Shown here: in pieces, positions 1 through 64,000 of the stretch
How the letters are laid out: every line of letters begins with the position of its first letter
Position numbering within the stretch: the first letter of the stretch is position 1
Virus record (IMG/VR): IMGVR_UViG_3300017917_000952
Location: 1-64,000 of that record
DNA: 64,000 nucleotides
Strand: one strand, 5' to 3'
The notes under the pieces: model-generated
What the model saw: only the letters and a program-made list of their open reading frames with translations
Databases searched by the model: none
What the model was told of the DNA's origin: nothing
Position numbers and translations under genes: made by a program

Positions 1-13
1 CCGACCATCCTGC

Positions 14-40
14 AATAGGCCCTTCGGGGCCTATTTTTTT
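14..40 (+). terminator. Rho-independent terminator
   Basis: AATAGGCCC-TTCG-GGGCCTATT stem with a C(UUCG)G tetraloop, followed by a T7 run. Confidence 0.9.
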
Positions 41-97
41 GGTTAAAATAATTTCAATAGTGCCATCTCCTTCTGTTTTCATGTGTTAAATATGCAC

Positions 98-1477
98 ATG
101 GCAAACTTAGGAAATTTAATCAAGCTCAATCGCAACCAATCGAAGGTCGCTATTATTGACGAAGATGCTCGCGTAACCTATAGACAATTGCATAATATGT
201 CTAACTATGCCGCATTTCATCTCAAATCAAAAGGTATTGCACCCGGTGACAGAGTAGCCATTAAAGGTGTTAATACCATAGGCTATGTAGCGGCATATTT
301 AGGAATTTTAAAACTAGGAGCCGTAGCGGTTCTCATAAATGTAAAACTTCCACAATCGCAGGTTGAGTTTATTTTAAAAGACAGCAATGTTAAATTTTTA
401 TGGGAAGATCCAAAAATCCCTAGCGATGTGTTTGTTGAATTTACTCCACACGAAGCTCAGGACAGTGACCCGGCTATTGTAATGTATACATCGGGTTCTA
501 CAAGCCAACCCAAAGGAGTCATTCTTCCGCATAGCCACAAATGGATTATTGAAAAGAAATCAAATTATCCGGCGGCTGTTCATAGGAGAGCGATTGTTGC
601 CGCACCATTATATCATATGAATGGCCTAAGCAATACCGAAACTACACTAAGCGGCCACGGTACTCTTATTCTTTTAAAAAGATTTGACCCGATACAATTC
701 TTAAAAAGAATAGCCTACCACCGAGTAAATTCTATTACATCTGTTCCTACGATGTTGGCATTGATACTTCAACATCAAGATGTAATGAAAAAATTAGATC
801 TAAAATGTGTTACACATATTGGAATGGCTTCTGCACCTGTTAGCAGACATTTATTTGAATCTCTAAAGGCTGCATTTCCAAAAGCAGTAATCAACAATGC
901 TTATGGAATAACTGAAGTTAGTCCGGGAATGTTTGGAAGGCATCCGACTCTACCCACGCCCGATATGAGTGTTGGATATCCAATACCTGGAATTGAATAT
1001 AGGCTAGTAGACGGAATTCTACAGGTAAAGAGTCCATCTATGTTCTTAAAATATAATAACCTAGCAACAAAAAACATAACCGAAGATGGGTTTTTTATCA
1101 CAAATGATTTGTTCAAAATAGACGAAAACGGGTTTTACTTTTTCTTAGGCCGCGCCGATGACATGTTTGTTAGCGGCGGGAATAATGTATACCCCCGTCA
1201 ATTAGAGTCAGTATTAGAAGAACACCCGTTAGTCAAACAAGCGGCAGTCATTGGCCTAGAAGATGATATTAAGGGGATGAAACCGTACGCATTTGTGGTA
1301 TCTACTGCCGGCGAGGACGAACTAAAAAGACATGTATTAGAATCGTTGCCGCCGAGTCATTGTCCTAGAAAAATTTGGTCGGTTATGACGATGCCACTAA
1401 CCAGCGTAAACAAAATAGATAAAAATGCACTAAAGAATCAAGCAAAAGAGTTATTAAATGTTGTTCAACAGAATTGA
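98..1477 (+). CDS. AMP-binding acyl-CoA synthetase (adenylate-forming enzyme)
   Basis: YTSGSTSQPKG AMP-binding loop, YGITE, FITNDL, GRADD and C-terminal NKIDK lysine. Start placed at ATG 98, 5 nt after TTAAATA (track start 83). Confidence 0.9.
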   Translation: MANLGNLIKLNRNQSKVAIIDEDARVTYRQLHNMSNYAAFHLKSKGIAPGDRVAIKGVNTIGYVAAYLGILKLGAVAVLINVKLPQSQVEFILKDSNVKFLWEDPKIPSDVFVEFTPHEAQDSDPAIVMYTSGSTSQPKGVILPHSHKWIIEKKSNYPAAVHRRAIVAAPLYHMNGLSNTETTLSGHGTLILLKRFDPIQFLKRIAYHRVNSITSVPTMLALILQHQDVMKKLDLKCVTHIGMASAPVSRHLFESLKAAFPKAVINNAYGITEVSPGMFGRHPTLPTPDMSVGYPIPGIEYRLVDGILQVKSPSMFLKYNNLATKNITEDGFFITNDLFKIDENGFYFFLGRADDMFVSGGNNVYPRQLESVLEEHPLVKQAAVIGLEDDIKGMKPYAFVVSTAGEDELKRHVLESLPPSHCPRKIWSVMTMPLTSVNKIDKNALKNQAKELLNVVQQN

Positions 1478-2195
1478 GAATCTTAACGGTCAGGTAGCCG
1501 TAATTACCGGAGCCAACGGCGGTGTCGGGTTTGCTGTTGCAGAAAGACTAGCAAAGTCGGGTGCTCAGATTATCGGAATAGTTAGACGCAACGTAGAAGA
1601 AATGCAGGCAAGGTTAGATCAACTAGGGCCAGGTCATAGAGCCCTATTAGCGGATGTAACTAGCAGCGAACAATTAATATCGGCGGCGGCCCAGATCACA
1701 CAGTGCGATATACTTATTAATAATGCCGGCGCTTCTACTCCTATCGATCATAAAAATTTAACCTCGCTGACGGACGAAATTTTTGAAAACGTAGTAAAGG
1801 TTAATCTAAACGGCGTATTTTACACTACTAAGGCATTTTTACCTCTCCTACGAAAGAGTCAGAATGCACTGGTTGTTAATATAAGTTCGGCTAGTAGTAT
1901 ACGAACAGGCGGCAGCAATGTTGCCTATGCAGCCGCAAAAGCAGGGGTTGACTCATTGACTAGAAATTTAGCAAAGGCCCTTGCTCCAATTAGAGTAGTA
2001 AGTTTAAATCCTACACTTATAAAAACTAATTTTACACAAATGCCAGACTCTTATTACCATAACGCAGGTCTAGGAACTCCATTAAAACGAGTAGTTACTG
2101 TAGAAGATGTTGCATCAACTGTAGAGGCACTGGCAACTACAGTGAGATTTGTAACCGGCAACAACATTGTCATTGACGGAGGAAGAACACTATGA
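1458..2195 (+). CDS. Short-chain dehydrogenase/reductase (SDR)
   Basis: TGANGGVG Rossmann motif, NNAG, catalytic S and YAAAK, IDGG C-terminus. Confidence 0.92.
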   Translation: MLFNRIENLNGQVAVITGANGGVGFAVAERLAKSGAQIIGIVRRNVEEMQARLDQLGPGHRALLADVTSSEQLISAAAQITQCDILINNAGASTPIDHKNLTSLTDEIFENVVKVNLNGVFYTTKAFLPLLRKSQNALVVNISSASSIRTGGSNVAYAAAKAGVDSLTRNLAKALAPIRVVSLNPTLIKTNFTQMPDSYYHNAGLGTPLKRVVTVEDVASTVEALATTVRFVTGNNIVIDGGRTL

Positions 2196-3064
2196 CTACA
2201 ATTATAACCTGTGCTATAACAGGAGCGGTCACTAGTAGAGATCAAACTCCGTATCTTCCAGTGACTCCTGAAGAGATTGCAATTAGCGCACTTGAAGCAG
2301 CAGAAGCCGGCGCGGCAGTAGCGCACATACATGTTCGAGATCCCGAAACAGGAAAACCGAGTATCAATGTAGAGTACTACAGAGATACAGTTGATAGAAT
2401 TCGTAAACAAAATAAAGACCTTTTGATTAACTTAACGACTGGGCCTGGCGCATTTTATTTGCCAAGTTTTGGTGTTAACCTAGCACAAGGTGCTCCAGGA
2501 ACTTTACTACTAGGCGCCGCAAAACGTGTAGAGCATATTCAGTTAATTAAACCCGATATCTGTAGTTTAGATTTTAATACCATGCATCAGGCCGGAGACG
2601 GTATCAGAATAAACCATAAACGTGTTACTAGAGAAATGCTAAGGTTAGTTCAAGAAGCAGGTACGAAACCAGAGTTAGAGATCTTTGATAGCGGAGACCT
2701 TCGCATAGCACAAGAGTTTGTTGCAGAAGGATTGGTAAAAGGTAAACCATTTTGGCAATTTGCCATGGGCGTTAAATATGGCTGGGGCGCAAGCACCAAT
2801 GCACTACAATATGCTTACAGAGAACTAACACCGGGATCGTTGTGGAGTGCCTTTGGCATAGGAAAAGAACAGATGCCATTTGTTGCACAGACAATGTTGT
2901 TAGGTGGGCATGTTAGGGTAGGCATGGAAGATAATATCTACACCAGTAAGGGAGTGTTAGCAAAAACTAATGCAGAATTGGTTAGTATGGCCGTTGACAT
3001 TATCAGACTATTAGGAGGCAAGGTTGCATCCTATCAAGAAGCAAGGGAAATTTTATTACAATGA
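2192..3064 (+). CDS. Beta-keto acid cleavage enzyme (BKACE/Kce, DUF849)
   Basis: ITCAITGA start, PVTPEEIA, AGAAVAHIHVRD zinc motif, PELEIFD, GGHVRVGMEDN. Confidence 0.9.
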   Translation: MTTIITCAITGAVTSRDQTPYLPVTPEEIAISALEAAEAGAAVAHIHVRDPETGKPSINVEYYRDTVDRIRKQNKDLLINLTTGPGAFYLPSFGVNLAQGAPGTLLLGAAKRVEHIQLIKPDICSLDFNTMHQAGDGIRINHKRVTREMLRLVQEAGTKPELEIFDSGDLRIAQEFVAEGLVKGKPFWQFAMGVKYGWGASTNALQYAYRELTPGSLWSAFGIGKEQMPFVAQTMLLGGHVRVGMEDNIYTSKGVLAKTNAELVSMAVDIIRLLGGKVASYQEAREILLQ

Positions 3065-3843
3065 CACAAGAAAGATTAGATACTAGACAGTCCTATTTCT
3101 ACAGGGATCATACCGGGATACGAAGAAGATACGGAATATACATGCCTGCTATTGATAGATTCCTGCATGTGTCAGAACAAGATTTATGGATGAGTCTCGA
3201 AACTGCTGAGATTCTAAGTTCCAAAGTACAAACTATGCTATATGTGCTGCCCCCTGGTTACATAAAAGTTCCCGAGTATACCGAACTTATTAATAATCAA
3301 AACTGTCTCAATTGGGGCATCTATGACAAGTCAAAATTAAAGATAGGTTCCGGCAGTGCGCTAGGTGCCAGACAGACTCCTATTATAGGTATGCTTTATC
3401 CTGATGATCGATTAGAAGAACATCAGTCTCTTCCAGAAGACTTTATCGAAGATAGTTCTATACTAATAGGTTTGAAAGACTATGCAGATTATGTATATCG
3501 AAGAGTTTTAGGAATTAGCATTGCAGTGAATTTTTATAATCCGTATTTCTCAAAGAAATTTATAGAAAAATATATCGACAATGATTGGGTAGAAAATAAA
3601 GAAAATTCAGCAGACCCTTCCTTTTCAAAAGGTATTGAATTTGAAATTAAGAAAATACTTTACCAGTGCAACTCTAAGGAAGAAGCCGAAGAAGCAATTA
3701 CTAATTTCTGGCTCGAAAATTATAGAAACGTAGGATTTATTATGGTAGGATATTATAAGGTAATCGGAGAAAGAATCCCAGAAAAACTAAGACCATACGC
3801 TTCAAATATTCACTATCTTAACCATTCAGTGTGGGTCATATAA
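3061..3843 (+). CDS. Hypothetical protein, coupled to the downstream PP-loop ATPase gene
   Basis: 260-aa ORF overlapping both neighbours; no motif recognised. Confidence 0.7.
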   Translation: MTQERLDTRQSYFYRDHTGIRRRYGIYMPAIDRFLHVSEQDLWMSLETAEILSSKVQTMLYVLPPGYIKVPEYTELINNQNCLNWGIYDKSKLKIGSGSALGARQTPIIGMLYPDDRLEEHQSLPEDFIEDSSILIGLKDYADYVYRRVLGISIAVNFYNPYFSKKFIEKYIDNDWVENKENSADPSFSKGIEFEIKKILYQCNSKEEAEEAITNFWLENYRNVGFIMVGYYKVIGERIPEKLRPYASNIHYLNHSVWVI

Positions 3844-5102
3844 TGCTTAATATAAACGATACACTTTATTTTTCAAGCCATGTTGTGAATTGGTATACTA
3901 GAGATACTTGGGATAAGGTATACAAAAACGTCCCTCCAGACGGTCAATGGTACCTAAAGGTGTACGAAAAGGTCTTACCTAATCGATTAATAACAAGGAA
4001 TGGGGAGTGGACTACTCCGTGGCCCCAGGAACTAATTCCTAAATTTAAGATGCCCGAGTACGATCCTTACTTTAGTAAATCGTTCGAACAGGTGACAGAT
4101 GAAAACGCTCTACGGATAAGGGATAGAATTCTCCAAGGAGAAAAGTTTGCCGTCATGTATTCGGGGGGTATTGATAGTACACTAGTTCTTTCATCGTTGA
4201 TTAAAAATCTTAGCAGTGAAGAATTAGAAAATGTAACTGTAGTTTGTAGTGGAGAAAGCATTGCCGAGAACCCTGTGTTCTATAGTAAGTTCATTCACGA
4301 AAAAATGAAAACCCTAGATTCTAAACGACACAAATATGATGACCTGATTAATCTAGGTTTGACTCCTATTATTTCAGATGAAGGAGATTGTATTTTTGGA
4401 ACACTTATCGGGCTCAATATGTACAACAGTTTTGATGCCTTAGTTGATCACGTATCGGGTCCCGTAAAAGAAAATCTAAGGCTTCTAAAAGATAAAATTA
4501 GCGATCCCAGTGTTCATTACAGTACATTTAAAGACCTAATTATTAAATTTTTGGATTTACCGCATTCACCGACATTTGGTAGAATTCTGTACGACAAATA
4601 TGATCATAATATAAGAACTGCAACAGTTCCTGTTCATAGTCTCCATGATTTTTTCTGGTGGTTAATTTTCAACGTTAAATATTACAATTGTTCCGTTAGG
4701 GGTGCAATATATATCAACGATACTATAGATATCAACACAGCCGTTCACAGAATCCATAATTGGTTTAATGATGAAGATTACCAACGATGGAGTATGGCAA
4801 ACAATAACAATGGAACAAAAATTAAAAAAAGTATCCTCAGTTATAAAACGGCGGCTAAAGAATATATCTACTCCGTTGATAACAATATTTGGTACAGAAC
4901 CTTTAAGACAAAATTAGAGTCCCTGTGGAATATAAGTAACTTGCAAAATGTACAGAATATTCCGATGGAAAAAAGGCCTGTAGCAAGGATAGCAGTTAAA
5001 AAAGAAAACTGGGAATTGGTGCATCTTACTGACCCGGGGGTGGTTGAGTATTTTACTCATCATGCATCAAATTATAAAATAGATTGGACAGACATCAAAT
5101 GA
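3831..5102 (+). CDS. PP-loop ATPase (asparagine synthase C-domain / adenine nucleotide alpha-hydrolase-like)
   Basis: MYSGGIDST PP-loop and SDEGDCIFG; no N-terminal glutaminase Cys. Confidence 0.7.
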   Translation: MGHIMLNINDTLYFSSHVVNWYTRDTWDKVYKNVPPDGQWYLKVYEKVLPNRLITRNGEWTTPWPQELIPKFKMPEYDPYFSKSFEQVTDENALRIRDRILQGEKFAVMYSGGIDSTLVLSSLIKNLSSEELENVTVVCSGESIAENPVFYSKFIHEKMKTLDSKRHKYDDLINLGLTPIISDEGDCIFGTLIGLNMYNSFDALVDHVSGPVKENLRLLKDKISDPSVHYSTFKDLIIKFLDLPHSPTFGRILYDKYDHNIRTATVPVHSLHDFFWWLIFNVKYYNCSVRGAIYINDTIDINTAVHRIHNWFNDEDYQRWSMANNNNGTKIKKSILSYKTAAKEYIYSVDNNIWYRTFKTKLESLWNISNLQNVQNIPMEKRPVARIAVKKENWELVHLTDPGVVEYFTHHASNYKIDWTDIK

Positions 5103-6004
5103 AAAAATTTTTAGCAACCTTATTATTAGCAACTACAGCATTTGTGGCACATGCTAAAGAAAATATTACAATTTTCTATGCATGGGGTCCAGGTGACTCT
5201 GTAGCAAACTATCATCGCACTATCGCTGCTGAAGCAAACAAAATTCAAGACAAATACAATTTTATCTTTGATACCAAGCCAGGCGCAGGTGGTGCAATCG
5301 CATCTAACCACGTACTTAATACTCCTAACAGTGTATTGGCACATAGCACAGCATTTTTTGTGCGTCCTGTAGTGTTCCCTAACGAAAGTTATGATTTAAC
5401 AAAATACAAAGAACAATATGTTCACTGCATGGCCCCAATGGCTGTGACTAGTACAAAGTATAAAACTGTAAAAGATGTACCTGCCAACGCTAGTGTAGGT
5501 ATTAGCGGCCTAGGTGTTACTACACACTTAGCAGCACTAGAACTAAAGAAACGTTATCCGGATTTAAATATCGTTCCTTTTAAATCTACCAACGATAGTA
5601 TGTTAAGTATGGTAAGCGGTCAAACTGATCTACATATTGGATTTATCAGCGAAGCAGAACAATGGAGTAAAGAAAACTCTAACAGTGATCGTAAGGTAAA
5701 TGTTTTAGGTATTACTGGATCAAAAGTTGTTAATGGTTACCAACCGTTGGTTCGTCAAGGCTTCGACGCTAGTTTTGCCGACATGAATGTTGGACATCAT
5801 CTCCTAGTACCAACAACAGTCAGCGAAGAAAAGCGCAAAGAGTTTCACGCCATTTTTGCTCGTGCAGCCCAGGCTCCTAGCGTTCGTGCTGCCTATGCAG
5901 TTGACTACTGCGAACCACAGGCTGTTACCTATGACGGTTTAGACAAGTTCTTCTTGTTCCATACAAACTATTGGAAGAAGTTAGCATCTGCGGTTAAACT
6001 ATGA
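5084..6004 (+). CDS. Bug/TctC-like tripartite tricarboxylate transporter substrate-binding protein
   Basis: Signal peptide (MKKFLATLLLATTAFVAHA, likely start about 5099), KPGAGGAIA, GVTTHL, VPFKS. Confidence 0.8.
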   Translation: MDRHQMKKFLATLLLATTAFVAHAKENITIFYAWGPGDSVANYHRTIAAEANKIQDKYNFIFDTKPGAGGAIASNHVLNTPNSVLAHSTAFFVRPVVFPNESYDLTKYKEQYVHCMAPMAVTSTKYKTVKDVPANASVGISGLGVTTHLAALELKKRYPDLNIVPFKSTNDSMLSMVSGQTDLHIGFISEAEQWSKENSNSDRKVNVLGITGSKVVNGYQPLVRQGFDASFADMNVGHHLLVPTTVSEEKRKEFHAIFARAAQAPSVRAAYAVDYCEPQAVTYDGLDKFFLFHTNYWKKLASAVKL

Positions 6005-6894
6005 TTAAGAAATTAATTATTGGAGTTCTAGGGGCATTGGCTATTTCGGCCAATGCTGCCGAAACTATTAAGGTATACAGTCCTTACAGTGCGAGCCACA
6101 GCGGTACTCCTGCATTGTTACGAGTGTTAGACCAAGCAAACGCAAATCAAAATATCTATAAATTCGTTCCAGAATTTAAACCGGGCGGAAATCAGATCAT
6201 CGCTGTAAAAAGTGTAGATGCAAATAGCCTGGCAATTATTGCACCTGCGTTTGTTGAGAATGTAGAATCGGGTAAACTTAATGAGTCTGACTATGTTCCA
6301 GTTTATGCACTCGGTGATGCCTGCTGGGCTGTGATCACAAACGGACCTTTAGAAGGTGCTAAGGAAGTTACAGTCGGCGGGGTTGGATTTGGCAATGCTG
6401 CACACTTAACAGCACTAGCATTAGGCGAGAAGTTTAAGTTTAACGTTCGTTATATTGTTTTTAGATCTAACAACGATGCACTGGTTAACATGACTGGAAA
6501 CAACGGTGTAGAATTTGTTGTTGAAAAATACGAAAGTTACGAAGGATTAAAAACTAAAAATCCTAATCTAAGAGTTATTGCTGCTAGTTGTCCTAAGAGA
6601 TTACCCCAGGCACCAAAAGTAAAAACACTCAAGGAAATGGGAATAGAAGCACCCTATGTCTTCAACATCATTGTATCTAACAGAGAAATGCCCAGTGGTC
6701 GTAGGTTAGCAATTTCAAAAATCTTAAATGACGCTACTCTAGCACTAGGCGAAGAAGAAATTTTTAAAATCTCTGCAATGCGTCCTCCTGTGTTCGATGG
6801 TGTCACTGCTGAAGATTTTTATGTAAAATCTACAGATCTTGTCAAAAATCTTCAGAAAAAGTATAGGTCTAAGATTGAAGAATCCAAAAAGTAA
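6001..6894 (+). CDS. Bug/TctC-like substrate-binding protein (divergent)
   Basis: Signal peptide ...AISANA, KPGG, GFGNAAHL, KRLPQAPKVKTLKEMG. Confidence 0.75.
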   Translation: MIKKLIIGVLGALAISANAAETIKVYSPYSASHSGTPALLRVLDQANANQNIYKFVPEFKPGGNQIIAVKSVDANSLAIIAPAFVENVESGKLNESDYVPVYALGDACWAVITNGPLEGAKEVTVGGVGFGNAAHLTALALGEKFKFNVRYIVFRSNNDALVNMTGNNGVEFVVEKYESYEGLKTKNPNLRVIAASCPKRLPQAPKVKTLKEMGIEAPYVFNIIVSNREMPSGRRLAISKILNDATLALGEEEIFKISAMRPPVFDGVTAEDFYVKSTDLVKNLQKKYRSKIEESKK

Positions 6895-6931
6895 CTAAAT
6901 ATATGAGCATGAAAGGTTCATGCTCATTTTT
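6895..6931 (+). terminator. Terminator hairpin directly downstream of a late-promoter-like CTAAATA
   Basis: ATGAGCATGAA-AGG-TTCATGCTCAT (6903-6927) plus T run; CTAAATA at 6895-6901. Confidence 0.75.
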
Positions 6932-6956
6932 AACGTTATAAAATGGAGCCTAAACA

Positions 6957-7904
6957 ATGACAAAAAAGCACGTAAAATGGGTTATCGCCCATGAGCCTAT
7001 TGGATTATTCCTAAAGGTAGCAGAGCGTTTTGCTAAGGAAGTAAACGAGCAGACCAACGGTATGTTCGATATCGAAGTTCTTTCTCTAAGCGATTATTCT
7101 GCAAAGTACAATGATGGTAAGAAAATTACCAAAGACGACCTAATGAAGTTAGTAGATACTGGCGCAATCGAAATGAGCCACATCTACACAACATGGTTAG
7201 CAGACTACAACAAAGATCTACACGCATTAGATCTACCTTTCTTATTCCGTGATCACGCACACGCTGACGCAGTTCTAGAAGGCGAAATCGGTGCAGAGCT
7301 TCTAGCAGGTGTTTCTAAGAACAGCAACATCAAGGCTATGAGTTTCACATATAGCGGTGGCTATCGTGTTGTTCCTGCAAACTTTGCAGCAGACACAGTA
7401 GAAGCATGGCAAGGTAAGAAAGTTCGTACCAGCCGTAGCCCAGTTGCAGTCGACACATTCAAACTGCTAGGCGCACAACCTTTTGAAGGTATTGCTTTAG
7501 AAGAAATGAATCAGGCTGCTGACCAAGGTATTATTGAAGCAGGCGAGAGCACATACGTTCGCGTATTCCCTCTAGACCAGCATAAGAGCTTCGAAGTTGT
7601 TAACGACACAGCACACAGCCTATTCTTAACAAGCATTATTGTTAACCAAGATTTCATGGCTCAGTTCAGCCAAGAAGTTCAAGAAGTTCTTGCAACAGCC
7701 GCATTCAATGCAGCACGTCAAGAGCGTCGCGAAAGTGTTGCTAACATTCCTGAAATCCTAGAACTTTGCGAAAAAGAAGGTGTTCAGGTTGTTAAGATGA
7801 GCGCAGAAGAAGAGTGCAAGTTCAAGGCAATCACAAGTCAGGTTTATGACATGTATGCCGACTATTTCACTCCCGGCTTAGTCCAGAAGATTCAGTTACA
7901 GTAA
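6957..7904 (+). CDS. dctP: TRAP transporter DctP-family substrate-binding protein lacking a signal peptide
   Basis: FAKEVNEQTNG, ALDLPFLFRD, GKKVRT with the conserved Arg, GIIEAGE; GGAG RBS at 6945-6948. Confidence 0.85.
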   Translation: MTKKHVKWVIAHEPIGLFLKVAERFAKEVNEQTNGMFDIEVLSLSDYSAKYNDGKKITKDDLMKLVDTGAIEMSHIYTTWLADYNKDLHALDLPFLFRDHAHADAVLEGEIGAELLAGVSKNSNIKAMSFTYSGGYRVVPANFAADTVEAWQGKKVRTSRSPVAVDTFKLLGAQPFEGIALEEMNQAADQGIIEAGESTYVRVFPLDQHKSFEVVNDTAHSLFLTSIIVNQDFMAQFSQEVQEVLATAAFNAARQERRESVANIPEILELCEKEGVQVVKMSAEEECKFKAITSQVYDMYADYFTPGLVQKIQLQ

Positions 7905-7921
7905 TCTGTACTTAATCAAGT

Positions 7922-7942
7922 AAAGGGCCATATGGCCCTTTT
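7922..7942 (+). terminator. Terminator / perfect 20-bp palindrome
   Basis: AAAGGGCCAT|ATGGCCCTTT just after the dctP stop. Confidence 0.8.
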
Positions 7943-7957
7943 CTTACGAGTATACCC

Positions 7958-7965
7958 TATAAATA
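7958..7965 (+). promoter_or_regulatory. T4-type late promoter TATAAATA
   Basis: Exact T4 late consensus, 4 nt before ATG 7970. Confidence 0.65.
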
Positions 7966-7969
7966 ATTC

Positions 7970-8569
7970 ATGTGGATGCCTGTTGATTTTAAAGAAATTG
8001 GAAAAATAGATCCGGAAATATTAAATCCGGTTATAGAACTATTTGATACAATAAACTGGAATGATTTTTCATACAGACGTCCAGAACCTAAACTGCGTGC
8101 CGGAAAATTACTGGCTTTGCCTTACCTGTTATACAAATATGATCATCCTGTTTATACCGAAGAGCAGCAGATGATAATTAAGGCCGTGGAACCAGTAGTA
8201 GATGAGATTATTAAACTATTCCCCGGTTATGTAAAAGTTCGCGGAGAAATTGCAACATTATTACCGGGGGTTGAATTACCTTTACATACTGATATTGTTT
8301 GGTTTCATAAGTATTGTAGGCGAATACACATTCCTATAATAACTAACAAGGACTGTTACCAACAATTTGAAAATAGAACTTCTCATTTAGAGTTTGCAAA
8401 AATATACGAGATTAATAATAGAATAATGCACGGTGCTGGTAATCTCGGAAACAGCCAACGCATACACTTAATCCTTGACTTGCTCAGTGACAACATCTAT
8501 AATATAATTGATAAAAAAGTATATCAACTTATGACGGCGCTGCCAAAAAATGAAGTCAAAATTTATTAA
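7970..8569 (+). CDS. Aspartyl/asparaginyl beta-hydroxylase-like 2OG-Fe(II) oxygenase
   Basis: LPLHTD (HxD), RRIHIPIITN, EINNRIMHGAGN, RIHLILD. Confidence 0.8.
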   Translation: MWMPVDFKEIGKIDPEILNPVIELFDTINWNDFSYRRPEPKLRAGKLLALPYLLYKYDHPVYTEEQQMIIKAVEPVVDEIIKLFPGYVKVRGEIATLLPGVELPLHTDIVWFHKYCRRIHIPIITNKDCYQQFENRTSHLEFAKIYEINNRIMHGAGNLGNSQRIHLILDLLSDNIYNIIDKKVYQLMTALPKNEVKIY

Positions 8570-9098
8570 CGCATATATGAATGTGGCAAAAGAGTTTGCC
8601 AATCTAAGCCATGCACGACGATTACACGTCGGTGCTATTGTAGTCAAAGACGACCGTATCATCAGCATCGGCTACAACGGTATGCCTGCCGGTTGGGATA
8701 ACGACTGTGAATACAAAGATTACTGCCTAAGCAAAGATCTCAATGGAAATTATTTTCCAGGGGCGGAAGAAGAATATCCGTTTGTAGAAGAAGAACACGG
8801 TCCATATTACGAGTATACTCGTCGGTACCGTCTTAAAACCAGACCAGAGGTATTACATGCAGAATCAAACGCTATTGCAAAACTGGCGAAGTCTAATGAC
8901 AGTGGTGATGGGGCTGACTTATTTGTTACTCACAGTCCTTGTATCGAGTGTGCCAAACTCATTTATCAGTCAGGCATTCGTCGTGTTTATTTTGGTGAAC
9001 ACTATCGCGACGATGCTGGGATTGAATTCCTCAAGAAGTCGGGCGTGGAGGTAGTACAACCCCAACTAGGTGAATCCGAGGAACCTCAGAGCAATTAA
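8550..9098 (+). CDS. dCMP deaminase
   Basis: VGAIVVKD, GYNG, HAESNAI and SPCIECAK zinc motifs. Confidence 0.93.
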   Translation: MKSKFINAYMNVAKEFANLSHARRLHVGAIVVKDDRIISIGYNGMPAGWDNDCEYKDYCLSKDLNGNYFPGAEEEYPFVEEEHGPYYEYTRRYRLKTRPEVLHAESNAIAKLAKSNDSGDGADLFVTHSPCIECAKLIYQSGIRRVYFGEHYRDDAGIEFLKKSGVEVVQPQLGESEEPQSN

Positions 9099-9570
9099 TA
9101 AATGTGTGCTTCTTTGTTGTATCTACATAGTAACTAGTGCCGTCAGCGGGCATGTGCTCTATAGAATTCTGTTCCGGAAAAATCATTAAACATTGGGGAT
9201 TAGTAATCACTGGTAAATGTATCCTAGGATACGGATCAGAATGTATGCTGTAGCAGGCCCTGGGATTCATGTACATTAATCTTGTTCTAACAATCCTATA
9301 CTCACTAAGTGATTGCAACCATTGATCAACAAAACCGCCCCGTAGTTTAGGGTGAATAAATTTATACTGGGGCTCTACTATCATTCCTCCGGTTTTTCTT
9401 ATTCTGCCGGTTGACTCGTAGAACTGCTCTATGCTATCATTGTTAGGATCTTTCACCTGCAGGCCTAACTGCATAACGTTTTCTCTAAACGGAAAATTTT
9501 TGATTAGGTCGTTTATTTCGCTAACTAAGTTATAGAAATTCTCAAACTTCTTGATAGGCGTACAGATCAT
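9031..9570 (-). CDS. Aspartyl/asparaginyl beta-hydroxylase-like 2OG-Fe(II) oxygenase
   Basis: YSIHSD, RIHLPVITN, DTTKKHTFIN, RIHLV. Start placed at 9570, 5 nt after TTAAATA on the minus strand. Confidence 0.75.
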   Translation of the reverse strand: MICTPIKKFENFYNLVSEINDLIKNFPFRENVMQLGLQVKDPNNDSIEQFYESTGRIRKTGGMIVEPQYKFIHPKLRGGFVDQWLQSLSEYRIVRTRLMYMNPRACYSIHSDPYPRIHLPVITNPQCLMIFPEQNSIEHMPADGTSYYVDTTKKHTFINCSEVPRIHLVGVVLPPRPTS

Positions 9571-9609
9571 ATCAATATTTAATAACATTCTAACATAAGG
9601 AAAAAATAG

Positions 9610-10536
9610 ATGAACTTAAAACCCCTAGTTGCAGCACTAGTTACTGCATTTACACTTCAAGTCGGCATTGCTAATGCAGAATTTAATCCTGTAGGTAAAC
9701 AGGTTAATGTTATCATTCCGTTTGCGCCAGGCGGCGGAGTAGATCAGACATTTAGACATCTTCAGACTTATGCTTCAAAGAAAGGCGTTAATCTTGTCGC
9801 AATTTATAAACCGGGTGCAGAAGGGCTGATCGCAATGAGCGAATTAGTTACCAAACCTGCAGACGGAATGACCGTTAGTGTTACTACAGCAGGCGTTATT
9901 GCCAATTACCGATTAAAGAATCCGTCTACAGATGTAGTTGCTATCTCTGGTATTCGAGACAGTATCATGGCCTTGGTTGTTAGTAATAAGAGCCAAATTG
10001 AAAGTCTAGACCAATTAGACAAAGATCTTAAAGAAGGTAAAAAACTAAATGTAGGATATGGTGCACCAGGGCAGCAGATGTTCTTAGAGCAGTTCTTTGA
10101 ATTAGCAAAGGCAAAGAAAGGCGTTGCCATGGTTCCTTATAAGGGCGGCGGGCCGGTTGTTACTGACCTACTAGGCGGGCATATTGATGTTGCAGCAGTA
10201 CCGTTATCAATTGTTAAGGCACATATCGATTCTGGAAAAGTAAAATTAGTAGGATTAGCCAGCAGAGCAAAGATAGAAGGTTATGATTCTACTCCGCTAA
10301 TGAAGGCCAAGTATCCAAAATGGGAAGAGTTTGATAACTTTGCAGTTGTTGCCGAAAAAGGCACAGACAAAGAAGCCATTAATTGGTGGTCTAATTTCTT
10401 AAAAGATTATATCAATGACGAATCTGTTAAGAAGGATTTTGTCAAAGACATGACTGTACCTGTCGAGTTTGGTGCAACTAACCTAGAAAAAACAATTCAG
10501 TCTAGCATGAATAGACTTAAAAAGAATGGAAATTAA
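9610..10536 (+). CDS. Bug/TctC substrate-binding protein
   Basis: Signal peptide, IIPFAPGGGVD, KPGAEG, VPYKGGGPVVTDLLGGHID. Confidence 0.9.
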   Translation: MNLKPLVAALVTAFTLQVGIANAEFNPVGKQVNVIIPFAPGGGVDQTFRHLQTYASKKGVNLVAIYKPGAEGLIAMSELVTKPADGMTVSVTTAGVIANYRLKNPSTDVVAISGIRDSIMALVVSNKSQIESLDQLDKDLKEGKKLNVGYGAPGQQMFLEQFFELAKAKKGVAMVPYKGGGPVVTDLLGGHIDVAAVPLSIVKAHIDSGKVKLVGLASRAKIEGYDSTPLMKAKYPKWEEFDNFAVVAEKGTDKEAINWWSNFLKDYINDESVKKDFVKDMTVPVEFGATNLEKTIQSSMNRLKKNGN

Positions 10537-11290
10537 AAAATTTACAGACCGTGTAAAGTACAAGAGTTTACCCCCGGACTTTAATCATCAAAACGGGGTA
10601 AACTTTCAAAGTTCTTACGAATACACAAAAACATTCAGTAACTATCATTTTAACAAATGGGTTGTTGAAGGCGACGGCGACTGGTATCATTCATTAGGCC
10701 GATTTGAAGGCGACTGGACTGCCGACGTTGAAAAAATTATTGAAAAGAGTAAAGAACTAAGTTGGGATCAAAGCACTAAGTCAGGACTTCGACCGGGATT
10801 CAAAGGCGGACAGAGTCCCATGAAAGCGCAGGAAGAATACGATCGCGCCCAACACGGACTTGATAAGGTAGATCAAACTAATTTAGTTCTTGAGGATTTT
10901 TTAGATCAATTTCCTACTATCAAGAAAATGATAGATTACTGGGAACTAGAAAAGGTAAGTTATCGGGCACACGTTCAATGGCCTGGACAATGCTTCGGTG
11001 TTCATATTGACAAATTGTGGCATAGGTGTCCGGAAGATCCTAGCCGTATTGTAAGACTTATTCTTAATCTAGCAGACTATGAACCTGGTCAGGTAATTCT
11101 TTACGGTAACAGTGTGCTAACGCAATGGCATGCCGGAGACATTCATATTTTTGATACACTAAACGTTCCTCACGGTACATTTAATCTAAGCACTAGTCCA
11201 CGACCTAATATTACAATAACTGGTCTTAGAACTGAGGCCACTGACCGTAAATTAGCAGCAGCAAACAAAGATTCAAGATATCAAATATGA
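10526..11290 (+). CDS. 2OG-Fe(II) oxygenase / cupin-like protein
   Basis: HVQWPGQCFGVHID (HxD), QWHAGD, NVPHGTFN, ITITG. Confidence 0.6.
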   Translation: MEIKKFTDRVKYKSLPPDFNHQNGVNFQSSYEYTKTFSNYHFNKWVVEGDGDWYHSLGRFEGDWTADVEKIIEKSKELSWDQSTKSGLRPGFKGGQSPMKAQEEYDRAQHGLDKVDQTNLVLEDFLDQFPTIKKMIDYWELEKVSYRAHVQWPGQCFGVHIDKLWHRCPEDPSRIVRLILNLADYEPGQVILYGNSVLTQWHAGDIHIFDTLNVPHGTFNLSTSPRPNITITGLRTEATDRKLAAANKDSRYQI

Positions 11291-11859
11291 CTCCCTACGA
11301 GCCCTTGAATATATGGTTGCCCGAAGATCTTCCTCTATATCAAAAATATAAAGATCTAAAATATAGACAGGTAGATACTGGAGCATATGAAATAGATAAA
11401 ACTTTTGAACGGGCAGGCCTTTCTATGAAAGAGTTTGAATCTGTTCCTGCCTTACTTGATCTTATAAAAAAATATAAGATGTTGTCAAAAGTGTTTATGC
11501 TATTGCCTAACACCACGTATAATTGGCATGTTGACGCATTTAGGTACGTAGCATTTAATTGTCTACTTACTACAGACGACTCTAACTATCTTACTTTGTT
11601 TTGCGATGAATTAGAAAAATATAATCTTGTATACTTCAAAACTAAAAGATTAGTATATGAACCAAGAAGATTTTATTTGTTTAACACACAGGTTCCTCAC
11701 ATAATAACAAATTATAGCGACAAACCTAGATATCTAATTTCTATTGCACCCTACTTTGCAGAAAAAATTTCTAATGAAAACATTAAAGCCACTGATAGAA
11801 ATTTTTCTACATATCTTAAAATTGTCGAAGAATTAAAACTACAAGGCCTGATAAATTAA
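11287..11859 (+). CDS. 2OG-Fe(II) oxygenase-like protein
   Basis: YNWHVD (HxD), LFNTQVPH distal His, RYLIS. Confidence 0.6.
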   Translation: MTPYEPLNIWLPEDLPLYQKYKDLKYRQVDTGAYEIDKTFERAGLSMKEFESVPALLDLIKKYKMLSKVFMLLPNTTYNWHVDAFRYVAFNCLLTTDDSNYLTLFCDELEKYNLVYFKTKRLVYEPRRFYLFNTQVPHIITNYSDKPRYLISIAPYFAEKISNENIKATDRNFSTYLKIVEELKLQGLIN

Positions 11860-11862
11860 ATT

Positions 11863-13293
11863 ATGCAGATTGTAATTTTAACCGGCGGAACTGATAACCG
11901 AAGATTTCTAAGGTACTTAGGTCCTTATCAAATAGCATGGTGGATGCGTGAACATGGATATTCTGTTCAGGTACTAGATTTTTTATTTTTTCTTCCTAAG
12001 GTGGAGAGAATAAATCTCCTAAGAAAATTTATAACAAAAGAAACAAAAGTAGTTTCAGTTGCCCCCTTTGCATACTTGGACTGGCATCACGACAGTGCTC
12101 TGGCTCCTATTATAAGTTTATTCCAAGACATAAAATACGAATTTCCTTGGGTCAAAATATCTGTAGGCGGGCAGTTTGCTACTAATTTTTTAAAGAAAAA
12201 AGTTTATACAAGACTAAAGTATAAGGTTGATGCAGTATTCCAAGGACCAGGAGAACATTCTTATCTAGACTATTGTAACTACATTTTTGGAAAGTCAGAT
12301 AAACACCCGGCATTCAAACTTATAGATGACCATAAAGTATTCGAATCCTCAGTAGAGTATGATGTACAAAACTGTAGAATGAGATTTTCTACTCAAGATT
12401 TTATTCTACCCGGAGAAGCATTACCAATCGAATTAAGTCGTGGATGTATTTTCAAATGTGCATTCTGTCAGTATCCTAACTTAGGCAAAGACAAAGACGA
12501 CTTCAACAGGAAGATTGAGAATATCCGAGATACCATGATTCATAATTATGAAAATTTCGGGACCACAGAATATTACATAGCAGACGATACAATTAACTCA
12601 CATAGGCAACGGACTAAAGATCTGCACGAAATGTCTAAAACATTACCTTTCAAATTAAATTACATAGGGTATGTAAGATTAGACCTGTTAGACATTTGGC
12701 CCGAGCAGCAAGAGATATTGCCAGAGTCGGGACTGGTTAGTTGCCACTTTGGAATAGAATCACTAGATCCTTACTCTTGCAAACAGATAGGCAAAGGTTG
12801 GGGAGCGAAGAATCACAAAATATGGATTCCTAAGATCGCAGAAATGTGGAAAGATACTGTGTCAATAAGATGTTCATTAATTGCAGGCCTTGGGAAAGAA
12901 ACAGAAAAAGACTGGAATGAAACAATGGAGTGGTTTAAAACTACCGGTGTAAAAGATTGGTTCTATAACCTACTGGTCCTAAGGAAAGAAATTGACCTAA
13001 GTCTTTTTGAAAAGAATCCCGAAAAGTACGGTTACAAATTTGATAGCAAAGGTAATTGGTATACAGATACAATGACCTATTATAGAGCAAAGGAATGGCA
13101 AACACTTAACTACTATAGTAATCTGTCTTTAAGATATGCTACCACATGGGATTACATAGGACTAAGAAACTTAGGATTCAGCAAAGAACAACTTAATACT
13201 GAAAAGTTTGGGTCCATGATTAAAGCCGTTGCAGCAAGAACTCAAGCCCGAGACTTTGCTAAACGTTACTACCAACTGGCAATGAGTTATTAA
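11863..13293 (+). CDS. B12-binding radical SAM protein
   Basis: SRGCIFKCAFC CxxxCxxC motif, N-terminal cobalamin-binding-like domain (ISVGG), DDT, GIES, LIAGL. Confidence 0.85.
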   Translation: MQIVILTGGTDNRRFLRYLGPYQIAWWMREHGYSVQVLDFLFFLPKVERINLLRKFITKETKVVSVAPFAYLDWHHDSALAPIISLFQDIKYEFPWVKISVGGQFATNFLKKKVYTRLKYKVDAVFQGPGEHSYLDYCNYIFGKSDKHPAFKLIDDHKVFESSVEYDVQNCRMRFSTQDFILPGEALPIELSRGCIFKCAFCQYPNLGKDKDDFNRKIENIRDTMIHNYENFGTTEYYIADDTINSHRQRTKDLHEMSKTLPFKLNYIGYVRLDLLDIWPEQQEILPESGLVSCHFGIESLDPYSCKQIGKGWGAKNHKIWIPKIAEMWKDTVSIRCSLIAGLGKETEKDWNETMEWFKTTGVKDWFYNLLVLRKEIDLSLFEKNPEKYGYKFDSKGNWYTDTMTYYRAKEWQTLNYYSNLSLRYATTWDYIGLRNLGFSKEQLNTEKFGSMIKAVAARTQARDFAKRYYQLAMSY

Positions 13294-14210
13294 GGCAGTT
13301 TGCCGTCTTTTAGATATTTAGAAAAGCACAATCTATTAGATCCTGTTCCTCGATTGTACTCTGTAAACTTATCTGTAGAAGTTGCGAAAAATACACACTT
13401 AGTCGGATTCACTCCTAACTGATCACTAAACATTTCCTGAGTATTTCTATAGGTATTATAGTTGTAATCGGGACTGTATTTTTCAATTAGTTTTTCACCA
13501 ACAGCGGCTCCTAAACGATTTACATATTTGTTTTTGTTGTAAACAAACAAAGGATCATCATTATCTAGTCGTGTTAACCTCATTCCTATTCTAAGATGTT
13601 GTACAGGAAAGTTTTTGCTTAGACTAAAAACTATTTCTTCAATACATTGATAATTAAAATCAAATTTTACATTACCGCATACACCAAAATAGCAACAGTC
13701 TACTAATACAGGAACATTTAGTTTTTCACAGACAGATAAAATATCTTCCATTAAGGGATTTTCTGCTCCGTTATCGGCGAAAGGTAAACTAAAAATTACA
13801 ACATCGTCTGCACGGATAGCATCGTCTTCGATAACTGCAACTCTATCAAAGTATGCTTTACCTGATGCAATGTGATACATGTACTCGCCTTTGAAATAAC
13901 GAAGGCGACGTTCTTTATGTTTTAGATAAAATTTATCAAATGCTTCCGTTGTTCCGTTACTGAAAGCAAAGGCATTGAAATTTTCTAGTCCTGCAATTTG
14001 ATTGTTCTTTGTTGATAAGATCCATTCTTTATATTTTCTGCAGAACCGATCGTGAACTTCAACATCATTTAAGCAACCTTCGGCAACAACAGTATTAATA
14101 ATACCTGCAACTTCTTGTTCTAGTTCTTCGTTTTTTACACAATGTACGCTACCGAAGGGTAGGCTTTTTAATTTTAACAGTGCATTCCACTGTTCTTCTT
14201 TTTGAGTCAT
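13290..14210 (-). CDS. PLP-dependent fold-type I enzyme (aminotransferase/decarboxylase-like)
   Basis: GTTEAFD, VLVDCCY (PLP Asp), FSLSKNF (Schiff-base Lys), LRIGMR. Confidence 0.65.
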   Translation of the reverse strand: MTQKEEQWNALLKLKSLPFGSVHCVKNEELEQEVAGIINTVVAEGCLNDVEVHDRFCRKYKEWILSTKNNQIAGLENFNAFAFSNGTTEAFDKFYLKHKERRLRYFKGEYMYHIASGKAYFDRVAVIEDDAIRADDVVIFSLPFADNGAENPLMEDILSVCEKLNVPVLVDCCYFGVCGNVKFDFNYQCIEEIVFSLSKNFPVQHLRIGMRLTRLDNDDPLFVYNKNKYVNRLGAAVGEKLIEKYSPDYNYNTYRNTQEMFSDQLGVNPTKCVFFATSTDKFTEYNRGTGSNRLCFSKYLKDGKLP

Positions 14211-15337
14211 TATTCGCTCACAAATATTTTCTTGGTAGGAATTAATCTATAACCTTTGTTCCACCACATTAGGTTAGGACGCAACTGCGACAGATGCTCT
14301 GCGGCCATATATTCGTATCTGTCTTTAAACTCTTTTAGTTCAGGGTACTGCCATAACCAGAAGTGTTTATCAGATCTATTAAGTCTAAGAGGTTTCTCTG
14401 CCTGGAATCTATCTGTCCAATTAGTATATAGAACATGGCGTAAAAACTTTTGTTGTTCTTTTTGTTTGAAGTAAAACATTTCAAGACTGTTCTTTACATC
14501 TCTTGTAAATGCTAATTCTGATAATTCTTTTTCTCTCTTGAATACTTTAATTGCTGCATTGGCCATTTCAAACGCAAGAATAGGAAATTTCGGTGTCCAG
14601 TAAAAATATTCCGTGCCGTAGATATTACCAGGATAAGGTGTTCCCATTGTAACAGCAGAGTCACAGAACCACATATAATTTTTATTGTCTTCGAAATAGG
14701 TCTTAGGTTTGTCAACACCGTATATCGATGCTACTTTCTTACCTTGCTCAGACAATTTAATTTCATTTGGACTCCATACTGCTAAAGAAGTAACTTCTAC
14801 ATCGTGCCAGTGATTAACTAGGCCAAATATTTCTTCTTGACCGATGGATGTTCTATCTTTAAACCAATCAACAATTTCAATTTTTATGTTAGGGTGTTTT
14901 TGAGCGACTTCTTCCAGGACCGGTTTGATAGCGTAGTCCCATTCACTCAAATAATTTACCGCGGTTTTTTCTTCTGTATTAGGTACGTAGATACCTCGGT
15001 CAATAACATCCGACGCCCATTTTACACAAATTTCATCTAGATGTATTCCGTTATCTAAAAATGAACGTAATACATTATAACTGTCAGCGCCGCCCGAGAA
15101 GTATAAAATAAGATAATCGTAACTGTCTCGCAACTGCTGAGCACGTTGTTTATATAGTTCATTGAGACTAAATTTACCAATCAATGATCTATCAAAATTT
15201 TGCCACACATCATCAAAAAATCTATACTGAACAGTGTTGTTTGTTTTAGTTGCATAGAGCAAAGCCTGATATTTGTTTATAAACTTTTGATCAGCGACTT
15301 CCCAATATCCTTGAGGGTAATTTTCTATAAATTGCAT
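14210..15337 (-). CDS. PP-loop ATPase (asparagine synthase-like)
   Basis: LYFSGGADS PP-loop, GVDKP, EYFYW; TATAAATA 8 nt upstream on the minus strand. Confidence 0.7.
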   Translation of the reverse strand: MQFIENYPQGYWEVADQKFINKYQALLYATKTNNTVQYRFFDDVWQNFDRSLIGKFSLNELYKQRAQQLRDSYDYLILYFSGGADSYNVLRSFLDNGIHLDEICVKWASDVIDRGIYVPNTEEKTAVNYLSEWDYAIKPVLEEVAQKHPNIKIEIVDWFKDRTSIGQEEIFGLVNHWHDVEVTSLAVWSPNEIKLSEQGKKVASIYGVDKPKTYFEDNKNYMWFCDSAVTMGTPYPGNIYGTEYFYWTPKFPILAFEMANAAIKVFKREKELSELAFTRDVKNSLEMFYFKQKEQQKFLRHVLYTNWTDRFQAEKPLRLNRSDKHFWLWQYPELKEFKDRYEYMAAEHLSQLRPNLMWWNKGYRLIPTKKIFVSE

Positions 15338-15397
15338 AGCAGTGATATTTATAGGCGGGTGTTTTGTAAAAGCATAAATATTGAAAAGGGGAACACC

Positions 15398-15769
15398 ATG
15401 CCATATATGATGTTAAAAGGAACATTTACACGACCAAACACAGATGTAGAATTTTTCGATGGGTCGGTTAATAGACCTGTCATGGAAGATATGCAGCAAA
15501 AGGGATTGATTATCGATCGCGGCAGTTATCTGTCAGAGGATCAATTGACCAAGACCCATTATTTCACTTCACAGATCGAAACGGCGTCAGATATTAATAT
15601 TGTTACCTCTGCTCTCAGAACTGATCCAAACTTCTATGAAATGCACATTGCATTTCAAGAGTACTGCGATCAACACGGAATTACCAGAGGACCGATTGTT
15701 ATTGAAGTTTACACTTCTGACTGGATTCTTATGAACACCATGAACTTTATGGTTGCTGATCTTTTCTAA
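15398..15769 (+). CDS. Hypothetical protein
   Basis: ATG 15398 with AAGGGG RBS and CATAAATA at 15373; the track start at 15200 overlaps the opposite-strand gene. Confidence 0.65.
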   Translation: MPYMMLKGTFTRPNTDVEFFDGSVNRPVMEDMQQKGLIIDRGSYLSEDQLTKTHYFTSQIETASDINIVTSALRTDPNFYEMHIAFQEYCDQHGITRGPIVIEVYTSDWILMNTMNFMVADLF

Positions 15770-16373
15770 TAAGTTCTTCCCTGAATTCCGGTTTAAGTGT
15801 TAGTAAAGAAATTAAGGTATCTCGTTTTACCTTATTATCGGGCCTAAAGAAAAATTCATGCGGCTCAAGTATTTCAACATCACCTTTCTTATAGATCTTA
15901 TCTAGCATATATATATACCTAATATCAGCAGAAGTATACACATTTTTTTCAACTAGCCTTTTATAATATCGGGCCATTGCGAGCCCTTCAGATAGTTCTC
16001 TAGCCATGTACATTTGGAATATTCCCAAAGACTCGGCCTGTGTAGTAAGCAACCTGAGGATATTATAGAAAACTTCTGCATATAAAGAAAAATGGTTGAA
16101 GCCGTTATACTCAATATTGAAACACTGACCATGACTACATGCCGCCATCTTGTTCCGAAAATAACGAGCTGCGCTAACAGCAACTAGTCGATCTTCTAAA
16201 AAACAACCGGATACTCGATAGTCGGGTTGGAAGAATAACCAAGCAAGGCGGTCAATGTATTCCTTCTTATCTGCCTCAGTCAAGGGATGATTCATAAACG
16301 TATTTTTCGTCTTATGCAATTTAATAAACTGCGAAAAGTCGCCTGCCTCTAAAAATCTGTAAGTGTAATTCAT
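15747..16373 (-). CDS. Hypothetical protein, possibly GNAT-like
   Basis: Starts YTYRFLEAGDF and has a VSGCFLEDRLVAV beta-hairpin reminiscent of N-acyltransferases; weak. Confidence 0.5.
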   Translation of the reverse strand: MNYTYRFLEAGDFSQFIKLHKTKNTFMNHPLTEADKKEYIDRLAWLFFQPDYRVSGCFLEDRLVAVSAARYFRNKMAACSHGQCFNIEYNGFNHFSLYAEVFYNILRLLTTQAESLGIFQMYMARELSEGLAMARYYKRLVEKNVYTSADIRYIYMLDKIYKKGDVEILEPHEFFFRPDNKVKRDTLISLLTLKPEFREELIRKDQQP

Positions 16374-16406
16374 GTCCGTAGTATTTTTCGAAGTATTTAG
16401 TACCAC

Positions 16407-16414
16407 TATAAATA
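16407..16414 (+). promoter_or_regulatory. T4-type late promoter TATAAATA
   Basis: Exact consensus, 7 nt before ATG 16422. Confidence 0.65.
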
Positions 16415-16421
16415 GCAGACT

Positions 16422-16529
16422 ATGAATATTTTTAAAAGAATCATTAACTGGTACAAATTAAGAAAGCAGCGCAAAGAACTAGAAAAACGCCTGGCCGAAC
16501 TTAGAAAACGAGATCCATTCATCTATTAA
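16422..16529 (+). CDS. 35-aa basic peptide upstream of the carbamoyltransferase (absent from the ORF track)
   Basis: MNIFKRIINWYKLRKQRKELEKRLAELRKRDPFIY; fills the gap between the promoter and ATG 16531. Confidence 0.7.
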   Translation: MNIFKRIINWYKLRKQRKELEKRLAELRKRDPFIY

Positions 16530-16530
16530 C

Positions 16531-17985
16531 ATGATACTAGGTATTAACGGTCAGAATCATGATGCAAGCATGGCCTTGGTAGATCAAGAATCTATCTTAT
16601 GGGCTGCACACGCAGAACGGTATTCTAGAACTAAAAACGATAAACTCCTTAATACTGATATGATTAAGGAAATGTACGAGTACGGTGCTCCAAAGGTTGC
16701 GGTATGGTTTGAAAAACCTTTCTCAAAGTCTATGAGAAAACTTTACAGCGGAGAACGACCCTGGTGGTGCAATCCTAAGGAAGAACTAAAGCGTGTCGGT
16801 CTAGGTCATCTAAGCCTAGAAAAAGTAGGACACCACGAAAGTCATGCAGCCGCAGGATTCTATACAAGTAAGTTTCAAGATGCGGCAATTCTTGTAGTAG
16901 ATGCAATAGGAGAATGGGACTCTGCCAGTATGTGGCACGGAACAGCCTACGGTCTTAATAAAATCTGGGATATGAAATATCCAGACAGCATGGGGTTATT
17001 CTACACAGCATTTACACAGTTCTTAGGACTGAAACCCAACGAAGAAGAATATATCTTAATGGGTATGGCTGCACTAGGCAAGCCTATAGTTGTAGAACAA
17101 ATTAAAAAAGATTTCTTTGATAGTTTTGGTCCACCGTTTATTAAATTAAAACACAATTTACATAGAGGTTGTCGTTGGTGGGAAGCACCTAAGGGCGTGA
17201 CTAATTTTGATATTGCAGCCAGTGTTCAATACATAATGGAAGAATATCTCTTAGATACCGTTGCTGCCCTAAGATCAAATGTAGCCAGTGATAATTTAGT
17301 ATTCATGGGCGGTGTTGCTCTTAACTGTGTTGCAAATAGTATCATTGCAAAACAAAAATATTTTAAAAATATTTGGGTAATGCCTAATCCTGGCGATGCA
17401 GGCAGTTCTATTGGTGCGGTTGCAGCGTTAGAAAGAAAGCACCTCGACTGGCGACATCCTTATCTAGGCACCTCTATTAATCGTGTATTAGATATAGAAG
17501 GCGTTGTTAAAGAACTTATGGCAGGTAATGTTGTTGCAGTCGCTAATGGTCGGGCAGAATTTGGGCCAAGGGCATTGGGTAATAGAAGTTTACTCTGCGA
17601 TCCTCGTGGCCCGGACGCTAAGGCCAGAATGAATAGGTTAAAGCGAAGGGAAGAATTTAGACCCTTTGCTCCTGCTATCCTAGAGGAACATGCACATTAT
17701 TATTTTGATATGGTTGTACCTACTAGTCCATACATGCAGTTTGTTATGCGGTGCAAGGATCCTAAGAATTTCCCGGGTATTTGCCACTACGACAATACCA
17801 GTAGGGTGCAGACAGTTAACCACGCAGATAATCCAAATTTTAGGGCTATTTTGGAATTATGGTACGAAAAAACCGGTTGTCCGATGCTTATGAATACTAG
17901 TCTAAATGTAAAAGGCGAGCCCTTGGTAAATAGTTTAAGCGATGCTGTACGTTGGGAAAAGTTAAATGGCGTAAAAGTATTTTGA
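16531..17985 (+). CDS. O-carbamoyltransferase (NodU/CmcH/TobZ family)
   Basis: HDAS, ERYSR, HHESHAAAGF, GGVALNC, GDAG, GRAEFGPRALGNRS, KRREEFRPFAP, LMNTSLN. Confidence 0.95.
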   Translation: MILGINGQNHDASMALVDQESILWAAHAERYSRTKNDKLLNTDMIKEMYEYGAPKVAVWFEKPFSKSMRKLYSGERPWWCNPKEELKRVGLGHLSLEKVGHHESHAAAGFYTSKFQDAAILVVDAIGEWDSASMWHGTAYGLNKIWDMKYPDSMGLFYTAFTQFLGLKPNEEEYILMGMAALGKPIVVEQIKKDFFDSFGPPFIKLKHNLHRGCRWWEAPKGVTNFDIAASVQYIMEEYLLDTVAALRSNVASDNLVFMGGVALNCVANSIIAKQKYFKNIWVMPNPGDAGSSIGAVAALERKHLDWRHPYLGTSINRVLDIEGVVKELMAGNVVAVANGRAEFGPRALGNRSLLCDPRGPDAKARMNRLKRREEFRPFAPAILEEHAHYYFDMVVPTSPYMQFVMRCKDPKNFPGICHYDNTSRVQTVNHADNPNFRAILELWYEKTGCPMLMNTSLNVKGEPLVNSLSDAVRWEKLNGVKVF

Positions 17986-18011
17986 CTTTGCCCAAAATTG
18001 AGTTTTACAAT
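17982..18011 (+). promoter_or_regulatory. Sigma70-like promoter
   Basis: TTGACT-18-TACAAT; the -35 box overlaps the upstream TGA stop. Confidence 0.55.
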
Positions 18012-18034
18012 TTAACTATTGTAGAGGAGCAAAA

Positions 18035-18769
18035 ATGGGTACATCTGGATCAAAATTTAATTGGTCAATATTAGACCGAGAAGGTCTGATTGAGTATTTT
18101 TACTCGTTGTACCCCGAAGTCTGCGATAAAAGAATGACTATTACTCAGTTACACAACAAAATCGCTAGACACATTAAAAAGCAACTACCAGTTAGAATTA
18201 CAAAAAAACGAGATCCGAAAGTAGATGAAGGATGGATTTGGGTCGGCGGTACCTATTATAGCGACTGGGACCAAGAAAAGAAAAAGTGCATTGAGTTAGA
18301 TCTAGTCTATGAACTATTTCACGACACTATAACTCTAACTAAACGCAGGTATCAACGTGTTTGTTACAGTCTTGCAGACACCCTGCTGCATGAAATAATG
18401 CACATGAGGCAATATCGCAGGAGGAAATTTAAAAACCTACCCGATTATGCTAGCAATGCATCTAGAGAAGAAAAAAGACAAGAACAAGAATATCTAGGTA
18501 ACAGTGACGAGATTGATGCCTACAGTTTTAATATTGCTTGTGAACTTCTAGACAAGTTCGATTACAACACAAAGAAGGTAATAAATTACCTGAACGAAAA
18601 CCAAAAAGGAAAACATCGTAGGCACAACTGTTGGAGGATGTACTTAAAAGCGTTTGATCACGATCATAACCACCCAGTCATCCAAAAAGTAAAAACCAAA
18701 GTTATTCGATATATCCCACATGCAATGAACGGCAAGCCTTATAGAAATAAAGATTGGATAGGCCGTTGA
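18035..18769 (+). CDS. Hypothetical protein with an HExxH metallopeptidase-like motif
   Basis: LLHEIMHMRQ followed by a downstream EIDA glutamate. Confidence 0.6.
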   Translation: MGTSGSKFNWSILDREGLIEYFYSLYPEVCDKRMTITQLHNKIARHIKKQLPVRITKKRDPKVDEGWIWVGGTYYSDWDQEKKKCIELDLVYELFHDTITLTKRRYQRVCYSLADTLLHEIMHMRQYRRRKFKNLPDYASNASREEKRQEQEYLGNSDEIDAYSFNIACELLDKFDYNTKKVINYLNENQKGKHRRHNCWRMYLKAFDHDHNHPVIQKVKTKVIRYIPHAMNGKPYRNKDWIGR

Positions 18770-18794
18770 CATAAAACAACATACCTGCTATCAT
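18766..18794 (+). promoter_or_regulatory. Sigma70-like promoter
   Basis: TTGACA-17-TATCAT. Confidence 0.75.
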
Positions 18795-18800
18795 GTAGGT

Positions 18801-19028
18801 ATGATTTTCACAGAACATAAAAGCCAAGTACACTCAATTCGTCAAGACGATCCAGAGTTTAAGATCGTAGACGGCTTTGCCGTACACCCCCGAGCAATGG
18901 TACATATTTTACCAGAATGTCCCTGGGAACTTAGAGACCAAATTAATTTTGCCATTGCCAAGGGCTATCTAAAATTGGTCGCCAACATTACGGAGCGTGA
19001 ACGTATTTTTATGGGCCTGACAAAATGA
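18801..19028 (+). CDS. Hypothetical protein
   Basis: 75-aa ORF directly after the promoter, ATGA-coupled to the next gene. Confidence 0.65.
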   Translation: MIFTEHKSQVHSIRQDDPEFKIVDGFAVHPRAMVHILPECPWELRDQINFAIAKGYLKLVANITERERIFMGLTK

Positions 19029-19879
19029 TATTAAATATGCCAGGGACAGCCGGAAGTGCAAAGATTACTATGAGACCACTATTAACAGAAAAAAAATTAG
19101 GCATTATTGGATTAGGATTCGTCGGAGGTGCAATTAAAGCATCACTTGACTGGGGTGACGAAATTTGGGTTGTTATTGATCCTGCTAAAGGATTTAATGC
19201 AACCTATCAAGAACTAGCAGAAAAAACAGACGGCGTGTTTGTCTGTGTGCCTACTCCTATGGGAGATGACGGCGTCTGCGATACCAGTTATTTAGAAGAT
19301 GTTCTTAAAAATCTAAAGTCTGTGAACTATGAAGGCGTTATTATCAGCAAATGTACAGCACCTCCTTCTGTTTACGAACGGTTAAACAAGGATCATCCCA
19401 ACCTTGTACATGCACCAGAATTTTTAACTGCCGCAAACGCAAACAGAGACTACGTTAATGGGCAATTTGCAATCATTGGCGGTCGAGTGAATGCCTACAT
19501 CCGAGAAGCAGAACGCATTATTAAAATTACTCAAACTAATTTAAAAGATGTTATGCACTGCACCATTGGCGAAGCCGCATTAGCAAAATATACTATCAAT
19601 AGTTTCCTGGCTACCAAAGTTGCGTTTATGAACGAAGTTTATGAAATTGCACAGGCAGCAAACATGGACTATGATAAGATCGCGCATATGGTAACTTTAG
19701 ATCCTCGCATTGGACGCACCCACATGCAGGTCCCAGGACCCGACGGGCAGTTTGGGTTTGGCGGGGCCTGTTTTCCTAAGGATACCAGTGCATTGCTGAA
19801 ATATGCAGAAAGTCTAAACCAAACACCTATGGTATTAGATGCCGCTGTGAAAAAGAATACCCTACTACGCTTAAAGTGA
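19025..19879 (+). CDS. UDP-glucose/GDP-mannose dehydrogenase family protein (short form)
   Basis: GLGFVG, VCVPTP, PEFL, AKYTINSFLATKVAFMNE, GFGGACFPKD; lacks the C-terminal UDP-binding domain. Confidence 0.88.
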   Translation: MILNMPGTAGSAKITMRPLLTEKKLGIIGLGFVGGAIKASLDWGDEIWVVIDPAKGFNATYQELAEKTDGVFVCVPTPMGDDGVCDTSYLEDVLKNLKSVNYEGVIISKCTAPPSVYERLNKDHPNLVHAPEFLTAANANRDYVNGQFAIIGGRVNAYIREAERIIKITQTNLKDVMHCTIGEAALAKYTINSFLATKVAFMNEVYEIAQAANMDYDKIAHMVTLDPRIGRTHMQVPGPDGQFGFGGACFPKDTSALLKYAESLNQTPMVLDAAVKKNTLLRLK

Positions 19880-19884
19880 GAAAT

Positions 19885-20145
19885 ATGGAAAAAGAAATCC
19901 TTGATGAAGTTATTCGTTTAGTTGGAAAGATTAAAAAAGATCTTCCAAAAGAAAAAATTGTACCAACTGCTGAATTTGTTAAAGATTTAGAATTTGACAG
20001 TCTGGATATTACAGAACTTGTTATCGATCTTGAAGACGAGTTTCATTTCGACTTAGCAGAAAAGAACGCTAAGGGCGTGGTTACAATTCAAGATTTGGTT
20101 AATACAATTCTAAAATTAGTTGACAAATCTAAAGTTAGTAACTAA
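19885..20145 (+). CDS. acpP: Acyl carrier protein
   Basis: DLEFDSLDITELVIDLEDEF with the phosphopantetheine Ser, and TIQDLV. Confidence 0.88.
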   Translation: MEKEILDEVIRLVGKIKKDLPKEKIVPTAEFVKDLEFDSLDITELVIDLEDEFHFDLAEKNAKGVVTIQDLVNTILKLVDKSKVSN

Positions 20146-20148
20146 AAT
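20120..20148 (+). promoter_or_regulatory. Sigma70-like promoter for folE-guaC
   Basis: TTGACA-17-TAAAAT. Confidence 0.7.
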
Positions 20149-20190
20149 TATTACGGCAATCCTCTGCCTTAACATCGGAGAACAAAAATA

Positions 20191-20937
20191 ATGACAGATA
20201 AGAAAGAAACGGCACTAGATGCCATGGCCGGAGACGGCGGATACGAAGAAGCGTACCTCGGCGACCATCTTCGCTTTAAAATGAAACGTGATAAAAAACG
20301 TTTTTGGGCCGGAGATAACATCAGCGATTATCTCAAAGAGGGAGACAAAGAACGTCTAATCGACGAAGCAACAGAAGCATTTGAACTAGTGCTCGATCGG
20401 TTGCTGATTGATCGAGAAGACGATCCTAACAGCAAAGGTACAGCCCGCAGGCTTGCTAAAATGTACTTTAACGAAATAATGGCAGGAAGATATGACCCAG
20501 CACCAGACGCAACCAGTTTCCCAAACGACTCGGCGGACCGTTACGAAGGTATGCTTGTTGTTCGCAGTGAGCTTCGCAGTATGTGTAGCCATCATCACCA
20601 ACCTGTGGTTGGCGTTGCTTATATTGGTATTATTGCCGCTCAACATCTTATTGGCCTATCGAAATATACAAGAATCGCCCAGTGGTGTGCCCGACGTGGT
20701 ACTCTCCAGGAGGAGTTGGCTAATGACATTGCTAGGGAAATCGCCAAAGCAACAGGAGCCAAGGACCTAGGTGTGTATATTCAAGCCACGCATGGGTGCT
20801 GTGAGAATCGCGGCATTATGGCACACTCTAGTCTAACACAGACCACAGTGTTAAAGGGTGCGTTTAGAGACGACATGGGCACAAAGAAAGAATTCTTTGA
20901 CAACATTAAAATGCAACAGGAATTTTCTCCGCGATGA
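20191..20937 (+). CDS. folE: GTP cyclohydrolase I
   Basis: [31 protein letters not shown]. Confidence 0.93.
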
Positions 20938-21953
20938 GAATCGAAGACGAAATTAAATTAGACTTTAAGGATGTGTTAATTCGTCCTAAGCGCAGTACAT
21001 TGTCTAGCCGTAAAGAAGTTGATCTAAAAAGAACTTATAGATTCAAACATAGCGGATCTAACTGGACTGGTATTCCTATTATGGCTGCAAACATGGACGG
21101 AGTCGGAACCATTGCTGTGGCTAAAGAACTCTATGAATATCGATTGTTTACATGTCTAACAAAGTCGTACACTGAAGATCAGTTTGAAGATCTAGTAGAC
21201 GAAGTTGGCGGAAATTACTTTGCTGTAAGTACTGGTACAAGCGACAGTGATTTTCAAAGATTGAATAGAATTATCAACGCTTATCCGGAGATACATTTTA
21301 TTTGCATCGACGTGGCTAACGGATATCAAGAACGATTTGGCGACTATGTTGCAAAAGTTCGACAGACTTTCCCGCACTGTACTATCATTGCAGGAAATGT
21401 TGTTACAGCAGATATGACACAGGAGTTAATTTTACGTGGTGCTGATATTGTTAAAGTGGGTATTGGCCCTGGTAGTGTTTGTACTACTCGTATTCAAACT
21501 GGTGTGGGTTATCCGCAACTCTCCGCGATCATTGAGTGTGCAGATGCGGCCCATGGTTTGGGTGGTCATATTATCGCTGATGGTGGATGCACTTGTCCTG
21601 GCGATGTTGCTAAGGCTTTTGGTGCAGGTGCGGACTTTGTTATGCTAGGCGGTATGCTGGCAGGACACGACGAAGGTGGCGGAACTGTTGAAAACGGTAT
21701 GGTTACTTTCTACGGTATGAGTTCAGATACCGCTATGGAAAAACATCACGGCGGTGTTGCCGAATATCGCAGTAGCGAAGGAAGAACTGTGACTATTCCA
21801 TACAAAGGCGCTATTAAAAATACAGTTCTAGATATTCTAGGCGGCTTAAGAAGTACCTGTACCTACGTCGGTGCTTCTACACTTAAACAATTAAGTAAGT
21901 GTACCACATTTATTAGGGTTAATCGTCAAATTAATGACGTCTTTCTAAAATAA
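20934..21953 (+). CDS. guaC: GMP reductase
   Basis: [57 protein letters not shown]. Confidence 0.95.
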
Positions 21954-21968
21954 TGGCAAAATCAACTA

Positions 21969-21997
21969 TTGACTTTTTCCATTTACTACATTACAAT
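21969..21997 (+). promoter_or_regulatory. Sigma70-like promoter
   Basis: TTGACT-17-TACAAT upstream of 22015. Confidence 0.6.
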
Positions 21998-22014
21998 AAA
22001 CTATAAGGTAACTC

Positions 22015-22734
22015 ATGAAAAAACCAAAGCTCAATATTCCTAACAGACAACAGTTTGCACAGCGTCCTACAGCACAGCCTGCTCCTGCACCTCAGGCTGG
22101 AGGCAAACCTCCTAGCGTTATGATCGCCGTTCCTGCAATGGAAATGGTTAACGCAGAATTTGCACAACATCTAGCAATGGCCGCAGCCAATATGGTTGCA
22201 CACGGCATTCGAATCAATTGTGCTTTTAATATCGGTAGTGTTATTACTATTGCTCGACGCAATCTTGTCGAAATCTTTTTAAAGAGCGATTTTGATTATA
22301 TGTTCTGGGTCGATAGCGATATGAAGTTTCCTATCGATGCCCCTGTTCGATTACTGCAACGAAACAAAGATATTGTAGGTTGTAACTACCGTCGTCGTCG
22401 TTTCCCTAACCCTAACTTCACAGGAATGATGGGTACCAGCGGAAACTTCACTGAATTCCAAACTACGGACAATAGTCCCGCAATGGAAAAGATCGACGTT
22501 CTTCCACATGGACTTGTAATGGTTAAACGACATGTCTATGAAACTATTCCTCACCCGCATTATCTACAGGAATTCTTACCAGAGAAAAACTTAGAAATCG
22601 GTGAAGATATCTACTTCTGTCAGCAGGCATACAAGGCAGGCTTTGAAGTATGGTGTGACCAGGAACTTAGCCGAGAAATAGCACATATTGGTATTTTCCA
22701 CTACAACTATAATCTCAGTGTTCCTAAATCTTAA
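22015..22734 (+). CDS. GT-A fold glycosyltransferase-like protein
   Basis: ARRNLV, FWVDSD (DxD), DIVG, GEDIYFC, IAHIG. Confidence 0.7.
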   Translation: MKKPKLNIPNRQQFAQRPTAQPAPAPQAGGKPPSVMIAVPAMEMVNAEFAQHLAMAAANMVAHGIRINCAFNIGSVITIARRNLVEIFLKSDFDYMFWVDSDMKFPIDAPVRLLQRNKDIVGCNYRRRRFPNPNFTGMMGTSGNFTEFQTTDNSPAMEKIDVLPHGLVMVKRHVYETIPHPHYLQEFLPEKNLEIGEDIYFCQQAYKAGFEVWCDQELSREIAHIGIFHYNYNLSVPKS

Positions 22735-22749
22735 AAAGAAAGGCAACCT

Positions 22750-22923
22750 ATGTTATTTGAAAGCATAGAAATTCGCAAAGTGTGTAACGGTGTAATCGTC
22801 ACACTGCGAAGCGACGAAGATGAAGATCAAGAATATGTATATGATAGCGACCGAAAGGCTATCAAATTCGTAAAAGATCTTCTCGAAAGCAAAGGGAAAG
22901 TCTCAGTCGCAGAGACTGAATAA
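22750..22923 (+). CDS. 57-aa hypothetical protein (absent from the ORF track)
   Basis: MLFESIEIRKVCNGVIVTLRSDEDEDQEYVYD..., AAGG RBS, fills the gap exactly. Confidence 0.6.
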   Translation: MLFESIEIRKVCNGVIVTLRSDEDEDQEYVYDSDRKAIKFVKDLLESKGKVSVAETE

Positions 22924-22926
22924 TCT

Positions 22927-23388
22927 ATGACAGTTAAGAAAAAATATAAGGTAGGTGATACCGTATGGATCTACGGTATTGGCAGAAGTAATGTTAAGCC
23001 TACTCAAGGTAAAGTTATTAAAGTCGTTGACCTAAGCGATGCGGGATATTCTATCGGTGATCATTACATTATCGAAGTTCCTACACATATCGAGCCTCTT
23101 TTAGAAGTTCGAACATGGCACAATATCAGCCAAGACGAAAAAGGCCCCATTGGATCTTTCAGAGAAATGGGCAATGTAGAATCTACAATTAAATTTGCTT
23201 CTACTATTGGATTTGCATTTGATGATAATCCAGAATTAGATCCTAGTGCCGACGAAGACGACGAAATTGATCCTAACATTATCCATGCCGCTCTTGAGAA
23301 AAGTCAAAAGGACGTTACACACGCACCGTTGAATCTCAAAACCGAAAAGCCTCGGCGCAGAAATTTTAGAAAAAAATCTAAAGAATGA
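22927..23388 (+). CDS. Hypothetical protein (N-terminal SH3/KOW-like barrel)
   Basis: YKVGDTVWI...QGKVIKV; basic tail. Confidence 0.6.
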   Translation: MTVKKKYKVGDTVWIYGIGRSNVKPTQGKVIKVVDLSDAGYSIGDHYIIEVPTHIEPLLEVRTWHNISQDEKGPIGSFREMGNVESTIKFASTIGFAFDDNPELDPSADEDDEIDPNIIHAALEKSQKDVTHAPLNLKTEKPRRRNFRKKSKE

Positions 23389-23729
23389 ACACTGCAAGCG
23401 CCGAGCGTTGGACGCAGATTCTGACAGGCATCACTCCTGATTATTTTAAATGGAAAGATATATTGGATAACGGTCCCGATATTGTTGTAGATATTAGTCG
23501 GAAGGGCAGATTCTGGCGAGTAACTCTACAGGATCGACACCATTCGGGAGAATGGACTCCGGTATGGATAGATCCCGGAGCCGTTGACGAACGAGTAAAC
23601 TGGACAGATGAACAACTTTTACATTGGTCCGGAGTTAAACGTATGGCATACGATATGTGGTACTTTCAACACAAACGCGATGCTGAAAAATTTCAAACAC
23701 TATATAATTTAAAATGGGGCTCGGCGTAA
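23385..23729 (+). CDS. Hypothetical phage protein
   Basis: ATGA-coupled ORF in a tiled run; ends KFQTLYNLKWG. Confidence 0.65.
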   Translation: MNTASAERWTQILTGITPDYFKWKDILDNGPDIVVDISRKGRFWRVTLQDRHHSGEWTPVWIDPGAVDERVNWTDEQLLHWSGVKRMAYDMWYFQHKRDAEKFQTLYNLKWGSA

Positions 23730-24028
23730 GATTTCGTGTTGTCCACGAAAATGGTGAAGACCGTGTTGAAGAAATTCACAAGGTTGTTGTACATAGATTT
23801 AGGCTAAGTGATGTCGACGATCCTGATATCTATGCGGCTCAGCCTATATGGGAATGGCAACAAACTGACGCTGGAAAGTTTGTTATGGAGCACGCCATAG
23901 AGACTCCCTCATACCATCAACATTTAGATGCTTCTACCTACAGTTACCAATATGCAATAACAGCAAAGTTAGAAAAGAAAAAACTATCAGAATTCTATTT
24001 AAGATGGGGCAAACCACAATGGAAATAA
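23714..24028 (+). CDS. Hypothetical phage protein
   Basis: Tiled ORF; ends EFYLRWG, similar to the upstream neighbour's ending. Confidence 0.65.
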   Translation: MGLGVRFRVVHENGEDRVEEIHKVVVHRFRLSDVDDPDIYAAQPIWEWQQTDAGKFVMEHAIETPSYHQHLDASTYSYQYAITAKLEKKKLSEFYLRWGKPQWK

Positions 24029-24249
24029 CAAGACATGAAGATCACTGCGAAGTAAAGCAGGCCAATAATTCTAAAAGTGTACGGGCAGAAATTTTAGAAT
24101 TTAAAGAGCACGATAGACTGATTGCAGTCTTAAACAAAAGCGTAAAATTGCCAATGAAATGGAACGGCCGTGTGTACGAAGGCCGTATGGCAGGTATGGA
24201 CTTTACTACTACCGGACCGAAGGTAACAAAAACATCAACAGGAAGATAA
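24019..24249 (+). CDS. Hypothetical phage protein
   Basis: Tiled ORF, start placed at ATG 24019. Confidence 0.6.
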   Translation: MEITRHEDHCEVKQANNSKSVRAEILEFKEHDRLIAVLNKSVKLPMKWNGRVYEGRMAGMDFTTTGPKVTKTSTGR

Positions 24250-24250
24250 C

Positions 24251-24655
24251 ATGACAAACCCTTTTAGAGACCAAGAAAAATTTATGCGGGCCTGCGACCA
24301 ATCAGTTGACGGTTCAGACCATGATCAATTTAAGATGTACCTAAAACTTATCAAAGAAGAATTTGATGAGTTACAAGAAGCACACGGAATTGATCTAGAA
24401 ACTGGAGAACAGGTTAGACCTTCTGATCCAGTTGAAACACTAGACGCACTGCTAGACATGTTGGTTGTTACTATTGGCGCTATCCATTCAGCAGGTTTCA
24501 ACGGCGAAGGTGGCTGGAAAGAAGTTATGCGTACAAACTTTGCCAAAATTGATAAAGAAACGGGCAAGGTTAGAAAAAGAGAGGACGGAAAGGTGCTAAA
24601 ACCAGTAGGTTGGACTCCTCCCGATTTAAATAGTTTTATAACCAAAGGAGATTAA
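24251..24655 (+). CDS. MazG-like / PRA-PH nucleotide pyrophosphohydrolase
   Basis: LIKEEFDEL, LDALLDMLVV, EVMRTNFAK, REDGKVLKP. Confidence 0.85.
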   Translation: MTNPFRDQEKFMRACDQSVDGSDHDQFKMYLKLIKEEFDELQEAHGIDLETGEQVRPSDPVETLDALLDMLVVTIGAIHSAGFNGEGGWKEVMRTNFAKIDKETGKVRKREDGKVLKPVGWTPPDLNSFITKGD

Positions 24656-24656
24656 C

Positions 24657-25349
24657 ATGGTTGATACTACATATGATTCAGTTTCTTATAGATCTGCAGG
24701 CGAGATCAACACCGCAATGGGCAGAGTCTATGCTAACATGGGTCTCGCAGTTCTTACATCTATGCTGATTAGTTATTTGGTAGGTAGTAGTCCTGCACTG
24801 TTGGCATTCTTTTTTACAGGTTTCCTAAAGTGGGTTGTAATTTTTGCACCACTAGTTGCTGTATTTGGAATTGGATTTGTTCTAGAAAACGAGAAACTAC
24901 CCAAATCGGTTTATCATTTATGTCTACACGGGTTTGCTGGACTGATGGGCCTAAGTTTTGCAACAATCTTTGCCGTTTTCCAAATGGGTAGCATTGTTAG
25001 TGCCTTCGTAGGAGCAGGAGTTCTATTTGGGGTAATGAGCTTTTACGGGTACTTTACCAAAAAAAGTCTAGATAGTTTAGGAAAATGGTTACTTGTTGGC
25101 TTGATTTCTATCGTGATTGCTAGTATAATTAACTTGTTCGTTGGTAGTTCTGTATTTCAAATGGTTATTTCGACATTAGCCATTGTAATTTTTACAGCAC
25201 TAACAGCATATGATACACAACAGATTAGGGAAGAATTAAGCGTTAGTACCAGCGAGGCTGCAGAAGTCCGTGGCGCTCTAAGATTGTACTTAGACTTTAT
25301 TAACCTATTCATCCATCTTTTACAACTTTTTGGTAGTAAGAAAGAATAA
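24657..25349 (+). CDS. yccA: Bax inhibitor-1/YccA family membrane protein
   Basis: About 7 hydrophobic segments, YGYFTKKSL, AYDTQQIR, ALRLYLDFINLF. Confidence 0.9.
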   Translation: MVDTTYDSVSYRSAGEINTAMGRVYANMGLAVLTSMLISYLVGSSPALLAFFFTGFLKWVVIFAPLVAVFGIGFVLENEKLPKSVYHLCLHGFAGLMGLSFATIFAVFQMGSIVSAFVGAGVLFGVMSFYGYFTKKSLDSLGKWLLVGLISIVIASIINLFVGSSVFQMVISTLAIVIFTALTAYDTQQIREELSVSTSEAAEVRGALRLYLDFINLFIHLLQLFGSKKE

Positions 25350-26177
25350 ATGAACCACTACTGGACATGCTCAAAGTTTGCAGACTGGCTTCGCGGAACG
25401 CCAAAAGGCGAAGCCAAGACTGGACGTGGATGGTGGGAATGGGAAAAGGCTGCAAAAGAGTCTCATCCCATTCGTTACTGGATTGCTGAAGAAGGTCTTG
25501 ACTATGTCCAAAAAGTAGTTTATTTCATTCCCGATAAACTCCATGCAGTCAAATACTATATTAACAATCGTTGGGTTACCCGCACTCATGCTCTTACTGC
25601 CCATCCTAGGGACCTTAAGCGCGGTGAATGGTGTGATGTAGGAAATCGCTTTCTTCCTTGTCTTTTTAACGAGCTCGTGGACTTTGTTGAAATAGAGCTT
25701 GCATGGTGGCACCTTGCCTGGAACAGCGAAGAACGACACAAGTATGACGCACCTTGGTGGGCGTTTGGATGGTTCCGTTGGAGAACATGGCGTTGTCCGC
25801 AAGCAGGACTTGACAACCTCAAGTGGCAAAGCGAACTTGTCTGGAAAGAAGATGAATGCGAGCCAGGAAGTCCAAACATTGGCAAGCCAACATACCAAGC
25901 AGAAAAGGCTCTGGAAATCCTTGCGCTCTACAAGTGGTGGACTGACGTTTATCGTAATAGACCAGATCCTCACGATGCCAGCGGTTGGTCCGAATTCTGT
26001 GACCGCAGGCGCAACGATGATCGACACTTTCTAGACTTTGAAAGCGAGACCGCAGAAGAAAAGGCAGAAAGTCGTAGAATTCTTGATCTGTGCCACAGCA
26101 TCGAACAGGAATATGAAAAGGAAGATGAAGAAATGATGATTCGTCTTATTAAAATCCGTAACTCACTCTGGACTTAA
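25350..26177 (+). CDS. Hypothetical Trp-rich phage protein
   Basis: 275-aa ORF tiled between neighbours. Confidence 0.7.
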   Translation: MNHYWTCSKFADWLRGTPKGEAKTGRGWWEWEKAAKESHPIRYWIAEEGLDYVQKVVYFIPDKLHAVKYYINNRWVTRTHALTAHPRDLKRGEWCDVGNRFLPCLFNELVDFVEIELAWWHLAWNSEERHKYDAPWWAFGWFRWRTWRCPQAGLDNLKWQSELVWKEDECEPGSPNIGKPTYQAEKALEILALYKWWTDVYRNRPDPHDASGWSEFCDRRRNDDRHFLDFESETAEEKAESRRILDLCHSIEQEYEKEDEEMMIRLIKIRNSLWT

Positions 26178-26178
26178 A

Positions 26179-26469
26179 ATGGCAAAGAAAAAACCTGAAG
26201 ATATGACTCCCGAAGAACGCAAAGAACTTAAAATTGAATTTGCACCTGGGTGCTTTGACAGTTTCGATGGAACTCAAGAAGAACTCGACCAGATGGTTGC
26301 AGAGATTCAAAAAATGATTCTCGACGGTAGCCTGTTTGAAAAGTCAAAAGAAATTGATCTCGACGAACTGATCGAAAGTGACGATCCAGACGATCAAGCA
26401 CTGGCTACAAAGATCCTACGATCCATTGATCGAGACCTCAACGGCGACAACGACCGAAACCTACAATGA
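26179..26469 (+). CDS. Hypothetical acidic protein
   Basis: Tiled ORF. Confidence 0.65.
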   Translation: MAKKKPEDMTPEERKELKIEFAPGCFDSFDGTQEELDQMVAEIQKMILDGSLFEKSKEIDLDELIESDDPDDQALATKILRSIDRDLNGDNDRNLQ

Positions 26470-27023
26470 GCGTGTCGAAAAGCCCGCAGAGGCATACCTT
26501 CCAAAAGGAAGGTTACTTAGAGCGCATGAAAGAAAAAGGCGAAGAGCCTAGCCAAGATTATCTTGACATGTTTGAGAAAATTTTGGAACAGCACAACCAC
26601 AAGTTTGACGATCCTGCCAGCCGTGTGGATAATATGGAATGGGATTTACTTACAACTGATTGGATTTTGGAAAAGGCCCGAGCCAGTAAAGACTATGCCC
26701 AAAATATCTATGCGGCATTATGCAACAACGGGTTTATCAAATTGGATGTTATTCCAATTCTAACCGAAAAGGAATGGAGTTGCAGTTGGCGCTATGCCGG
26801 AGGTATTGTTGCAGATATGCGACAAGAGGGCGACTACATTGATTGGTACTGTAGCGGTATTCGAAATGATTACGGAGATGACGCAGTTGAATCTCCAACT
26901 GGCTATGTGCCAGAGGGTCGTATAACTAACGAAATTCGAGAAGACTTCAAGAAATTAGGCTGGGCAGTTGCGCCTGGTGGTGATTGGGAAAACTTCGATG
27001 AGCAAACCGATAATTCTGTCTGA
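26466..27023 (+). CDS. Hypothetical phage protein
   Basis: Tiled ORF with WSCSWRYAGG and YIDWYCSG. Confidence 0.7.
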   Translation: MSVSKSPQRHTFQKEGYLERMKEKGEEPSQDYLDMFEKILEQHNHKFDDPASRVDNMEWDLLTTDWILEKARASKDYAQNIYAALCNNGFIKLDVIPILTEKEWSCSWRYAGGIVADMRQEGDYIDWYCSGIRNDYGDDAVESPTGYVPEGRITNEIREDFKKLGWAVAPGGDWENFDEQTDNSV

Positions 27024-27279
27024 AGAAGCCTGGGCTAAACTGCATACACGGCTGTCTCAAGACAACCATTCGAGTGTTATGCTAATTAGGACCAAGATGC
27101 GGGCAGTTTTGGGCTTTACTGTCAGACGCCATAGAGAGTGGCGTCACGATATGGGCGGTGTACAGCCCATAGATCTAATCCATTTGGATTTTTATAACGA
27201 GCCAAAACGTACAATGTTCATGCTCAAATATTCGGAATTTTTGGATAAATCTGGTAAAATTGATCTACGGGACAGTTGA
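26998..27279 (+). CDS. Hypothetical phage protein
   Basis: Start placed at ATG 26998 (MSKPIIL). Confidence 0.6.
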   Translation: MSKPIILSEEAWAKLHTRLSQDNHSSVMLIRTKMRAVLGFTVRRHREWRHDMGGVQPIDLIHLDFYNEPKRTMFMLKYSEFLDKSGKIDLRDS

Positions 27280-27304
27280 CATCTTGGTAAAAATGCTCTA
27301 TAAT
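27276..27304 (+). promoter_or_regulatory. Perfect-consensus sigma70 promoter
   Basis: TTGACA-17-TATAAT upstream of 27336. Confidence 0.85.
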
Positions 27305-27335
27305 ATAACTATACTGAAACGCAAAGGAGCACAAA

Positions 27336-28523
27336 ATGGCTACCAAACTTAAACAAGCAAGCATCGCACTTCGTCAAAACAAGGGCCGTGACATGAGCCC
27401 GAAGTGGGACGGTGCTGACGAATGGACTGGCGATCAGTTTACTAACCATTTCCGTCGGTCGATGGAATGGTATCGTTTGGAAAGTTCCGTTAAGGACCTC
27501 AAACCCAAACTCGTTGAATGGATGCACGGTGCAGGTTACGACCGCAGTGATATTAATGCCATTCGAAAGACCAAAGACAAATATTTTAGCGGCACTATGG
27601 TCGGTGTTGCCGCTTGCCTTGTTAAGGGTATGCCCGAAATTCACGAAGGCTTTAACAGTGGCAAGGATTCTGGCGCTTGGCTTCGCAACGAGATTGAAAA
27701 CGTGCTTAAAGCAGGTGCTAACGATCTTGAAGAAGACGAGGATGCACCCAAGGTTAAAGAAGAAAAGCCGGTTGTGGTTCAACCTAGTATTCAAGATCGT
27801 CTGCGTGAAGCCGCAGGTGACATGAGTGAAGAACTAGATTACGCTATTGACAGTTTTATCACTGACCCGGATGCCTTTGATCCCAAGGCTTTCAAGATCC
27901 TTAACCTGCTTCGCGGCAAGGGTGCCAAGGCTGCTCACACTCGTTTTATTAAGAACTACTTTTCTTTCAGTCATGGTCTGTTGCAAGAGCTCGCTAGTGG
28001 CAACGCAGACGAACAACTGCGAGAAGCATACAAACACCTACCCCGTAAGAACGTTAAGAAGTTGATTGAGTTCTACGATAGCATTATGGCCGCTTGTGAC
28101 CAAATTGCCGCAGAACAAAAAGTTCTCAAGAAGCCTCGTGCTAAGAAAGTTAAGCCTGCAGAGCAACTGGTTTCTAAACTCAAGTTCTGTATCAAGGACG
28201 ATAAGTTGGGCATTGTGTCAGTGCCGCCGGCGGGCATCATCGGTGCTCAGGGTGTCGTAGTCTACAACGTCAAGACTCGCAAGATCGGCTACTATGTTAG
28301 TAAGACTTCGGCAGGCTTGGGCGTCAAAGGTACTAGCCTAACTGACTTTACTGACAAGAGTACTCAAAAAACTCTGCGTAAACCTCCTGAACAACTCAAA
28401 GAGTTTAAGGAACAGAATACGCAGAAGCGTGTTGAAACCTGGTTCAAGGCAATCAAGACTACTGAGGTTGCTCTCAACGGTCGATTCAACGAAGATACTG
28501 TTATTCTCAAGGTGTTTAAATGA
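27336..28523 (+). CDS. Hypothetical 395-aa early protein, Lys-rich C-terminal half
   Basis: AGGAG RBS, long ORF, C-biased codons; no motif recognised. Confidence 0.8.
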   Translation: MATKLKQASIALRQNKGRDMSPKWDGADEWTGDQFTNHFRRSMEWYRLESSVKDLKPKLVEWMHGAGYDRSDINAIRKTKDKYFSGTMVGVAACLVKGMPEIHEGFNSGKDSGAWLRNEIENVLKAGANDLEEDEDAPKVKEEKPVVVQPSIQDRLREAAGDMSEELDYAIDSFITDPDAFDPKAFKILNLLRGKGAKAAHTRFIKNYFSFSHGLLQELASGNADEQLREAYKHLPRKNVKKLIEFYDSIMAACDQIAAEQKVLKKPRAKKVKPAEQLVSKLKFCIKDDKLGIVSVPPAGIIGAQGVVVYNVKTRKIGYYVSKTSAGLGVKGTSLTDFTDKSTQKTLRKPPEQLKEFKEQNTQKRVETWFKAIKTTEVALNGRFNEDTVILKVFK

Positions 28524-28741
28524 TTACAGGTGTACGTTGGTTTACTAGTCAACACTGTATGGGCATTGTACAAATCGTACAGGACCATCAGAAAGAAGAA
28601 TATCGTCAAACAGGCACTGCCGACTTCAAATACTATATTGGAGTAGGTTGGGGCGAGGATGAAAAAACTGATACCAGTTATATTGCAGAACATGGTGCGC
28701 CGTTTCCAAAAGAGGCAGGCGATGCCCTGTTTAATATATGA
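28520..28741 (+). CDS. Hypothetical protein
   Basis: ATGA-coupled 73-aa ORF. Confidence 0.65.
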   Translation: MITGVRWFTSQHCMGIVQIVQDHQKEEYRQTGTADFKYYIGVGWGEDEKTDTSYIAEHGAPFPKEAGDALFNI

Positions 28742-28917
28742 AGTGGTTATCGATAATATTCTTGCAAATTCTTTTGCTCTGTGCTACAATGTTCGTTATA
28801 CTAACATATTATCCACGAACCGGAACTGTCAGGTATGATTGCACATTGGCTGAAATCTCTCCTGACATTCCATTAAAAGCAAAAGAAGAATGTAGGAATG
28901 CGAAAAAGAATCAATGA
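28738..28917 (+). CDS. 59-aa membrane-anchored protein (absent from the ORF track)
   Basis: MKWLSIIFLQILLLCATMFVILTY hydrophobic helix, then YDCTLAEISPDIPLKAKEECR; ATGA-coupled. Confidence 0.6.
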   Translation: MKWLSIIFLQILLLCATMFVILTYYPRTGTVRYDCTLAEISPDIPLKAKEECRNAKKNQ

Positions 28918-29119
28918 ACTAGCAAAAGAAGCAGGTTATGCGGCGCCTGAACTTGCATTAAGAATGCAAAAAATGGTCGACCTTGTACTCAACGAAGTTA
29001 TTGTTGCAATTGAAAAAACACCGACTCACTGTGCATTTACGACACACGACCTCGGGGCTGTTCGATGCACAATTCAAAAGACTGTTGAAACTGTAAAAAA
29101 CCACTTTAAAGAGGAATAA
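28898..29119 (+). CDS. Hypothetical protein
   Basis: Tiled ORF with AGGA RBS. Confidence 0.6.
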   Translation: MRKRINELAKEAGYAAPELALRMQKMVDLVLNEVIVAIEKTPTHCAFTTHDLGAVRCTIQKTVETVKNHFKEE

Positions 29120-29120
29120 T

Positions 29121-29699
29121 ATGATCACGCTAAAGCAATGGATGGAAGTTGTTAACTATCGTATCACTGAAGGTGATGCATGGCATTCACAAGCATTTGG
29201 ACATAATGCACACTGTCTAAGTGCGTGGAACGGTGTTCACGGCACGGGCGGGTGGAGTCTTAACATTGTGTTTGACACAGAGACTCAACTGGTCTATCAG
29301 GTCGAAGCCTGTGATTATTCTAACGATCGTGCCTATCGTATGATCAATCCTCTTTACAAAGAGGCACACGATAAGGAAGCCAAAGGCGACAACTATGCTA
29401 ACCAAGCATGGGACGATGTTGACTATACTGATCTCGAAGTTGACGAGGATTGGCTTAACAAGGCCACTGCTATTGTTGACGGTGAAGAGTACGACACTCG
29501 TGTCAGTATTCCGCTCGACTTTACAGACGAAGAATTGCTCAAGTACATGACAATGGCACATGAGCGAGACATGACCTTCAATCAATTTGTTGAAGAAGCA
29601 CTTAAGGCGGCTATCGAAGAACATAAGCGAGATCCCGAAGGCTTTAAGGCCCGCGCTCAGGTATTTCTTAAAAAAGAATCAGAACCTCACGGTTATTAA
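29121..29699 (+). CDS. Hypothetical protein, possible C-terminal ribbon-helix-helix segment
   Basis: GAGGA RBS; ERDMTFNQFVEEAL resembles HicB/RHH-type motifs (weak). Confidence 0.65.
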   Translation: MITLKQWMEVVNYRITEGDAWHSQAFGHNAHCLSAWNGVHGTGGWSLNIVFDTETQLVYQVEACDYSNDRAYRMINPLYKEAHDKEAKGDNYANQAWDDVDYTDLEVDEDWLNKATAIVDGEEYDTRVSIPLDFTDEELLKYMTMAHERDMTFNQFVEEALKAAIEEHKRDPEGFKARAQVFLKKESEPHGY

Positions 29700-29700
29700 A

Positions 29701-29958
29701 ATGACTCTACCCGACGAAAGATATCGTGCTGTAATGTGGGCTAGTAGATTCCTTCAGGATATTGCCCACGATACTAAAAAGTACCCTAGGATTCCAAAGA
29801 CAGTACGGCGAGAAGCCTATAGTATCTTACGACACTTTCCTAGTAGTTGGGATATGCAACGTGCCTCTAACGGTGCGCCGGAGGTATTCCAAGAACGAAT
29901 GGAACCGTTATACAGAATGGTAAAAGCCTACGAACAGGACAAGAAAGATGAGAACTGA
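29701..29958 (+). CDS. Hypothetical phage protein
   Basis: Start placed at 29701 (MTLPDERYRAV); LRHFPSSWDM. Confidence 0.65.
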   Translation: MTLPDERYRAVMWASRFLQDIAHDTKKYPRIPKTVRREAYSILRHFPSSWDMQRASNGAPEVFQERMEPLYRMVKAYEQDKKDEN

Positions 29959-30382
29959 AGAGCAATACGAAGAATTTGCCAAACGAATGGAAGAAAAGTT
30001 TCCAAAGATGTTTGCACGGCCCTACGGAGGTTTCTGTGTTGATGCAGGATGGTGGCCTATTCTCGAAAGCCTGTGCAGTCAAATACAACATCACATCGAC
30101 TGGAAAAATAAACAGAAAGAAGAATACAACAAGGGCGACGGGTGCGCTCAAGTAGTTGTAGAACAAATTAAAGAAAAGTTTGGCGGACTACGTTTCTATT
30201 ACCAAGGCGGTGATGATATGATTCATGGCATGGTCTATATGGCAGAAAGTTGGGCATCTAGGCACTGTGAAGTTTGCGGCAAGCCCGGAGAAAGCCGTAG
30301 CAAAGGTTGGATCAAAACACTTTGTGACGAACATCACGAAGAACGAGAAGCACTTTATAAGAAAAGGTTCGGCAATGAATAA
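29948..30382 (+). CDS. Hypothetical protein with a Cys motif
   Basis: QIKEKFGGLRFY, CEVCG and TLC putative zinc ligands. Confidence 0.7.
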   Translation: MRTEEQYEEFAKRMEEKFPKMFARPYGGFCVDAGWWPILESLCSQIQHHIDWKNKQKEEYNKGDGCAQVVVEQIKEKFGGLRFYYQGGDDMIHGMVYMAESWASRHCEVCGKPGESRSKGWIKTLCDEHHEEREALYKKRFGNE

Positions 30383-30854
30383 ACTATTCAGAATCACTCC
30401 TTTGGAAAAGAAAAGTGTTGAGTACTTTGTAGATGTCTACGAAACATTGCCAGACGGCTCTATTCGAGGCTTTGATGTTACTGAAACGTGGCGTTGGGGA
30501 TTTGGATTTAAAGAACTAGACGACCCAGTATACGAGTACGAAACTAAGAGTGGAGTACATTGTAATCCGCAGGTAGGTTGGGGCTGCGATCTTGACGACC
30601 TATGCAGTGTTTTTGTAAACTTTACAGACGGATTTACTGAAGAAGAAAAAGCAGAAATTGAAGCAATTCTTCGTGGCGAAAAGGAAGATGAAGACGGTCG
30701 CTGGGGTACTGCTTGGATCTATGATGGAGACCACAATTGGGAAGTGGAAGACGATCATCTAAGAATCTTACCTCCATTTAAAATTGATTTAGTAGACGAA
30801 AGCGGTTACGGAGATTCTGCCGTTCTAGAAGAAAACGTGCAACCGGAAAAATAA
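30375..30854 (+). CDS. Hypothetical acidic protein
   Basis: Start placed at 30375 (MNKLFRITP). Confidence 0.65.
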   Translation: MNKLFRITPLEKKSVEYFVDVYETLPDGSIRGFDVTETWRWGFGFKELDDPVYEYETKSGVHCNPQVGWGCDLDDLCSVFVNFTDGFTEEEKAEIEAILRGEKEDEDGRWGTAWIYDGDHNWEVEDDHLRILPPFKIDLVDESGYGDSAVLEENVQPEK

Positions 30855-30864
30855 AAGGTTATAT

Positions 30865-31302
30865 ATGAAAATTGGACTTAGTTACAGTCGATGTATTAGA
30901 GACATCGTCGAAGGCAAAGTAGACATTCAGGATGTCCTTGTGATTATTGCTCGAACGGATTTCGATCCGCGAGACAATGAACAATGGGAAAGTATTTGGC
31001 GTGGCTACGGTGGCGGCAATGGCGGGAGAGGTAGCATTTGGAGCCGTCCGGAATGGGCAGACTACGAAGCAGAAGATGAGGACCGTTTCCGCAGTGTCAG
31101 TATCGAACTTTGGGAAAGCGGTAAACTGCATCAGCCTCGACAGTTCGGATCAAATCCAGGTCGCTTGCCCTACTACTGGTTAGAAGCAAGTTTGCCCGCC
31201 GAAGAACTCGAATCAAACCCTGCTGTAAAAAAGGCTTGGGAACAATTTCAGATTGTTGCAGGTCTGAGCAAATCTACAAAAATTTTAAAGGATGATTTCT
31301 AA
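30865..31302 (+). CDS. Hypothetical phage protein
   Basis: [17 protein letters not shown]; AAGG RBS. Confidence 0.7.
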
Positions 31303-31303
31303 T

Positions 31304-31888
31304 ATGTTAGTACCAATGGTTATTGAAAAGACTGGTCAAGGCGAGCGAGCATTTGACATTTACAGTCGACTGCTCAACGAGCGTATTGTGTTCCTTAACG
31401 GACCAGTTGACGATACCAGTTCAAATTTAATCGTAGCACAGATGCTACATCTCGAAAGCCAAGATAGCGAAAAGGACATTAACTTTTATATCAATAGCCC
31501 CGGCGGTGTTATTACTAGCGGAATGGCCATCTACGATGTAATGCAATTTGTTAAACCGGATGTTGCTACTTACGTTCTCGGTCAGGCTTGTTCTATGGGG
31601 TCATTTCTAGCACAGGCAGGCACCCCGGGTAAACGCTTTATGCTACCACATGCCCGCCATATGATTCATCAACCTAGCGGTGGTGCTCGTGGTATGCAGA
31701 GCGATATCGAGATCCAATACAAGGAAATCACGCAAATGAAAACCATGCTGACTAAGTTGTATGTCGAGCATAACACGGCAGGAAAAACGTATGCCGACTT
31801 TGAAAAGGACATGGATCGAGATACTTTTATGAGTGCAGACGAAGCACTTACATACGGTCTCTGTGATCGAATCGTAACAAAGCGATAA
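31304..31888 (+). CDS. clpP: ATP-dependent Clp protease proteolytic subunit
   Basis: [26 protein letters not shown] (catalytic Ser), MIHQP (His), DRDTFM. Confidence 0.96.
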
Positions 31889-31899
31889 ACTACTGACTA

Positions 31900-31945
31900 A
31901 AATCTCCCATCGAGCAGTGTAAATATTACTGCTTATGGGAGATTT
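31900..31945 (+). promoter_or_regulatory. Stem-loop with a late-promoter-like GTAAATA in the loop and the RBS in the 3' arm
   Basis: AAATCTCCCAT..AGCAGT-GTAAATATT-ACTGCT.ATGGGAGATTT, ATG at 31949. Confidence 0.7.
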
Positions 31946-31948
31946 ATT

Positions 31949-32167
31949 ATGGCACTAATTAGAATAATACTTTTATCATCTTTATTTTTTACAACACTAC
32001 TGTGGCTGATGTTTCTAGGTAAACTTGCTCTGGACAATTTTAGAAAAGAACGAGAACTTCTTGTTTCTCTAAACAAAGAAATGGTGGGGCTAAGATCGGA
32101 ACTTAATCTTTTTAAGGAAGATATTGATGATCTTAAGAAAAAAATAGTTGACAAGTCAGACAGTTAA
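31949..32167 (+). CDS. Small membrane-anchored coiled-coil protein
   Basis: N-terminal hydrophobic helix plus heptad tail; GGAG RBS. Confidence 0.65.
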   Translation: MALIRIILLSSLFFTTLLWLMFLGKLALDNFRKERELLVSLNKEMVGLRSELNLFKEDIDDLKKKIVDKSDS

Positions 32168-32177
32168 ATACTATACT
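32148..32177 (+). promoter_or_regulatory. Sigma70-like promoter for queD, with an internal TTAAATA
   Basis: TTGACA-18-TATACT. Confidence 0.55.
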
Positions 32178-32258
32178 TTGTTAGTGGACTGCGACATTCA
32201 CCCCACTTTAAATACTCTGCGTGTCATCAAACTTGCTACTTTTTAAAGGAGACTAGAG

Positions 32259-32765
32259 ATGGCAAATCTACAACCAATCACATACAAATGGACTAGTACT
32301 AAGGAATATGTTGATGCATTTCCTTGTGCTTATCGTCAATGGCGTGCTGATTCTCACTGTAATCTAATTCACGGTTACAGTTTTTCAATGAAGTTCTATT
32401 TTGGAACCAACGACTTAGACGTTCGTAACTGGGCTGCTGACTACGGTGGTCTAAAAGAACTTAAAAAACAACTAGAAGCTCAATTCGATCATACATTGAT
32501 TGTAGCACAAGACGATCCAGAAATGGAAACATTCAAATTGCTACAAGAAAAGAATATGGCCAAGATCGTAGTTCTACCTCGCCTAGGCTGTGAAGGTCTA
32601 GCCGACATGCTTTACAAGTATGTTAACGGTGTTTATATCCCCGAAATGTGGGGGCCAGGAGAAGCAGAACGTCTCTGGTGCTATCGTGTAGAAGTCCGCG
32701 AAACACAGGCTAACATGGCTTTCCGTGAAGGTCATCGTGAGTGGAATGAGGACCTGTTTGCATGA
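32259..32765 (+). CDS. queD: 6-pyruvoyl-tetrahydropterin synthase / QueD family
   Basis: HCNLIHGYS zinc His motif, DYGGLK, FDHTL, VEVRET. Confidence 0.88.
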   Translation: MANLQPITYKWTSTKEYVDAFPCAYRQWRADSHCNLIHGYSFSMKFYFGTNDLDVRNWAADYGGLKELKKQLEAQFDHTLIVAQDDPEMETFKLLQEKNMAKIVVLPRLGCEGLADMLYKYVNGVYIPEMWGPGEAERLWCYRVEVRETQANMAFREGHREWNEDLFA

Positions 32766-33094
32766 GATTGAATATCAATGACGTGGGCGGAGAGGTTGTT
32801 AAAGACAACGAGACCTATGTTCTCAAAGACAATAAAACTTTGAAGAATCTAGTTCTAAGCTCTACAGATCTAAAACCCGGACAGCAGACTAGAGGACACT
32901 CACATCCCGGTCAAGAAGAAGTCTACCATTTTATCTCCGGAAAGGGTTCTATACAGATCGACAATGATTTGTACAATGCGTCTGCCGGAGATATTTTCCT
33001 AATTCCGGATGGTGCATTTCATAAAGTCTTTAACGGATCAGAATCTGAAAATCTGTACTTTATCTGCGTATTTGATGGAAAGAGAAATCACTAA
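32762..33094 (+). CDS. Cupin-domain protein
   Basis: GHSHPGQEEVYHFISGKG and IPDGAFHKVFN. Confidence 0.88.
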   Translation: MRLNINDVGGEVVKDNETYVLKDNKTLKNLVLSSTDLKPGQQTRGHSHPGQEEVYHFISGKGSIQIDNDLYNASAGDIFLIPDGAFHKVFNGSESENLYFICVFDGKRNH

Positions 33095-33717
33095 TGTTAG
33101 AAACTATCTGCGAAACATTAGTCGAAGCATACCGCCGCAATTGGATTACCAGTCGCGACGGTAATGTTAGCATACGACACCACGATCGCGATCACTTTTA
33201 CATTACACCAAGCGGTGTACGTAAGCAGACAATGCAGCCCGATCAGTTTAAGAAGATTGGAATTGACGGGAATAATTGGGTAGACTTACCATATACTGAT
33301 ATCAGTTCTAATCTTAAGCCTAGCGGAGAAATTCCACTACACTTTGGCCTACAAAAGAATATGGGACAACACAGCAACGATGTTCGTGTAGTAGTACACC
33401 TGCATCCTACTTACTGTGTTGCGGCTATGCACGCCGGTATCGAATTAGGTTCCATTGCAAAGCAGTTCCCAGAACTTAGTCGTTATACCAAGGTAGCCTA
33501 CAATGTAGGTGATGTTCCTCCTATCAGTCAAGAACTGGCAGATCAGTGTCATCATCATCTTGAGTTAGACGATCGGGGCAATATCGCATACGATATCGTT
33601 GGTATCAAAGGGCACGGTGTTGTAGCCATTGACACTAGCCCCTGGCGTGCTTTTGAACACATCGAACGTCTGGAACATATCTGTAAAATTGTGCTTTCAA
33701 GTAAGGGGCATCAATGA
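33094..33717 (+). CDS. Class II aldolase/adducin family protein
   Basis: DGNVS, TPSG, PSGEIPLH, VHLHP, GHG. Confidence 0.88.
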   Translation: MLETICETLVEAYRRNWITSRDGNVSIRHHDRDHFYITPSGVRKQTMQPDQFKKIGIDGNNWVDLPYTDISSNLKPSGEIPLHFGLQKNMGQHSNDVRVVVHLHPTYCVAAMHAGIELGSIAKQFPELSRYTKVAYNVGDVPPISQELADQCHHHLELDDRGNIAYDIVGIKGHGVVAIDTSPWRAFEHIERLEHICKIVLSSKGHQ

Positions 33718-34904
33718 AACAGGTGGCAGTTATCGGAGCAGGTATTACTGGACTCATGTCTGCATATTATCTTGCTAAATCGGGATACAAAGTTGTTGTG
33801 TTCGAACAAGAACACTATCCTGCTATGAGAACTAGTTTTGCTAACGGAGGACAGATTAGCGTCAGCAACAGCGAGGTCTGGACTACTTGGAGTAATGTCA
33901 AAAAAGGCATCAAATGGATGTTTCAAAAAGACGCTCCATTATTAATTCGACCAAGTTTTTCTCTTTCAAAAATTGCATGGTTAACGAAATTTCTTTTTCA
34001 TACTATTTCTAATGCCTATGCAAAGAACACATCAGAAACTATCTGTCTAGGTTTAGAATCTAGAAAACTCTATAAACAAATTATAGAAGAAGAAAATTTA
34101 GAATTTGATCAAAGTTTCTGCGGTATCCTACATTTTTACAAAGATTCACAATACATGAATAATGCGGTTTCGGCAAAGGAACTGTATAACACTAACGGTT
34201 GCGAATGGGATATACTCAGTGCTAACGAAACTCTTAAAAAAGATCCTGCACTCGAAGACATAGAATTTGTTATCGGAGGCGCTTGGACTGGAGGAGATTG
34301 GACTGGAGACATTCATAAATTCTGTAAAGAACTGTCTAAAGTACTAGTACAGAAATACGGCGTGGATTTTGTGTTTGATTTTAAAATTCAAAAACAAGAT
34401 ATTTCTTCTATTTTTGAAGAGTTCGATTATGTCGTAGTATCAGCAGGTGTTGGTTCTATAAAACTTGCAAAACTTTTAGGTGACTCGCTGCCTATCTATC
34501 CTGTAAAAGGTTACAGCATTACTATTAATGTTAAAGAAGAGGATATGAAATATATTCCTAAAATTAGTCTACTCGATGACCAGGCTAAGATTGTAACCAG
34601 CACATTGGGTAATAGATTTAGAGTAGCAGGCACAGCCGAGTTAGACGGGGAAAATTACGATATTAGACGAGATAGAATCGAGCCGTTGTTAAATTGGGTG
34701 CATGATAACTTTCCAAAAATTGATACAAGCAATTATTCAAGTTGGGCTTGCCTAAGGCCAATGACTCCAAATATGATGCCTATTGTCCGCAAAGGTAAAA
34801 ATAAGAAAGTATTCTATCATGCAGGGCACGGACACCTAGGTTGGACATTGAGCCCGGCAACGGCTAAAAAACTAACGGAGTTGATTCAAAATGCAGATGA
34901 CTGA
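33714..34904 (+). CDS. dadA: D-amino acid dehydrogenase (FAD)
   Basis: GAGITG, TSFANGG, YPVKGYSIT, RVAGTAE, WACLRPMTP, GHGHLGWT. Confidence 0.88.
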   Translation: MKQVAVIGAGITGLMSAYYLAKSGYKVVVFEQEHYPAMRTSFANGGQISVSNSEVWTTWSNVKKGIKWMFQKDAPLLIRPSFSLSKIAWLTKFLFHTISNAYAKNTSETICLGLESRKLYKQIIEEENLEFDQSFCGILHFYKDSQYMNNAVSAKELYNTNGCEWDILSANETLKKDPALEDIEFVIGGAWTGGDWTGDIHKFCKELSKVLVQKYGVDFVFDFKIQKQDISSIFEEFDYVVVSAGVGSIKLAKLLGDSLPIYPVKGYSITINVKEEDMKYIPKISLLDDQAKIVTSTLGNRFRVAGTAELDGENYDIRRDRIEPLLNWVHDNFPKIDTSNYSSWACLRPMTPNMMPIVRKGKNKKVFYHAGHGHLGWTLSPATAKKLTELIQNADD

Positions 34905-35031
34905 TAAAGATTGGTTAGAAAGAATTAAAATTGCATATAAAGCATATCCATTCCCTAATAAGGATATTGAATCGTTTATTAGTTGGATGTATAAACAGTA
35001 TGGCATTGTAGAAAAAAAGGATAAAGAATGA
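34897..35031 (+). CDS. 44-aa hypothetical protein (absent from the ORF track)
   Basis: [18 protein letters not shown]..., overlaps both neighbours. Confidence 0.5.
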
Positions 35032-35966
35032 AAAAGATTTTAGTAACCGGCGGCGCTGGATTTTTAGGTAGTCACTTGTGTGAAAGACTTGTAGACCAAG
35101 GTCACCACGTTCTGTGTGTAGACAACTATTTTACAGGCAGTAAAAATAATATTGCACACCTACTAGATAACAAAAATTTTGAAGTCATTCGACAGGATGT
35201 CTGCTTTCCATTGTATGTAGAAGTAGATGAGATTTATAATCTTGCCTGCCCGGCAAGTCCTTATTACTATCAATGGGATCCTATTCAAACAATGAAGACC
35301 AGTGTGATTGGTACCTACAATATGCTAGGTCTAGCCAAGCGCACTGGTGCTAAGATCCTACAGGCCAGTACTAGCGAAGTATACGGTGATCCCACAGTAC
35401 ACCCGCAGCCAGAAGAATATTGGGGAAATGTAAACCCAATTGGAATCCGTAGTTGCTACGACGAAGGTAAACGTGCTGCCGAAACACTCTGCATGGATTA
35501 CTTCCGTATGCACAATGTTGATGTGCGTATCATTCGTATTTTTAATACCTACGGTCCTCGTATGGCACAGAATGACGGGCGTGTAGTCAGTAACTTTATT
35601 GTACAGGCTTTACAAGGCAAGGATATCACAGTCTATGGTAGCGGAGAACAAACTCGCAGTTTCTGCTATGTAGACGACCTCATTGATGGTATGATTGCTT
35701 ACATGGCCTTAGATGCCGCAGACGGTATGCCCGGTCCTATTAACCTAGGCAATCCCGGAGAATTTACCATGAATGAATTGGCCGAAAAAGTTATTGCCCT
35801 AACTGGTACTAAGAGCCAGGTGCTACATCCACCATTACCGCAGGACGATCCAAAACAGCGTAAACCCAATATCAGCCGCGCTAAGAGTATTTTAGGTTGG
35901 GAGCCAAAAATTCCTCTAGAAGAAGGACTCAAGAAGACCATTGACTATTTCCGCAAAATAGTGTAA
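35028..35966 (+). CDS. UDP-glucuronate decarboxylase (UXS-like NAD-dependent SDR)
   Basis: [63 protein letters not shown]. Confidence 0.93.
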
Positions 35967-35969
35967 AAT
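35941..35969 (+). promoter_or_regulatory. Sigma70-like promoter
   Basis: TTGACT-17-TAAAAT with TG just upstream of the -10 box. Confidence 0.55.
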
Positions 35970-35990
35970 ATTACATTATAGGAGTTAATT

Positions 35991-36167
35991 ATGGAATCTT
36001 TTCGTAACTGGTATGTTTGTAACCAAGACGCAATTACCTGGTTTCTTATTGGTTGGCTTACCTTTGCCGGGTTTGATAGTCTAGCAACGGGTAGTTATAT
36101 TTGGGCGGCTGTGAGTTTTATTCTTGCCTACTTTAATTACAAACTAACTGCTGTGAGACTGCAATGA
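35991..36167 (+). CDS. 58-aa two-helix membrane protein (absent from the ORF track)
   Basis: AGGAG RBS; ITWFLIGWLTFAGF and YIWAAVSFILAYF. Confidence 0.65.
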   Translation: MESFRNWYVCNQDAITWFLIGWLTFAGFDSLATGSYIWAAVSFILAYFNYKLTAVRLQ

Positions 36168-36328
36168 CCAAGTGGACCATCACTGTAGAAGAAGATCCAG
36201 AAACAGGAGAGCTTATCTTGCCTTTACCAGAAGATATGCTCAAAATGCAAGGGTGGGTTGAAGGCGACACACTCGAGTGGATTGATAACAACGATGGTTC
36301 ATGGAGCCTTCAAAAGGTAGACAAATGA
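36164..36328 (+). CDS. AbrB/MazE/SpoVT-like 54-aa protein (absent from the ORF track)
   Basis: GELILPLPEDMLKMQGWVEGDTLEW; ATGA-coupled on both sides. Confidence 0.7.
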   Translation: MTKWTITVEEDPETGELILPLPEDMLKMQGWVEGDTLEWIDNNDGSWSLQKVDK

Positions 36329-36933
36329 AAACCTTTATTCAAGTAGGAGCAGGCGCAGGTGATCGAGATCCTAGCGCCAACTTTGTAGACGGGTTTACAC
36401 GAATGGTCAAGGCTCTAGATCCTGCTACTGTAGGTAGGGTTTTACTTGTCGAACCAAATCCAATAAACATACCCTTTTTGCAAGAGTGTTGGAAAGATTA
36501 TCCGCAGGCAGAAATTTACAATATTGGTATTGTTCCTAGTTCTTACACAGAGCGTACTATTACTTTTTATTATGCCTTGTCAGATGGTCCACATTTTCAA
36601 TGCACAAGCATTAAAAAAGAACATACTCGACAGAGCAATTTGGGCCAGTTCATTGCACCCTGCGAGACTCTAACAGAGTTTTTAACCAGAACAGTTGACA
36701 AAACCTATATCGATGTGTTAGCATTAGATATTGAAGGTATTGACGGCGACGTTATTATTGACACTAATTGGGACTCTTTCAACATCGATCAACTGAGTTT
36801 TGAGTATACAAACCTCGGCGGTCAGACAGAGCTTGTGAAACAACATCTAGAAAAATATAACTTTGAGTACATGGGTGTCGGACTTGACCGAGACGGACTC
36901 GACTGGATGTATCAAAAAAGAAAGACACTATGA
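36325..36933 (+). CDS. FkbM-family methyltransferase
   Basis: FIQVGAGAG, VEPNP, LALDIEGID. Confidence 0.8.
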   Translation: MKTFIQVGAGAGDRDPSANFVDGFTRMVKALDPATVGRVLLVEPNPINIPFLQECWKDYPQAEIYNIGIVPSSYTERTITFYYALSDGPHFQCTSIKKEHTRQSNLGQFIAPCETLTEFLTRTVDKTYIDVLALDIEGIDGDVIIDTNWDSFNIDQLSFEYTNLGGQTELVKQHLEKYNFEYMGVGLDRDGLDWMYQKRKTL

Positions 36934-37958
36934 CTAAGCGTATTGGCTTTGCCTGCAAGTGGATTGATCATGCAGGCCAAGTTGACGGCATCAAACCCAA
37001 AGATGATGCTAAAAAATACAACACCGGCGCTACAACTGTTGCTTGGCTAAATAGACAAAGTCAGCATGTAGCCGAAGAAAAACTATGGGACCTAGTTAAA
37101 GGTAACATCGAGGCTACTCGACTTCTAGTTAAAAGAGTAGGGGAACTTGATGAAAATCGTAGAATGGTTCGACTCAGTAGCGATATCCTTCCTGTGTACA
37201 CTGAGCCAGTATGGGGCAAGTTTTACAGGCTATCCGATGTGCGAGACTATTGCGAAAGAGGATTTGGGCAAATCGGAGATCTGGCTCGCGAGAATAATGT
37301 GCGCCTCAGTTTTCATCCTGGCCAGTTTACTGTCTTGGCATCTGATAACCCAGATATTGTAAATCGCAGTATTGAGGAGTTTGAGTATCATGCAGATATG
37401 GCCCGTTGGATGGGATACGGTAAATCGTTTCAGGACTTTAAGATCAACGTCCACATTTCGGGTCGAGCCGGTACAGAAGGTATCCGACAAGCCTATAAGA
37501 GACTCAGTCCAGAAGCCCGTAACACACTTACCATCGAAAACGAAGAAATAAGTTACGGTCTTAACGACTGTCTTGAACTAGCAGATATTCTTCCGATTGT
37601 TCTCGATATCCACCACCATTGGATTCGCGAAGGTGAGTATATTTCTGCCAATGACTGCCGTGTTCAACAGGTAGTAGATTCATGGCGAGGTGTACGTCCA
37701 GTTTTGCACTATTCGGTGAGTCGAGAAGATATCCTTGTAGGCCACGATCCTATGGTTCCTCCTGATCATGCTCAACTGCTAACCGAAGGACACAAAAAGC
37801 AAAAGCTCAGAGCACATTCTGATTTCTACTGGAATTCAGCAGTTAACGAATGGGCACTGAGCTTCTTAGGTACACATGATATCATGTGCGAGTCTAAGGC
37901 TAAGAATCTTGCAAGCGAAAAACTTGCAGAGCAGGCACGTAAATTACGCCTTCTTTGA
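36930..37958 (+). CDS. uvsE: UV damage endonuclease
   Basis: RIGFACK, RLSSDILP, RLSFHPGQF, LTIENE, VLDIHHH, HYS, MCESKAK. Confidence 0.92.
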   Translation: MTKRIGFACKWIDHAGQVDGIKPKDDAKKYNTGATTVAWLNRQSQHVAEEKLWDLVKGNIEATRLLVKRVGELDENRRMVRLSSDILPVYTEPVWGKFYRLSDVRDYCERGFGQIGDLARENNVRLSFHPGQFTVLASDNPDIVNRSIEEFEYHADMARWMGYGKSFQDFKINVHISGRAGTEGIRQAYKRLSPEARNTLTIENEEISYGLNDCLELADILPIVLDIHHHWIREGEYISANDCRVQQVVDSWRGVRPVLHYSVSREDILVGHDPMVPPDHAQLLTEGHKKQKLRAHSDFYWNSAVNEWALSFLGTHDIMCESKAKNLASEKLAEQARKLRLL

Positions 37959-38285
37959 TTTCTTAGTTGCTTTCATAGCCGCTGCCTTTTTAGGTGCGGC
38001 TTTTTTTGCGGCTGGCTTTTCTGCTTTAGGAGCACGAGGTTTGCGTGTCTTTTTAGCAGGTGCTTCCTCTGCTACAGGAGCAGGAGGAATTTCAACAACA
38101 CCGGCGCCTTCTACAACTGCAACAGGTGTAGGCTCGGGTTGAGGTGCAACATCACCAGCAGGTACAGGTGCATCAACCTTATAAGGTGCGTCAGATGTTT
38201 CTGTAACAACTGGCTCATCCTTCTTGCGGAAGAATACAAAGTAGCCAACTACGGCAATGACTAATAGTCCAATAATTAATTCCAT
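37944..38285 (-). CDS. Membrane-anchored protein with a Pro/Ala/Lys-rich histone-H1-like tail
   Basis: MELIIGLLVIAVVGYFVFF anchor; KPAAKKAAPKKAAAMKATKK tail; AAGGA RBS and GTAAATA upstream on the minus strand. Confidence 0.7.
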   Translation of the reverse strand: MELIIGLLVIAVVGYFVFFRKKDEPVVTETSDAPYKVDAPVPAGDVAPQPEPTPVAVVEGAGVVEIPPAPVAEEAPAKKTRKPRAPKAEKPAAKKAAPKKAAAMKATKKSKKA

Positions 38286-38418
38286 GATATGGATTCCTTT
38301 ACGTAAATTGTGATTATATTTACTATTCACTAAATATCTATGAAACAAAAAATGGAGGGCAATCTAACCATATTAAGTAGGTAGATATCTACCAAAAATT
38401 TTTATTTGGAGTAACATA

Positions 38419-38643
38419 ATGCCCAACAGCATCCAATCTACAGATGTACTCATCGACGAGTACGAAGAAACAAACGAAGACGCCACAGAAGATTTTACCT
38501 TTGTTCTACATTCAGACGGTAGTTTAAAATCATTTTCTGTACCACAACATCTAATGGATGAGATTCCCGAAGAAGTTCAACTAATACTAGGGCTTTTTGG
38601 AATAGAAGATATACACCAACTTAACGATAGAACTATCCATTGA
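38419..38643 (+). CDS. Hypothetical acidic protein
   Basis: GGAG RBS, 74 aa. Confidence 0.65.
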   Translation: MPNSIQSTDVLIDEYEETNEDATEDFTFVLHSDGSLKSFSVPQHLMDEIPEEVQLILGLFGIEDIHQLNDRTIH

Positions 38644-38694
38644 CTTCAGTAAAACCACTTTTTGGTAAATACACTACAAAGTGGTTTATTGAGG
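38644..38694 (+). promoter_or_regulatory. Stem-loop with GTAAATA in the loop and the GAGG RBS in the 3' arm, upstream of the giant fibre gene
   Basis: AAACCACTTT (38652-61) pairs with AAAGTGGTTT (38678-87); the stem extends as CTTCAG/TTGAGG. Confidence 0.65.
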
Positions 38695-38701
38695 AAAATC
38701 A

Positions 38702-41700
38702 ATGTCTTTACAACTAATTAATTTAGGAGAAGGTGCGAACAGCGGCACCGGGGATAGCATCCTAACTGCGTTTCAAAAGGTAAACGATAACTTCGTTCAA
38801 ATTTACGGAACCGTAAATCCTTCGGAACTAAACTATGATGCCCTGGCTTCTATAATTTTAAACAACACATCGAGCTTTGTCTCACTGTTTTCTAGTCTCG
38901 GAATTACCGCAGATAATGTAAATTACGATTCCTTATTAGATCTACTTGAACTAAATTCCTCTACATTCGCAACATTTTTATCCGGGTTAGGCATTACCGG
39001 CACAACAATTTCTACTGCAACCTCTTTGAGTTCTGGACAATTAACACAGGTCCAGGGATTAATTGCAACTAGCACAGGTAGTATTGCCTTAAGATTTAAC
39101 CAGTTAGAAACCACATTTAACAATTCGTTAACCAACCTCAATAATGCAATTAATACCAAGGCTAGCATAAGCGACGTTAGCATTGCGATCAGTAACAGTA
39201 CAGCAAGTCTAGCCACACGAATCAGTGGACTACAAACCAACTTTACTCAACTACAAGGTTCATTAACTAACTTAACATCTGTTGTTAACACTAAGGCCAG
39301 CATCACTGATGTTCAGACCGCTGTAAGCAATAGCACAGCAAGTTTGGCAACAAGAATTAGTGGCCTACAAACTAACTTTACTCAATTACAAGGCTCGTTA
39401 ACTAACCTAACCTCTGTAATTAACAGTAAGGCCAGTATCACTGATGTGCAGACCGCTATCAGTAATGCAACCGCTAGTATTGCAATTAGAGTCAGTGGAC
39501 TCGAAACAAATTATACCAACGTCAACAATAGTTTAACCAACGTCGGTAACTGGATTAATATTGGTAGCAATGCTGCTATCGTAAATCTACAAAGTGCTAT
39601 CAGTAATAGCACAGCAAGTATTGCCACACAGATCAGTGGATTACAAACTAATTTTACACAAATACAAGGCTCATTAACTGGATTAACTTCAGTTATCAAC
39701 AGCAAAGCCAGCATTTCGGACGTACAAACTGCTATCAGTAATGCGACCGCAAGTATCGCAACTCGTGTTACAGGTCTTGAAACTAATTTCAGTGCTGTCA
39801 ACAACAGTTTAACCAATGTCGGCGTATGGGCCAACTTGACCAGCAACGCTGCGATTACCAATTTACAAACTGCAATTAGCAATAGCACAGCAAGTATTGC
39901 CACTCAGATCAGTGGGCTACAGACTAATTTCAATGCAGTCAGTAACAGCCTAACAAACGCAGGAACCTGGATTAATCTAACCAGCAACGCTGCGATTACC
40001 AATTTACAAAGTGCTATCAGTAATAGCACAGCAAGTATCGCCACACAGGTTAGTGGACTACAGACAAACTTCACCCAACTCGAAGGATCGTTAACTGGCC
40101 TAACATCTGTTGTTAACAGCAAGGCCAACATTACAGATGTTCAAACTGCTATCAGTAATGCGACTGCAAGTATCGCAACTCGAGTTAGCGGACTAGAAAC
40201 AAACTATACAAACGTATCTAACAGTCTAACTAATGCAGGCAGTTGGATCGATATCGGTAGCAACGCTGCTATCACCAATTTACAAAATTCTATTAGTAGT
40301 AGTACAGGTAGTTTTGCCACACAGATTAGTGGATTACAGACCAACTTCACCCAGCTCGAAGGGTCTCTAACAGGATTAACCTCTGTCGTTAACAGCAAGG
40401 CTAACATTACAGATGTTCAAACTGCTATCAGCAACGCAACCGCAAGTATTGCAACTAGGGTATCTGGTCTAGAGACCAATTACACCAGTGTTGATAACAG
40501 TCTAACTAATGCAGGAAATTGGATTAACTTAACTAGCAATGCTGCAATTACCAATTTACAAAATTCTATTAGTAGTAGTACAGGTAGTTTTGCTACACAG
40601 ATTAGTGGATTACAGACTAACTTTACTCAGTTAGAAGGATCTCTAACAGGATTAACTTCTGTTGTCAGTACTAAGGCCAGCATAACAGATGTTCAAACTG
40701 CTATCAGCAATAGCACAGCAAGTTTGGCGTCAAGGACATCTAGCCTAGAGACTAACTTTACAAATGTTAATAACAGTTTGACCAACGTCGGCGATTGGGC
40801 TAATATCAGTACCAACGCTGCAATTACAAACCTACAAACTGCAATCAGCAATAGTACTGGTAGTTTGGCAACACAGGTAAGCGGCCTACAGACCCAATAT
40901 AATGACCTGGCTAATTCTGTTACTACGTTCTCGACTTACACTCAAGAAGTTATCAGCATCAGCAACAGTTTTACCAGTGTTCTAACCAGTATCAACAATC
41001 TGCAGACTGCGTTTAATACGTTATCGACCGGTACAGGTGCAACTGTAGAATATGTTGACACCGCAATTAGTAATAGCACAGGTAGTTTTGCTAGTACGCT
41101 GAATACTCTTCAGACTAACTTTAATACCGTACAGAACACACTGACTAATATTAACAATAGTCTAACAAACATTGGCAATTGGTCGAATCTTGCTAACAAT
41201 TCTGCAATTACAGGTATTAACAACAGTTTGACCAATGTTGGCACATGGGCAGATATTCAAAACAACCTTGCTATTTTAGGCATTAACAACAGTTTAACCA
41301 ATGTCGGTAACTGGGTCAATTTAAGTAGCAATGCTGCGATTACAAACCTACAAACTGCAATCAGCAACAGTACTGGTAGTTTAGCCAGCAGTGTTAACGC
41401 TTTACAGACAAGTTTCAGTTCACAACAGAGCACAATTAATGACCTAAACAATACATTAACCAATGTTAATAACAGTCTAACTAATTTGAATAATAGTTTG
41501 ACTAATGTAGCAACATGGGTCAATTTAAGTAGCAATGCTGCGATCACAAACCTACAAACTGCAATCAGCAACAGCACCGCAAGTATCGCATCAACTGTTA
41601 ACACACTACAGACAAACTATACCAGCCAACAGACTACTATTAATGCAATTAATAACACCCTGACAAACGTTAATAACAGTCTAACTAATTTGAATAATAG

Positions 41701-44700
41701 TTTGACTAACGTAGCAACATGGGTTAACCTCAGTAGTAATGCTGCGATTACTAATTTACAGAACGCGATTAGTGCAAGCACAGGTAGTTTGGCTACAACT
41801 GTTAACACCCTACAGACTAACTTCTCAACCCAACAGGGAACCATTACTGGTCTTCAAGGTAGTTTAACCAATGTTCTAAATACTCTAACTGACATCAACA
41901 ACAGTTTGACCAACGTTGGTACCTGGGCTAACCTATCGACCAATGCTGCTATTACTAATCTGCAGACTTCTATTAGTAACAGCACAGGCAGTTTAGCATC
42001 TTCTGTTAATACACTACAGACAAATTATAACAGTCAACAGGCAACAATAACCAATATCAACAACAGTTTGACCAACGTTGGTACCTGGGCTAACCTATCG
42101 ACCAATGCTGCTATTACTAATCTGCAGACTGCAATCAGCAATAGCACTGGTAGTTTGGCTACCAGAACTTCTGCCCTTGAAACAAACTTTACAAATGTTA
42201 ACAACAGTTTAACCACGGTTGGTACTTGGGCTAACTTGAGTAATAACGCTGCGATCACAAACTTACAGACTGCTATCAGTAACAGCACCGCAAGTTTAGC
42301 CAGCAGTGTAAGCACTCTACAGACAAACTTCACAAGTCAACAGAGCTCGTTAACCAATATCAACAATAGTTTGACTAACGTGGGCGCATGGACTGGTATT
42401 AACGGCTCTATTACAAACATTAACAACAGTTTAACTAACGTCGGTTCGTGGGCTAACTTGAGCACCAACGCTGCAATTACTAACCTACAGACTGCTATCA
42501 GTAATAGCACTGCAAGTTTAGCGACAAGAGTAACTGGTCTTGAAACTAGTGCAACTTCTTTCAACGGGTCTATTGTAAACATCAACAACAGTCTAACTGG
42601 TATTGTAAGTTTAACAACTACCAAGGCTTCTATTAGTTACGTTGATACAGCAATTAGCAATAGTACTGCGAGCCTTGCAACAAGCGTAAGTACCCTACAG
42701 ACAAATTATACAAGTCAGCAGAGTTCGTTAACTAATATCAACAATAGTTTAACCAACGTTGGTAACTGGGCTAACTTGAGCAATAATGCTGCAATTACGA
42801 ACCTACAGACTGCAATTAGTAACAGTACTGCAAGTTTGGCCAGCAGTGTGAGCACACTACAGACTCAGTATACAAATCAACAGAGCTCGTTGACTAATAT
42901 CAACAATAGTTTAACCAACGTTGGTAACTGGGCTAACCTGAGCAATAATGCTGCAATCACAAACCTACAGACTGCAATTAGTAACAGTACTGCAAGTTTG
43001 GCAACAAGAACATCAAGTCTAGAAACTAACTTTACTAACTTGAACAGTTCGTTGACCAACGTGGGCGTATGGACTGGTATTAACAACAGCCTAACATCCA
43101 TTGTTAACCTAACTACAACTAAGGCTACGATCAGTTACGTTGACAATGCGGTAAGTGGCAGCACTTCGAGTTTAGCATCTAGTGTAAGTACCTTACAGAC
43201 AAACTATACAAATCAACAGACTTCTATTACCAACATCAGTGGTAGTTTAACTAACATTGTCAGTAACATTGCAACCAATTATGCAACTATTACTACAATG
43301 AACACTGCTATCAGTAATAGTACTGCGAGCTTGGCATCTAGAGCATCTACTCTAGAAACAAACTATACTAACCTGAATAGTTCGTTAACCAACGTAGGTG
43401 TATGGACTGGTATTAATAATAGTTTAACATCTATTGTTGCCATAACAACTTCTAAGGCCACGATCAGTTACGTCGATACTGCTGTAAGCAATAGCACTGC
43501 TTCTTTTGCAACCAGAATCAGCAATATCGAAACTGTTAATACTAACCAAGCGAACTCGTTAACCAACGTGGGCGTATGGAGTGGTATCAACAACAGTTTA
43601 ACATCTATTGTTTCGCTAACTACAACCAAGGCAAGTATCAGTTATGTTGACACTGCTGTAAGCAATAGCACCGGTAGTTTTGCAACTCGTGTTTCAAATA
43701 TTGAAAGTAGTGCAACAACATTTAACACTGCTATTGGTAATATCAATAACTCTTTAACAAACTTTAATACTTCCTTGAATACCAAGGCAAGTATTACCTA
43801 TGTGGACACTGCTGTAAGTAACAGCACTGCGTCTTTTGCTACTCGAGTTACAAACATCGAAACTGTTAATACTAACCAAGCCAGTTCTCTAACTAACTTC
43901 GGTAATAGTTTAACTAACGTAGGTGTTTGGACTGGTATTAACAACAGTTTAACATCTATTGTTGCTCTAACTACAACCAAGGCAAGTATCAGTTATGTTG
44001 ACACTGCTGTAAGCAATAGCACCGGCAGTTTTGCTACTCGTATCAGTAACATCGAAACTGTTAATACTAACCAAGCGAACTCGTTAACCAACGTGGGTGT
44101 TTGGACCGGTATTAATAACTCGTTGACTTCGATTGTTGCAATAACAACAACAAAGGCTACCATCAGTTATGTTGACACTGCTGTAAGTAATAGCACAGGA
44201 TCGTTTGCTACTCGTATTAGCAATATTGAAACAGTTAATACTAATCAGGCAAGTTCGTTAACCAACATCAATAACACCCTAGGTACCAAGGCATCTATTA
44301 CCTATGTTGATACTGCTGTAAGTAGTAGTACCGCTAGCCTGGCAACCAGTGTTCAAACACTAACCAGCAACTACAATGGTCTAAGTGCTACAATCCAAAC
44401 ACAGCAAAGTACTATTAACGGATTAACTGCTACCTATAGTGTAACTGTTAATAGCAACGGTGCAGTAAGCGGATTTAAGTTAAACAGCAACGGAACAACA
44501 TCTTCGTTTATTGTTCAAGCCGACCAGTTTAAGATTTACACATCAACCGGCGCGGCCGCACCGTTCAGTGTAAGCGGTAATACTGTCACAATGTCTAACG
44601 TAAACATCACCGGTGGTGTTAGTGCTAGTGCTATTCAGGCTGGTACCATTAGCGTCGGAGTTAAGATTCAATCTTCAGACGGTAAATTCGTCATTGACTT

Positions 44701-44731
44701 TGCTAATAAATACATCCAAATTAGTGTCTAA
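38702..44731 (+). CDS. 2009-aa repeat-rich tail fibre with a C-terminal gpJ/DUF1983-like segment
   Basis: N-terminal LINLGEGANSGTGDSILTAFQKVNDNF fibre-anchor motif; dozens of 45/47-aa repeats; C-terminal TYSVTVNSNGAVSGF...FIVQADQFKI resembles lambda J DUF1983. Confidence 0.85.
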   Translation: MSLQLINLGEGANSGTGDSILTAFQKVNDNFVQIYGTVNPSELNYDALASIILNNTSSFVSLFSSLGITADNVNYDSLLDLLELNSSTFATFLSGLGITGTTISTATSLSSGQLTQVQGLIATSTGSIALRFNQLETTFNNSLTNLNNAINTKASISDVSIAISNSTASLATRISGLQTNFTQLQGSLTNLTSVVNTKASITDVQTAVSNSTASLATRISGLQTNFTQLQGSLTNLTSVINSKASITDVQTAISNATASIAIRVSGLETNYTNVNNSLTNVGNWINIGSNAAIVNLQSAISNSTASIATQISGLQTNFTQIQGSLTGLTSVINSKASISDVQTAISNATASIATRVTGLETNFSAVNNSLTNVGVWANLTSNAAITNLQTAISNSTASIATQISGLQTNFNAVSNSLTNAGTWINLTSNAAITNLQSAISNSTASIATQVSGLQTNFTQLEGSLTGLTSVVNSKANITDVQTAISNATASIATRVSGLETNYTNVSNSLTNAGSWIDIGSNAAITNLQNSISSSTGSFATQISGLQTNFTQLEGSLTGLTSVVNSKANITDVQTAISNATASIATRVSGLETNYTSVDNSLTNAGNWINLTSNAAITNLQNSISSSTGSFATQISGLQTNFTQLEGSLTGLTSVVSTKASITDVQTAISNSTASLASRTSSLETNFTNVNNSLTNVGDWANISTNAAITNLQTAISNSTGSLATQVSGLQTQYNDLANSVTTFSTYTQEVISISNSFTSVLTSINNLQTAFNTLSTGTGATVEYVDTAISNSTGSFASTLNTLQTNFNTVQNTLTNINNSLTNIGNWSNLANNSAITGINNSLTNVGTWADIQNNLAILGINNSLTNVGNWVNLSSNAAITNLQTAISNSTGSLASSVNALQTSFSSQQSTINDLNNTLTNVNNSLTNLNNSLTNVATWVNLSSNAAITNLQTAISNSTASIASTVNTLQTNYTSQQTTINAINNTLTNVNNSLTNLNNSLTNVATWVNLSSNAAITNLQNAISASTGSLATTVNTLQTNFSTQQGTITGLQGSLTNVLNTLTDINNSLTNVGTWANLSTNAAITNLQTSISNSTGSLASSVNTLQTNYNSQQATITNINNSLTNVGTWANLSTNAAITNLQTAISNSTGSLATRTSALETNFTNVNNSLTTVGTWANLSNNAAITNLQTAISNSTASLASSVSTLQTNFTSQQSSLTNINNSLTNVGAWTGINGSITNINNSLTNVGSWANLSTNAAITNLQTAISNSTASLATRVTGLETSATSFNGSIVNINNSLTGIVSLTTTKASISYVDTAISNSTASLATSVSTLQTNYTSQQSSLTNINNSLTNVGNWANLSNNAAITNLQTAISNSTASLASSVSTLQTQYTNQQSSLTNINNSLTNVGNWANLSNNAAITNLQTAISNSTASLATRTSSLETNFTNLNSSLTNVGVWTGINNSLTSIVNLTTTKATISYVDNAVSGSTSSLASSVSTLQTNYTNQQTSITNISGSLTNIVSNIATNYATITTMNTAISNSTASLASRASTLETNYTNLNSSLTNVGVWTGINNSLTSIVAITTSKATISYVDTAVSNSTASFATRISNIETVNTNQANSLTNVGVWSGINNSLTSIVSLTTTKASISYVDTAVSNSTGSFATRVSNIESSATTFNTAIGNINNSLTNFNTSLNTKASITYVDTAVSNSTASFATRVTNIETVNTNQASSLTNFGNSLTNVGVWTGINNSLTSIVALTTTKASISYVDTAVSNSTGSFATRISNIETVNTNQANSLTNVGVWTGINNSLTSIVAITTTKATISYVDTAVSNSTGSFATRISNIETVNTNQASSLTNINNTLGTKASITYVDTAVSSSTASLATSVQTLTSNYNGLSATIQTQQSTINGLTATYSVTVNSNGAVSGFKLNSNGTTSSFIVQADQFKIYTSTGAAAPFSVSGNTVTMSNVNITGGVSASAIQAGTISVGVKIQSSDGKFVIDFANKYIQISV
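39120..44400 (+). repeat. Coding tandem repeat array (135/141-nt units)
   Basis: Recurring AISNSTAS(L/I)A..SGL(Q/E)TN(F/Y)T..NNSLTN units; 135-nt spacing checked at 39191 and 39326; boundaries approximate. Confidence 0.85.
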
Positions 44732-44742
44732 TAAGGAATAAA

Positions 44743-45384
44743 ATGTTCGGAATCGAAATACCAACTATAATCAGAGATGCCTGTGCCGCTAACGGTAATC
44801 AGGGTTATCTTGTAAACAACTTCGGAAAGATAGGGTTTTCACCAACTTTTACCGAAAACAAGACCGTGGCCATTATCAAAACTAATCACAACGATATGTC
44901 TATACCAGATGACATTCGTGCAGAGATGAACGAAAGAAATTTAATTTACACTATCATCGGAGAAAACAAAGATAACAGTAAAAGTTACCTTCCAGATAGA
45001 TATCTAGAAAAAGTTGGTTACGAAAATAGACTTTACATCTATGGAGTAAATGATTGCTACACGTTGTTAAGAGATTATTTCAGAGACAAGTACAACGCCT
45101 ACTTACCGTCAAACATTGACCGATCTTTCGGATGGTGGTTTATGGGACAAAGTTTGTATGTAGACAACTACTCCGAGTTCGGATTTAAAGAGACTAAAGA
45201 CTTTATTCGAAAAGACGATGTCCTATTGTTTAAATTTGAATCTGGTACTCCTAGCCATACTGCTATCTATATGGGCGACGGAATGATGTTGCACCACATG
45301 TTAGGTCGCTTCAGTTGTATAGAGCCCTACGACGGTACCTATAAAATGAACTTAGTTGGGGTCTTTAGGCATGGGTCAGTCTAA
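44743..45384 (+). CDS. NlpC/P60 tail assembly protein (lambda gpK-like)
   Basis: YGVNDCYTLLRDYF (catalytic Cys), SHTAIYMGDGMMLHH. Confidence 0.85.
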   Translation: MFGIEIPTIIRDACAANGNQGYLVNNFGKIGFSPTFTENKTVAIIKTNHNDMSIPDDIRAEMNERNLIYTIIGENKDNSKSYLPDRYLEKVGYENRLYIYGVNDCYTLLRDYFRDKYNAYLPSNIDRSFGWWFMGQSLYVDNYSEFGFKETKDFIRKDDVLLFKFESGTPSHTAIYMGDGMMLHHMLGRFSCIEPYDGTYKMNLVGVFRHGSV

Positions 45385-46408
45385 TCTCGTTAATTTAGAC
45401 ACTACAACTCTTGCAACAGGCTCAACTGCGTCTGCAAAAAAGAGTTTGTATGTAGGTAATTACGGAGGAACTACACCTGCGGTGGCTATCTACGGTGGCG
45501 AAGATGCTAGTGTCGTCGCTAATCCTACAGCAAACTTTGATAAACTGTTCTTCCATACTAACTTCGATTATCTTAGAATTAAGTCTGCGATAAGTTTTAA
45601 CATTTCGCTACCAACAAGATCAACTAGATCGTCTGGGGGAGGAAAGAAGGGTGGTTCTCAATTAACTAGTTATAATGGTTATTCTGATCGGTACATCCAT
45701 CAACACAACTACGGTTCGCCGCCGCCGGCATTTAGTATTGTGCTAGACAACGATCCGGCTAACGGATCGTACGCAGGTATGGCCTTAGCAGGTAGCGTTC
45801 CTATTCAGTATCTAAGCAATAACAGTTTTAGATTGGCTGTTGCATATTCAACCGATACTTACCTTGTTATTAGAGAACGCTATCAAGTTTATCAACAAGA
45901 ATTGGCCGCAATAACATTAAAGGCCACTGCTTACTTCTATAATAATCCAACTAACGTACAGGCTCTTAATGCTATGTCTGTACTTCATAGTCCGTTAACG
46001 TTTAACGATGTTGTTCCTTATAATGGTCAGCGAGGCAATGTCTATACCAATAGTGTAACTTTTACAAGCCAACAGGGCTCAACATTTAATCAGGTAGAGG
46101 TGTTAAGATTTGGGGGCGGAGTACCAGGAGACCCGGCAAAAAATCCTTTTAAGATTAAAACAATCAATGGTAGTGCAGTAACTCCATTTGATCCGTACTT
46201 TACATGGACAACTTATTCTTTTGGTTCTCAACAGACAAGTTTTAGTATGGGTATAGAGATTAAAGACATAGCAAGCAGTGTGGCTATTGGAAAGAACAAA
46301 TATGTGTACTATACACCTCGTTGGTACGCTAGATTTACAAATACCGTAACAGGTCAAACATTTACAGATTCTTGGGGAGGAGTGGTAAGTTTCTACATCT
46401 TACCTTAA
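45371..46408 (+). CDS. Putative tail-tip/fibre-associated structural protein
   Basis: Beta-rich G/S/T/Y composition, located in the tail module. Confidence 0.6.
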   Translation: MGQSNLVNLDTTTLATGSTASAKKSLYVGNYGGTTPAVAIYGGEDASVVANPTANFDKLFFHTNFDYLRIKSAISFNISLPTRSTRSSGGGKKGGSQLTSYNGYSDRYIHQHNYGSPPPAFSIVLDNDPANGSYAGMALAGSVPIQYLSNNSFRLAVAYSTDTYLVIRERYQVYQQELAAITLKATAYFYNNPTNVQALNAMSVLHSPLTFNDVVPYNGQRGNVYTNSVTFTSQQGSTFNQVEVLRFGGGVPGDPAKNPFKIKTINGSAVTPFDPYFTWTTYSFGSQQTSFSMGIEIKDIASSVAIGKNKYVYYTPRWYARFTNTVTGQTFTDSWGGVVSFYILP

Positions 46409-46414
46409 AAAATT

Positions 46415-46756
46415 ATGGCAGATACATTTCAACTTCGCATTGAACCAGGAGTGTTCAGTGTTACTCGAGTTTCAAACGGTGAGAAAATATTCAGCACCGA
46501 CTACAACTATCTCTATTACGACCCAACAGGCGCAATTAAATTTCCAGTAGGCCAGACTATGAAAGGTGCAGGCGGGAATCTAACTTGGCAATTTAACGGC
46601 GTTCAGCATACAATTGCAAATACCTACTACCCCGCTGGGGCGCAAGATTTTAACACATACCTAATTCCTCTAACGGCACTAAACCCAGGAATTACAGCAA
46701 GCACATTTACACCTGTAGAAGTTACAAACGTCGAAGGAAGCTCAGCAGGGGTATAA
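46415..46756 (+). CDS. Putative tail structural protein
   Basis: Tail module context; KIFSTDYNYL motif shared with neighbours. Confidence 0.55.
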   Translation: MADTFQLRIEPGVFSVTRVSNGEKIFSTDYNYLYYDPTGAIKFPVGQTMKGAGGNLTWQFNGVQHTIANTYYPAGAQDFNTYLIPLTALNPGITASTFTPVEVTNVEGSSAGV

Positions 46757-46759
46757 TCA

Positions 46760-47287
46760 ATGGCAAATACTTTTTACGCTAATAATAACAGCATCGAAAT
46801 TAACAATGCTACGCAGACTATCTTCAGTACTAACAGAAGAATGCCGCACATTGTCAGCGCTGTCTCTGGCACATTTAACTCCACTGATGCTGCAATAACA
46901 TCAAGCTCTAGCGGAGTATTTGTTAATACAACGACAGATACTTATGTTGCTAACAGTGCAAATTATAAATTTGCAGATTCTTTCGTATGGGCTTGGATGA
47001 AGATAACTACAAACGCAAACAGAACAGACTTAGACATAGGTAATCCAATTTTCTTAACAGGTTCTGTTCTGCTAAGATTTTATATCGGTAATAGTTCGTT
47101 GCGAGGAAGTTATATTCTAACACCTATGATATTCAATGGTAGTATTGGATTTAGAGAAGAATGGAACTTTGCAAATAACAATATTACAAACCCACCGGGT
47201 GGTCTATACGCAACGGACCTGGCAGAAACAAACGGTAACTTAGGTCTTACCTATAGTTACACTATATACTATGGAAGATTCATATGA
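46760..47287 (+). CDS. Putative tail structural protein
   Basis: Tail module context; TIFSTN motif; N/S/T-rich. Confidence 0.55.
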   Translation: MANTFYANNNSIEINNATQTIFSTNRRMPHIVSAVSGTFNSTDAAITSSSSGVFVNTTTDTYVANSANYKFADSFVWAWMKITTNANRTDLDIGNPIFLTGSVLLRFYIGNSSLRGSYILTPMIFNGSIGFREEWNFANNNITNPPGGLYATDLAETNGNLGLTYSYTIYYGRFI

Positions 47288-47529
47288 AAACAATTAACAT
47301 TCAAACTATTGCTGTAGAGTTTCCTAATCAGGTAACCAAAGTAACTTTGCAAGTTGTAGAGACTACAGGTATTATTACAAAGGTAACTGATACATTAACA
47401 TTAAACGTTCCCGGAATTTATCAAAGTTTAAATTCTGAACTTTACAATATTGTACTAACAGAACTAGTAAATGCCGGTTACGACATACAAGCAGGTGTCC
47501 CGGGCGACCAGCCGACCCAGACACAATAA
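47284..47529 (+). CDS. Small tail-associated protein, possibly a chaperone
   Basis: ATGA-coupled 81-aa ORF ending the fibre operon. Confidence 0.5.
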   Translation: MKTINIQTIAVEFPNQVTKVTLQVVETTGIITKVTDTLTLNVPGIYQSLNSELYNIVLTELVNAGYDIQAGVPGDQPTQTQ

Positions 47530-47539
47530 ATAGTATGTT

Positions 47540-49519
47540 ATGGCAATATCATGGGTAACCCCTGAAGGTACACTTTTTACTTGCACAGCCGGTGCTGTGA
47601 TAAGCAGTTCGGTGCAGGCAAACAATGCATCGTCATATTCTCTCCTATGCGGAAAGTTACCCAGCGGACTAAGTTTGAGTACCGCAGGAAATATTACAGG
47701 AACCCCAGATCCTGTTAATTATACTACTACTTCGAGATTTGTAATTAGAGCAACTGATGCAACAACATCAAAAGACCGAACATTTAGTATTTCAGTATGG
47801 GATGCTACTCCAGTATTATGGAACGACGACGAGTTCAACGTTAGCAGTGGTGTTTTTAGAAAACTGTTAATCAACAAAGACTATGTAGAAATACAACTGT
47901 CCGTTAACAACGAACTTCCCTCAACCTTTACAATAGACAAAACTACTGGGAATTTACCGTTTGGAATGAAAATGGACTCCAATGGATTGATTACTGGAAG
48001 TCCGAAATTAATCCTTGCTCCTGGTATCGTAGAGGATTTTACTTTCGATGTTGTAGCATTTGACGGTGTCAATGAATACAGACAAACATTTAGTTTTTCA
48101 GTATTAGACAGTTTTACATTCACTGTAGATAATACAACCCTGTTTCTAGGAACAAATACTACTTCGTTAATTAATCTCGGTAACACGGGTACAGTTACCT
48201 TATCGAATTTACAGCCTGCAGAATTTGTCACCGATGGTAACCTAGGAATAGCACTTGCCGACGATCGACAATATCTTTCTGTTCGTGCATATGATCCAAA
48301 CCCCGGTATGGGCCCGTTAGTGTATACCGCACTAACTCCCTTACCCCCAGGATTATCGCTAGACAGAGGTATAGGGTATCTATATGGTAACCTAAGCCCA
48401 CAAGCGGATTTCTCTCACATTTATAATTTTTCGATAGAAGCGAAAAAATCAAATATCAGGTCAGGCGAGTTTGTTCTAAGTACTGGAACATTTTATCTAA
48501 CAGTAGTAAATCAATACTACAATAATGTAGTATGGCCTGAATCAAATTTAGGTAATATCTTAGAAGGTACAGTTAGTGAACTAGCCGTAACTGCTAAACA
48601 AAAGGATGCAACTTGGGACTTAAACTATTATCTAGTTCCGGATAGTCAACTACCAGACGGTCTTACATTATCTACTAGCACAGGCAATATTATCGGAAAC
48701 GCTACTACCAGCGGAAACTTTACATTTAGAATTGCTGCTTCTACCTCTACATACCAACCACACGAATTGTTGTGGCCTGTATTATCGAGCCCTGTTTCGT
48801 TCAATACATTTAATTTGACTGTAAGTCCTATCTCGGGAGAATTTACCAGTATTTGGGCTAAGCCATTCTTAATTCCTTCCCAACGAGCAGTGTGGGAAAC
48901 ATTTATCAATAATGAAAATGTATTCTTACCTGATATACTATATCGTGCAGATGACCCTATTTTTGGTGTTCAAAAGGACTTAAGAGTATTTTTAGAATTT
49001 GGCATAGAACGTGTAGAAATAGGTGAGTACGCTTCTGCACTATATCAAAATCTATACGAAAGAAGATTAACCTTTGGTAAAGTTAAGTCTGCTATAGCCA
49101 AGGACAAGAAAGGCAATCACGTTTATGATGCTATCTATGTTGATGTAGTTGACGAACTGGAGGGATCAAAAACGTCTATAGAAATAAACGGTGTCACGTA
49201 TTACCCAGGTAGCGTTGATAATATAAGAAATTCTTTACAATCTGTTGTTCTAGACGACGGCGGCGAGATTAAAGTCGACGGAAGATTTTTACCAAAATTT
49301 ATGACTACTGTTGCACCAGATCAGCCATATGGCTATATTCGTGCAGCCGTATTATGTTATACTAAGCCAGGAGAATCTAACAAAATCCTTAACAGGATAC
49401 GTGCATCCAAGTTTAACTTCAACAACTTGAGCTTCTTTATAGACCGCTTGATTGTGCAAAACAGTTTAGATCAAACAGGCACAACCTACATAGCATTTAA
49501 TAGACAGCCCATCGGTTAA
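47540..49519 (+). CDS. Ig-like (He_PIG/cadherin) repeat structural protein, baseplate-wedge-like
   Basis: Repeated LPSGLSLSTAGNITGTP / LPPGLSLD / LPDGLTLSTSTGNIIG motifs; AATAAATA 7 nt upstream. Confidence 0.75.
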   Translation: MAISWVTPEGTLFTCTAGAVISSSVQANNASSYSLLCGKLPSGLSLSTAGNITGTPDPVNYTTTSRFVIRATDATTSKDRTFSISVWDATPVLWNDDEFNVSSGVFRKLLINKDYVEIQLSVNNELPSTFTIDKTTGNLPFGMKMDSNGLITGSPKLILAPGIVEDFTFDVVAFDGVNEYRQTFSFSVLDSFTFTVDNTTLFLGTNTTSLINLGNTGTVTLSNLQPAEFVTDGNLGIALADDRQYLSVRAYDPNPGMGPLVYTALTPLPPGLSLDRGIGYLYGNLSPQADFSHIYNFSIEAKKSNIRSGEFVLSTGTFYLTVVNQYYNNVVWPESNLGNILEGTVSELAVTAKQKDATWDLNYYLVPDSQLPDGLTLSTSTGNIIGNATTSGNFTFRIAASTSTYQPHELLWPVLSSPVSFNTFNLTVSPISGEFTSIWAKPFLIPSQRAVWETFINNENVFLPDILYRADDPIFGVQKDLRVFLEFGIERVEIGEYASALYQNLYERRLTFGKVKSAIAKDKKGNHVYDAIYVDVVDELEGSKTSIEINGVTYYPGSVDNIRNSLQSVVLDDGGEIKVDGRFLPKFMTTVAPDQPYGYIRAAVLCYTKPGESNKILNRIRASKFNFNNLSFFIDRLIVQNSLDQTGTTYIAFNRQPIG

Positions 49520-49575
49520 AATATAAGTAGTTAATATATCGAATAAATAAAGAAAGCAAGTTACGGAGTCCATTA

Positions 49576-50535
49576 ATGGCATCTACTATTACAAATTTAA
49601 TTAACACAATTGACGTCAATTTCCCGGTTGCAGGTCAGGACAATGACAGTCAAGGTTTCAGGAATAATTTCAGCATTATTCAGCAGTCTCTCCTAGCACA
49701 GGAAGGTGAGATCGAACAGATTAACAATACAATTAGCACACTAGGCGGTAGTGTATATGTTACAGCAACACACATTGTTGCACTACAAGATGTAACTATC
49801 GGTACAACAAATACGGCGGTCTTGAGCGTAACTGACAGCGGTATTGTTGCCCAAGTGAACACCGGCTCAATGGTTTTACTAGGATTGAGTCAAACAATTG
49901 ATGCGTCTGTTGCATTTGCTATTACTGATTCTGTTACTGACTCAACTGCAACAACATTTGCAGTTCTCGATTCAACAGATATTATTGTCGGAGCACGGGT
50001 TGTAATCGGCGGAACGAATCGAACTGTTACAAACATCGATAGGAACACTAACTACATTACCGTAACTCCCGCTTTCACAGTTCCTTCTTTTAATGTAGGC
50101 GATGTTTTAACATTCAACAATCCGTACACTAGCCCAGTTGGTAATTTATTCTTAGACGGCGACATCGTTGCTACAGGTAATATTACTGCGTTTGCAGGTA
50201 GCCCGTCTGATGCAAGATTAAAAGAAAATGTATCAACAATCACTAACGCACTATCAATGGTAAACACCATGAGAGGTGTGATGTATGATTGGACTGATGC
50301 ATACCTAGAAAACATTAACTTTTCTCCCTTCTTAACTAAACACGATACTGGTGTTATTGCTCAAGAGATGCAAGAAGTATTTCCAGAGATTGTGTTTATG
50401 AAACCTAATGGCGACCTAAGTGTCAAATACGAAAAACTTGCCGGTGTATTCATCGAAGCAATCAAAGAATTGTCTAACAAGGTTGCATCGTTAGAAGCAC
50501 AAGTAAGTGCTCTAACAACCTCAACGAATGTTTAA
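49576..50535 (+). CDS. Tail fibre/spike with a C-terminal intramolecular chaperone (Peptidase S74)
   Basis: SDARLKENV auto-cleavage motif, GVIAQE, VKYEKL, AIKEL coiled coil. Confidence 0.85.
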   Translation: MASTITNLINTIDVNFPVAGQDNDSQGFRNNFSIIQQSLLAQEGEIEQINNTISTLGGSVYVTATHIVALQDVTIGTTNTAVLSVTDSGIVAQVNTGSMVLLGLSQTIDASVAFAITDSVTDSTATTFAVLDSTDIIVGARVVIGGTNRTVTNIDRNTNYITVTPAFTVPSFNVGDVLTFNNPYTSPVGNLFLDGDIVATGNITAFAGSPSDARLKENVSTITNALSMVNTMRGVMYDWTDAYLENINFSPFLTKHDTGVIAQEMQEVFPEIVFMKPNGDLSVKYEKLAGVFIEAIKELSNKVASLEAQVSALTTSTNV

Positions 50536-50773
50536 TCCGTTAATTGAAGATACACGAAAATTAAAAGACTTGGATCTAGAAAAGAAAATTTTAGATCTAA
50601 GTCAAAAATATAATGTTGCTCTTAGATTAGGCCAAGGTAGCCTTGCACATCAAATTGCAGTCGCTCTAGAACAGTATAAAAGCGAGTATAGAGATCGACA
50701 GGTTGCTGCCCTAAAGAAAATAGAAGAAAAACAAAAAGAGCAAGGTTTAGATGATTTAATAAATGTCGATTGA
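50528..50773 (+). CDS. Hypothetical coiled-coil protein
   Basis: Tiled ORF. Confidence 0.65.
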   Translation: MFNPLIEDTRKLKDLDLEKKILDLSQKYNVALRLGQGSLAHQIAVALEQYKSEYRDRQVAALKKIEEKQKEQGLDDLINVD

Positions 50774-51320
50774 AAGTTCTCAAATAGTTTGGCCAGTTAG
50801 TTTTGTATGCACACTAGTAACTGAGAATAGAATTTTACCAAACTCATATACCCTAAATATTAGTATAGTTCCGATAGATGCTGCACCGGGTAGCATCACA
50901 ATAGGATATAAAAAGATCAGATATTTTGTTGACGAATATCTGCACAACAGTATATTCATTTCAAAAGAAAATCCGCTAGCCGAAAGTCTAGCAAAGACAA
51001 CAAACAATTTGGTTCTATTTCCAACTGAACCATATGACTTGTTTGTTGGGCACGTTCTCTATTCAAAATTTTTATCAATTTCTGAAAAATATTTCCACAT
51101 TGACATGATTAATATTGACAGCGTAGTCGGTGATAATATATGCTATAACATAGCAGACACAGACGGCTGCAATTTAGATCTTGAAGGTGAACATTGGTGG
51201 AACTCGGACTCAACTCACACAGGACATGGTCCTGCAGAAGGTTGGGGAAACATTACAGAAGAGTCATCACCAAAGTTTGAGCCTAAGATCATCAAAGGCG
51301 GAAAAAAGAGTGATAATTGA
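50763..51320 (+). CDS. Hypothetical protein
   Basis: Tiled ORF. Confidence 0.65.
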   Translation: MSIESSQIVWPVSFVCTLVTENRILPNSYTLNISIVPIDAAPGSITIGYKKIRYFVDEYLHNSIFISKENPLAESLAKTTNNLVLFPTEPYDLFVGHVLYSKFLSISEKYFHIDMINIDSVVGDNICYNIADTDGCNLDLEGEHWWNSDSTHTGHGPAEGWGNITEESSPKFEPKIIKGGKKSDN

Positions 51321-51831
51321 CAGATACGGCAGAGTATCTCTAACAGAACAAGAAGCATTTGAAGGACTATACACTGGTAAACTAAAAAGTTTAGACAGTG
51401 TCTTTATCAATGGCCCCATTAACCAATACAATCAGGCCCGTCGAACAAATGCTGATAAAATTCCAGAACTAGCTCTACTAGAAGATCTAGAAGATGTTAG
51501 CATAGAATTTTTTGACGAGTCAAATCAATGCGATTGGTTCATGCCCGAAGATTACTGTCCAAATCTCGTAGAAATGCTCTACGGATTGTGCGAAACAGAT
51601 GAACAAAAAGACAGGGTAACTAAAGAACTAGAACTTTTTATACAACACGGAATGTTTGATCTGTTGTTTTATCTAAAGTATCTAGTAGACACTATGCGGG
51701 CTAATAACATAGTATGGGGTGTAGGACGAGGGTCCAGTGTAGCCAGTTTTGTGCTATATTTAATTGGCGTTCACAAGATTAACAGTATTAAATACAATCT
51801 CGACATACACGAATTTCTAAAGGAGAAATAA
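51310..51831 (+). CDS. dnaE: DNA polymerase III alpha-subunit fragment
   Basis: RVTKELELF, YLVDTMRANNIVWGVGRGSSVASFVLYLIGVHKIN matches the DnaE GRGS region. Likely GTG start at 51310. Confidence 0.8.
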   Translation: MIIDRYGRVSLTEQEAFEGLYTGKLKSLDSVFINGPINQYNQARRTNADKIPELALLEDLEDVSIEFFDESNQCDWFMPEDYCPNLVEMLYGLCETDEQKDRVTKELELFIQHGMFDLLFYLKYLVDTMRANNIVWGVGRGSSVASFVLYLIGVHKINSIKYNLDIHEFLKEK

Positions 51832-52125
51832 ATGGTCTACAGAACAATGCAAGGTAAAATTATCGACATGGACAAACTAATGCAGAAGAACGAGTTGACT
51901 CCTGCTGTTGGTAATGCTAAAATGAATGCAAGGGGCGATAAATTAGGCCCAGGCGGAAAAATTATTAAAACTAGAGAAGAAGTAGTTGCTGAATACTACG
52001 AAAGTAACCCAAAGGCTAAAAAAAGAGCACCAGGGGCTACTATCGTAGAAGACTCTGCTCCTGCACAGTCTACTCCGGCTCCTGCATCTACAGGTAAAAC
52101 AAGAAAAACACAATCAGAGGAATAA
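51832..52125 (+). CDS. Hypothetical phage protein
   Basis: AGGAG RBS; NARGDKLGPGGKIIK. Confidence 0.7.
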   Translation: MVYRTMQGKIIDMDKLMQKNELTPAVGNAKMNARGDKLGPGGKIIKTREEVVAEYYESNPKAKKRAPGATIVEDSAPAQSTPAPASTGKTRKTQSEE

Positions 52126-52467
52126 ATGAAAGTTGAAGGCAAAATTGTTCCGTTACGCGACATGATTATTGGTAGCGATATGGAATTTGGAATGGAAAAA
52201 CTAGCGTCCGGTATTATCTTGCATAGTGACAACGGCAAGACTACCGGAATCCATCCTAGGTGGTGCAGAGTATACGCAGTTGGCCCTGAACAAAAAGATG
52301 TTACAGTAGGACAATGGATTTGCGTAGAACACGGCCGATGGGGTAGAACTATTGAGCTAGAACAACAAAACGGTGAGAAGATCGAACTACGTGCGATCGA
52401 TCCAAAGTGTGTTATGTTAGTATCCGACGAAAAACCCGAAGGTACTACTATGAGAAACGTGGCATAA
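52126..52467 (+). CDS. groES: GroES-like co-chaperonin
   Basis: VPLRDMII, SGIIL mobile loop, VYAVGP, VTVGQWI. Confidence 0.75.
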   Translation: MKVEGKIVPLRDMIIGSDMEFGMEKLASGIILHSDNGKTTGIHPRWCRVYAVGPEQKDVTVGQWICVEHGRWGRTIELEQQNGEKIELRAIDPKCVMLVSDEKPEGTTMRNVA

Positions 52468-52468
52468 A

Positions 52469-52708
52469 ATGGGACACAAGTATCAACTAGACATGGCCAG
52501 TATTGCTGCACAGATTAATGCAGCAGCCTATGAAACCAATAGTCCATATAACGATGGATTTATTGGCTGGGGTTACAAACAAGACCTTTATAGACTTAAA
52601 TGGCTTCTAGATGATGCACTAAAACGCTGCCCGCCTTTTTCAGGAGAAGAAGAGTGGTTACGCGAACAAGAAAAGAAACAGGTAATTAAAATCCTTTCTG
52701 AGAAATAA
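52469..52708 (+). CDS. Hypothetical protein
   Basis: Tiled ORF. Confidence 0.65.
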   Translation: MGHKYQLDMASIAAQINAAAYETNSPYNDGFIGWGYKQDLYRLKWLLDDALKRCPPFSGEEEWLREQEKKQVIKILSEK

Positions 52709-52709
52709 A

Positions 52710-52877
52710 ATGACGCTGATCTACGACGAGTACGCCGAGGTATGGGTGTGGGTTGAAGAAAACAATCACGACATCGAACTCAGTCCACAGTTCGATTATG
52801 AAGAAGCAGCCAGACTGTGGAAAACTAGGATGATTAATATCCTGTGTAAGGGCAAGCATGATATTCAACAAAGTTAA
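52710..52877 (+). CDS. 55-aa hypothetical protein (absent from the ORF track)
   Basis: MTLIYDEYAEVWVWVEENNHDIELSPQFDYEE...; fills the gap. Confidence 0.55.
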   Translation: MTLIYDEYAEVWVWVEENNHDIELSPQFDYEEAARLWKTRMINILCKGKHDIQQS

Positions 52878-53322
52878 AGAATTAAAAGCCAAGGGCTTAA
52901 AAATTGGAATAACATTTAGTACATTTGACCTGCTCCACGCAGGTCATATTGCTATGTTAGCCGAAGTTAAGAATCACTGCGATTATCTAATTGCCGCAGT
53001 TCAAACTGATCCTACTATTGACAGACCTGATACAAAAAACAAGCCTGTTCAAAGTATTGTAGAAAGACAGATACAGGTTAGCGCCTGCAGATTTGTGGAC
53101 GAAATAGTTGTTTACCAAACAGAAAAAGATCTCGAAGACATCTTGCTTACACTGCCTATTGATGTTAGAATTTTAGGTGTAGAGTATAAAGACAAAGAAT
53201 TCACAGGCAAGAAAATCTGTGAACAGCGAGGAATTGAAATTGTCTACAACGGTAGAGATCACAGTTTCAGTTCTAGCAGTCTACGCAAACGTGTGGCGGA
53301 AGCCGAGAAAGGTAAAAAATAA
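52858..53322 (+). CDS. Cytidylyltransferase (TagD/glycerol-3-phosphate type)
   Basis: FSTFDLLHAGH (HxGH), RDHSFSSSSLR. Confidence 0.9.
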   Translation: MIFNKVKELKAKGLKIGITFSTFDLLHAGHIAMLAEVKNHCDYLIAAVQTDPTIDRPDTKNKPVQSIVERQIQVSACRFVDEIVVYQTEKDLEDILLTLPIDVRILGVEYKDKEFTGKKICEQRGIEIVYNGRDHSFSSSSLRKRVAEAEKGKK

Positions 53323-53702
53323 TGGAAACAGCATACGCAGTAGAGTCAGATCATCGTCCGATGGCTGTGGCAACAAAGAAAAAGAAAATTGGATTTATTA
53401 AGCGTTGGCTACTAAATTCTGTAAAAGAAGCAGTTGACCAAGAGCGGGGTCAAGTTATTAGTAAAGAACGAGACTACCCATTAAGTAGTAGCGGCCAAAT
53501 TGGCATTCAGCGAGGTGGTATTGATCAACCCGAACGTGCTATTCATTTTACTGTACATGTGGCCAACGGGGGTCGTGTTGTTGAAACTCGGCGTATGGAT
53601 AGAAAGACTGAACGATCCACTAACGGTCTGTATGTTATTACAAATGATCAAGATTTCGGTAAAGAAATTGACAAGATCATTACCATGGAAGCACTGCGAT
53701 GA
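53322..53702 (+). CDS. Hypothetical phage protein
   Basis: Tiled ORF. Confidence 0.65.
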   Translation: METAYAVESDHRPMAVATKKKKIGFIKRWLLNSVKEAVDQERGQVISKERDYPLSSSGQIGIQRGGIDQPERAIHFTVHVANGGRVVETRRMDRKTERSTNGLYVITNDQDFGKEIDKIITMEALR

Positions 53703-53947
53703 CCTGTTCTACCTGCGGTAAAGAATATACTGCATCTTGTGATTATAATCAAGGCAGGTGTCCACATCATCCGCCTATGTTAAACATTCAGCCTAAAGAC
53801 ACAAGCAAAGGACATTTCTATGTTAGCCTTGTAAAAAGCGGATTGAGAATTCTTGCAGGGGCTGTTCTTATTTCAGGTAGTCTATACTGGGCGGGTGCTC
53901 TAATCATCACCGCAGAAATTTTAGGCATTGTTGAGGAATTAGTATGA
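53699..53947 (+). CDS. Small protein with an N-terminal Cys motif and a C-terminal membrane hairpin
   Basis: CSTCG..C...CPHH; two hydrophobic helices. Confidence 0.6.
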   Translation: MTCSTCGKEYTASCDYNQGRCPHHPPMLNIQPKDTSKGHFYVSLVKSGLRILAGAVLISGSLYWAGALIITAEILGIVEELV

Positions 53948-54091
53948 AATTATTGCTCATTAAGATTTACTTGCAGATTATTGTAATGCTACAATATACT
54001 TTGCTAAAAATTTCAAAAGCGGCTATGTTCATGTATGGACCATTGCCTGCCTGTGCTTTGCAGGCTAGACTATTAATTGAGGATATTAAGA

Positions 54092-55006
54092 ATGAAAGAA
54101 CTGTGGACAGAAAAATATCGTCCTAAAACTGTAAGCGACTATGTATTTCGTGATGAGGCGCAACGCCGTCAAGTAGACTCATGGATCAAAGAGGGAAGCA
54201 TCCCTCACTTACTGTTAAGTGGCGCTGCTGGCATCGGAAAGACCACCTTAGCAAAAGTTCTATGCCACGAACTAGGTATCGAGGACTATGATATTCTTGA
54301 AATCAACGCTAGCCGTGATAACAATGTTGACACAGTTCGTGATAAAATTGTGAACTTTGTTCAGATGATTCCGTTTGGTCCATTTAAGGTTGTATTGTTA
54401 GACGAGGCTGATTATCTAACACCTAATGCACAGGCTATCTTGCGTGGTGTTATGGAACAATATTCTAGCACTGCTCGATTTATTCTAACTTGCAATTATC
54501 CTAACAGAATCATTCCTGCTATTCACAGCCGGTGCCAGGGTTATCATGTCGAGAAGACTGACCAAACTGAATTCACTGCTAGAGTAGCAACAATTCTAGT
54601 TACCGAGGGAGTTGACTTCGATCTAGATACGCTTGACACTTATGTTAAGGCTGCTTACCCAGATTTGCGTAAGTGTATTAATATGGTTCAACAAAATGTG
54701 CAAGGTGATAAACTGTCTGCTCCGACAGCAGAAGCAGACGGCGGTGATTATCGAATTGAAATGGTTGAACTGTTTAAGAAAGGTAAGATCCCCGAAGCAC
54801 GTAAACTAGTATGCTCAAAGGCTCGTCCTGAAGAGATCGAGGATATTTTCCGCTGGCTGTACGATAATCTTGATCTATTCGGAGACTCTGAAGAGAAGAA
54901 AGATAGTGCCTTGCTTATTATCAAACAAGGTCTAGTAGATCATACGCTTATCGCGGATCCAGAAATAAATTTATCAGCCACTTTAGTTAAATTAGCAAGG
55001 CTATAA
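54092..55006 (+). CDS. Clamp loader small subunit (RFC/gp44-like AAA+ ATPase)
   Basis: LWTEKYRP, GAAGIGKTT Walker A, EINAS, LLDEAD Walker B, SRC motif. Confidence 0.93.
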   Translation: MKELWTEKYRPKTVSDYVFRDEAQRRQVDSWIKEGSIPHLLLSGAAGIGKTTLAKVLCHELGIEDYDILEINASRDNNVDTVRDKIVNFVQMIPFGPFKVVLLDEADYLTPNAQAILRGVMEQYSSTARFILTCNYPNRIIPAIHSRCQGYHVEKTDQTEFTARVATILVTEGVDFDLDTLDTYVKAAYPDLRKCINMVQQNVQGDKLSAPTAEADGGDYRIEMVELFKKGKIPEARKLVCSKARPEEIEDIFRWLYDNLDLFGDSEEKKDSALLIIKQGLVDHTLIADPEINLSATLVKLARL

Positions 55007-55024
55007 TAGACAATAAATACCTAA

Positions 55025-55780
55025 ATGAAGCATATATTTAGGTTAACTGAAAAATCAGTCCTGATCAACAGATATATTCTGTTATCAGGATTTCTCTTAT
55101 TGCTGTATTACGGAACACTAATTCACTGGCTCGTTGTTTTAGGTGTTTATCTAGTCAAGGGACTTATGGGTACTGCGGTTATTCACAGAGGACTTTCTCA
55201 CAGAGCCTTCAAAATGAATAAATTGGTTGAGAGATTGTTTGGAGGATTTTCTCTGTTAGGGACAAATTCTACTCCTATTTCATGGGTAGCAGTTCATCGA
55301 CAGCACCATAGATTTTCTGATCACCAAGGAGATTTACATAGTCCGCAAATATACCCTTATTGGGATGTTCAATTAATGAAGTTCCACGATCCTATAGATC
55401 TAACTTATGCTCCGGATTTAGTTCGTCAACCTTACTATACATGGCTTTTTAGATACCACTGGGCAATCAGTTATAGTATTGCCTTACTATTATTAATAAT
55501 TGATCCTATGCTACTTTTATGTGCGTGGCTTGCTCCAAATTTTATACAATCATATGCAGGAACTACTGTAAACGCACTTAACCATATTAATTTTGGTTAC
55601 AGAAATTTTGCTACCAAAGATAACAGCCATAACAACTGGATTACAGGAATCTTCTGTTTAGGTGAAGGATGGCATAACAATCACCACCACGACCCTGCAA
55701 ATCCAAACTTCGGAGTTAAATGGTGGGAGTTTGATTTAGGATATCAATTTGTAAAACTAATTCAACAAAAAACCGCATAG
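55025..55780 (+). CDS. Membrane fatty-acid (acyl-CoA delta-9 type) desaturase
   Basis: His boxes HRGLSH, HRQHH, GEGWHNNHH; WWEFD; hydrophobic helices. Confidence 0.92.
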   Translation: MKHIFRLTEKSVLINRYILLSGFLLLLYYGTLIHWLVVLGVYLVKGLMGTAVIHRGLSHRAFKMNKLVERLFGGFSLLGTNSTPISWVAVHRQHHRFSDHQGDLHSPQIYPYWDVQLMKFHDPIDLTYAPDLVRQPYYTWLFRYHWAISYSIALLLLIIDPMLLLCAWLAPNFIQSYAGTTVNALNHINFGYRNFATKDNSHNNWITGIFCLGEGWHNNHHHDPANPNFGVKWWEFDLGYQFVKLIQQKTA

Positions 55781-55810
55781 TCGTTTGCAGGTCGAATTCT
55801 ATGCGGTTTT
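55769..55810. terminator. Bidirectional terminator between convergent genes
   Basis: AAAACCGCATAG-N18-CTATGCGGTTTT. Confidence 0.7.
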
Positions 55811-55830
55811 CTTATGGGTATTAGTAGGCC

Positions 55831-56589
55831 TTACTCGATACTCGTCTCCTTATATATGCTCAAGATCTCTTTTACCACAGGATGACGTTCAACATCCTTA
55901 GACTCAAATCTTGCCATAGCAATCATACGATAGTCACCTCCTTCTCCGTACAATGTGCAAAATTCTAGCAGACCGTTTTCCCTTGGCCGGTCAGCCTGAT
56001 TCAAGTCTCCAGTTACTACCATTCTAGAATTTTCTCCTAGTCTAGTTAGTAACATTTTCATCTGCGACGGAGTTGCGTTCTGCATCTCGTCGGCAATAAT
56101 GAAAGCATTTTTAAAAGTTCTACCACGCATGTATGCTAGTGGACTGATTTCAATTACACCATCTTCTAGCATGTCCTGGATCTCTCGCGGGTGGTAATAC
56201 TCTTCGAACACATCAAAAATCGGTCGTGTCCAAGGTTCCATTTTTTGATTTAATGTGCCCGGAAGAAATCCATGTTCCTCATCAACACTAACAGCAGGTC
56301 TTGTTACAATAATTTTACTTATTGCACCTTCTTTGAATAACTTGATGGCCATTTGAACGGCCAGCATAGTTTTACCCGTCCCTGCTGGGCCTATAGCAAA
56401 AGTGATGAATTTACGGGGATTTTTTAGCAATTCTAAATAGTTTTCTTGCGCCACATTGCGTGGAACGATTAAAACTTGTTGCTTTCTTTTTAGGTAAGGC
56501 TTGATCTGAATCAAGTTACTTCCATTCTGTAGAGAGCGAGGATCATGGTGAACCTGCTCTTTGATGTTACGTCGTTTGGCTCTAGGCAA
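55831..56589 (-). CDS. phoH: PhoH-like ATPase
   Basis: GPAGTGKT, GFLPG, LAYMRGRT, DEMQN, GDLNQAD; TTG start at 56589 with AGGAGG RBS. Confidence 0.95.
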   Translation of the reverse strand: MPRAKRRNIKEQVHHDPRSLQNGSNLIQIKPYLKRKQQVLIVPRNVAQENYLELLKNPRKFITFAIGPAGTGKTMLAVQMAIKLFKEGAISKIIVTRPAVSVDEEHGFLPGTLNQKMEPWTRPIFDVFEEYYHPREIQDMLEDGVIEISPLAYMRGRTFKNAFIIADEMQNATPSQMKMLLTRLGENSRMVVTGDLNQADRPRENGLLEFCTLYGEGGDYRMIAMARFESKDVERHPVVKEILSIYKETSIE

Positions 56590-56684
56590 TTTTACCTCCT
56601 TGGTAATCTCGACCTGCACAGATATTTACACTCTTAAGAAAAAAACCGCCTCAAATTAACGAATTTTTTCCCATGGTAATTCTG

Positions 56685-56692
56685 TATAAATA
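56685..56692 (+). promoter_or_regulatory. T4-type late promoter TATAAATA
   Basis: Exact consensus in the divergent intergenic region; GTAAATA faces the other way at 56623-56629. Confidence 0.65.
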
Positions 56693-56712
56693 AAACAATA
56701 ACGAGACCTACT

Positions 56713-57252
56713 ATGCACGATATTATCGACGTAATTAAAAATGTTCAAACCCTAAGCGAGAACAACAATGCTTTCAAGGTATTAAAAGACTTTGAGCGTG
56801 TTCTCGACGAACTAGATATCTATGTATTTAAAAACTGGGAAGATGGTGAACTCATTGCAGGTCCTGAAGTAAACAGATATACCGTAACCTGTTCCTTTAT
56901 GTGGGACAGAGATGAAATGCCCGACCCCGAAGGCGGAGAACGTCTAAGCGATTACGGGTGTAAAGTAATTTACAAAAAGACAAACATATTGATTCCTAGA
57001 AAAATTAAGAGTCCCGGTGATTATCGTCCTGGTACGAAAAAAGGAAAGATTGATGCACATCCTATTTGGGTAGTTGAAATTTCAATGCCTAAGAAACTAA
57101 TGCAGGATGTATACATAGGTAAAGAAAACCAAGAGAACAACCAGATGGCCGAATTCATGAAGTATCGTTCAGATGCTAGCGCAGCAGCACAGGCCGACGA
57201 AGTTGCTCAGGAGAATCCAGAAAATGCAGAACCAGAAACACCAACGGCTTGA
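56713..57252 (+). CDS. Hypothetical phage protein
   Basis: 179-aa ORF after a late promoter. Confidence 0.75.
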   Translation: MHDIIDVIKNVQTLSENNNAFKVLKDFERVLDELDIYVFKNWEDGELIAGPEVNRYTVTCSFMWDRDEMPDPEGGERLSDYGCKVIYKKTNILIPRKIKSPGDYRPGTKKGKIDAHPIWVVEISMPKKLMQDVYIGKENQENNQMAEFMKYRSDASAAAQADEVAQENPENAEPETPTA

Positions 57253-57979
57253 TGAAGGTCTACGCTCGAAAGATCTAAAAGATTACGTAAGTGATCTTTT
57301 TACTGTTGACCAATATCGTAGCAAGATGGGGGAAGACCGAGACATCGTTGTCTTAGGATTTCGCGTAAACGAAAAACACCCTGCTGCTGACCTAATGGAA
57401 TTCATGGAACGCGGATACAATTTTATTTTAGATGCTGATATGAGTGCAGGAGAAGAGCACGACGGAAAATATCAAGTGTTTGTTGAGATCGAAAGAACTG
57501 AAGAATTTCCGGAACAACTAGAATCACTGTTAAGGGGTATCGGACAATTAACAGACATTAGAGAATGGCGATATCGCTATCAGAAGTCTAGCAATAGTGT
57601 TGAGTATAAGAAAGAAACTATTAAAGAACACATTCCTTTAACTCCCCAAGAATACGAACAAAAAGTTTTAGAATTTAAGACTACTGATGTTAAAGAGTTT
57701 TTTGACCAGGGTAGTGTAGATGTAGAGTTAGATGAGGATAATAATTTAACTTTCAAGAAGCCTTACGCAGGTGATGTAACTGCAAAATTTATTTCTATCG
57801 GTGACTACGAAGATGTAAAACATACTGTCCCTGGCGGAATAAACCTAGATGAAAGTAGTCAAGGACAAGTTCTATTCCTAAACAAATTCTTAGGTAACTA
57901 CGACATCAATAAGATAGGTAATAAATTTTTAATTCGTAATAAAGATAAGGCAATTGTAATAGAAAAAGGTAGGTGGTAA
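57224..57979 (+). CDS. Hypothetical acidic phage protein
   Basis: GGAG RBS at about 57210, ATG 57224. Confidence 0.7.
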   Translation: MQNQKHQRLDEGLRSKDLKDYVSDLFTVDQYRSKMGEDRDIVVLGFRVNEKHPAADLMEFMERGYNFILDADMSAGEEHDGKYQVFVEIERTEEFPEQLESLLRGIGQLTDIREWRYRYQKSSNSVEYKKETIKEHIPLTPQEYEQKVLEFKTTDVKEFFDQGSVDVELDEDNNLTFKKPYAGDVTAKFISIGDYEDVKHTVPGGINLDESSQGQVLFLNKFLGNYDINKIGNKFLIRNKDKAIVIEKGRW

Positions 57980-57980
57980 A

Positions 57981-58454
57981 GTGTGGCAACTGTCATGGAT
58001 GCTTAGTTTTATTCCGACTGCATTATGGTCTATATTGCTTTGGGGTAGCCTAGCAACTTTTGCTGCAACTTATTTTCTTACATTCATCAAGCCTCTTGCA
58101 ATCTACGCACATATCATTAGACCGATTGCACTTGTAATTGCTTTCTTTTCCGTATATTGGTTAGGCGGCGCCGACGTTGAAGAACGTTGGCAAGCAAAGG
58201 TAAAGGACCTTGAAAATAAAGTTGCAGTGGCTGAAGAACAGGCTCGTACTGCAAATGCAAAGATTGAAACAAAAGTAATAACCAAGACTAAGGTAGTAAA
58301 AGAAAAGGGCGATCAAATTGTTCAATATGTTGATCGTGTTGTAACACAAGATAAGGAAGTTGTTAAGTTTGTTGAACGCTGTCCTATACCTCCTGCTGTT
58401 GTTAACACTATCAATGCCGCAGCAAAAAATCAACCAATAGAGGAAAAGAAATGA
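57981..58454 (+). CDS. Inner-membrane spanin candidate (Rz-like)
   Basis: N-terminal TM helices, then an Ala/Lys coiled coil and CPIPP, in the lysis region. Confidence 0.65.
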   Translation: MWQLSWMLSFIPTALWSILLWGSLATFAATYFLTFIKPLAIYAHIIRPIALVIAFFSVYWLGGADVEERWQAKVKDLENKVAVAEEQARTANAKIETKVITKTKVVKEKGDQIVQYVDRVVTQDKEVVKFVERCPIPPAVVNTINAAAKNQPIEEKK

Positions 58455-58723
58455 AGCACATTGCATTTCTATTAGTTCCTATGTTACTAGTTGGGTGTGG
58501 AACTACTGCACCTGTTACAGTTAAATTTCCAGAGGCACCGTCAGTTCTTTTAGAAAAGTGTCCGCCTTTACAAACTATCGAGAAAGAAGAAGTAAGCATT
58601 ATAGACATTACAAAAAATGTAACAGTAAACTATACCACTTATCACGAATGTGGAATAAAGGTAGAAAATTGGATCGAATGGTATAACGATCAAAAGAAGA
58701 TTTTTGAAAAGATTAAACGATGA
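58451..58723 (+). CDS. Outer-membrane lipoprotein spanin candidate (Rz1-like)
   Basis: Lipobox LVGC, Pro-rich segment, YHEC. Confidence 0.65.
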   Translation: MKHIAFLLVPMLLVGCGTTAPVTVKFPEAPSVLLEKCPPLQTIEKEEVSIIDITKNVTVNYTTYHECGIKVENWIEWYNDQKKIFEKIKR

Positions 58724-59124
58724 AAAAATTACTTTTAATCCTAGTCGCATTATCATTAAGTGGGTGTGCCGTAGTTGATGCTTTTCTAATGACCAAATAT
58801 GATCCTAACGAATATCAACTAATTACCAATGTTCGCTTGCAAGCACAGCAGGCAAAAGAACAGTGTGGTGATGCCGCTGTAAGCAAACAGAACGCCGTTA
58901 GGATCAATTCCGACACACAGATGTTCATGTTATATAGCGAACATATTCCACGCAACAAAGACATGATTGATGCTTCTAAAAGTTTATATGAAATTGCCAA
59001 AGGACTTAATGATCAATACATTAAATCAGACAAAGTAAGTCCTGCGTTTTGCCGAATAAAATTTCAAAACATAGAAACCTCGGCAGATAAAATTCAAACT
59101 GTTATATCAGGGAGGCCGAGATGA
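58720..59124 (+). CDS. Second lipoprotein of the lysis region
   Basis: Lipobox LSGC; two further Cys. Confidence 0.7.
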   Translation: MKKLLLILVALSLSGCAVVDAFLMTKYDPNEYQLITNVRLQAQQAKEQCGDAAVSKQNAVRINSDTQMFMLYSEHIPRNKDMIDASKSLYEIAKGLNDQYIKSDKVSPAFCRIKFQNIETSADKIQTVISGRPR

Positions 59125-59381
59125 GTGTAGAGCAACATCAACAAGAACTATTAACTTGTTATCAAAACACCGCAGATCCAAAGATGCAGAGTGCTGCTGA
59201 ACAAGCAAATAGTTACACAGAATTACTAAAGGCCGGACAAATTAGTCGAGATGAATATATAGAACTAATGGAAGATATTAAGCGTCAGGCTAACATAGAT
59301 CAACGTGTAGAACATCAACAACTGTTAATACACATGAACACTGCAATTAACGGACTAATCAGTCTAGCAAAACTAGTTTAA
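59121..59381 (+). CDS. Hypothetical helical protein
   Basis: ATGA-coupled to the lipoprotein gene. Confidence 0.65.
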   Translation: MSVEQHQQELLTCYQNTADPKMQSAAEQANSYTELLKAGQISRDEYIELMEDIKRQANIDQRVEHQQLLIHMNTAINGLISLAKLV

Positions 59382-59392
59382 AGGAAATACCA

Positions 59393-60016
59393 ATGTCAGC
59401 ATTTATTTTACCAAAAGAGCAATTCGCACAGATTTTAAAAGGAAACCCATACGTAGATTATTGGTATCATGCACTTGAACAGTGCTTGCCTGATTACGAT
59501 ATTAATAGTCCGCAGCGTGTTTCTGCATTCTTAGCACAGTGTATGCATGAAAGCGGTAACTTTAAATTTCTAAAAGAAAATTTAAACTATCGTGCAGAAA
59601 GTCTAATGCGTGTATGGCCTCGCTATTTTCCTAACATCGAAATTGCACGTCAATATGCACAGAAACCGGAAATGATTGCAAATCGAGCCTACGGTGGGCG
59701 TATGGGCAATGGTCCAGAAGAAACTGGTGACGGTTGGAAGTTCTGTGGACGAGGTCTTATTCAGTTAACTGGCCGTAATAACTATCAAGCATTTGCCGAC
59801 AGCATTGAAACACCCATTGACGATATTCCCGAGTATCTTCAGACCTTCGAAGGCGCTGTACAGAGCGCCTGTTGGTTCTGGGAAACAAATAATCTAAATC
59901 AATGGGCAGACCGCGGAGATATGGTTACACTGACCAAACGAATCAATGGCGGCACACTAGGTCTCGAAGACCGTATTAAACACTATCAACACATCTTACA
60001 TATTTTAGGAGCATAA
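59393..60016 (+). CDS. Glycoside hydrolase family 19 endolysin
   Basis: AFLAQCMHES, ENLNY, GRGLIQLTGRNNY, SACWFW, TKRINGG..GLEDR. Confidence 0.93.
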   Translation: MSAFILPKEQFAQILKGNPYVDYWYHALEQCLPDYDINSPQRVSAFLAQCMHESGNFKFLKENLNYRAESLMRVWPRYFPNIEIARQYAQKPEMIANRAYGGRMGNGPEETGDGWKFCGRGLIQLTGRNNYQAFADSIETPIDDIPEYLQTFEGAVQSACWFWETNNLNQWADRGDMVTLTKRINGGTLGLEDRIKHYQHILHILGA

Positions 60017-60017
60017 C

Positions 60018-60584
60018 ATGGCAGGATTAGTAGATTCAGTATTAGGATTACTTCGTAAAGAACCGAAGGACCCAGACGCACCAAAGCCGCCGGTGGGCAG
60101 TCGTAGCGAGCGAGAAGCAAAGATTAAAGATAAAGCAGGTCTAGTTATCAACGTCTTTGCATTATTGTTAGCCATTAACTCCTGGTATGGGGGTAAACTA
60201 TCGAGCACGGTATTAAACAATACTATTGCTGCAAACAATCAATGGTCTTGGTACCAGGCAAAGAACGTCCGAGAAGTTCTATACACAACTAGCGCCCTAG
60301 AAGCAAAGGTTCCTGAGAACAAAGCAAAGTTTGAGGCAGAAGCCGCACGTATGAATGCCGATAAGAAAGAAATCTTAGAAAAGGCTACCAAACTAGAAAA
60401 AGAACGCGACGAAGCAAAACTACGTAGCCCGTGGATTGGTTATGCTAATACTGCATATCAATTAGCGATTGTGTTACTGTCTGCGAGTATTCTTGCTGTC
60501 AGTATGCCTTTATTCTGGGGCAGTTTTGTAGTTGCTGGAATTGGCTTATTATTAAGCAGCCAAGGACTATTTCTCTGGCTTTAA
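60018..60584 (+). CDS. DUF4337-like membrane protein
   Basis: TM helix, ANNQWSWYQAK, coiled coil, two C-terminal TM helices. Confidence 0.7.
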   Translation: MAGLVDSVLGLLRKEPKDPDAPKPPVGSRSEREAKIKDKAGLVINVFALLLAINSWYGGKLSSTVLNNTIAANNQWSWYQAKNVREVLYTTSALEAKVPENKAKFEAEAARMNADKKEILEKATKLEKERDEAKLRSPWIGYANTAYQLAIVLLSASILAVSMPLFWGSFVVAGIGLLLSSQGLFLWL

Positions 60585-61456
60585 TTTATACCAAACTGGC
60601 TTTTAATTAGTCGCACAGGAACATTCCTAGAAACTACTTCCCCTAATTTTTGTCTTCGGGGAACAATGTAGTTTAGAGCTAGGTCTGTTCCTGTTATCTT
60701 TTCGAAGCCGTCATATTTCATCCTACGTGGCATTTCTGGCCAGTACTTATGATATACAGTTAGTTTTTCGGGGCTAGTTGTTGGCCACACTGTAACAAAA
60801 TATTCAGGATCAGTTAACATAAAATTTATTAACCCTTGGCTAAAGTAGGAAGCCATAATTTCAGAATTTTGCCAATAGAAATATGGAAAGTGTTTTTGGT
60901 TATTATTCTTTAACCAATCAAGACACATAAACTCATCTATTTTAAAATTCAAACATATTTCACCGTCTACAGTAAAGAACGGCGACGGGCCGCCGCCGAG
61001 TACCGCAGTATATCCTAAAGATTCTGCAAGTTCAAAAAGATACAACTGTTGAAATCTAAAAGTTCTCCAAGTAACATAACCCTGTTCGATATATTTAGGA
61101 ATTTTGTTAATAACAAAATCTTCAAAGTCAAAGTCGATAACAATGTGTTTTAAATTCCTGTCTCGGCAAAATTTTATTGCCCAATCTACATCGTGATTGT
61201 TTGTTCCTTTTATGTGCCTTAAACTTAATGCAGTGAATTCAATATTGTTTTCTATAAATGCACGAGCAACTACTTCGCTATCGATGCCTCCGCTCATACA
61301 CAGTAATAAAGGTCTATCAGTTAGAGAACGTATTTGTTTGGCCGTTTCATATACTTCTTGTTTCCAGCCTAATAAAGGTCGAGTTACTGGCTTGAACTTA
61401 ATATCAAAAGTTCCATCAGCAGTATATGAATAATCAAAATTCACAATATCTTTCAT
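60581..61456 (-). CDS. PP-loop ATPase (asparagine synthase-like), paralogue A
   Basis: CMSGGIDSE PP-loop; clearly similar to 61458-62330. Confidence 0.7.
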   Translation of the reverse strand: MKDIVNFDYSYTADGTFDIKFKPVTRPLLGWKQEVYETAKQIRSLTDRPLLLCMSGGIDSEVVARAFIENNIEFTALSLRHIKGTNNHDVDWAIKFCRDRNLKHIVIDFDFEDFVINKIPKYIEQGYVTWRTFRFQQLYLFELAESLGYTAVLGGGPSPFFTVDGEICLNFKIDEFMCLDWLKNNNQKHFPYFYWQNSEIMASYFSQGLINFMLTDPEYFVTVWPTTSPEKLTVYHKYWPEMPRRMKYDGFEKITGTDLALNYIVPRRQKLGEVVSRNVPVRLIKSQFGIN

Positions 61457-61457
61457 T

Positions 61458-62330
61458 TTAAATTCCTAGTTGTTCTCTAATTAAAGATACAGGTATATAT
61501 TGAGATACCGGATCTCCTAATTCTTTCCTTCGTGGATGTACATAGTTAATAGTGAAATCGGCTGTTTTTAAATTTTCAAAGCCGTTAAACTTTTTTCGTC
61601 GTTTCATCTCGGGCCAATTTTTATGATACACAAACATTTTATCATAACTAGTATCATTGCCCCAAACGTTAACAAAATAAGAAGGATCTTTATGCATATA
61701 CTGTATTAACTTATCGTTTAGATAAGATGCATAAAGTTCAGAATTCTGCATATGAAAGAATGGAAAATGTAGTTTTTTGTTATTTTTCAACCATTCCACA
61801 CACATAAAAAAATCACTTTTAAAGTTTATACATATCTCGTTATTCTTAGTTATGTATGTCTGTTCTCCGCCACCTAAAACTGTGGTTCCTCCAAGAGATT
61901 CTGCTAGTTCAAAAAGGTATATCTGTTGAAATCTAAATGTGCGCCACGACCGATATCCTTGTTCTATATAGAAGGGAATATTATTTCTAATAAAGAAAGA
62001 AATATCAAAATCTACAATCTTATGAGGAATATTGTAGGCCTTACAAAATTCTCTAGCATAAACTATGTCGTGTTCATTAGTTCCAGCATTATGTCTGAGA
62101 GTTAATGCTGTAAATTCTATACCTGCTTTAATAAAACTTCTAGCAGCAACTTCACCGTCTATCCCGCCGCTTAGACATAGGAATAAAGGCTTGTCAGTAA
62201 GAGCTCTAATATTTTTTGCTGTTTGAATTAATTCACTTTTCCAATCTAACAGCGGGCGGCTTATGGGATTGAAATTTATCTTAAAGGTGCCGTCCTGGTT
62301 AAGTAGATAAGTAAAGTTTACATTATTCAT
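61458..62330 (-). CDS. PP-loop ATPase (asparagine synthase-like), paralogue B
   Basis: CLSGGIDGE; shares IEQGY.(S/T)WRTFRFQQ.YLFELAESLG with paralogue A. Confidence 0.7.
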   Translation of the reverse strand: MNNVNFTYLLNQDGTFKINFNPISRPLLDWKSELIQTAKNIRALTDKPLFLCLSGGIDGEVAARSFIKAGIEFTALTLRHNAGTNEHDIVYAREFCKAYNIPHKIVDFDISFFIRNNIPFYIEQGYRSWRTFRFQQIYLFELAESLGGTTVLGGGEQTYITKNNEICINFKSDFFMCVEWLKNNKKLHFPFFHMQNSELYASYLNDKLIQYMHKDPSYFVNVWGNDTSYDKMFVYHKNWPEMKRRKKFNGFENLKTADFTINYVHPRRKELGDPVSQYIPVSLIREQLGI

Positions 62331-62344
62331 GGGTAGAGGTATTT

Positions 62345-62716
62345 ATGTTAAATTTAATGGTTAAATCAAAAATTCACAGGGCAACAGTTACAGATGGAAA
62401 TCTTGCATACAAGGGAAGTATAACAGTAGATAGGAAGTTAATGAAGGCAGCAAATTTGCGACCTTTTGAATTCGTTCATGTTAACAATCTAAGCAATGCC
62501 CAACACTGGGAAACTTATGTAATTCCTGGAAACGACGGAGAGATTATCCTAAACGGGCCACCTGCAAGATTATTTCAAAAGGGCGACAAAGTTGTTATAT
62601 TAGGGTTCAGTTATCTATCAAACGACGAATTATCTACATTTGAGCACGTAGATGTAATGGTTACAGAAACTAACGAAATCACTAACGTGATCGTTTCAAA
62701 AAGCGATTTTGAATAA
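62345..62716 (+). CDS. panD: Aspartate 1-decarboxylase
   Basis: KSKIHRATVT, YKG|SITVD self-cleavage site, ETYVI (Tyr58), GDKVVI; GAGGT RBS. Confidence 0.9.
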   Translation: MLNLMVKSKIHRATVTDGNLAYKGSITVDRKLMKAANLRPFEFVHVNNLSNAQHWETYVIPGNDGEIILNGPPARLFQKGDKVVILGFSYLSNDELSTFEHVDVMVTETNEITNVIVSKSDFE

Positions 62717-62736
62717 ATAAATTAACACTACACAAA

Positions 62737-63270
62737 ATGGAGCAACACATGTCCGAAGAAAAAATGAGCGAAAGCCAAAAGAAAAAAGAAGATTGGATGA
62801 ACGCTAAATGGCGTCCTATGATGGGATGGATGTACATGGTCGTCTGTATGATGGACATGGTAATCTTTCCTGTTCTTTGGAGTCTATTGCAAACATTCGC
62901 AAAAGTACCTCTAACCCAGTGGAACCCATTAACTCTACAGGGTGCTGGACTATTCCATATCGCTATGGGTGCAGTTCTAGGTATTGCAGCATTTGGAAGA
63001 ACACAAGAAAAATTAAACGGAGCAAACAATGGCGGCGCACAATTACCATCAAGCGGGTTTGCAGCATCTAGCGTACCTGCGTCAGGCGGTTTCGGAACAC
63101 CAGTTGCAGCAAGCGGCTTTGGGGCAGTCGGTAGCACAGTACCCGCGTATGGCGGAGGTGGCTTTGGAAGCGTATCTAGTACACCAACAGCGGACACAGG
63201 CTTCGGACAAGTTACCACAGGTTTCGGAGGAAAGCCTGCACCAATCCAACCTCCACAACCGTTAATTTAA
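62737..63270 (+). CDS. Holin-like membrane protein with a Gly/Ser-rich tail
   Basis: KWRPMMGWMY, WNPLTL, LGIAAFGRTQEK (3TM holin-like); low-complexity GFG repeats. Confidence 0.65.
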   Translation: MEQHMSEEKMSESQKKKEDWMNAKWRPMMGWMYMVVCMMDMVIFPVLWSLLQTFAKVPLTQWNPLTLQGAGLFHIAMGAVLGIAAFGRTQEKLNGANNGGAQLPSSGFAASSVPASGGFGTPVAASGFGAVGSTVPAYGGGGFGSVSSTPTADTGFGQVTTGFGGKPAPIQPPQPLI

Positions 63271-63280
63271 GGAAACACTT

Positions 63281-63508
63281 ATGAAGAAAATTATTTTTGT
63301 TGCAGGTCTTGCCCTAAGCCTAGCATTCCCAACATTTGCAGCAGACGAAGGTCCGGGCAAAGGTGAAATGAAAACTGTTTGCCATCCAAAAAAAGATAAG
63401 GCCGGCAAAGAGGTAAAAGGTAAAGACGGAAAAGTTGTAGAAGAATGCAAGCAGATCAAGGTTCGCAAGAAACTAGAAGGAACAGAAATTCCTCCTGCTA
63501 AGAAGTAA
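63281..63508 (+). CDS. Small exported basic protein with two Cys
   Basis: Signal peptide MKKIIFVAGLALSLAFPTFA; KTVCH...EECKQ; AAGGA RBS. Confidence 0.7.
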   Translation: MKKIIFVAGLALSLAFPTFAADEGPGKGEMKTVCHPKKDKAGKEVKGKDGKVVEECKQIKVRKKLEGTEIPPAKK

Positions 63509-63512
63509 CTAC

Positions 63513-63556
63513 TTGACAAATCCAAAAAGGTATAGTAAAATTTACTATACCTTTTT
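63513..63556 (+). promoter_or_regulatory. Sigma70-like promoter overlapped by a perfect 33-bp palindrome
   Basis: TTGACA-17-TAAAAT; AAAAAGGTATAGTAAA-A-TTTACTATACCTTTTT at 63524-63556. Confidence 0.7.
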
Positions 63557-63561
63557 CTATT

Positions 63562-64000
63562 ATGGCTGACCATTATCAAACACTCGGCGTAGACCGAACT
63601 GCCTCACAAGATGATATCAAAAAAGCGTTCCGCAAACTTGCGGCACAGCATCATCCTGACCGCGGCGGGGACACGGCCAAATTTCAAGAAATACAGGCTG
63701 CGTATGCTACACTTAGCGATCCAGAAAAACGGGCGCAGTACGACAACCCTACTCCACAATTTGAAGGCTTCCGACAATATGGCGGTATGCCTCCCGGGTT
63801 TGAAGATGTTATAAATCAAATGTTTGGAGGTAATCATCCGTTTAATGATATTTTTGGAAGACCGCATCCGACTCAACCTAAAAACAGAATATTAAACATC
63901 CAGACTACAATTACATTGGAAGAAGCATTCTCTGGTAAGGAGATGGTGGCGAACATCACTCTGCCCAGCGGCCGTGATCAAATTTTACAAATTAAAATTC
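63562..64000 (+). CDS. dnaJ: DnaJ/CbpA-like co-chaperone (truncated by the window end; absent from the ORF track)
   Basis: [36 protein letters not shown] (HPD motif), G/F-rich linker, ITLEEAFSG. Confidence 0.92.

What the first reader, a model, noticed from the sequence alone, without database searches (positions are those of the whole stretch)
86..62347. Late promoters placed to give leaderless mRNAs for accessory genes
Seen: a (T/A)TAAATA-type box lies only 4-9 nt before a start codon with no Shine-Dalgarno at eight loci. These are 86-92/ATG 98, 7958-65/7970, minus 9582-76/9570, minus 15353-46/15337, 16407-14/16422, 47525-32/47540, 55012-19/55025 and minus 62347-40/62330. Seven of the eight head accessory units. 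Known: T4 late initiation occurs about 6 nt after the box, and leaderless mRNAs are translated by 70S ribosomes without an SD. Inference: a minimal promoter-plus-ATG cassette lets the phage add new genes as late, leaderless units. This may also make them resistant to anti-SD or host translation shut-off.
Basis: partly seen in the sequence, partly recalled or inferred. Interest (0 to 1): 0.68.

Follow-up and report, generated by a model that had tools for sequence, protein, structure and literature searches.

The report
Late promoters fused to start codons
In this uncultured freshwater giant phage and dozens of its relatives, a T4-like late promoter box (TAAATA) lies 4 to 8 bases before the ATG of many genes, including core virion genes, so these late messages probably carry almost no leader and no ribosome-binding site; this layout is not seen in T4 or in the cultured relatives checked.

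Summary
All eight boxes sit at the stated coordinates, 4-9 nt before an ATG with no Shine-Dalgarno (SD). In the window, 8 of 41 TAAATA copies precede a long-ORF ATG by 3-9 nt, against 3.5% for control hexamers (p = 1e-4). In the whole 207-kb contig, TAAATA is the top-ranked of all 4096 hexamers at that position, ahead of AAGGAG.

The contig encodes a gp55-like late sigma factor. The same box also lies 15-64 nt upstream of SD-led virion genes, as T4 late promoters do.

The strongest evidence is comparative. In 75 of 78 relatives, terL is preceded by a covarying terminator hairpin, a T-run, an invariant TAAATA, a variable spacer (5 nt in 66 of the 75) and the ATG.

The accessory-gene reading fails. 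The same layout heads terL, tail tube, head-tail adaptor, baseplate wedge and other virion genes. It is a general late-gene design of this clade. The T4 region and the parts of four cultured relatives I sampled show it only at background level.

No RNA data exist, so start sites and leaderless translation are inferred, not shown. I rate it a new variant of a known kind, moderately high interest.

The parts
86..100 (+). Box TTAAATA (86-92), 5-nt spacer, ATG 98. It heads an AMP-binding enzyme gene (98-1477) and a run of metabolic genes extending to 7904.
   Evidence: The Pfam AMP-binding match starts at residue 11, counted from ATG 98.
15..40 (+). Intrinsic-terminator-like hairpin (stems 15-22 and 27-34, loop TTCG) plus T-run 34-40. 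It is the same type as the terminator in front of terL.
   Evidence: Sequence read; compare alignment A1.
7925..7972 (+). Cassette: GC hairpin 7925-7938 with T-run 7939-7942, box TATAAATA 7958-7965, 4-nt spacer, ATG 7970 (gene 7970-8569).
   Evidence: Relative locus L113/L220 has the same layout: terminator, TTAAATA, 4 nt, ATG.
9568..9582 (-). Box TTAAATA (9582-9576), 5-nt spacer, ATG 9570 (gene 9031-9570). It diverges from gene 9610 across a 39-nt gap.
   Evidence: The gene is real: 73% aa identity over its full length in relative L118, which keeps TTAAATA + 4 nt + ATG.
15335..15353 (-). Box TATAAATA (15353-15346), 8-nt spacer, ATG 15337 (gene 14210-15337, 375 aa).
   Evidence: Relative L117 (70% aa identity) keeps ATAAATA + 7 nt + ATG; relative L116 (63%) has no box.
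16407..16533 (+). Box TATAAATA (16407-16414), 7-nt spacer, ATG 16422 of a conserved 35-codon ORF (16422-16529). Its stop lies 1 nt before the SD-less ATG 16531 of a carbamoyltransferase gene.
   Evidence: In relative G005 the small ORF is conserved, many of the differences being synonymous, but its box is 17 nt from the ATG.
47525..47542 (+). Box AATAAATA (47525-47532), 7-nt spacer, ATG 47540 (659-aa protein with Ig-like He_PIG domains). The TAA inside the box is the stop codon of the upstream gene 47284-47529.
   Evidence: No relatives were found.
55012..55027 (+). Box AATAAATA (55012-55019), 5-nt spacer, ATG 55025 (251 aa).
   Evidence: Several distant homologues (28-41% identity) in other large phage contigs also carry a box 4-5 nt before their ATG; others use an SD.
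62328..62347 (-). Box CATAAATA (62347-62340), 9-nt spacer, ATG 62330 (gene 61458-62330). It diverges from gene 62345 across a 14-nt gap. The sixth nt after the box is an A, so a 4-nt leader is expected.
   Evidence: No relatives were found.
38666..38704 (+). Example of the leadered class: TAAATA 30 nt upstream of the SD-led ATG 38702 of a 2009-aa tail-like protein. Other examples have the box starting at 6896, 24627, 31920, 32209, 44707, 49544, 51789, 56687 and 62714.

Best explanation
TAAATA is the core -10-type element of this phage's late promoters. It is read by host RNA polymerase carrying the phage's gp55-like sigma, with no -35 element.

The promoter is only 6-8 bp long, so the phage places it in two ways:
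- Leadered class: 15-64 nt upstream of a normal SD-led gene, as in T4.
- Abutting class: 4-8 nt upstream of the ATG, often straight after an intrinsic terminator or inside a 14-39 nt divergent gap.

In the abutting class, transcription should start on the A of the ATG or within about 3 nt of it. The resulting late mRNA is leaderless or nearly so, has no SD, and would be translated through recognition of its 5'-terminal AUG.

About 12% of genes on the contig, and about 25% of ORFs around terL in relatives, use this layout. They include core virion and packaging genes.

Shown here: the motif, its position, its enrichment, its conservation, and the presence of the sigma factor. Inferred: the start site, the late timing, and the mode of translation.
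For: 1. A gp55-family sigma is encoded at contig 122255-123172 (phrog_12791 E = 2e-86, phrog_234 E = 2e-26). It is also present in 4 of 5 relatives' contigs.

2. TAAATA is the rarest of the 15 permutations of its composition: 110 copies against 137-396. Yet 23-25 copies lie 3-9 nt before long-ORF ATGs, and about 27 more lie 15-64 nt upstream of gene starts.

3. Spacer lengths peak at 5 and 7 nt. In T4 the box occupies -13 to -6, so a 5-nt spacer puts +1 on the A of the ATG.

4. The base before the ATG is a pyrimidine in 21 of 24 box genes, against 37 of 86 SD-led genes (p = 8e-5). This is the usual preference at a transcription start. The start codon is ATG in 24 of 26 box genes.

5. Genomic context demands a promoter at many of these sites. 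Nine sites are first genes in divergent gaps of 14-39 nt, and four follow terminators.

6. terL cassette: 75 of 78 relatives (63-92% aa identity) have TAAATA 4-7 nt before the ATG, 66 of them at exactly 5 nt. The box and the ATG are invariant and the spacer sequence is free. The upstream hairpin is 99.6% paired, 6 of 8 pairs show compensatory changes, and 0 of 500 shuffles match it.

7. Replication in other sequence. In the loci around terL of relatives, 194 of 782 first-ATG starts carry the box. In an independent 270-kb relative, 18 of 111 TAAATA copies abut an ATG.

8. Promoters near the sigma70 consensus form a separate, SD-led class. Eleven of the 23 lie in the 200-207 kb region, which has no start-proximal TAAATA.
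Against: - There is no transcript data. No public RNA run holds this phage, so the start site, the late timing and the leaderless state are inferred from T4 geometry.
- No gp45 clamp was found and only a weak gp33-like hit (E = 0.02). The contig is about 58% complete, so these absences are weak evidence.
- Several abutting boxes sit inside operons, and in some the TAA or ATAA doubles as the stop codon of the upstream gene (47540, 64407, 115275, 134641, 72872). There, read-through transcripts with translational coupling could also serve.
- In the 7-nt class, spacer position 5 is almost always A. The transcript may therefore start there and carry a 3-nt leader.
- One site (16422) has a 17-nt spacer in a relative.
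- The host is unknown, so its capacity for leaderless translation is unknown.
Confidence: 0.7

Rival explanations
1. TAAATA next to the ATG acts at the RNA level, as an A/U-rich, SD-independent translation signal (for example bound by ribosomal protein S1) or as a coupling signal. The genes would then be expressed from longer read-through transcripts and not from a promoter at that spot.
For: Several sites are internal to operons, and the box overlaps the stop codon of the upstream gene. A relative keeps the 35-codon ORF but has a 17-nt SD-less leader. In PA5oct the conserved terL start also follows a terminator, with neither an SD nor a TAAATA.
Against: The identical hexamer lies 15-64 nt upstream of SD-led virion genes, where it cannot act as a ribosome site. 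Other A/U-rich permutations show no enrichment. A covarying terminator sits directly upstream in the terL cassette, so little read-through is expected. Nine sites are first genes in divergent gaps of 14-39 nt. The motif matches the T4 late box, and a gp55-like sigma is present.
Confidence: 0.15
2. The pattern is a compositional accident: A/T-rich upstream regions and TAA stop codons happen to generate TAAATA near start codons.
For: The full octamer TATAAATA is not over-represented. Some boxes contain the upstream gene's stop codon.
Against: Shuffled upstream regions give 3.0 box-carrying starts against 23 observed, with a maximum of 9 in 2000 shuffles. Thirteen control permutations give 3.5% against 19.5% in the window. 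TAAATA ranks first of 4096 hexamers. The box is invariant across 59 diverged terL upstream regions while the spacer varies freely. The pattern is replicated in a second genome.
Confidence: 0.02
3. TAAATA is a promoter or operator for a different factor, such as host sigma70 or a middle-gene activator, and not for the gp55-like sigma. The genes would then not be late genes.
For: The timing of expression is untested. The first two positions of the T4 octamer are not conserved here. No gp45 was found and the gp33 hit is doubtful.
Against: TAAATA lacks the final T of a sigma70 -10 hexamer, and no -35 element accompanies it, whereas near-consensus sigma70 promoters form a separate class elsewhere. 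The genes it serves are mostly virion and packaging genes. The Rak2-like phages CBB and GAP32, which also carry a gp55-like sigma and no detectable gp33 or gp45, have an ATAAATA motif before their structural genes (PMC5259590).
Confidence: 0.08

Closest known systems
Bacteriophage T4 late promoters (TATAAATA at -13 to -6, read by gp55 with gp33 and the gp45 clamp)
   Same: An A/T box of the -10 type with no -35 element. A gp55-family sigma is encoded. The box serves virion genes on either strand. In the leadered class the box-to-ATG distances (15-64 nt) resemble those of T4 (14-32 nt in T4 70-120 kb).
   Different: The conserved core is 6 nt (TAAATA), and the first two positions of the octamer vary. 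No gp45 was found, and the only gp33-like hit is a weak one (E = 0.02). In the T4 region sampled, 0 of 19 TATAAATA boxes lie 3-9 nt from a long-ORF ATG; here 23% of all TAAATA copies do.
ATAAATA late-promoter motif of Rak2-like jumbo phages (CBB, GAP32) and the PA5oct group
   Same: These are the closest cultured relatives (PA5oct: terL 54% and sheath 38% identity). They carry a gp55-like sigma with no detectable gp33 or gp45, and an ATAAATA motif before structural genes (PMC5259590).
   Different: In the parts of PA5oct, Phosso, Vibrio phage 2.275.O and Munch that I sampled, the box abuts an ATG only at background frequency, 0-5.6% of TAAATA copies. The papers I read do not mention leaderless late genes.
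Leaderless ('TA-led') genes of bacteria, and classic phage leaderless mRNAs such as lambda cI from PRM
   Same: A -10-like element about 10 bp upstream of the start codon, with no SD, is the accepted in silico signature of leaderless genes (PMC3160421). The AUG start codon is required.
   Different: Those cases use the host housekeeping sigma. Here the element is a phage late-sigma box, used as a class-wide design for virion genes and paired with terminators in a compact cassette. Lambda cI is cited from my own knowledge and was not checked here.

Membership tests
T4-type (gp55-dependent) late promoter | The phage encodes a gp55-family sigma factor | tested here: met
   Contig 122255-123172: phrog_12791 E = 2e-86 over positions 4-275 of 286; phrog_234 (the T4 gp55 family) E = 2e-26.
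T4-type (gp55-dependent) late promoter | A/T box TATAAATA at about -10, with no -35 element | tested here: met
   Met in relaxed form. The core TAAATA is invariant, the two positions before it vary, and no conserved upstream element appears other than terminators.
T4-type (gp55-dependent) late promoter | The box lies upstream of late (virion and packaging) genes | tested here: met
   Tail sheath, tail tube, adaptor, baseplate wedge, terL, virion proteins and a 2009-aa tail-like protein all carry it.
T4-type (gp55-dependent) late promoter | gp33 co-activator and gp45 sliding-clamp activator are present | tested here: inconclusive
   phrog_223 (gp45) gave no hit. phrog_254 (gp33) gave one weak hit, E = 0.02, at 126517-126609. 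The contig is about 58% complete. CBB-type relatives are also reported to lack detectable homologues.
T4-type (gp55-dependent) late promoter | Transcription starts about 6 nt after the box, late in infection and dependent on gp55 | not testable with these tools
   No RNA run holds the phage. The host is unknown.
Leaderless (TA-led) genes | A promoter -10 element at a fixed short distance (about 10 bp) upstream of the start codon | tested here: met
   Spacers of 4-8 nt, with modes at 5 and 7.
Leaderless (TA-led) genes | No Shine-Dalgarno sequence; AUG start codon | tested here: met
   No SD at any of the sites. Few downstream SD-led alternative starts exist. The start codon is ATG in 24 of 26 cases.
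Leaderless (TA-led) genes | The mRNA 5' end lies at or within a few nt of the AUG, and the mRNA is translated as such | not testable with these tools
   This needs 5'-end mapping and translation assays. It is indirectly supported by a pyrimidine at -1 in 21 of 24 cases.

The most novel reading that the evidence does not exclude
The phage runs two translation regimes. Early genes use strong SD leaders behind sigma70 promoters. A large share of late genes are leaderless. The switch would be functional: late in infection the phage, or a host defence, impairs SD-dependent initiation, and leaderless virion mRNAs are spared. This would make the terminator-TAAATA-N5-ATG cassette a self-contained, shut-off-proof expression module that is widespread in uncultured freshwater jumbo phages.
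Probability: 0.15. Interest if true: 0.85.

Novelty: new variant of a known kind. Interest (0 to 1): 0.62.

Why it matters
If start-site mapping confirms it, this would be a phage lineage in which a T4-type late sigma produces leaderless mRNAs as a routine design for virion genes. It would link two well-studied systems, gp55 late transcription and leaderless translation, that have not to my knowledge been connected. I found no paper doing so in five full-text searches bearing on it.

It has a practical side. Gene callers that expect an SD will mis-place these starts; my own longest-ORF calls did so at 98 and 196065. The PA5oct terL start appears to be annotated inside a terminator hairpin.

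The cassette of terminator, 6-bp promoter, 5 nt and ATG is about 45 bp long. It is an unusually compact, insulated expression unit, and it could be tested as a synthetic-biology part together with its sigma factor.

It also yields a cheap sequence signature for finding late genes and true start codons in the many uncultured relatives.

Tried and rejected
- Megablast of 20 kb against cultured phages found nothing. Protein searches were needed to place the phage near PA5oct and the Rak2-like group.
- The full T4 octamer is not enriched. I dropped it in favour of the 6-nt core.
- RNA evidence: the single run search found only DNA metagenomes (pond, freshwater, estuary, wastewater, aquaculture). 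I did not use read laying, because contigs from DNA runs cannot show a transcript start.
- gp45 (phrog_223) gave no hit. gp33 (phrog_254) gave only a weak hit. T4 RegB gave no hit. None of these absences is decisive on a contig that is 58% complete.
- Host inference from the GMP reductase gene failed. The best bacterial matches are 65-72% identical and spread over unrelated phyla.
- No relatives were found for the genes at 47540, 62330 and 16531 in viral contigs, so those three sites have no direct comparative test. The 16531 region was recovered through a syntenic relative.
- My first terminator scan timed out and the second was too strict. I rely on the covariation test for the terL hairpin.
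- I first doubted ATG 16422, because it opens only 35 codons out of frame with the carbamoyltransferase gene. Conservation, with many of the differences synonymous, shows that it is a real small gene.


Full report
**What the window is.** The 64-kb window is the left end of a 206,751-bp IMG/VR virus contig (41% GC, linear, about 58% complete by CheckV). It has no close cultured relative at the DNA level. Tail sheath and large terminase place it as a myovirus distantly related to Pseudomonas phage PA5oct (terL 54% and sheath 38% identity) and to the Atu_ph07, Phosso and Rak2-like jumbo phages. Near-identical DNA occurs in pond, freshwater, estuary, wastewater and aquaculture metagenomes. No RNA run holds it. 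The window is mostly an accessory and metabolic region. It encodes an AMP-binding enzyme, a short-chain dehydrogenase, a beta-keto-acid cleavage enzyme, TctC-like and DctP-like solute-binding proteins, a dCMP deaminase, a radical SAM enzyme, a carbamoyltransferase, a GMP reductase, a DAO oxidoreductase, UvdE and a 2009-aa tail-like protein.

**Checking the observation.** The spacers from the last A of the box to the ATG are 5, 4, 5, 8, 7, 7, 5 and 9 nt. None has an SD. Seven ATGs open ORFs of 179-659 codons and are the first or nearly the first possible start, and only the one at 55025 has any SD-led alternative start downstream (codons 25 and 47). The eighth, 16422, opens only 35 codons. That ORF is conserved in a syntenic relative, with many of the nucleotide differences at synonymous sites. 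Its stop lies 1 nt before the SD-less ATG of the carbamoyltransferase gene. The gene at 9031-9570, which my crude gene caller skipped, is real: it shares 73% identity over its full length with a relative.

**Is it more than chance?** The full T4 octamer is not enriched (4 observed, 6.2 expected). The signal is in the core TAAATA.
- In the window, 8 of 41 TAAATA copies have a long-ORF ATG 3-9 nt downstream, against 41 of 1179 (3.5%) for 13 control permutations of the same composition (odds ratio 6.7, p = 1.3e-4).
- In the contig, TAAATA is the rarest of the 15 permutations (110 copies against 137-396). It is depleted relative to Markov expectation (176-239). Yet 47% of copies fall in the 5.4% of the contig that is intergenic.
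- Twenty-three called starts carry the box at 3-9 nt, against 3.0 in shuffled upstream regions (maximum 9 in 2000 shuffles).
- Of all 4096 hexamers, TAAATA is the most frequent one 3-9 nt before an ATG that opens at least 50 codons: 25 cases, ahead of AAGGAG with 19.
- Spacers peak at 5 and 7 nt.

**What the box is.** The contig encodes a gp55-family late sigma at 122255-123172 (phrog_12791 E = 2e-86; phrog_234, the family of T4 gp55, E = 2e-26). That gene sits behind a sigma70-type promoter. TAAATA occurs in two positional classes.
- Leadered class: the box is 15-64 nt upstream of SD-led genes, such as the tail sheath, the 2009-aa and 1804-aa proteins, and ten window genes. This is the T4 pattern. 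In T4 70-120 kb the octamer lies 14-32 nt from long-ORF ATGs, apart from a single box 73 nt away, and never 3-9 nt.
- Abutting class: the box is 4-8 nt from the ATG.

Near-consensus sigma70 promoters (TTGACA, 17 nt, TATAAT) with about 20-nt leaders and AAGGAG form a separate class. They are concentrated at 200-207 kb, where no start-proximal TAAATA occurs. So the phage uses SD where it wants to, and the host can read SD.

**Why a promoter, and why leaderless.** The T4 late box occupies -13 to -6; the review numbers its first T as -13 (PMC2988020). The start is therefore the sixth nt after the box, and a 5-nt spacer puts +1 on the A of the ATG. Four further observations fit.
1. The base before the ATG is a pyrimidine in 21 of 24 box genes, against 37 of 86 SD-led genes (p = 8e-5). 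This is the usual pyrimidine(-1)/purine(+1) preference at start sites.
2. The start codon is ATG in 24 of 26 cases.
3. Nine box sites are first genes in divergent gaps of only 14-39 nt. They include two back-to-back pairs, at 163804/163834 and 194161/194192, with gaps of 29-30 nt. Four more follow an intrinsic terminator directly (7970, 139895, 170167, 173991). In both settings transcription must begin within a few nt of the ATG.
4. A -10-like signal about 10 bp before the start codon is the accepted computational signature of leaderless genes (PMC3160421).

From my own knowledge and not tested here: bacterial RNA polymerase chooses starts over a window of a few nt downstream of the -10 element. 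This would let the A of the ATG serve for spacers of 4-8 nt. In the 7-nt class, spacer position 5 is nearly always A, so a 3-nt leader is an alternative there.

**Comparative evidence.** The terL protein recovered 80 IMG/VR loci at 63-92% identity. Of the 78 with upstream sequence, 75 have TAAATA 4-7 nt before the terL ATG, and 66 of these have it at exactly 5 nt. In the alignment of 59 distinct upstream regions (A1), TAAATA and ATG are invariant. The 5-nt spacer varies freely in sequence but not in length. Just upstream lies a hairpin followed by a run of about seven T. The hairpin is 99.6% paired, 6 of its 8 pairs carry compensatory changes, and 0 of 500 shuffles reach the observed values. 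A conserved terminator therefore sits only a few nt upstream of the promoter box, which leaves no room for an SD-bearing leader.

Across all these loci, 194 of 782 first-ATG starts of ORFs of at least 80 codons carry the box, and 40% of all TAAATA copies are in that position. An independent 270-kb relative (terL 64% identity) repeats the genome-wide pattern: TAAATA is again the rarest permutation, and 18 of 111 copies abut an ATG. Four of five relatives' contigs encode the same sigma.

Several distant homologues of 55025 in other large phage contigs carry a box 4-5 nt before their ATG, while others use an SD. No relatives were found for 47540 and 62330.

The layout is not a device for accessory genes. 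Outside the window it heads terL, a tail tube protein, the head-tail adaptor, a baseplate wedge subunit, at least four virion structural proteins, a peptide deformylase and a DNA-binding protein. Its deepest conservation is at those core genes. The idea that it protects against anti-SD attack or shut-off remains speculation. I found no RegB-like nuclease and have no expression data.

**Comparison with known systems.** The promoter type is that of T4 and of Rak2-like phages. CBB and GAP32 have an ATAAATA motif before structural genes and a gp55-like sigma, with no detectable gp33 or gp45 (PMC5259590). The same holds here: no gp45 hit, and only a weak gp33-like hit. What differs is the systematic fusion of the box to the ATG. 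That fusion is at background level in T4 (0 of 19 octamers; 3 of 79 TAAATA copies), PA5oct (2 of 109), Phosso (0 of 19), Vibrio phage 2.275.O (1 of 18) and Munch (0 of 31). It reaches 23% of copies here, 40% around terL in the clade, and 14% in the loci of distant 55025 homologues. Five full-text searches bearing on the question found no paper that links gp55-type late promoters with leaderless mRNAs. The PA5oct paper reports only a TATAATA/TTGAC promoter set. The library lacks most subscription journals, so prior description cannot be excluded.

**Verdict.** The promoter-plus-ATG reading is well supported by sequence statistics, genomic context and deep conservation, but it lacks transcript evidence. 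The accessory-gene and shut-off parts are not supported. I put 0.7 on the main explanation, 0.15 on an RNA-level or coupling role, 0.08 on a different factor, and 0.02 on chance. It is a new variant of a known kind.

Noticed in passing
window 16422-16529: A conserved 35-codon ORF encodes a very basic, helix-like peptide ending in DPFIY. Its stop lies 1 nt before the SD-less ATG of the carbamoyltransferase gene (16531). The relative G005 keeps it, and many of the nucleotide differences are synonymous. It could be an upstream coupling cistron or a small functional peptide.
   Followed up: partly
window 98-10536: A run of metabolic and transport-like genes that is unusual for a phage: an AMP-binding enzyme, a short-chain dehydrogenase, a beta-keto-acid cleavage enzyme, two TctC-like solute-binding proteins and one DctP-like solute-binding protein, and a dCMP deaminase.
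   Followed up: partly
window 18766-18803: A near-consensus sigma70 promoter (TTGACA, 17 nt, TATCAT) has the ATG of a 75-aa ORF (18801) only 6 nt after the -10 element. This is a second, sigma70-type candidate for a leaderless mRNA.
   Followed up: no
contig 199000-206751 (L008): An early-type region holds 11 near-perfect sigma70 promoters, all on the minus strand. Each has a similar ACACACATC...AAGGAGCA leader in front of a small ORF, and none has a TAAATA near its start.
   Followed up: partly
contig 163805-163833 and 194162-194191 (L006, L008): Two divergent gene pairs have intergenic gaps of 29-30 nt made up almost entirely of two back-to-back TAAATA boxes, one for each direction.
   Followed up: yes
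L114 28846-28875 (PA5oct 128846-128875): The annotated terL start of PA5oct lies inside a terminator hairpin. The N-terminus conserved with this clade begins 27 nt further down (128873), about 14 nt after the T-run. That start has neither an SD nor a TAAATA, so the annotated start is probably wrong, and terL initiation in PA5oct is itself unexplained.
   Followed up: partly
contig 177602-177700 (L007): A TAAATA box is followed at once by a hairpin and a T-run, about 93 nt upstream of the SD-led gene at 177701. The transcript would begin with a stem-loop, which could be a 5' stabiliser or an attenuator.
   Followed up: no
relatives' loci L013-L092, 7-nt spacer class: In the 7-nt class the spacer is not free. 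Position 5 is A in 50 of 52 cases and is followed by C/T then T. This hints at a start 3 nt before the ATG, or it may reflect shared ancestry of two gene families.
   Followed up: partly
contig 126517-126609 (L121): A weak gp33-like match (E = 0.02) falls in a 144-aa ORF 3.4 kb downstream of the gp55-like sigma gene. It is too weak to call.
   Followed up: partly

What the first reader, a model, noticed from the sequence alone, without database searches (positions are those of the whole stretch)
98..17985. An 18-kb phage island that looks like a tailoring/biosynthetic pathway plus ligand-binding proteins
Seen: one block encodes an acyl-CoA ligase, SDR, BKACE, two PP-loop ATPases, three Bug/TctC and one DctP binding proteins, four 2OG-Fe(II)-type oxygenases, a B12 radical SAM enzyme, a PLP enzyme, a possible GNAT and an O-carbamoyltransferase. 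The only ordinary phage gene among them is dCMP deaminase. Known: this enzyme mix (adenylation, hydroxylation, B12 methylation, carbamoylation) is typical of natural-product or hypermodification clusters, not of simple host-supporting metabolic genes. Inference: the phage makes or decorates a molecule (a small metabolite, modified bases, or virion protein/glycan), and the binding proteins capture its precursor or product. Late-type promoters on several of these genes point to a late substrate.
Basis: partly seen in the sequence, partly recalled or inferred. Interest (0 to 1): 0.85.

Follow-up and report, generated by a model that had tools for sequence, protein, structure and literature searches.

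The report
Mosaic metabolic island in freshwater phage
The genes are real, but they are not one pathway: they form a patchwork of small gene cassettes in the variable region next to the tail genes of an uncultured freshwater T4-type phage, and the unit that recurs most is an unstudied, apparently phage-only ATP-using enzyme paired with a protein that binds organic acids.

Summary
Nearly all the gene calls hold: ligase, SDR, BKACE, two PP-loop ATPases, three Bug/TctC proteins, one DctP, four 2OG-type oxygenases, a radical SAM enzyme, dCMP deaminase and a carbamoyltransferase. The PLP enzyme is weakly supported. The GNAT is not supported.

The block is not bounded at 17985. Metabolic genes continue to about 38 kb, where tail genes begin.

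Across about 115 related phage loci the block splits into cassettes that assort separately:
- ligase-SDR-BKACE;
- an orphan protein plus a PP-loop ATPase, paired in all 28 related loci and often followed by DctP or Bug;
- Bug3 plus a 2OG oxygenase, a PLP-like protein plus the second PP-loop ATPase, and an oxygenase plus the radical SAM enzyme;
- the carbamoyltransferase-to-FolE run.

PP-loop genes sit next to binding-protein genes 56 times against 23 expected. Phage DctP proteins never show an N-terminal hydrophobic (signal-like) segment (0/18); Bug proteins almost always do (69/71). Neither PP-loop family matched any of 50,697 GenBank phage records; the second also has almost no cellular homologues.

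An ATAAATA motif upstream of tail-fibre genes also precedes four island genes, consistent with late expression.

My best reading is cassettes that capture and activate organic acids. The product is unknown.

The parts
14..35 (+). Terminator-like hairpin followed by a T run. It marks the left edge of the first transcription unit.
83..1477 (+). ANL-family acyl/aryl-CoA (or acyl-carrier) ligase. First gene of the ligase-SDR-BKACE cassette.
   Evidence: Pfam AMP-binding E 3e-59 plus AMP-binding_C. All NCBIfam hits are below cut-off. Co-occurs with SDR and BKACE in L018 and L025.
1458..2195 (+). Short-chain dehydrogenase/reductase.
   Evidence: Pfam adh_short_C2 E 1e-42
2192..3064 (+). [quoted passage not shown] Substrate unknown.
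   Evidence: Pfam BKACE E 1.7e-94. The Kce equivalog scores 238 bits against a cut-off of 382. No hit in GenBank phages.
3061..3843 (+). u260: orphan protein, the invariable upstream partner of PP423.
   Evidence: Present next to PP423 in all 28 related loci. No Pfam or PDB homology even with a 17-sequence profile.
3831..5102 (+). PP423: PP-loop ATP pyrophosphatase resembling the synthetase domain of asparagine synthetase, without a glutaminase domain. Its likely start is the ATG at 3843.
   Evidence: SGGIDS motif. AF2 model pLDDT 82. Foldseek PDB matches are weak: TsnB9, ASNS, carbapenam and beta-lactam synthetases, LarE. BFVD matches reach TM 0.65-0.71. No GenBank phage hit.
5084..6004 (+). 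Bug1: TTT-type (Bug/TctC) solute-binding homologue with a signal peptide. Its likely start is the ATG at 5099, overlapping the PP423 stop codon (ATGA).
6001..6894 (+). Bug2: TctC-family solute-binding homologue with a signal peptide.
   Evidence: Pfam TctC E 2e-6
6957..7904 (+). DctP-type (TRAP) solute-binding homologue without a signal peptide, so presumably cytoplasmic. It keeps the SGG[YF]R motif.
   Evidence: Pfam DctP E 5e-40. No upstream extension is possible. 0 of 18 phage homologues have a hydrophobic N-terminus. The motif is invariant in all phage members.
7958..7965 (+). TATAAATA late-promoter-like motif, 4 nt upstream of the next gene.
7970..8569 (+). Small AspH-like 2OG/Fe(II) oxygenase.
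   Evidence: Pfam PF05118 E 6e-8; HTD...H motif
8550..9098 (+). dCMP deaminase.
   Evidence: Pfam E 1.3e-22
9031..9588 (-). Small AspH-like 2OG/Fe(II) oxygenase.
   Evidence: Pfam PF05118 E 3.8e-5. Travels with the PP375 cassette in L035 and L037.
9610..10536 (+). Bug3: TctC-family solute-binding protein with a signal peptide. Its 3' end overlaps the start of the next gene.
   Evidence: Pfam TctC E 1e-21. PDB Bug/TTT proteins score up to 69 bits. Paired with cupin254 in L034, L035, L037 and the contig of P0308.
10526..11290 (+). cupin254: 2OG/Fe(II) oxygenase of an unannotated family with a fixed length of about 254 aa.
   Evidence: Invariant H160, D162, H216 and R226. AF2 pLDDT 94.7. Foldseek matches AspH, prolyl and proline hydroxylases, prob 1.0.
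11287..11859 (+). cupin190: probable 2OG oxygenase, paired with the radical SAM gene.
   Evidence: HVD...PH...PR pattern aligned to cupin254. Adjacent to the radical SAM homologue in L031-33 and L037.
11863..13293 (+). Radical SAM enzyme, probably of the B12-binding class.
   Evidence: Pfam Radical_SAM. NCBIfam PhpK-family E 1e-21 and other B12 radical SAM families, all below cut-off. CxxxCxxC motif.
13290..14210 (-). PLP306: short aminotransferase-like protein, second gene of the PP375 operon.
   Evidence: PF00155 on 4 of the 120 listed homologues. Profile match to aminotransferase 3if2 aligns the SLSK motifs, E 0.06. 23% identical to the Mosig 'putative aminotransferase'.
14210..15337 (-). 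PP375: PP-loop ATPase of a large, almost phage-only family.
   Evidence: SGGADS motif. 908 metagenomic homologues, none annotated. 218 viral loci. 2 hits in 185,579 species genomes, both on contigs under 2 kb. No GenBank phage hit.
15346..15353 (-). TATAAATA late-promoter-like motif, 8 nt upstream of PP375.
15374..15769 (+). ATAAATA motif (15374-15380) and a conserved 123-aa gene (15398-15769) of unknown function.
   Evidence: A 125-aa homologue sits at the same place in L035. No Pfam hit.
   Evidence: No hit in Pfam, NCBIfam or PHROGs. 44-45% homologue in L035, L036 and L045.
16407..16529 (+). TATAAATA motif (16407-16414) and a conserved 35-aa basic ORF (16422-16529) that ends 1 nt before the carbamoyltransferase start.
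   Evidence: Both the motif and the ORF are conserved in L035/L036.
16531..17985 (+). NodU/CmcH-type carbamoyltransferase.
   Evidence: Pfam Carbam_trans_C E 4e-54 and Carbam_trans_N E 9e-45. 43% identical to Ralstonia phage RsoM2USA. Common in cyano- and pelagiphages.
18035..18769 (+). HExxH protein, a possible SprT-like metallopeptidase.
   Evidence: HEIMH motif; weak PHROG 10499 hit; 72% homologue in L035
18801..20145 (+). u75, a truncated UDP-glucose/GDP-mannose dehydrogenase-like protein (19025-19879) and an acyl carrier protein (19876-20145).
   Evidence: Pfam UDPG_MGDP_dh_N and central domains; PP-binding E 3e-7. Same gene order in L035 and L045.
20191..21953 (+). GTP cyclohydrolase I (FolE; 20191-20937) and an IMPDH/GMP-reductase-family protein (20934-21953).
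   Evidence: FolE is 87% identical in L035, L045 and L085.

Best explanation
The block is the left part of a variable, metabolism-rich island of at least 37 kb. It lies directly upstream of the tail and tail-fibre module of an uncultured freshwater T4-superfamily myophage (contig of 206,751 bp). It is of the same kind as the 'host recognition cluster' and hyperplastic regions described in marine pelagi- and cyanomyophages.

It is not one pathway. It is a patchwork of cassettes that are gained and lost separately:
- A: ligase-SDR-BKACE.
- B: u260-PP423 followed by solute-binding homologues (Bug1, Bug2, DctP).
- C: two small oxygenases around dCMP deaminase.
- D: Bug3 coupled to a 2OG oxygenase, a second oxygenase with a radical SAM enzyme, and the late operon PP375-PLP306.
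- E: small late genes, carbamoyltransferase, HExxH protein, dehydrogenase-like protein, ACP and FolE.

The unit that recurs across more than 100 phage loci is an asparagine-synthetase-like PP-loop ATPase encoded next to a TTT- or TRAP-type solute-binding homologue. That much is shown.

The proposed mechanism is inferred. Both binding-protein families recognise carboxylate ligands. PP-loop enzymes of this type adenylate a carboxyl or carbonyl oxygen so that an amine can attack it. The ANL ligase and BKACE also act on carboxylic acids. I therefore propose that the island encodes capture-and-activate cassettes for organic acids:
1. Exported Bug proteins hand ligands to a TctAB-type membrane carrier, either the host's or a phage copy.
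2. The signal-less DctP homologue holds a carboxylate in the cytoplasm.
3. PP-loop enzymes convert the carboxyl group, at the cost of ATP, into an amide or a ligation product.
4. Oxygenases, the radical SAM enzyme and the aminotransferase-like protein tailor the carbon skeleton.
5. SDR and BKACE turn a beta-hydroxy acid into an acyl-CoA plus acetoacetate.

The ligands and the final use are unknown.
For: Identity and setting:
- The window is positions 1-64000 of IMGVR_UViG_3300017917_000952.
- The clamp loader is 59% identical to that of the Pseudomonas phage PA5oct group.
- Tail and tail-fibre genes start at 38.7 kb. Metabolic genes fill 20-38 kb.

Mosaic structure:
- The tblastn and ORF-cluster maps of about 115 loci show it.
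- u260+PP423 are together in 28 of 28 related loci, with otherwise variable flanks.
- The ligase-SDR-BKACE trio recurs in L018 and L025.
- Cassette D genes recur in four different arrangements, including a 353-kb contig.
- L035, L036 and L045 keep cassettes C, D and E in order but lack A, B and the radical SAM pair.

PP-loop and binding-protein link:
- 56 adjacencies observed against 23.1 +/- 4.3 in within-locus shuffles; 0 of 2000 shuffles reach 56.
- 53 of 92 binding-protein genes have a PP-loop gene as immediate neighbour.
- 51 of the 56 pairs are co-directional.
- The same adjacency appears in an independent contig, L125.
- In the window, stop and start codons overlap or nearly touch through SDR-BKACE-u260-PP423-Bug1-Bug2.

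Chemistry:
- PP-loop motif and fold.
- The PP375 family has no invariant cysteine, which argues against sulfur transfer.
- The SGG[YF]R motif is invariant in the phage DctP homologues.
- 69 of 71 Bug proteins have a hydrophobic N-terminal segment.
- Another phage contig from the same metagenome carries TctA beside a distant cupin254 homologue and an Amidohydro_2 gene.
- Relatives carry TauD, Rieske and Amidohydro_2 genes.
Against: - No ligand, substrate or product is known for any protein here. The carboxylate theme is inferred from family-level knowledge.
- Adjacency counts come from related, non-independent loci, and most were chosen because they carry a PP-loop gene. The within-locus shuffles control for composition but not for shared ancestry.
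- Tight gene packing is normal in phages, so overlapping stops and starts prove little.
- Late-promoter-like motifs on PP375-PLP306 and the carbamoyltransferase fit a product needed late better than nutrient scavenging does.
- PP-loop families with almost no cellular relatives are unlike typical host-derived auxiliary genes.
- Exported Bug proteins and cytoplasmic ATP-dependent enzymes work in different compartments, so any link between them must be indirect.
- The carbamoyltransferase, ACP, dehydrogenase-like protein and FolE are not explained by this model.
Confidence: 0.5

Rival explanations
1. First reader's reading. The whole 18-kb block is one biosynthetic or tailoring pathway that makes or decorates a single molecule, and the binding proteins capture its precursor or product.
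For: The enzyme classes together resemble tailoring sets of natural-product clusters: adenylation, hydroxylation, radical SAM, PLP and carbamoylation. In this phage the genes are contiguous and tightly packed.
Against: The block splits into cassettes that occur separately in related phages. The closest relative lacks the whole left third and the radical SAM pair. The carbamoyltransferase is alone in RsoM2USA. No scaffold-forming enzyme appears in the Pfam or NCBIfam scans of 83-22000.
Confidence: 0.08
2. Surface decoration. The late cassettes D and E, with the sugar-nucleotide genes further right, modify a cell-envelope or virion-surface component. Examples would be amidating, carbamoylating, hydroxylating or acylating a glycan, lipid or tail-fibre protein. 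The purpose would be to block superinfection or tune adsorption, as proposed for the host recognition cluster of pelagimyophages.
For: - The island abuts the tail-fibre module.
- Late-promoter-like motifs shared with tail-fibre genes precede PP375-PLP306, the 123-aa gene and the carbamoyltransferase.
- Sugar and acyl-carrier genes are present: a dehydrogenase-like protein, ACP, a GDP-mannose-dehydratase/epimerase-family protein and an FkbM methyltransferase.
- Dehydrogenase-like genes sit next to PP-loop genes in L102, L105 and L115.
- Asparagine-synthetase-like enzymes are known to amidate uronic acids and peptidoglycan (my own knowledge).
- Phage Mosig has a comparable island beside its tail fibres, and PMC7029224 proposes host-surface modification.
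- The nearest secreted DctP relative lies in a Dlt-like carrier-protein/MBOAT cluster of a bacterium.
Against: No glycosyltransferase, MBOAT or flippase was found among the window genes scanned. The cassettes assort independently. The Bug/TctC and BKACE genes are not explained. Timing is inferred from a motif, not measured.
Confidence: 0.22
3. Nucleotide or DNA hypermodification. The oxygenases, PP-loop enzymes, radical SAM enzyme, PLP enzyme and carbamoyltransferase build a modified base.
For: dCMP deaminase, FolE and a GMP-reductase-like gene lie within or beside the block. A PTPS/QueD-family gene lies at 32259-32765. PP-loop enzymes include QueC and TilS (my own knowledge). T4-type phages often modify their DNA.
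Against: No dNMP hydroxymethylase, DpdA/TGT, nucleotide kinase or glycosyltransferase was found among the window genes scanned. QueE and QueC were not detected. Neither PP-loop family shows a conserved cluster of cysteines of the QueC zinc-site type: PP375 has no invariant cysteine and PP423 has only one. Solute-binding proteins and BKACE have no place in such a pathway. 142 kb of the contig were not seen.
Confidence: 0.05
4. No functional coupling at all. The region is a dumping ground where unrelated accessory genes accumulate, and the PP-loop/binding-protein adjacency only reflects tandem expansion of two abundant families in one hotspot.
For: PP-PP and SBP-SBP tandem adjacencies are also enriched: 32 against 17.6, and 19 against 4.4. 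The flanks of every cassette are highly variable. Hyperplastic regions are a known feature of T4-like genomes (PMC3037559, PMC7029224).
Against: Within-locus shuffles already control for local abundance, and PP-SBP still exceeds all 2000 shuffles. PP-OX and PP-B12 adjacencies are not enriched, so the effect is specific. The pairing holds for two PP-loop families that share only the motif region, and for both binding-protein families.
Confidence: 0.15

Closest known systems
Host recognition cluster and hyperplastic regions of aquatic T4-like myophages (pelagimyophages and cyanomyophages; PMC7029224, PMC3037559). Concrete example: Pelagibacter phage Mosig EXVC030M, record positions about 52-67 kb.
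   Same: A large non-syntenic island beside the tail-fibre genes. It holds radical SAM cassettes, AspH-like oxygenases, a carbamoyltransferase, aminotransferases, an acetyltransferase-like gene, and TauD and fatty-acid-desaturase genes in relatives. Function is unknown there too.
   Different: This phage is not a close relative of the Kyanoviridae. Its clamp loader is nearest to the PA5oct group. The island here is dominated by PP-loop ATPases and TTT/TRAP binding-protein homologues and carries BKACE. None of these appears in the annotated Mosig stretch I examined. PP423, PP375 and BKACE matched no GenBank phage record, and DctP gave only weak hits of 21-24% identity to short unannotated or bacterial-looking records. 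Its position relative to VrlC and gp14 was not tested.
Phage-encoded periplasmic solute-binding auxiliary genes, such as cyanophage PstS (PMC3037559). tctA has been reported in marine viromes (PMC6359870).
   Same: Bug1, Bug2 and Bug3 keep signal peptides and the TctC fold. They could boost uptake through a TctAB carrier. A related phage contig carries TctA.
   Different: There are three paralogues per genome, tied to PP-loop and oxygenase genes. The DctP-type member has lost its signal peptide in all 18 phage copies, which a transport role does not explain.
Synthetase domain of the asparagine synthetase B family: AsnB, beta-lactam synthetase, carbapenam synthetase, TsnB9. More broadly, N-type ATP pyrophosphatases such as NadE, LarE and TilS.
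   Same: The SGGxDS PP-loop and a similar nucleotide-binding core. Some viral homologues are auto-named asparagine synthase.
   Different: There is no glutaminase domain. Only the motif region aligns by sequence (E 0.04). Structural matches to PDB are weak (TM about 0.3). The C-terminal two thirds are novel. PP375 has only 2 doubtful hits in a pattern-seeded scan of 185,579 species genomes, a scan that finds mainly closer relatives.
BKACE-centred catabolic operons: lysine fermentation Kce, dehydrocarnitine cleavage, 3-oxoadipate and 3,5-dioxohexanoate enzymes.
   Same: A full-length BKACE domain encoded beside a dehydrogenase that could produce the beta-keto acid, and a CoA ligase. The trio is co-inherited.
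   Different: It scores below every NCBIfam equivalog cut-off, so the substrate is unassigned. This family has no match in GenBank phages.

Membership tests
Single natural-product biosynthetic gene cluster | A scaffold-forming core enzyme (PKS, NRPS, terpene synthase and so on) or a precursor peptide | tested here: not met
   Pfam and NCBIfam scans of all ORFs of 60 aa or more in 83-22000 show only an ANL ligase and a free-standing ACP. The 35-aa ORF at 16422 is an untested candidate peptide.
Single natural-product biosynthetic gene cluster | The genes are inherited together as one block | tested here: not met
   The cassettes occur separately in related phage loci.
Phage DNA hypermodification cluster | A base-entry enzyme: dNMP hydroxymethylase, DpdA/TGT, hydroxymethyl-base kinase or a transferase acting on DNA | tested here: not met
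   None was found among the window genes scanned with Pfam, NCBIfam or PHROGs. The other 142 kb of the contig were not examined.
Phage DNA hypermodification cluster | A complete 7-deazaguanine set (FolE, QueD, QueE, QueC) | tested here: inconclusive
   FolE and a PTPS/QueD-family gene are present. QueE and QueC were not detected in the window.
TTT (Bug/TctC) periplasmic solute-binding protein | TctC domain | tested here: met
   Bug3 E 1e-21 and Bug2 E 2e-6. Bug1 is joined to the family only by iterative search.
TTT (Bug/TctC) periplasmic solute-binding protein | N-terminal signal peptide | tested here: met
   All three window proteins have one. 69 of 71 phage homologues do, by a hydropathy criterion.
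TTT (Bug/TctC) periplasmic solute-binding protein | Cognate TctA/TctB membrane subunits | not testable with these tools
   None was found in the window genes scanned, and the host is unknown. TctA is present in another phage contig of the same metagenome.
TRAP DctP solute-binding protein | DctP domain | tested here: met
   Pfam E 5e-40, NCBIfam TRAP_S1 108 bits against a cut-off of 50. PDB TRAP binding proteins score up to 70 bits.
TRAP DctP solute-binding protein | Export to the periplasm (signal peptide) | tested here: not met
   No upstream extension is possible in 10 of 10 loci. 0 of 18 have a hydrophobic N-terminus. The nearest relatives with a signal peptide are about 44% identical.
TRAP DctP solute-binding protein | The conserved arginine that clamps the ligand's carboxylate | tested here: inconclusive
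   SGG[YF]R is invariant in all 19 phage proteins. I equate it with the family's ligand-binding Arg from memory, not from a structural alignment.
Asparagine synthetase B family / N-type ATP pyrophosphatase | SGGxDS PP-loop and the nucleotide-binding fold | tested here: met
   Motifs. Profile to PDB hits fall on the motif region. Foldseek.
Asparagine synthetase B family / N-type ATP pyrophosphatase | N-terminal glutamine amidotransferase domain | tested here: not met
   Only about 95 residues (PP423) and about 75 residues (PP375) precede the PP-loop. No such domain appears in Pfam.
BKACE | Full-length BKACE domain above the curated threshold | tested here: met
   316.7 bits against a cut-off of 24.8, profile positions 2-272 of 274
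BKACE | Assignment to a characterised substrate subfamily | tested here: not met
   The best equivalog scores 238 bits against a cut-off of 382.
B12-dependent (class B) radical SAM methyltransferase | Radical SAM core with a CxxxCxxC motif | tested here: met
   Pfam E 1e-11; the CIFKCAFC motif
B12-dependent (class B) radical SAM methyltransferase | N-terminal cobalamin-binding domain | tested here: inconclusive
   The best NCBIfam hits are B12 radical SAM families and span residues 26-413, but score 77 bits against a cut-off of 600. Pfam B12-binding is only 'weak', and only on a homologue in L034.
NodU/CmcH carbamoyltransferase | Both Carbam_trans_N and Carbam_trans_C domains | tested here: met
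   154 and 183 bits. The N-terminal domain matches only profile positions 119-344.
Fold-type I PLP aminotransferase | Aminotransferase domain with the Schiff-base lysine | tested here: inconclusive
   The protein has no hit of its own. Four of the 120 listed homologues carry PF00155. The family profile aligns its SLSK motif with the matching SLSK of an aminotransferase at E 0.06. K199 is invariant. At 306 aa it is short for the fold.
GNAT acetyltransferase (15747-16406) | GNAT domain or the acetyl-CoA binding motif | tested here: not met
   No hit in Pfam, NCBIfam or PHROGs. I see no R/Q-x-x-G-x-G/A motif in the sequence.
Host-recognition-cluster-type hypervariable island of aquatic T4-like myophages | Lies beside the tail-fibre module and is non-syntenic among relatives | tested here: met
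   Tail genes run from 38.7 to 50.5 kb. Flanks and content vary.
Host-recognition-cluster-type hypervariable island of aquatic T4-like myophages | Located between VrlC and gp14 | not tested
   The 2009-aa tail protein at 38702-44731 was not compared with VrlC.

The most novel reading that the evidence does not exclude
Aquatic, mainly freshwater, large phages carry a widespread and essentially phage-only two-part system. Asparagine-synthetase-like PP-loop ATPases, in several deeply diverged families, work together with solute-binding-fold proteins. One of these is a TRAP DctP lineage that has moved into the cytoplasm. In this reading the binding protein is not a transport receptor. It is a substrate holder or sponge that presents a specific host organic acid, or an acid-bearing signal or cofactor, to the ATPase for ATP-driven amidation or ligation. 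That would be a new way for a phage to rewire or disarm host metabolism.
Probability: 0.2. Interest if true: 0.8.

Novelty: new variant of a known kind. Interest (0 to 1): 0.55.

Why it matters
Variable islands beside the tail fibres of aquatic T4-like phages are abundant in nature and almost wholly unexplained. This one gives concrete, testable units in place of a vague 'biosynthetic island'.

- An invariant two-gene pair, u260-PP423.
- A PP-loop ATPase family with at least 908 metagenomic members and almost no cellular relatives.
- A solute-binding lineage that has lost export in every phage copy.
- A statistically supported link between the PP-loop enzymes and the binding proteins.

If the capture-and-activate idea is right, phages of freshwater heterotrophs manipulate organic-acid metabolism, the main carbon economy of such bacteria, with their own enzymes. 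If the surface-decoration rival is right, the same genes bear on host range and superinfection exclusion.

Either way, the ligands of the DctP and Bug homologues and the substrates of the PP-loop enzymes are tractable biochemical questions.

Tried and rejected
- Nucleotide search of 1-18000 against GenBank phages found no match.
- Single-sequence PDB searches of four unannotated proteins gave nothing.
- A profile of the PP423 family against PDB matched only the PP-loop motif region.
- u260: a 17-sequence profile against PDB and a per-member Pfam scan gave only noise.
- I asked whether PP423 and PP375 are close paralogues, and whether u260 and PLP306 are related. BLASTP and hhalign show only the PP-loop segment in common. 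The BFVD fold matches suggest a shared overall fold at long range.
- The sigma-70-type promoter scan found no more sites than shuffled sequence does (62 against 61.8), so it is uninformative.
- Exact TATAAATA is not over-represented in the window (4 against 6.2 expected). The signal lies in its position relative to gene starts, not in its count.
- There are no tRNA genes in the window, so no host clue from that source.
- Literature searches for phage TctC, TRAP, BKACE or PP-loop islands found no description of this association.
- I considered lipid A or ornithine-lipid hydroxylation, because LpxO and OlsC belong to PF05118 and relatives carry fatty-acid desaturases. I found no acyltransferase or lipid-pathway gene to anchor it.
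- I considered carbapenem-like and aminoglycoside-like pathways on enzyme-class resemblance alone. I rejected them as unsupported, since no scaffold enzyme is present.
- I considered aromatic-acid catabolism, because relatives carry Rieske and Amidohydro_2 genes. Those genes are absent from this window.

Full report
**What the window is.** The window is the first 64 kb of a 206,751-bp viral contig, IMGVR_UViG_3300017917_000952. It has 39-40% G+C and almost all genes are on the + strand. PHROGs finds a T4-type clamp loader, baseplate and long-tail-fibre domains and a 2009-aa tail protein. The clamp loader is 59% identical to that of the Pseudomonas jumbo phage PA5oct group and 48% to Agrobacterium phage Atu_ph07. 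Nucleotide search against 50,697 GenBank phage records finds nothing. This is an uncultured large myophage of the T4 superfamily. The host is unknown, and there are no tRNA genes in the window.

**Checking the observation.**
- an ANL ligase, an SDR and a full-length BKACE;
- a DctP-family protein and two TctC-family proteins;
- two Asp_Arg_Hydrox-type oxygenases and a dCMP deaminase;
- a radical SAM enzyme whose best NCBIfam hits are B12-binding radical SAM families, all far below cut-off;
- a two-domain NodU/CmcH-type carbamoyltransferase.

The two PP-loop ATPases have no Pfam hit but carry SGGIDS and SGGADS motifs. I built a 16-sequence alignment of the 423-aa protein's family. The structure model has pLDDT 82. 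Its PDB matches are weak: TsnB9, asparagine synthetase, carbapenam and beta-lactam synthetases, LarE and NAD synthetase, with E about 2e-3 and TM about 0.3. Its matches to six 365-397-aa proteins of uncultured phages are strong (TM 0.65-0.71), and some of those are auto-named asparagine synthase.

The 254-aa protein has an invariant HxD...H...R pattern. Its pLDDT 94.7 model matches AspH and prolyl or proline hydroxylases. The 190-aa protein shares that pattern only weakly.

The 'PLP enzyme' is marginal. Four of the 120 listed homologues carry PF00155. A family profile aligns its SLSK motif with the matching SLSK of an aminotransferase at E 0.06. It is 23% identical to a 'putative aminotransferase' of Pelagibacter phage Mosig. 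The 'possible GNAT' has no support.

**Corrections to the picture.**
1. The DctP homologue has no signal peptide, and none can be added upstream.
2. The block does not end at 17985. The conserved run continues with an HExxH protein, a truncated UDP-glucose-dehydrogenase-like protein, an acyl carrier protein, FolE and a GMP-reductase-like protein.
3. Further right lie MazG-like, Bax1-I, ClpP, PTPS/QueD, Cupin_2, class II aldolase, FAD oxidoreductase, GDP-mannose-dehydratase/epimerase, FkbM methyltransferase and UvdE genes. Tail genes start at 38.7 kb.
4. Two small conserved genes were missed. One is a 123-aa gene at 15398-15769. The other is a 35-aa ORF at 16422-16529.
5. A strong terminator-like hairpin at 14-35 precedes the ligase gene.

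**Late promoters.** Exact TATAAATA is not over-represented: 4 sites against 6.2 expected. The core ATAAATA occurs 11 times. Ten of the 11 sites lie 4-30 nt upstream of a same-strand start codon, in a window that is about 97% coding. Three of them precede tail or tail-fibre genes (44743, 47540, 49576).

Four sites are in the island. They lie before the oxygenase at 7970, before PP375-PLP306, before the 123-aa gene, and before the 35-aa ORF and the carbamoyltransferase. The last motif and its ORF are conserved in a 70%-related phage.

This fits T4-type late promoters, which I know from the T4 literature. The timing is inferred, not measured. Several spacings of 4-9 nt would imply nearly leaderless mRNAs.

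**Is it one pathway?** I fetched related loci in four steps:
- 28 viral loci that encode a relative of the 423-aa PP-loop protein;
- 3 loci for the radical SAM enzyme;
- 77 loci for the 375-aa PP-loop family;
- several metagenomic contigs through homologues of PP375, PLP306 and cupin254.

Mapping the window's proteins onto them and clustering all ORFs shows a patchwork.
- The orphan u260 and PP423 are adjacent in all 28 loci, but their flanks differ from locus to locus.
- Ligase-SDR-BKACE recur together in L018 and L025.
- The 190-aa oxygenase and the radical SAM enzyme recur as a pair in L031-33 and L037.
- Bug3 and cupin254, whose reading frames overlap, recur as a pair in L034, L035, L037 and the contig of P0308.
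- That pair lies near PLP306, PP375 and an AspH185 homologue in four different arrangements, one of them on a 353-kb contig.

The closest relatives are L035, L036 and L045. Their PP375 is 70% identical, their carbamoyltransferase 77-78% and their FolE 87%. They keep the order from the first small oxygenase (AspH199) through FolE. At that position they lack ligase, SDR, BKACE, u260, PP423, Bug1, Bug2 and DctP, and they lack the radical SAM pair. The carbamoyltransferase's best cultured match, Ralstonia phage RsoM2USA, has no other island gene within 12 kb.

Cassettes of two to seven genes do hold together.

**What recurs.** PP-loop ATPase genes and solute-binding-protein genes are interleaved again and again. 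I classified 2,594 ORFs in 115 loci by iterative profile search and removed near-duplicate loci, which left 88.
- PP-loop/binding-protein adjacencies number 56, against 23.1 +/- 4.3 in within-locus shuffles. None of 2000 shuffles reaches 56.
- 53 of 92 binding-protein genes have a PP-loop gene as immediate neighbour.
- 51 of the 56 pairs are co-directional.
- PP-loop/oxygenase and PP-loop/radical-SAM adjacencies are not enriched. Oxygenase/radical-SAM adjacency is (6 against 1.4).

The loci are related and were mostly chosen through PP-loop genes, so the count is not a clean probability. The effect is nonetheless specific. It holds for two PP-loop families that share only the motif region. It also reappears in an independently found contig. 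At least two more PP-loop families occur in these islands.

**The binding proteins.**
- Of 71 distinct phage Bug-type proteins, 69 have a hydrophobic N-terminal segment. Of 18 DctP-type proteins, none has one.
- A full HMMER search of 1.84 billion representatives shows many signal-less relatives of 36-59% identity. Relatives with an N-terminal extension appear from about 44% identity.
- One of those, P0347, has a clear signal peptide. It sits in a bacterial cluster with an AMP-binding enzyme, a DltD-like protein, a 72-aa carrier protein and an MBOAT.
- The SGG[YF]R motif is invariant in all phage DctP-type proteins. From memory of the family I take it to be the carboxylate-clamping arginine.
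- A different 146-kb phage contig from the same metagenome encodes TctA, the large membrane subunit of the TTT carrier. It lies beside a distant cupin254 homologue and an Amidohydro_2 gene.

**How unusual it is.**
- PP423, PP375 and BKACE have no tblastn match in GenBank phages.
- DctP matches only short unannotated or bacterial-looking records, at 21-24% identity.
- PP375 has at least 908 metagenomic homologues, none annotated, and 218 viral loci.
- It has only two hits in one genome per 185,579 species. Both are on MAG contigs under 2 kb. That scan is seeded with short peptide patterns, so distant cellular homologues could be missed.
- Literature searches found no description of the association.

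The kind of island is known, however. T4-like cyanophages carry several small 2OG oxygenases and up to three carbamoyltransferases as sporadic genes (PMC3037559). Pelagimyophages have a 34-45 kb hypervariable 'host recognition cluster' beside the tail fibres, with radical SAM cassettes and transport genes, and AspH-like genes are core to that group (PMC7029224). Phage Mosig shows a carbamoyltransferase, three radical SAM genes, two aminotransferases (one a PLP306 homologue), two AspH-like genes, a fatty-acid desaturase, TauD, an acetyltransferase and a peroxiredoxin next to its tail fibres.

**Mechanism.** Three things are shown: the cassette structure, the PP-loop/binding-protein linkage, and the split between exported and non-exported binding proteins.

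The rest is inferred. TTT and TRAP binding proteins recognise carboxylates. PP-loop enzymes of the asparagine-synthetase type adenylate a carboxyl or carbonyl oxygen for attack by an amine. PP375 has no invariant cysteine, which argues against sulfur-transfer chemistry. The ANL ligase and BKACE also act on carboxylic acids.

I therefore favour organic-acid capture-and-activate cassettes. Exported Bug proteins would feed a TctAB carrier. A cytoplasmic DctP-type holder would keep the ligand. PP-loop enzymes would make amides or ligation products. Oxygenase, radical SAM and PLP tailoring would follow. The SDR and BKACE would convert a beta-hydroxy acid to acyl-CoA plus acetoacetate.

I give this 0.5 as a description of what the cassettes do. 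It leaves open what the product is for.

**Rivals.**
- The main rival (0.22) is that the late cassettes decorate an envelope or virion-surface component. This fits the late motifs, the tail-fibre neighbourhood, the sugar-nucleotide and ACP genes and the pelagimyophage proposal. No glycosyltransferase or MBOAT was found.
- A hotspot with no functional coupling gets 0.15.
- The single-pathway reading gets 0.08.
- DNA hypermodification gets 0.05. FolE, PTPS/QueD and dCMP deaminase are present, but there is no base-entry enzyme and no QueE or QueC in the window.

**Verdict.** The island is a new variant of a known kind of hypervariable phage island. The PP-loop/binding-protein cassettes and the cytoplasmic DctP lineage are the new and testable content. 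I score interest at 0.55.

Noticed in passing
window 16407-16529 (+); L035 and L036 about 8795-8925 (-): A conserved 35-aa basic ORF lies between a conserved TATAAATA motif and the carbamoyltransferase start. Its C-terminal two thirds are nearly identical between the window and L035 and end in DPFIY. It could be a regulatory leader, a small membrane-associated peptide or a modified peptide.
   Followed up: partly
window 6957-7904; 18 homologues in L004-L119: Every phage DctP-type (TRAP) binding-protein homologue lacks a signal peptide but keeps the SGG[YF]R motif. The nearest signal-bearing relative (P0347, 44% identical) lies in a bacterial Dlt-like cluster: AMP-binding enzyme, DltD-like protein, carrier protein and MBOAT (L122).
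   Followed up: partly
window 20191-20937 and 32259-32765: GTP cyclohydrolase I (FolE) and a PTPS/QueD-family gene lie 11 kb apart. No QueE, QueC or DpdA was detected in the window. This may mean pterin synthesis, or a partial 7-deazaguanine precursor route completed elsewhere in the genome or by the host.
   Followed up: no
window 32762-37958: A second run of metabolic genes lies just before the tail module: Cupin_2, class II aldolase, DAO-type FAD oxidoreductase, a GDP-mannose-dehydratase/epimerase-family protein, an FkbM methyltransferase and a UvdE UV endonuclease.
   Followed up: no
window 24657-25349 and 31292-31888: The phage encodes a Bax1-I/YccA-family membrane protein (E 3e-50) and a ClpP protease (E 2e-77). 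ClpP homologues (cluster c10) recur in related loci.
   Followed up: no
window 7959, 15352(-), 47526, 55013, 62346(-) and others: Several ATAAATA motifs end only 4-9 nt before the start codon, with no visible Shine-Dalgarno sequence. If these are T4-type late promoters, the late mRNAs would be leaderless or nearly so.
   Followed up: partly
L007, L009, L010, L034, L035 (cluster c17); L002, L015, L026, L027 (cluster c20): Two further PP-loop ATPase families of about 300 aa (SGGTDS and SSGLDS motifs) occur in the same islands. Fatty-acid desaturase genes occur there in up to three tandem copies, with TauD, Rieske, Amidohydro_2 and DUF2828 genes.
   Followed up: partly
L041 5528-6976: A 146-kb phage contig from the same metagenome encodes TctA, the large membrane subunit of the tripartite tricarboxylate carrier. 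It lies near a distant cupin254 homologue and an Amidohydro_2 gene.
   Followed up: no
L004, L013, L018, L024, L028, L125: A small (about 77-92 aa) predicted membrane protein often sits next to the phage DctP gene. It carries DUF2061 in L125, and I did not test whether that protein belongs to cluster c15.
   Followed up: no
window 19025-19879: The UDP-glucose/GDP-mannose dehydrogenase homologue has the NAD-binding and central domains but lacks the C-terminal UDP-binding domain (284 aa). The same short form is conserved at 78-79% identity in L035 and L045, so it is not a broken gene.
   Followed up: partly

What the first reader, a model, noticed from the sequence alone, without database searches (positions are those of the whole stretch)
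98..3064. Acyl-CoA ligase, SDR and BKACE operon in a phage
Seen: three overlapping genes directly behind a UUCG terminator and a TTAAATA box. Known: BKACEs cleave beta-keto acids using acetyl-CoA, and in bacteria they cluster with a dehydrogenase that makes the beta-keto acid. Inference: this is a complete mini-pathway (hydroxy acid to keto acid to acyl-CoA plus acetoacetate) carried by a virus, probably captured from a host catabolic operon together with a Bug protein.
Basis: partly seen in the sequence, partly recalled or inferred. Interest (0 to 1): 0.6.

Follow-up and report, generated by a model that had tools for sequence, protein, structure and literature searches.

The report
Phage ligase, reductase, BKACE module
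An uncultured freshwater giant T4-like phage carries an intact, conserved three-enzyme module (acid-activating ligase, NADP-type reductase, zinc BKACE-fold enzyme) inside a seven-gene operon with secreted acid-binding proteins; the module is real and widespread in uncultured phages, but which acid it handles, and whether it burns or builds it, is still open.

Summary
Three overlapping genes (ANL ligase 98-1477, classical SDR 1458-2195, DUF849/BKACE 2192-3064) follow a UUCG-loop terminator. The contig is a T4-like jumbo phage with gp23 capsid, gp20 portal and terminase.

The trio is the conserved core of a module found in at least 11 distinct phage or metagenome contexts, once as a ligase-SDR fusion. 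All catalytic motifs are kept and dN/dS is at most 0.07. Here it heads a seven-gene unit (plus o4, an AsnB-like amide synthetase and two secreted Bug-like proteins), closed by a second terminator.

- **Enzyme type:** the BKACE is not a canonical one. The Tyr next to the catalytic Glu is Phe in all 131 viral-clade relatives.
- **Nearest structure:** this is BsfD, a DUF849 enzyme that acetylates and decarboxylates rather than cleaves.
- **Cofactor:** the SDR carries an NADP(H)-type motif.
- **Origin:** the viral clade is old. It is 54-59% identical to a Comamonadaceae SDR-BKACE pair, so this is not a recent capture. The ligase is absent from those bacterial operons, and the Bug proteins show no co-capture.

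No cultured phage (50,697 records) has this enzyme. The substrate and direction remain untested.

The parts
14..40 (+). Intrinsic terminator upstream of the operon: 9-bp stem, UUCG loop, T-run
   Evidence: dG -15.4 kcal/mol, z -2.55; the same type occurs after gp23 and before the terminase gene
86..92 (+). TTAAATA heptamer, present but with no evidence of promoter function
   Evidence: 3 of 18 copies lie near gene starts, against 17 of 25 for ATAAATA
98..1477 (+). ANL-superfamily adenylate-forming ligase, 459 aa (alternative ATG at 92)
   Evidence: Pfam AMP-binding and AMP-binding_C. No NCBIfam equivalog reached. Best PDB match is MenE, E 1e-43. Motifs A3, A5, A8 and the A10 Lys are conserved in 14 homologs; A7 reads TND rather than TGD
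1458..2195 (+). Classical SDR, FabG-like, with NADP(H)-type Arg-Arg after beta2
   Evidence: Pfam. TGxxxGxG, NNAG and the N-S-Y-K tetrad are conserved in viral and bacterial partner SDRs. dN/dS 0.073
2192..3064 (+). DUF849/BKACE-fold Zn enzyme of the BsfD/3C6C-like subgroup (Phe165, beta3-loop insertion, no Arg at position 88, clade-specific Arg139)
   Evidence: dN/dS 0.034
3061..3843 (+). o4, a 260-aa protein of unknown fold that accompanies o5
   Evidence: No Pfam, NCBIfam or Atlas hit. AF2 pLDDT 53. Homologs sit beside o5 in L005, L006, L018, L019, L098, L101 and L109
3843..5102 (+). o5, a PP-loop (SGGIDS) AsnB-synthetase-domain-like enzyme without a glutaminase domain
   Evidence: AF2 pLDDT 82.8. 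VIA Z 12.7 to TsnB9, 11.1 to ASNS, 10.5 to beta-lactam synthetase, 9.9 to carbapenam synthetase. Atlas family is 94% viral. Family members lie in 11 of 13 contexts
5099..6004 (+). o6, a divergent Bug-like binding protein with a signal peptide
   Evidence: N-terminus; paralog of the next gene, E 8e-10
6001..6894 (+). TctC/Bug-family binding protein with a signal peptide; last gene of the unit
   Evidence: PF03401 E 2.2e-6, 27.8 bits against a cut-off of 27; N-terminus
6903..6932 (+). Hairpin plus T-run that closes the seven-gene unit
6957..7904 (+). DctP (TRAP) family binding protein without a signal peptide; a frequent partner of the viral-clade BKACE
   Evidence: PF03480 E 5e-40. There is no room for a signal peptide in 8 contexts
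7970..8569 (+). Asp/Asn beta-hydroxylase-like oxygenase (context)
   Evidence: PF05118 E 6e-8
9610..10536 (+). Third Bug/TctC binding protein with a signal peptide (context)
   Evidence: PF03401 E 1.2e-21; N-terminus

Best explanation
A functional auxiliary metabolic module of uncultured freshwater T4-like jumbo phages that takes up and converts a carboxylic acid during infection. Shown: the genes, their conservation and their intact motifs. Inferred, step 1: the secreted Bug-like proteins hand an organic acid to the host's tripartite transporter. Inferred, step 2: in the cytoplasm the SDR interconverts the 3-hydroxy and 3-oxo forms of an uncharged or hydrophobic acid. Inferred, step 3: the Zn DUF849 enzyme uses acetyl-CoA for Claisen-type chemistry on the 3-oxo acid. 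The most likely outcome is acyl-CoA plus acetoacetate. Inferred, step 4: the ligase supplies or recycles a CoA thioester, for example by activating acetoacetate or the acid itself, feeding host central metabolism. The o5 amide synthetase, o4 and the cytoplasmic DctP-like protein are accessory. The substrate is unknown.
For: All three enzymes keep their catalytic residues across 14 to 131 relatives: Zn ligands H45, H47 and E246, catalytic E163, R242 and D247; the SDR tetrad; ligase motifs A3, A5, A8 and A10. Purifying selection is strong, with dN/dS 0.03-0.07 and dS saturated. The ligase-SDR-BKACE order recurs in G001 (345 kb, also gp23-positive), L006, L101 (374 kb), L107 (360 kb), L108 (a T4-like contig with gp32 and gp59, trio only), L002 and L017. 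In L007-9 the ligase and SDR are fused into one 721-aa protein. Signal-peptide Bug proteins are co-transcribed. The sister bacterial clade has SDR directly upstream in 72 of 78 loci, and in Limnohabitans it lies between an intradiol dioxygenase, an MDR reductase, a Bug protein and a FAD monooxygenase, which is a catabolic cluster. There is genetic precedent for SDR plus BKACE as a catabolic pair in deoxyribonate breakdown (PMC6365646). The pocket positions read Val13 (Glu14 in Kce) and Phe88, which points to an uncharged side chain.
Against: Phe165 replaces the Tyr found in the characterised cleaving BKACEs. The nearest characterised homolog, BsfD, acetylates and decarboxylates instead of cleaving. 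The SDR motif is NADP(H)-type. A plain catabolic scheme does not need an AsnB-like amide synthetase or o4. The ligase resembles MenE and fatty-acyl ligases rather than acetoacetyl-CoA synthetases. No thiolase lies on the 207 kb held. The trio occurs without binding proteins in L108, L107 and G001. No RNA data exist.
Confidence: 0.45

Rival explanations
1. Biosynthetic module. The DUF849 enzyme works like BsfD (3-oxo acid plus acetyl-CoA gives a beta-diketone plus CO2) or in the condensing direction. The NADPH-type SDR then reduces the keto group. The ANL enzyme and the AsnB-like o5 adenylate a carboxylate to form an ester, lactone or amide. The phage would thus make a small molecule, such as an antimetabolite, a signal or a modified building block, rather than burn one. 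This is functionally analogous to OleA/OleD/OleC beta-lactone chemistry (own knowledge, not tested here).
For: The best PDB match is BsfD (E 1.1e-80), ahead of 3C6C and well ahead of Kce (E 8e-42). The protein shares Phe for Tyr and the roughly 20-residue beta3-loop insertion. Published groups G6 and G7 of the family are 'not BKACE', and G6 has decarboxylation activity (PMC4922564). The SDR motif is NADP(H)-type. The ligase-SDR fusion suits consecutive steps. o5 resembles hydroxyamidotransferase, beta-lactam synthetase and carbapenam synthetase. Tailoring-type neighbours are present: AspH-like oxygenases, radical SAM, carbamoyltransferase, GNAT and recurrent FA_desaturase.
Against: BsfD's Arg91 is absent (F, L, Y, V, Q, H or T in 131 sequences). 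The role of Tyr in cleavage is unproven. Phe also occurs in unrelated Variovorax paralogs. There is no exporter. Co-transcribed import-type binding proteins fit uptake better. No PepM or other known cluster signature was found.
Confidence: 0.3
2. Deoxyribonate salvage. As in Pseudomonas simiae, the SDR would oxidise 2-deoxyribonate and the BKACE would cleave the keto acid to glyceryl-CoA plus acetoacetate, letting the phage burn sugar from degraded host DNA.
For: This is the only genetically proven SDR plus BKACE operon pair (PMC6365646). A K. michiganensis variant of that pathway uses a CoA synthetase.
Against: The pocket is hydrophobic (Val13, Phe88, Trp198) rather than polyol-binding. No lactonase, glycerate kinase or MFS transporter is nearby. 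T4-like phages recycle deoxynucleotides rather than burn them (own knowledge). Similarity to the P. simiae proteins could not be measured here.
Confidence: 0.05
3. Not a phage function: the region is host DNA at a contig end, an assembly chimera, or a decaying passenger.
For: The operon sits at the very start of a linear, 58%-complete contig. Loose ends map to the terminator hairpin in other samples.
Against: GC is uniform. The same operon lies internally in 345-374 kb phage contigs and between gp59 and gp32 in L108. Near-identical DNA occurs in at least 5 studies without joints inside 1-6000. dN/dS is at most 0.07.
Confidence: 0.03

Closest known systems
BsfD, the DUF849 enzyme of flavophos biosynthesis in Burkholderia (PDB 9ZSC/9ZSH/9ZSN/9ZSV; PMC12871164)
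   Same: It is the best solved-structure match (E 1.1e-80, near-gapless over 286 residues). The Zn ligands are the same, Phe replaces the canonical Tyr, and the same long loop follows beta3.
   Different: Arg91, which contacts the phosphonate, is Phe88 here and is never Arg in the viral clade. There is no PepM or phosphonate context. The viral clade has its own invariant Arg139, Gln189 and Trp198.
Canonical BKACEs: Kce (2Y7F) and BKACE15/PdKce (8RIP)
   Same: Pfam family, TIM-barrel Zn site, catalytic Glu (E171 in BKACE15, E163 here), Arg and Asp.
   Different: Tyr145/Tyr173 is Phe165 here. A loop insertion of about 16-20 residues is present. NCBIfam equivalog cut-offs are not reached (238 against 382, 204 against 430, 171 against 350).
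Comamonadaceae SDR-BKACE pair (Variovorax, Limnohabitans, Polaromonas)
   Same: It is the sister clade in the rooted tree. SDR lies directly upstream in 72 of 78 loci, Phe165 is shared, and a Bug gene is often about 1.5 kb downstream.
   Different: Identity is 54-59% for BKACE and 41-49% for the SDR. These operons have no ligase, o4, o5 or DctP-like gene. Position 88 is Arg (the GPGGRF motif, as in BsfD). The Limnohabitans locus examined (L072) lies in an aromatic-degradation neighbourhood.
Deoxyribonate dehydrogenase plus ketodeoxyribonate cleavage enzyme (P. simiae PS417_07245/07250; PMC6365646)
   Same: An SDR and a BKACE encoded side by side, acting in sequence on a 3-hydroxy acid.
   Different: That operon carries a lactonase and MFS transporters, and has no ligase. 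Sequence relatedness was not measurable here, and the pocket residues do not suggest a polyol acid.
Asparagine synthetase B-like amide and lactam synthetases (TsnB9, beta-lactam synthetase, CarA), compared with o5
   Same: PP-loop SGGxDS motif and synthetase-domain fold, Z 9.9-12.7.
   Different: There is no N-terminal glutaminase domain, identity is about 10%, and the family is virus-dominated.

Membership tests
BKACE / DUF849 (Pfam PF05853) | Profile match above the gathering score | tested here: met
   316.7 bits against 24.8, E 1.7e-94
Canonical cleaving BKACE (Kce, BKACE15) | Zn ligands His-x-His plus Glu | tested here: met
   H45, H47 and E246 are invariant in 131 viral-clade and 78 bacterial sequences; they align to BsfD H48, H50 and E247
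Canonical cleaving BKACE (Kce, BKACE15) | Catalytic base Glu (E171 in BKACE15) and the conserved Arg and Asp | tested here: met
   E163, R242 and D247 are invariant
Canonical cleaving BKACE (Kce, BKACE15) | Tyr two residues after the catalytic Glu (Y145 in Kce, Y173 in PdKce) | tested here: not met
   Phe165 in all 209 sequences of the viral and Comamonadaceae clades; Tyr in 2Y7D, 3LOT, 8RIO and Variovorax paralogs L111 and L113
Canonical cleaving BKACE (Kce, BKACE15) | Membership of a curated equivalog (Kce, 3,5-dioxohexanoate, 3-oxoadipate enzymes) | tested here: not met
   All scores fall below the NCBIfam cut-offs
Canonical cleaving BKACE (Kce, BKACE15) | 3-oxo acid plus acetyl-CoA gives acyl-CoA plus acetoacetate | not testable with these tools
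   Needs an enzyme assay
BsfD-type DUF849 | Phe in place of the Tyr | tested here: met
   F165 aligns with BsfD F166
BsfD-type DUF849 | Insertion of about 20 residues after beta3 | tested here: met
   No gap against BsfD or 3C6C; a gap against Kce and canonical paralogs
BsfD-type DUF849 | Arg91 near the phosphonate, and a PepM gene-cluster context | tested here: not met
   Position 88 is Phe and is never Arg in 131 viral-clade sequences. No PepM among the operon neighbours
Classical SDR | TGxxxGxG, NNAG and the N-S-Y-K tetrad | tested here: met
   All are present and conserved in 12 viral or MAG SDRs and 79 bacterial partner SDRs
Classical SDR, NADP(H)-preferring type | Basic residues, and no Asp, after beta2 | tested here: met
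   VRR, VRK or TRK in viral SDRs and HRK in bacterial partners. The cofactor rule comes from established SDR classification (own knowledge); the cofactor itself was not assayed
ANL adenylate-forming enzymes | Pfam domains plus motifs A3, A5, A8 and the A10 Lys | tested here: met
   A7 reads TND rather than TGD
Acyl-CoA ligase (CoA as the acceptor) | Thioester formation with CoA | not testable with these tools
   No NCBIfam equivalog is reached. The best is the long-chain fatty-acid ligase subfamily at 279 against 476 bits
AsnB-like amide synthetase (o5) | PP-loop SGGxDS and the synthetase-domain fold | tested here: met
   S107 to S112 invariant; Z 9.9-12.7
AsnB-like amide synthetase (o5) | N-terminal Ntn glutaminase domain | tested here: not met
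   The matched chain ranges of the top four AsnB-type hits (TsnB9, ASNS, beta-lactam and carbapenam synthetase) start at residues 135-178 of the targets. The protein is 419 aa
TRAP DctP periplasmic binding protein | Signal peptide | tested here: not met
   A stop codon lies just upstream of the Met in 8 contexts; the Variovorax homologs have signal peptides
Phage auxiliary metabolic gene | Lies on a contig with phage hallmark genes, and recurs in phage genomes | tested here: met
   gp23, gp20 and terminase on the same contig; G001 and L108

The most novel reading that the evidence does not exclude
The phage makes a small molecule. A virus-specific DUF849 clade (Phe165, Arg139, hydrophobic position 88) would perform BsfD-like acetylation and decarboxylation, or condensation. 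Together with an NADPH reductase, an ANL adenylating enzyme and AsnB-like amide synthetases, it would build a beta-diketone, beta-hydroxy acid, lactone or amide product that acts on the host or on competitors. This would be a phage-borne biosynthetic pathway rather than a catabolic AMG.
Probability: 0.22. Interest if true: 0.85.

Novelty: new variant of a known kind. Interest (0 to 1): 0.55.

Why it matters
BKACE/DUF849 enzymes were not found in phage papers: no paper in the library pairs DUF849 with 'viral', and the one that holds both BKACE and 'phage' is a study of bacterial phosphonate biosynthesis whose passages were not read. None of 50,697 deposited phage genomes encodes one. Yet more than 120 sequence clusters of a virus-associated clade exist in metagenomes, on contigs of up to 374 kb. 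The module is a ready-made test case in two ways. First, a natural Tyr-to-Phe DUF849 clade can settle what that residue does, cleavage or decarboxylation. Second, it is a rare phage operon that couples secreted binding proteins to cytoplasmic enzymes. That arrangement would show phages re-wiring which organic acids an infected freshwater bacterium takes up.

Tried and rejected
- **Cultured phages:** there was no DNA match for 1-9000 and no protein match for the BKACE or o5. Ligase hits were at most 31% identical, in unannotated records whose viral origin was not checked.
- **o4:** Pfam, NCBIfam, Atlas and a per-member Pfam scan gave nothing. The AF2 model had pLDDT 53 and was unusable, so no fold search was run.
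- **o5:** Foldseek against the PDB gave only weak rows with E at least 0.01. VIA-align was needed.
- **Published ASMC groups G1-G7:** exact placement was not possible. The logos and per-protein mapping are not in the held texts, so only the residue-level comparison is given.
- **Binding-protein ligands:** PDB matches are too distant to name a ligand.
- **TTAAATA as a promoter:** rejected on genome-wide counts.
- **Thiolase:** none was found on the contig.
- **tRNAs:** none in the window.
- **RNA evidence:** no RNA run holds the stretch.
Full report
**1. What is there**

The window is the first 64 kb of a 206,751-bp linear IMG/VR virus record that CheckV rates 58% complete. Three + strand ORFs sit at its left end:
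- 98-1477: AMP-binding plus AMP-binding_C, E 2.8e-59.
- 1458-2195: adh_short, E 1.9e-41.
- 2192-3064: PF05853 BKACE, E 1.7e-94.

The ORFs overlap by 20, 4 and 4 nt. Upstream, 14-35 folds into a 9-bp stem with a UUCG loop followed by a T-run, with dG -15.4 kcal/mol. The same terminator type follows gp23 and precedes the terminase gene.

TTAAATA is at 86-92 but looks like chance. Only 3 of 18 + strand copies lie within 40 nt of a gene start. For ATAAATA, the T4 late-promoter core, the figure is 17 of 25.

**2. It is a phage, and the unit is longer than three genes**

The contig encodes T4-type gp23 (E 5.6e-81), gp20 portal (E 8e-113) and a terminase. The window itself holds tail-fibre genes. The capsid protein is 68-72% identical to those of 310-470 kb phages of Vibrio, Sinorhizobium, Escherichia and Salmonella, which fits a genome of about 350 kb.

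Translational coupling continues past 3064:
- o4, 3061-3843.
- o5, 3843-5102.
- A Bug-like protein, 5099-6004.
- A TctC-family protein, 6001-6894.

A hairpin with a T-run at 6903-6932 then closes the unit. Both binding proteins carry signal peptides and are paralogs. A DctP-family gene without a signal peptide follows (6957-7904). Beyond it lie AspH-like oxygenases, a dCMP deaminase, a third Bug protein, a radical SAM enzyme and a carbamoyltransferase.

**3. Conservation**

A pattern scan of IMG/VR found 16 loci. A word search found more than 120 clusters at 67-93% identity, all of them metagenomic, on contigs of up to 374 kb.

The ligase-SDR-BKACE order recurs in these contexts:
- G001, 345 kb, 94% complete and gp23-positive.
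- L006, L002 and L017.
- L101, on a 374-kb contig, with two small ORFs inserted.
- L107, on a 360-kb contig, with one small ORF inserted.
- L108, where the trio sits among gp59, gp32 and baseplate genes, preceded by an o5-like gene and with no o4 or binding-protein genes.

In L007-9 the ligase and SDR are one 721-aa polypeptide carrying AMP-binding, AMP-binding_C and adh_short domains, followed by the BKACE.

An HMM of the o5 family finds members in 11 of 13 distinct contexts. o4 is found in 7, and the leaderless DctP-like gene in 7.

Against a 93%-identical relative (L098), dN/dS is 0.03-0.07 for the six genes whose dS could be estimated. For the ligase and o5, dS was saturated and no ratio could be computed. 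Near-identical DNA occurs in pond, freshwater, estuary and wastewater metagenomes from at least 5 studies, with no joints inside 1-6000.

**4. Are the enzymes intact?**

- **BKACE:** H45, H47 and E246 (Zn ligands), E161, E163, R242 and D247 are invariant in 131 viral-clade and 78 bacterial sequences. E163 aligns with E171 of BKACE15, the catalytic base shown by mutagenesis (PMC11961710).
- **SDR:** TGxxxGxG, NNAG and the N-S-Y-K tetrad are all conserved.
- **Ligase:** motifs A3, A5, A8 and the A10 Lys are conserved, with a clade-specific TND in place of TGD in A7.

**5. Why it is not a plain BKACE**

The best solved-structure match is BsfD (9ZSC, E 1.1e-80), followed by 3C6C (E 3.5e-72). Kce scores only E 8e-42.

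BsfD is the DUF849 enzyme of flavophos biosynthesis. It acetylates a 3-oxo acid with acetyl-CoA and then decarboxylates it to a beta-diketone, instead of doing the retro-Claisen cleavage. Its authors point to Phe166 replacing the Tyr of cleaving BKACEs, and to a roughly 20-residue insertion after beta3 that carries Arg91 (PMC12871164).

The phage enzyme has Phe165 at that position and has the insertion. Arg91, however, corresponds to Phe88. In the viral clade this position is L, F, Y, V, Q, H or T and never Arg, while all 78 Comamonadaceae homologs have Arg.

The viral clade has its own invariant Arg139, Gln189 and Trp198, and Val13 where Kce has the amine-binding Glu14. NCBIfam equivalog cut-offs are not reached.

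The published family survey has two groups that are 'not BKACE', one of them with decarboxylation activity (PMC4922564). I could not map this sequence onto those groups. Phe also occurs in two more distant Variovorax paralogs, so it is a subfamily trait rather than proof of BsfD chemistry.

**6. Other parts**

The SDR has Arg-Arg after beta2 and no Asp there. This is the NADP(H)-type signature by established SDR classification (own knowledge), and the bacterial partner SDRs share it.

o5 has an invariant SGGIDS PP-loop and a confident AF2 model with pLDDT 82.8. Its best structural matches are the hydroxyamidotransferase TsnB9 (Z 12.7), asparagine synthetase (11.1), beta-lactam synthetase (10.5) and carbapenam synthetase (9.9). 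There is no glutaminase domain. Its family is 94% viral in the Atlas. o4 remains unidentified.

**7. Origin**

The nearest genomes are Comamonadaceae at 54-59% identity. SDR lies directly upstream in 72 of 78 loci, often with a Bug gene downstream, but there is no ligase, o4, o5 or DctP-like gene. In Limnohabitans the pair lies between an intradiol dioxygenase, an MDR reductase, a Bug protein and a FAD monooxygenase.

I rooted a tree with canonical Variovorax paralogs. All viral and metagenome sequences form one clade (SH-aLRT 96). Two MAG loci, L018 and L019, sit at its base, and the Comamonadaceae set lies next to it.

L018 lies on a 504-kb contig beside Lon protease and a regulator, and it holds the ligase, SDR, BKACE, o4, o5 and the leaderless DctP-like gene. 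A cellular version of the whole module therefore exists.

This fits one old acquisition followed by long residence in phages. It does not fit a recent capture from a host operon, and nothing shows that a Bug gene travelled along.

**8. Most likely mechanism and its rival**

I put 0.45 on an uptake-and-conversion module. The steps are:
1. Secreted Bug proteins deliver an organic acid.
2. The SDR interconverts its 3-hydroxy and 3-oxo forms.
3. The DUF849 enzyme uses acetyl-CoA on the 3-oxo acid.
4. The ligase makes or recycles a thioester.

The genes, motifs and conservation are shown. Every chemical step is inferred.

I put 0.30 on a biosynthetic reading, with BsfD-like or condensing chemistry, NADPH reduction, and adenylation and amidation by the ligase and o5. 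The Phe165, the NADP motif, the ligase-SDR fusion and the amide-synthetase partner favour it. The co-transcribed import proteins and the catabolic setting of the sister clade count against it.

Deoxyribonate salvage (0.05) and an artefact or passenger (0.03) are minor options.

**9. Novelty**

No deposited phage genome has this enzyme or o5. No paper in the library links DUF849 to viruses. The one paper that holds both BKACE and 'phage' is a study of bacterial phosphonate biosynthesis, and I did not read its passages.

It is a new, virus-associated variant of a known enzyme family, set in a new conserved module. It is not a new kind of system.

Noticed in passing
window 6957-7904; also L005, L006, L018, L019, L109, L010-L014: The DctP (TRAP) family binding protein lacks a signal peptide in every viral-clade context, with a stop codon just upstream of the Met. 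Variovorax homologs have one. It would be a cytoplasmic 'periplasmic binding protein', and it is a frequent neighbour of the viral BKACE.
   Followed up: partly
L010 8916-9884, L012 2694-3665, L014 8906-9884 (- strand): In this lineage the DctP-like gene is cut into two in-frame halves by TAA-TAA-ATG at about residue 160. The cut is conserved in the three contigs examined.
   Followed up: partly
L007 5833-7998 (identical length in L008 and L009): A natural fusion of the ligase and the SDR in one 721-aa ORF, directly followed by the BKACE.
   Followed up: yes
window 55025-55780; L018 16257-16850; L019 4340-5155; L107 3325-4044; L109 13327-14118: A fatty-acid-desaturase-family (PF00487) gene recurs close to the module in four other contexts and is present 50 kb away in this phage. 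It hints at a hydrophobic substrate.
   Followed up: partly
L101 8085-9264; L107 7699-8268; G000 195457-196059 (-): A family of unknown proteins of about 190 aa is inserted between the ligase and the SDR in two other jumbo-phage contigs. This phage has a homolog far from the operon.
   Followed up: partly
window 19025-35966: A dense arm of metabolic genes: a UDP-glucose dehydrogenase that appears split into two ORFs (19025-19879 and 19876-20145), GTP cyclohydrolase I, a GMP reductase/IMPDH-like gene, a Bax1-I membrane protein, a DAO-type FAD oxidoreductase and a nucleotide-sugar epimerase.
   Followed up: no
window 7970-8569, 10526-11290, 11287-11859, 11863-13293: One AspH-like oxygenase (7970-8569, PF05118), two ORFs without a Pfam match whose His-x-Asp-type motifs look oxygenase-like by eye (10526-11290 and 11287-11859), and a radical SAM enzyme sit just downstream of the operon. 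In the 93% relative L098, a second radical SAM gene lies divergently upstream of the ligase, where this contig ends.
   Followed up: partly
G000 genome-wide: ATAAATA lies within 40 nt upstream of + strand gene starts in 17 of 25 copies, consistent with a T4-type late promoter. UUCG-loop terminators sit at 14-35, about 139.86 kb (after gp23) and about 173.96 kb.
   Followed up: partly
L072 4136-13020 (Limnohabitans MAG): The bacterial sister SDR-BKACE pair (Phe-type, with the GPGGRF motif as in BsfD) lies within 4 kb of an EamA transporter gene and beside an intradiol dioxygenase, an MDR reductase, a Bug protein and a FAD monooxygenase. This bacterial cluster also looks uncharacterised.
   Followed up: partly
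window 1-200 in run X5: Depth is about ten times higher over the terminator hairpin, and loose ends sit at 14/15 and 45/47. The hairpin sequence is therefore shared with other DNA in those samples.
   Followed up: no
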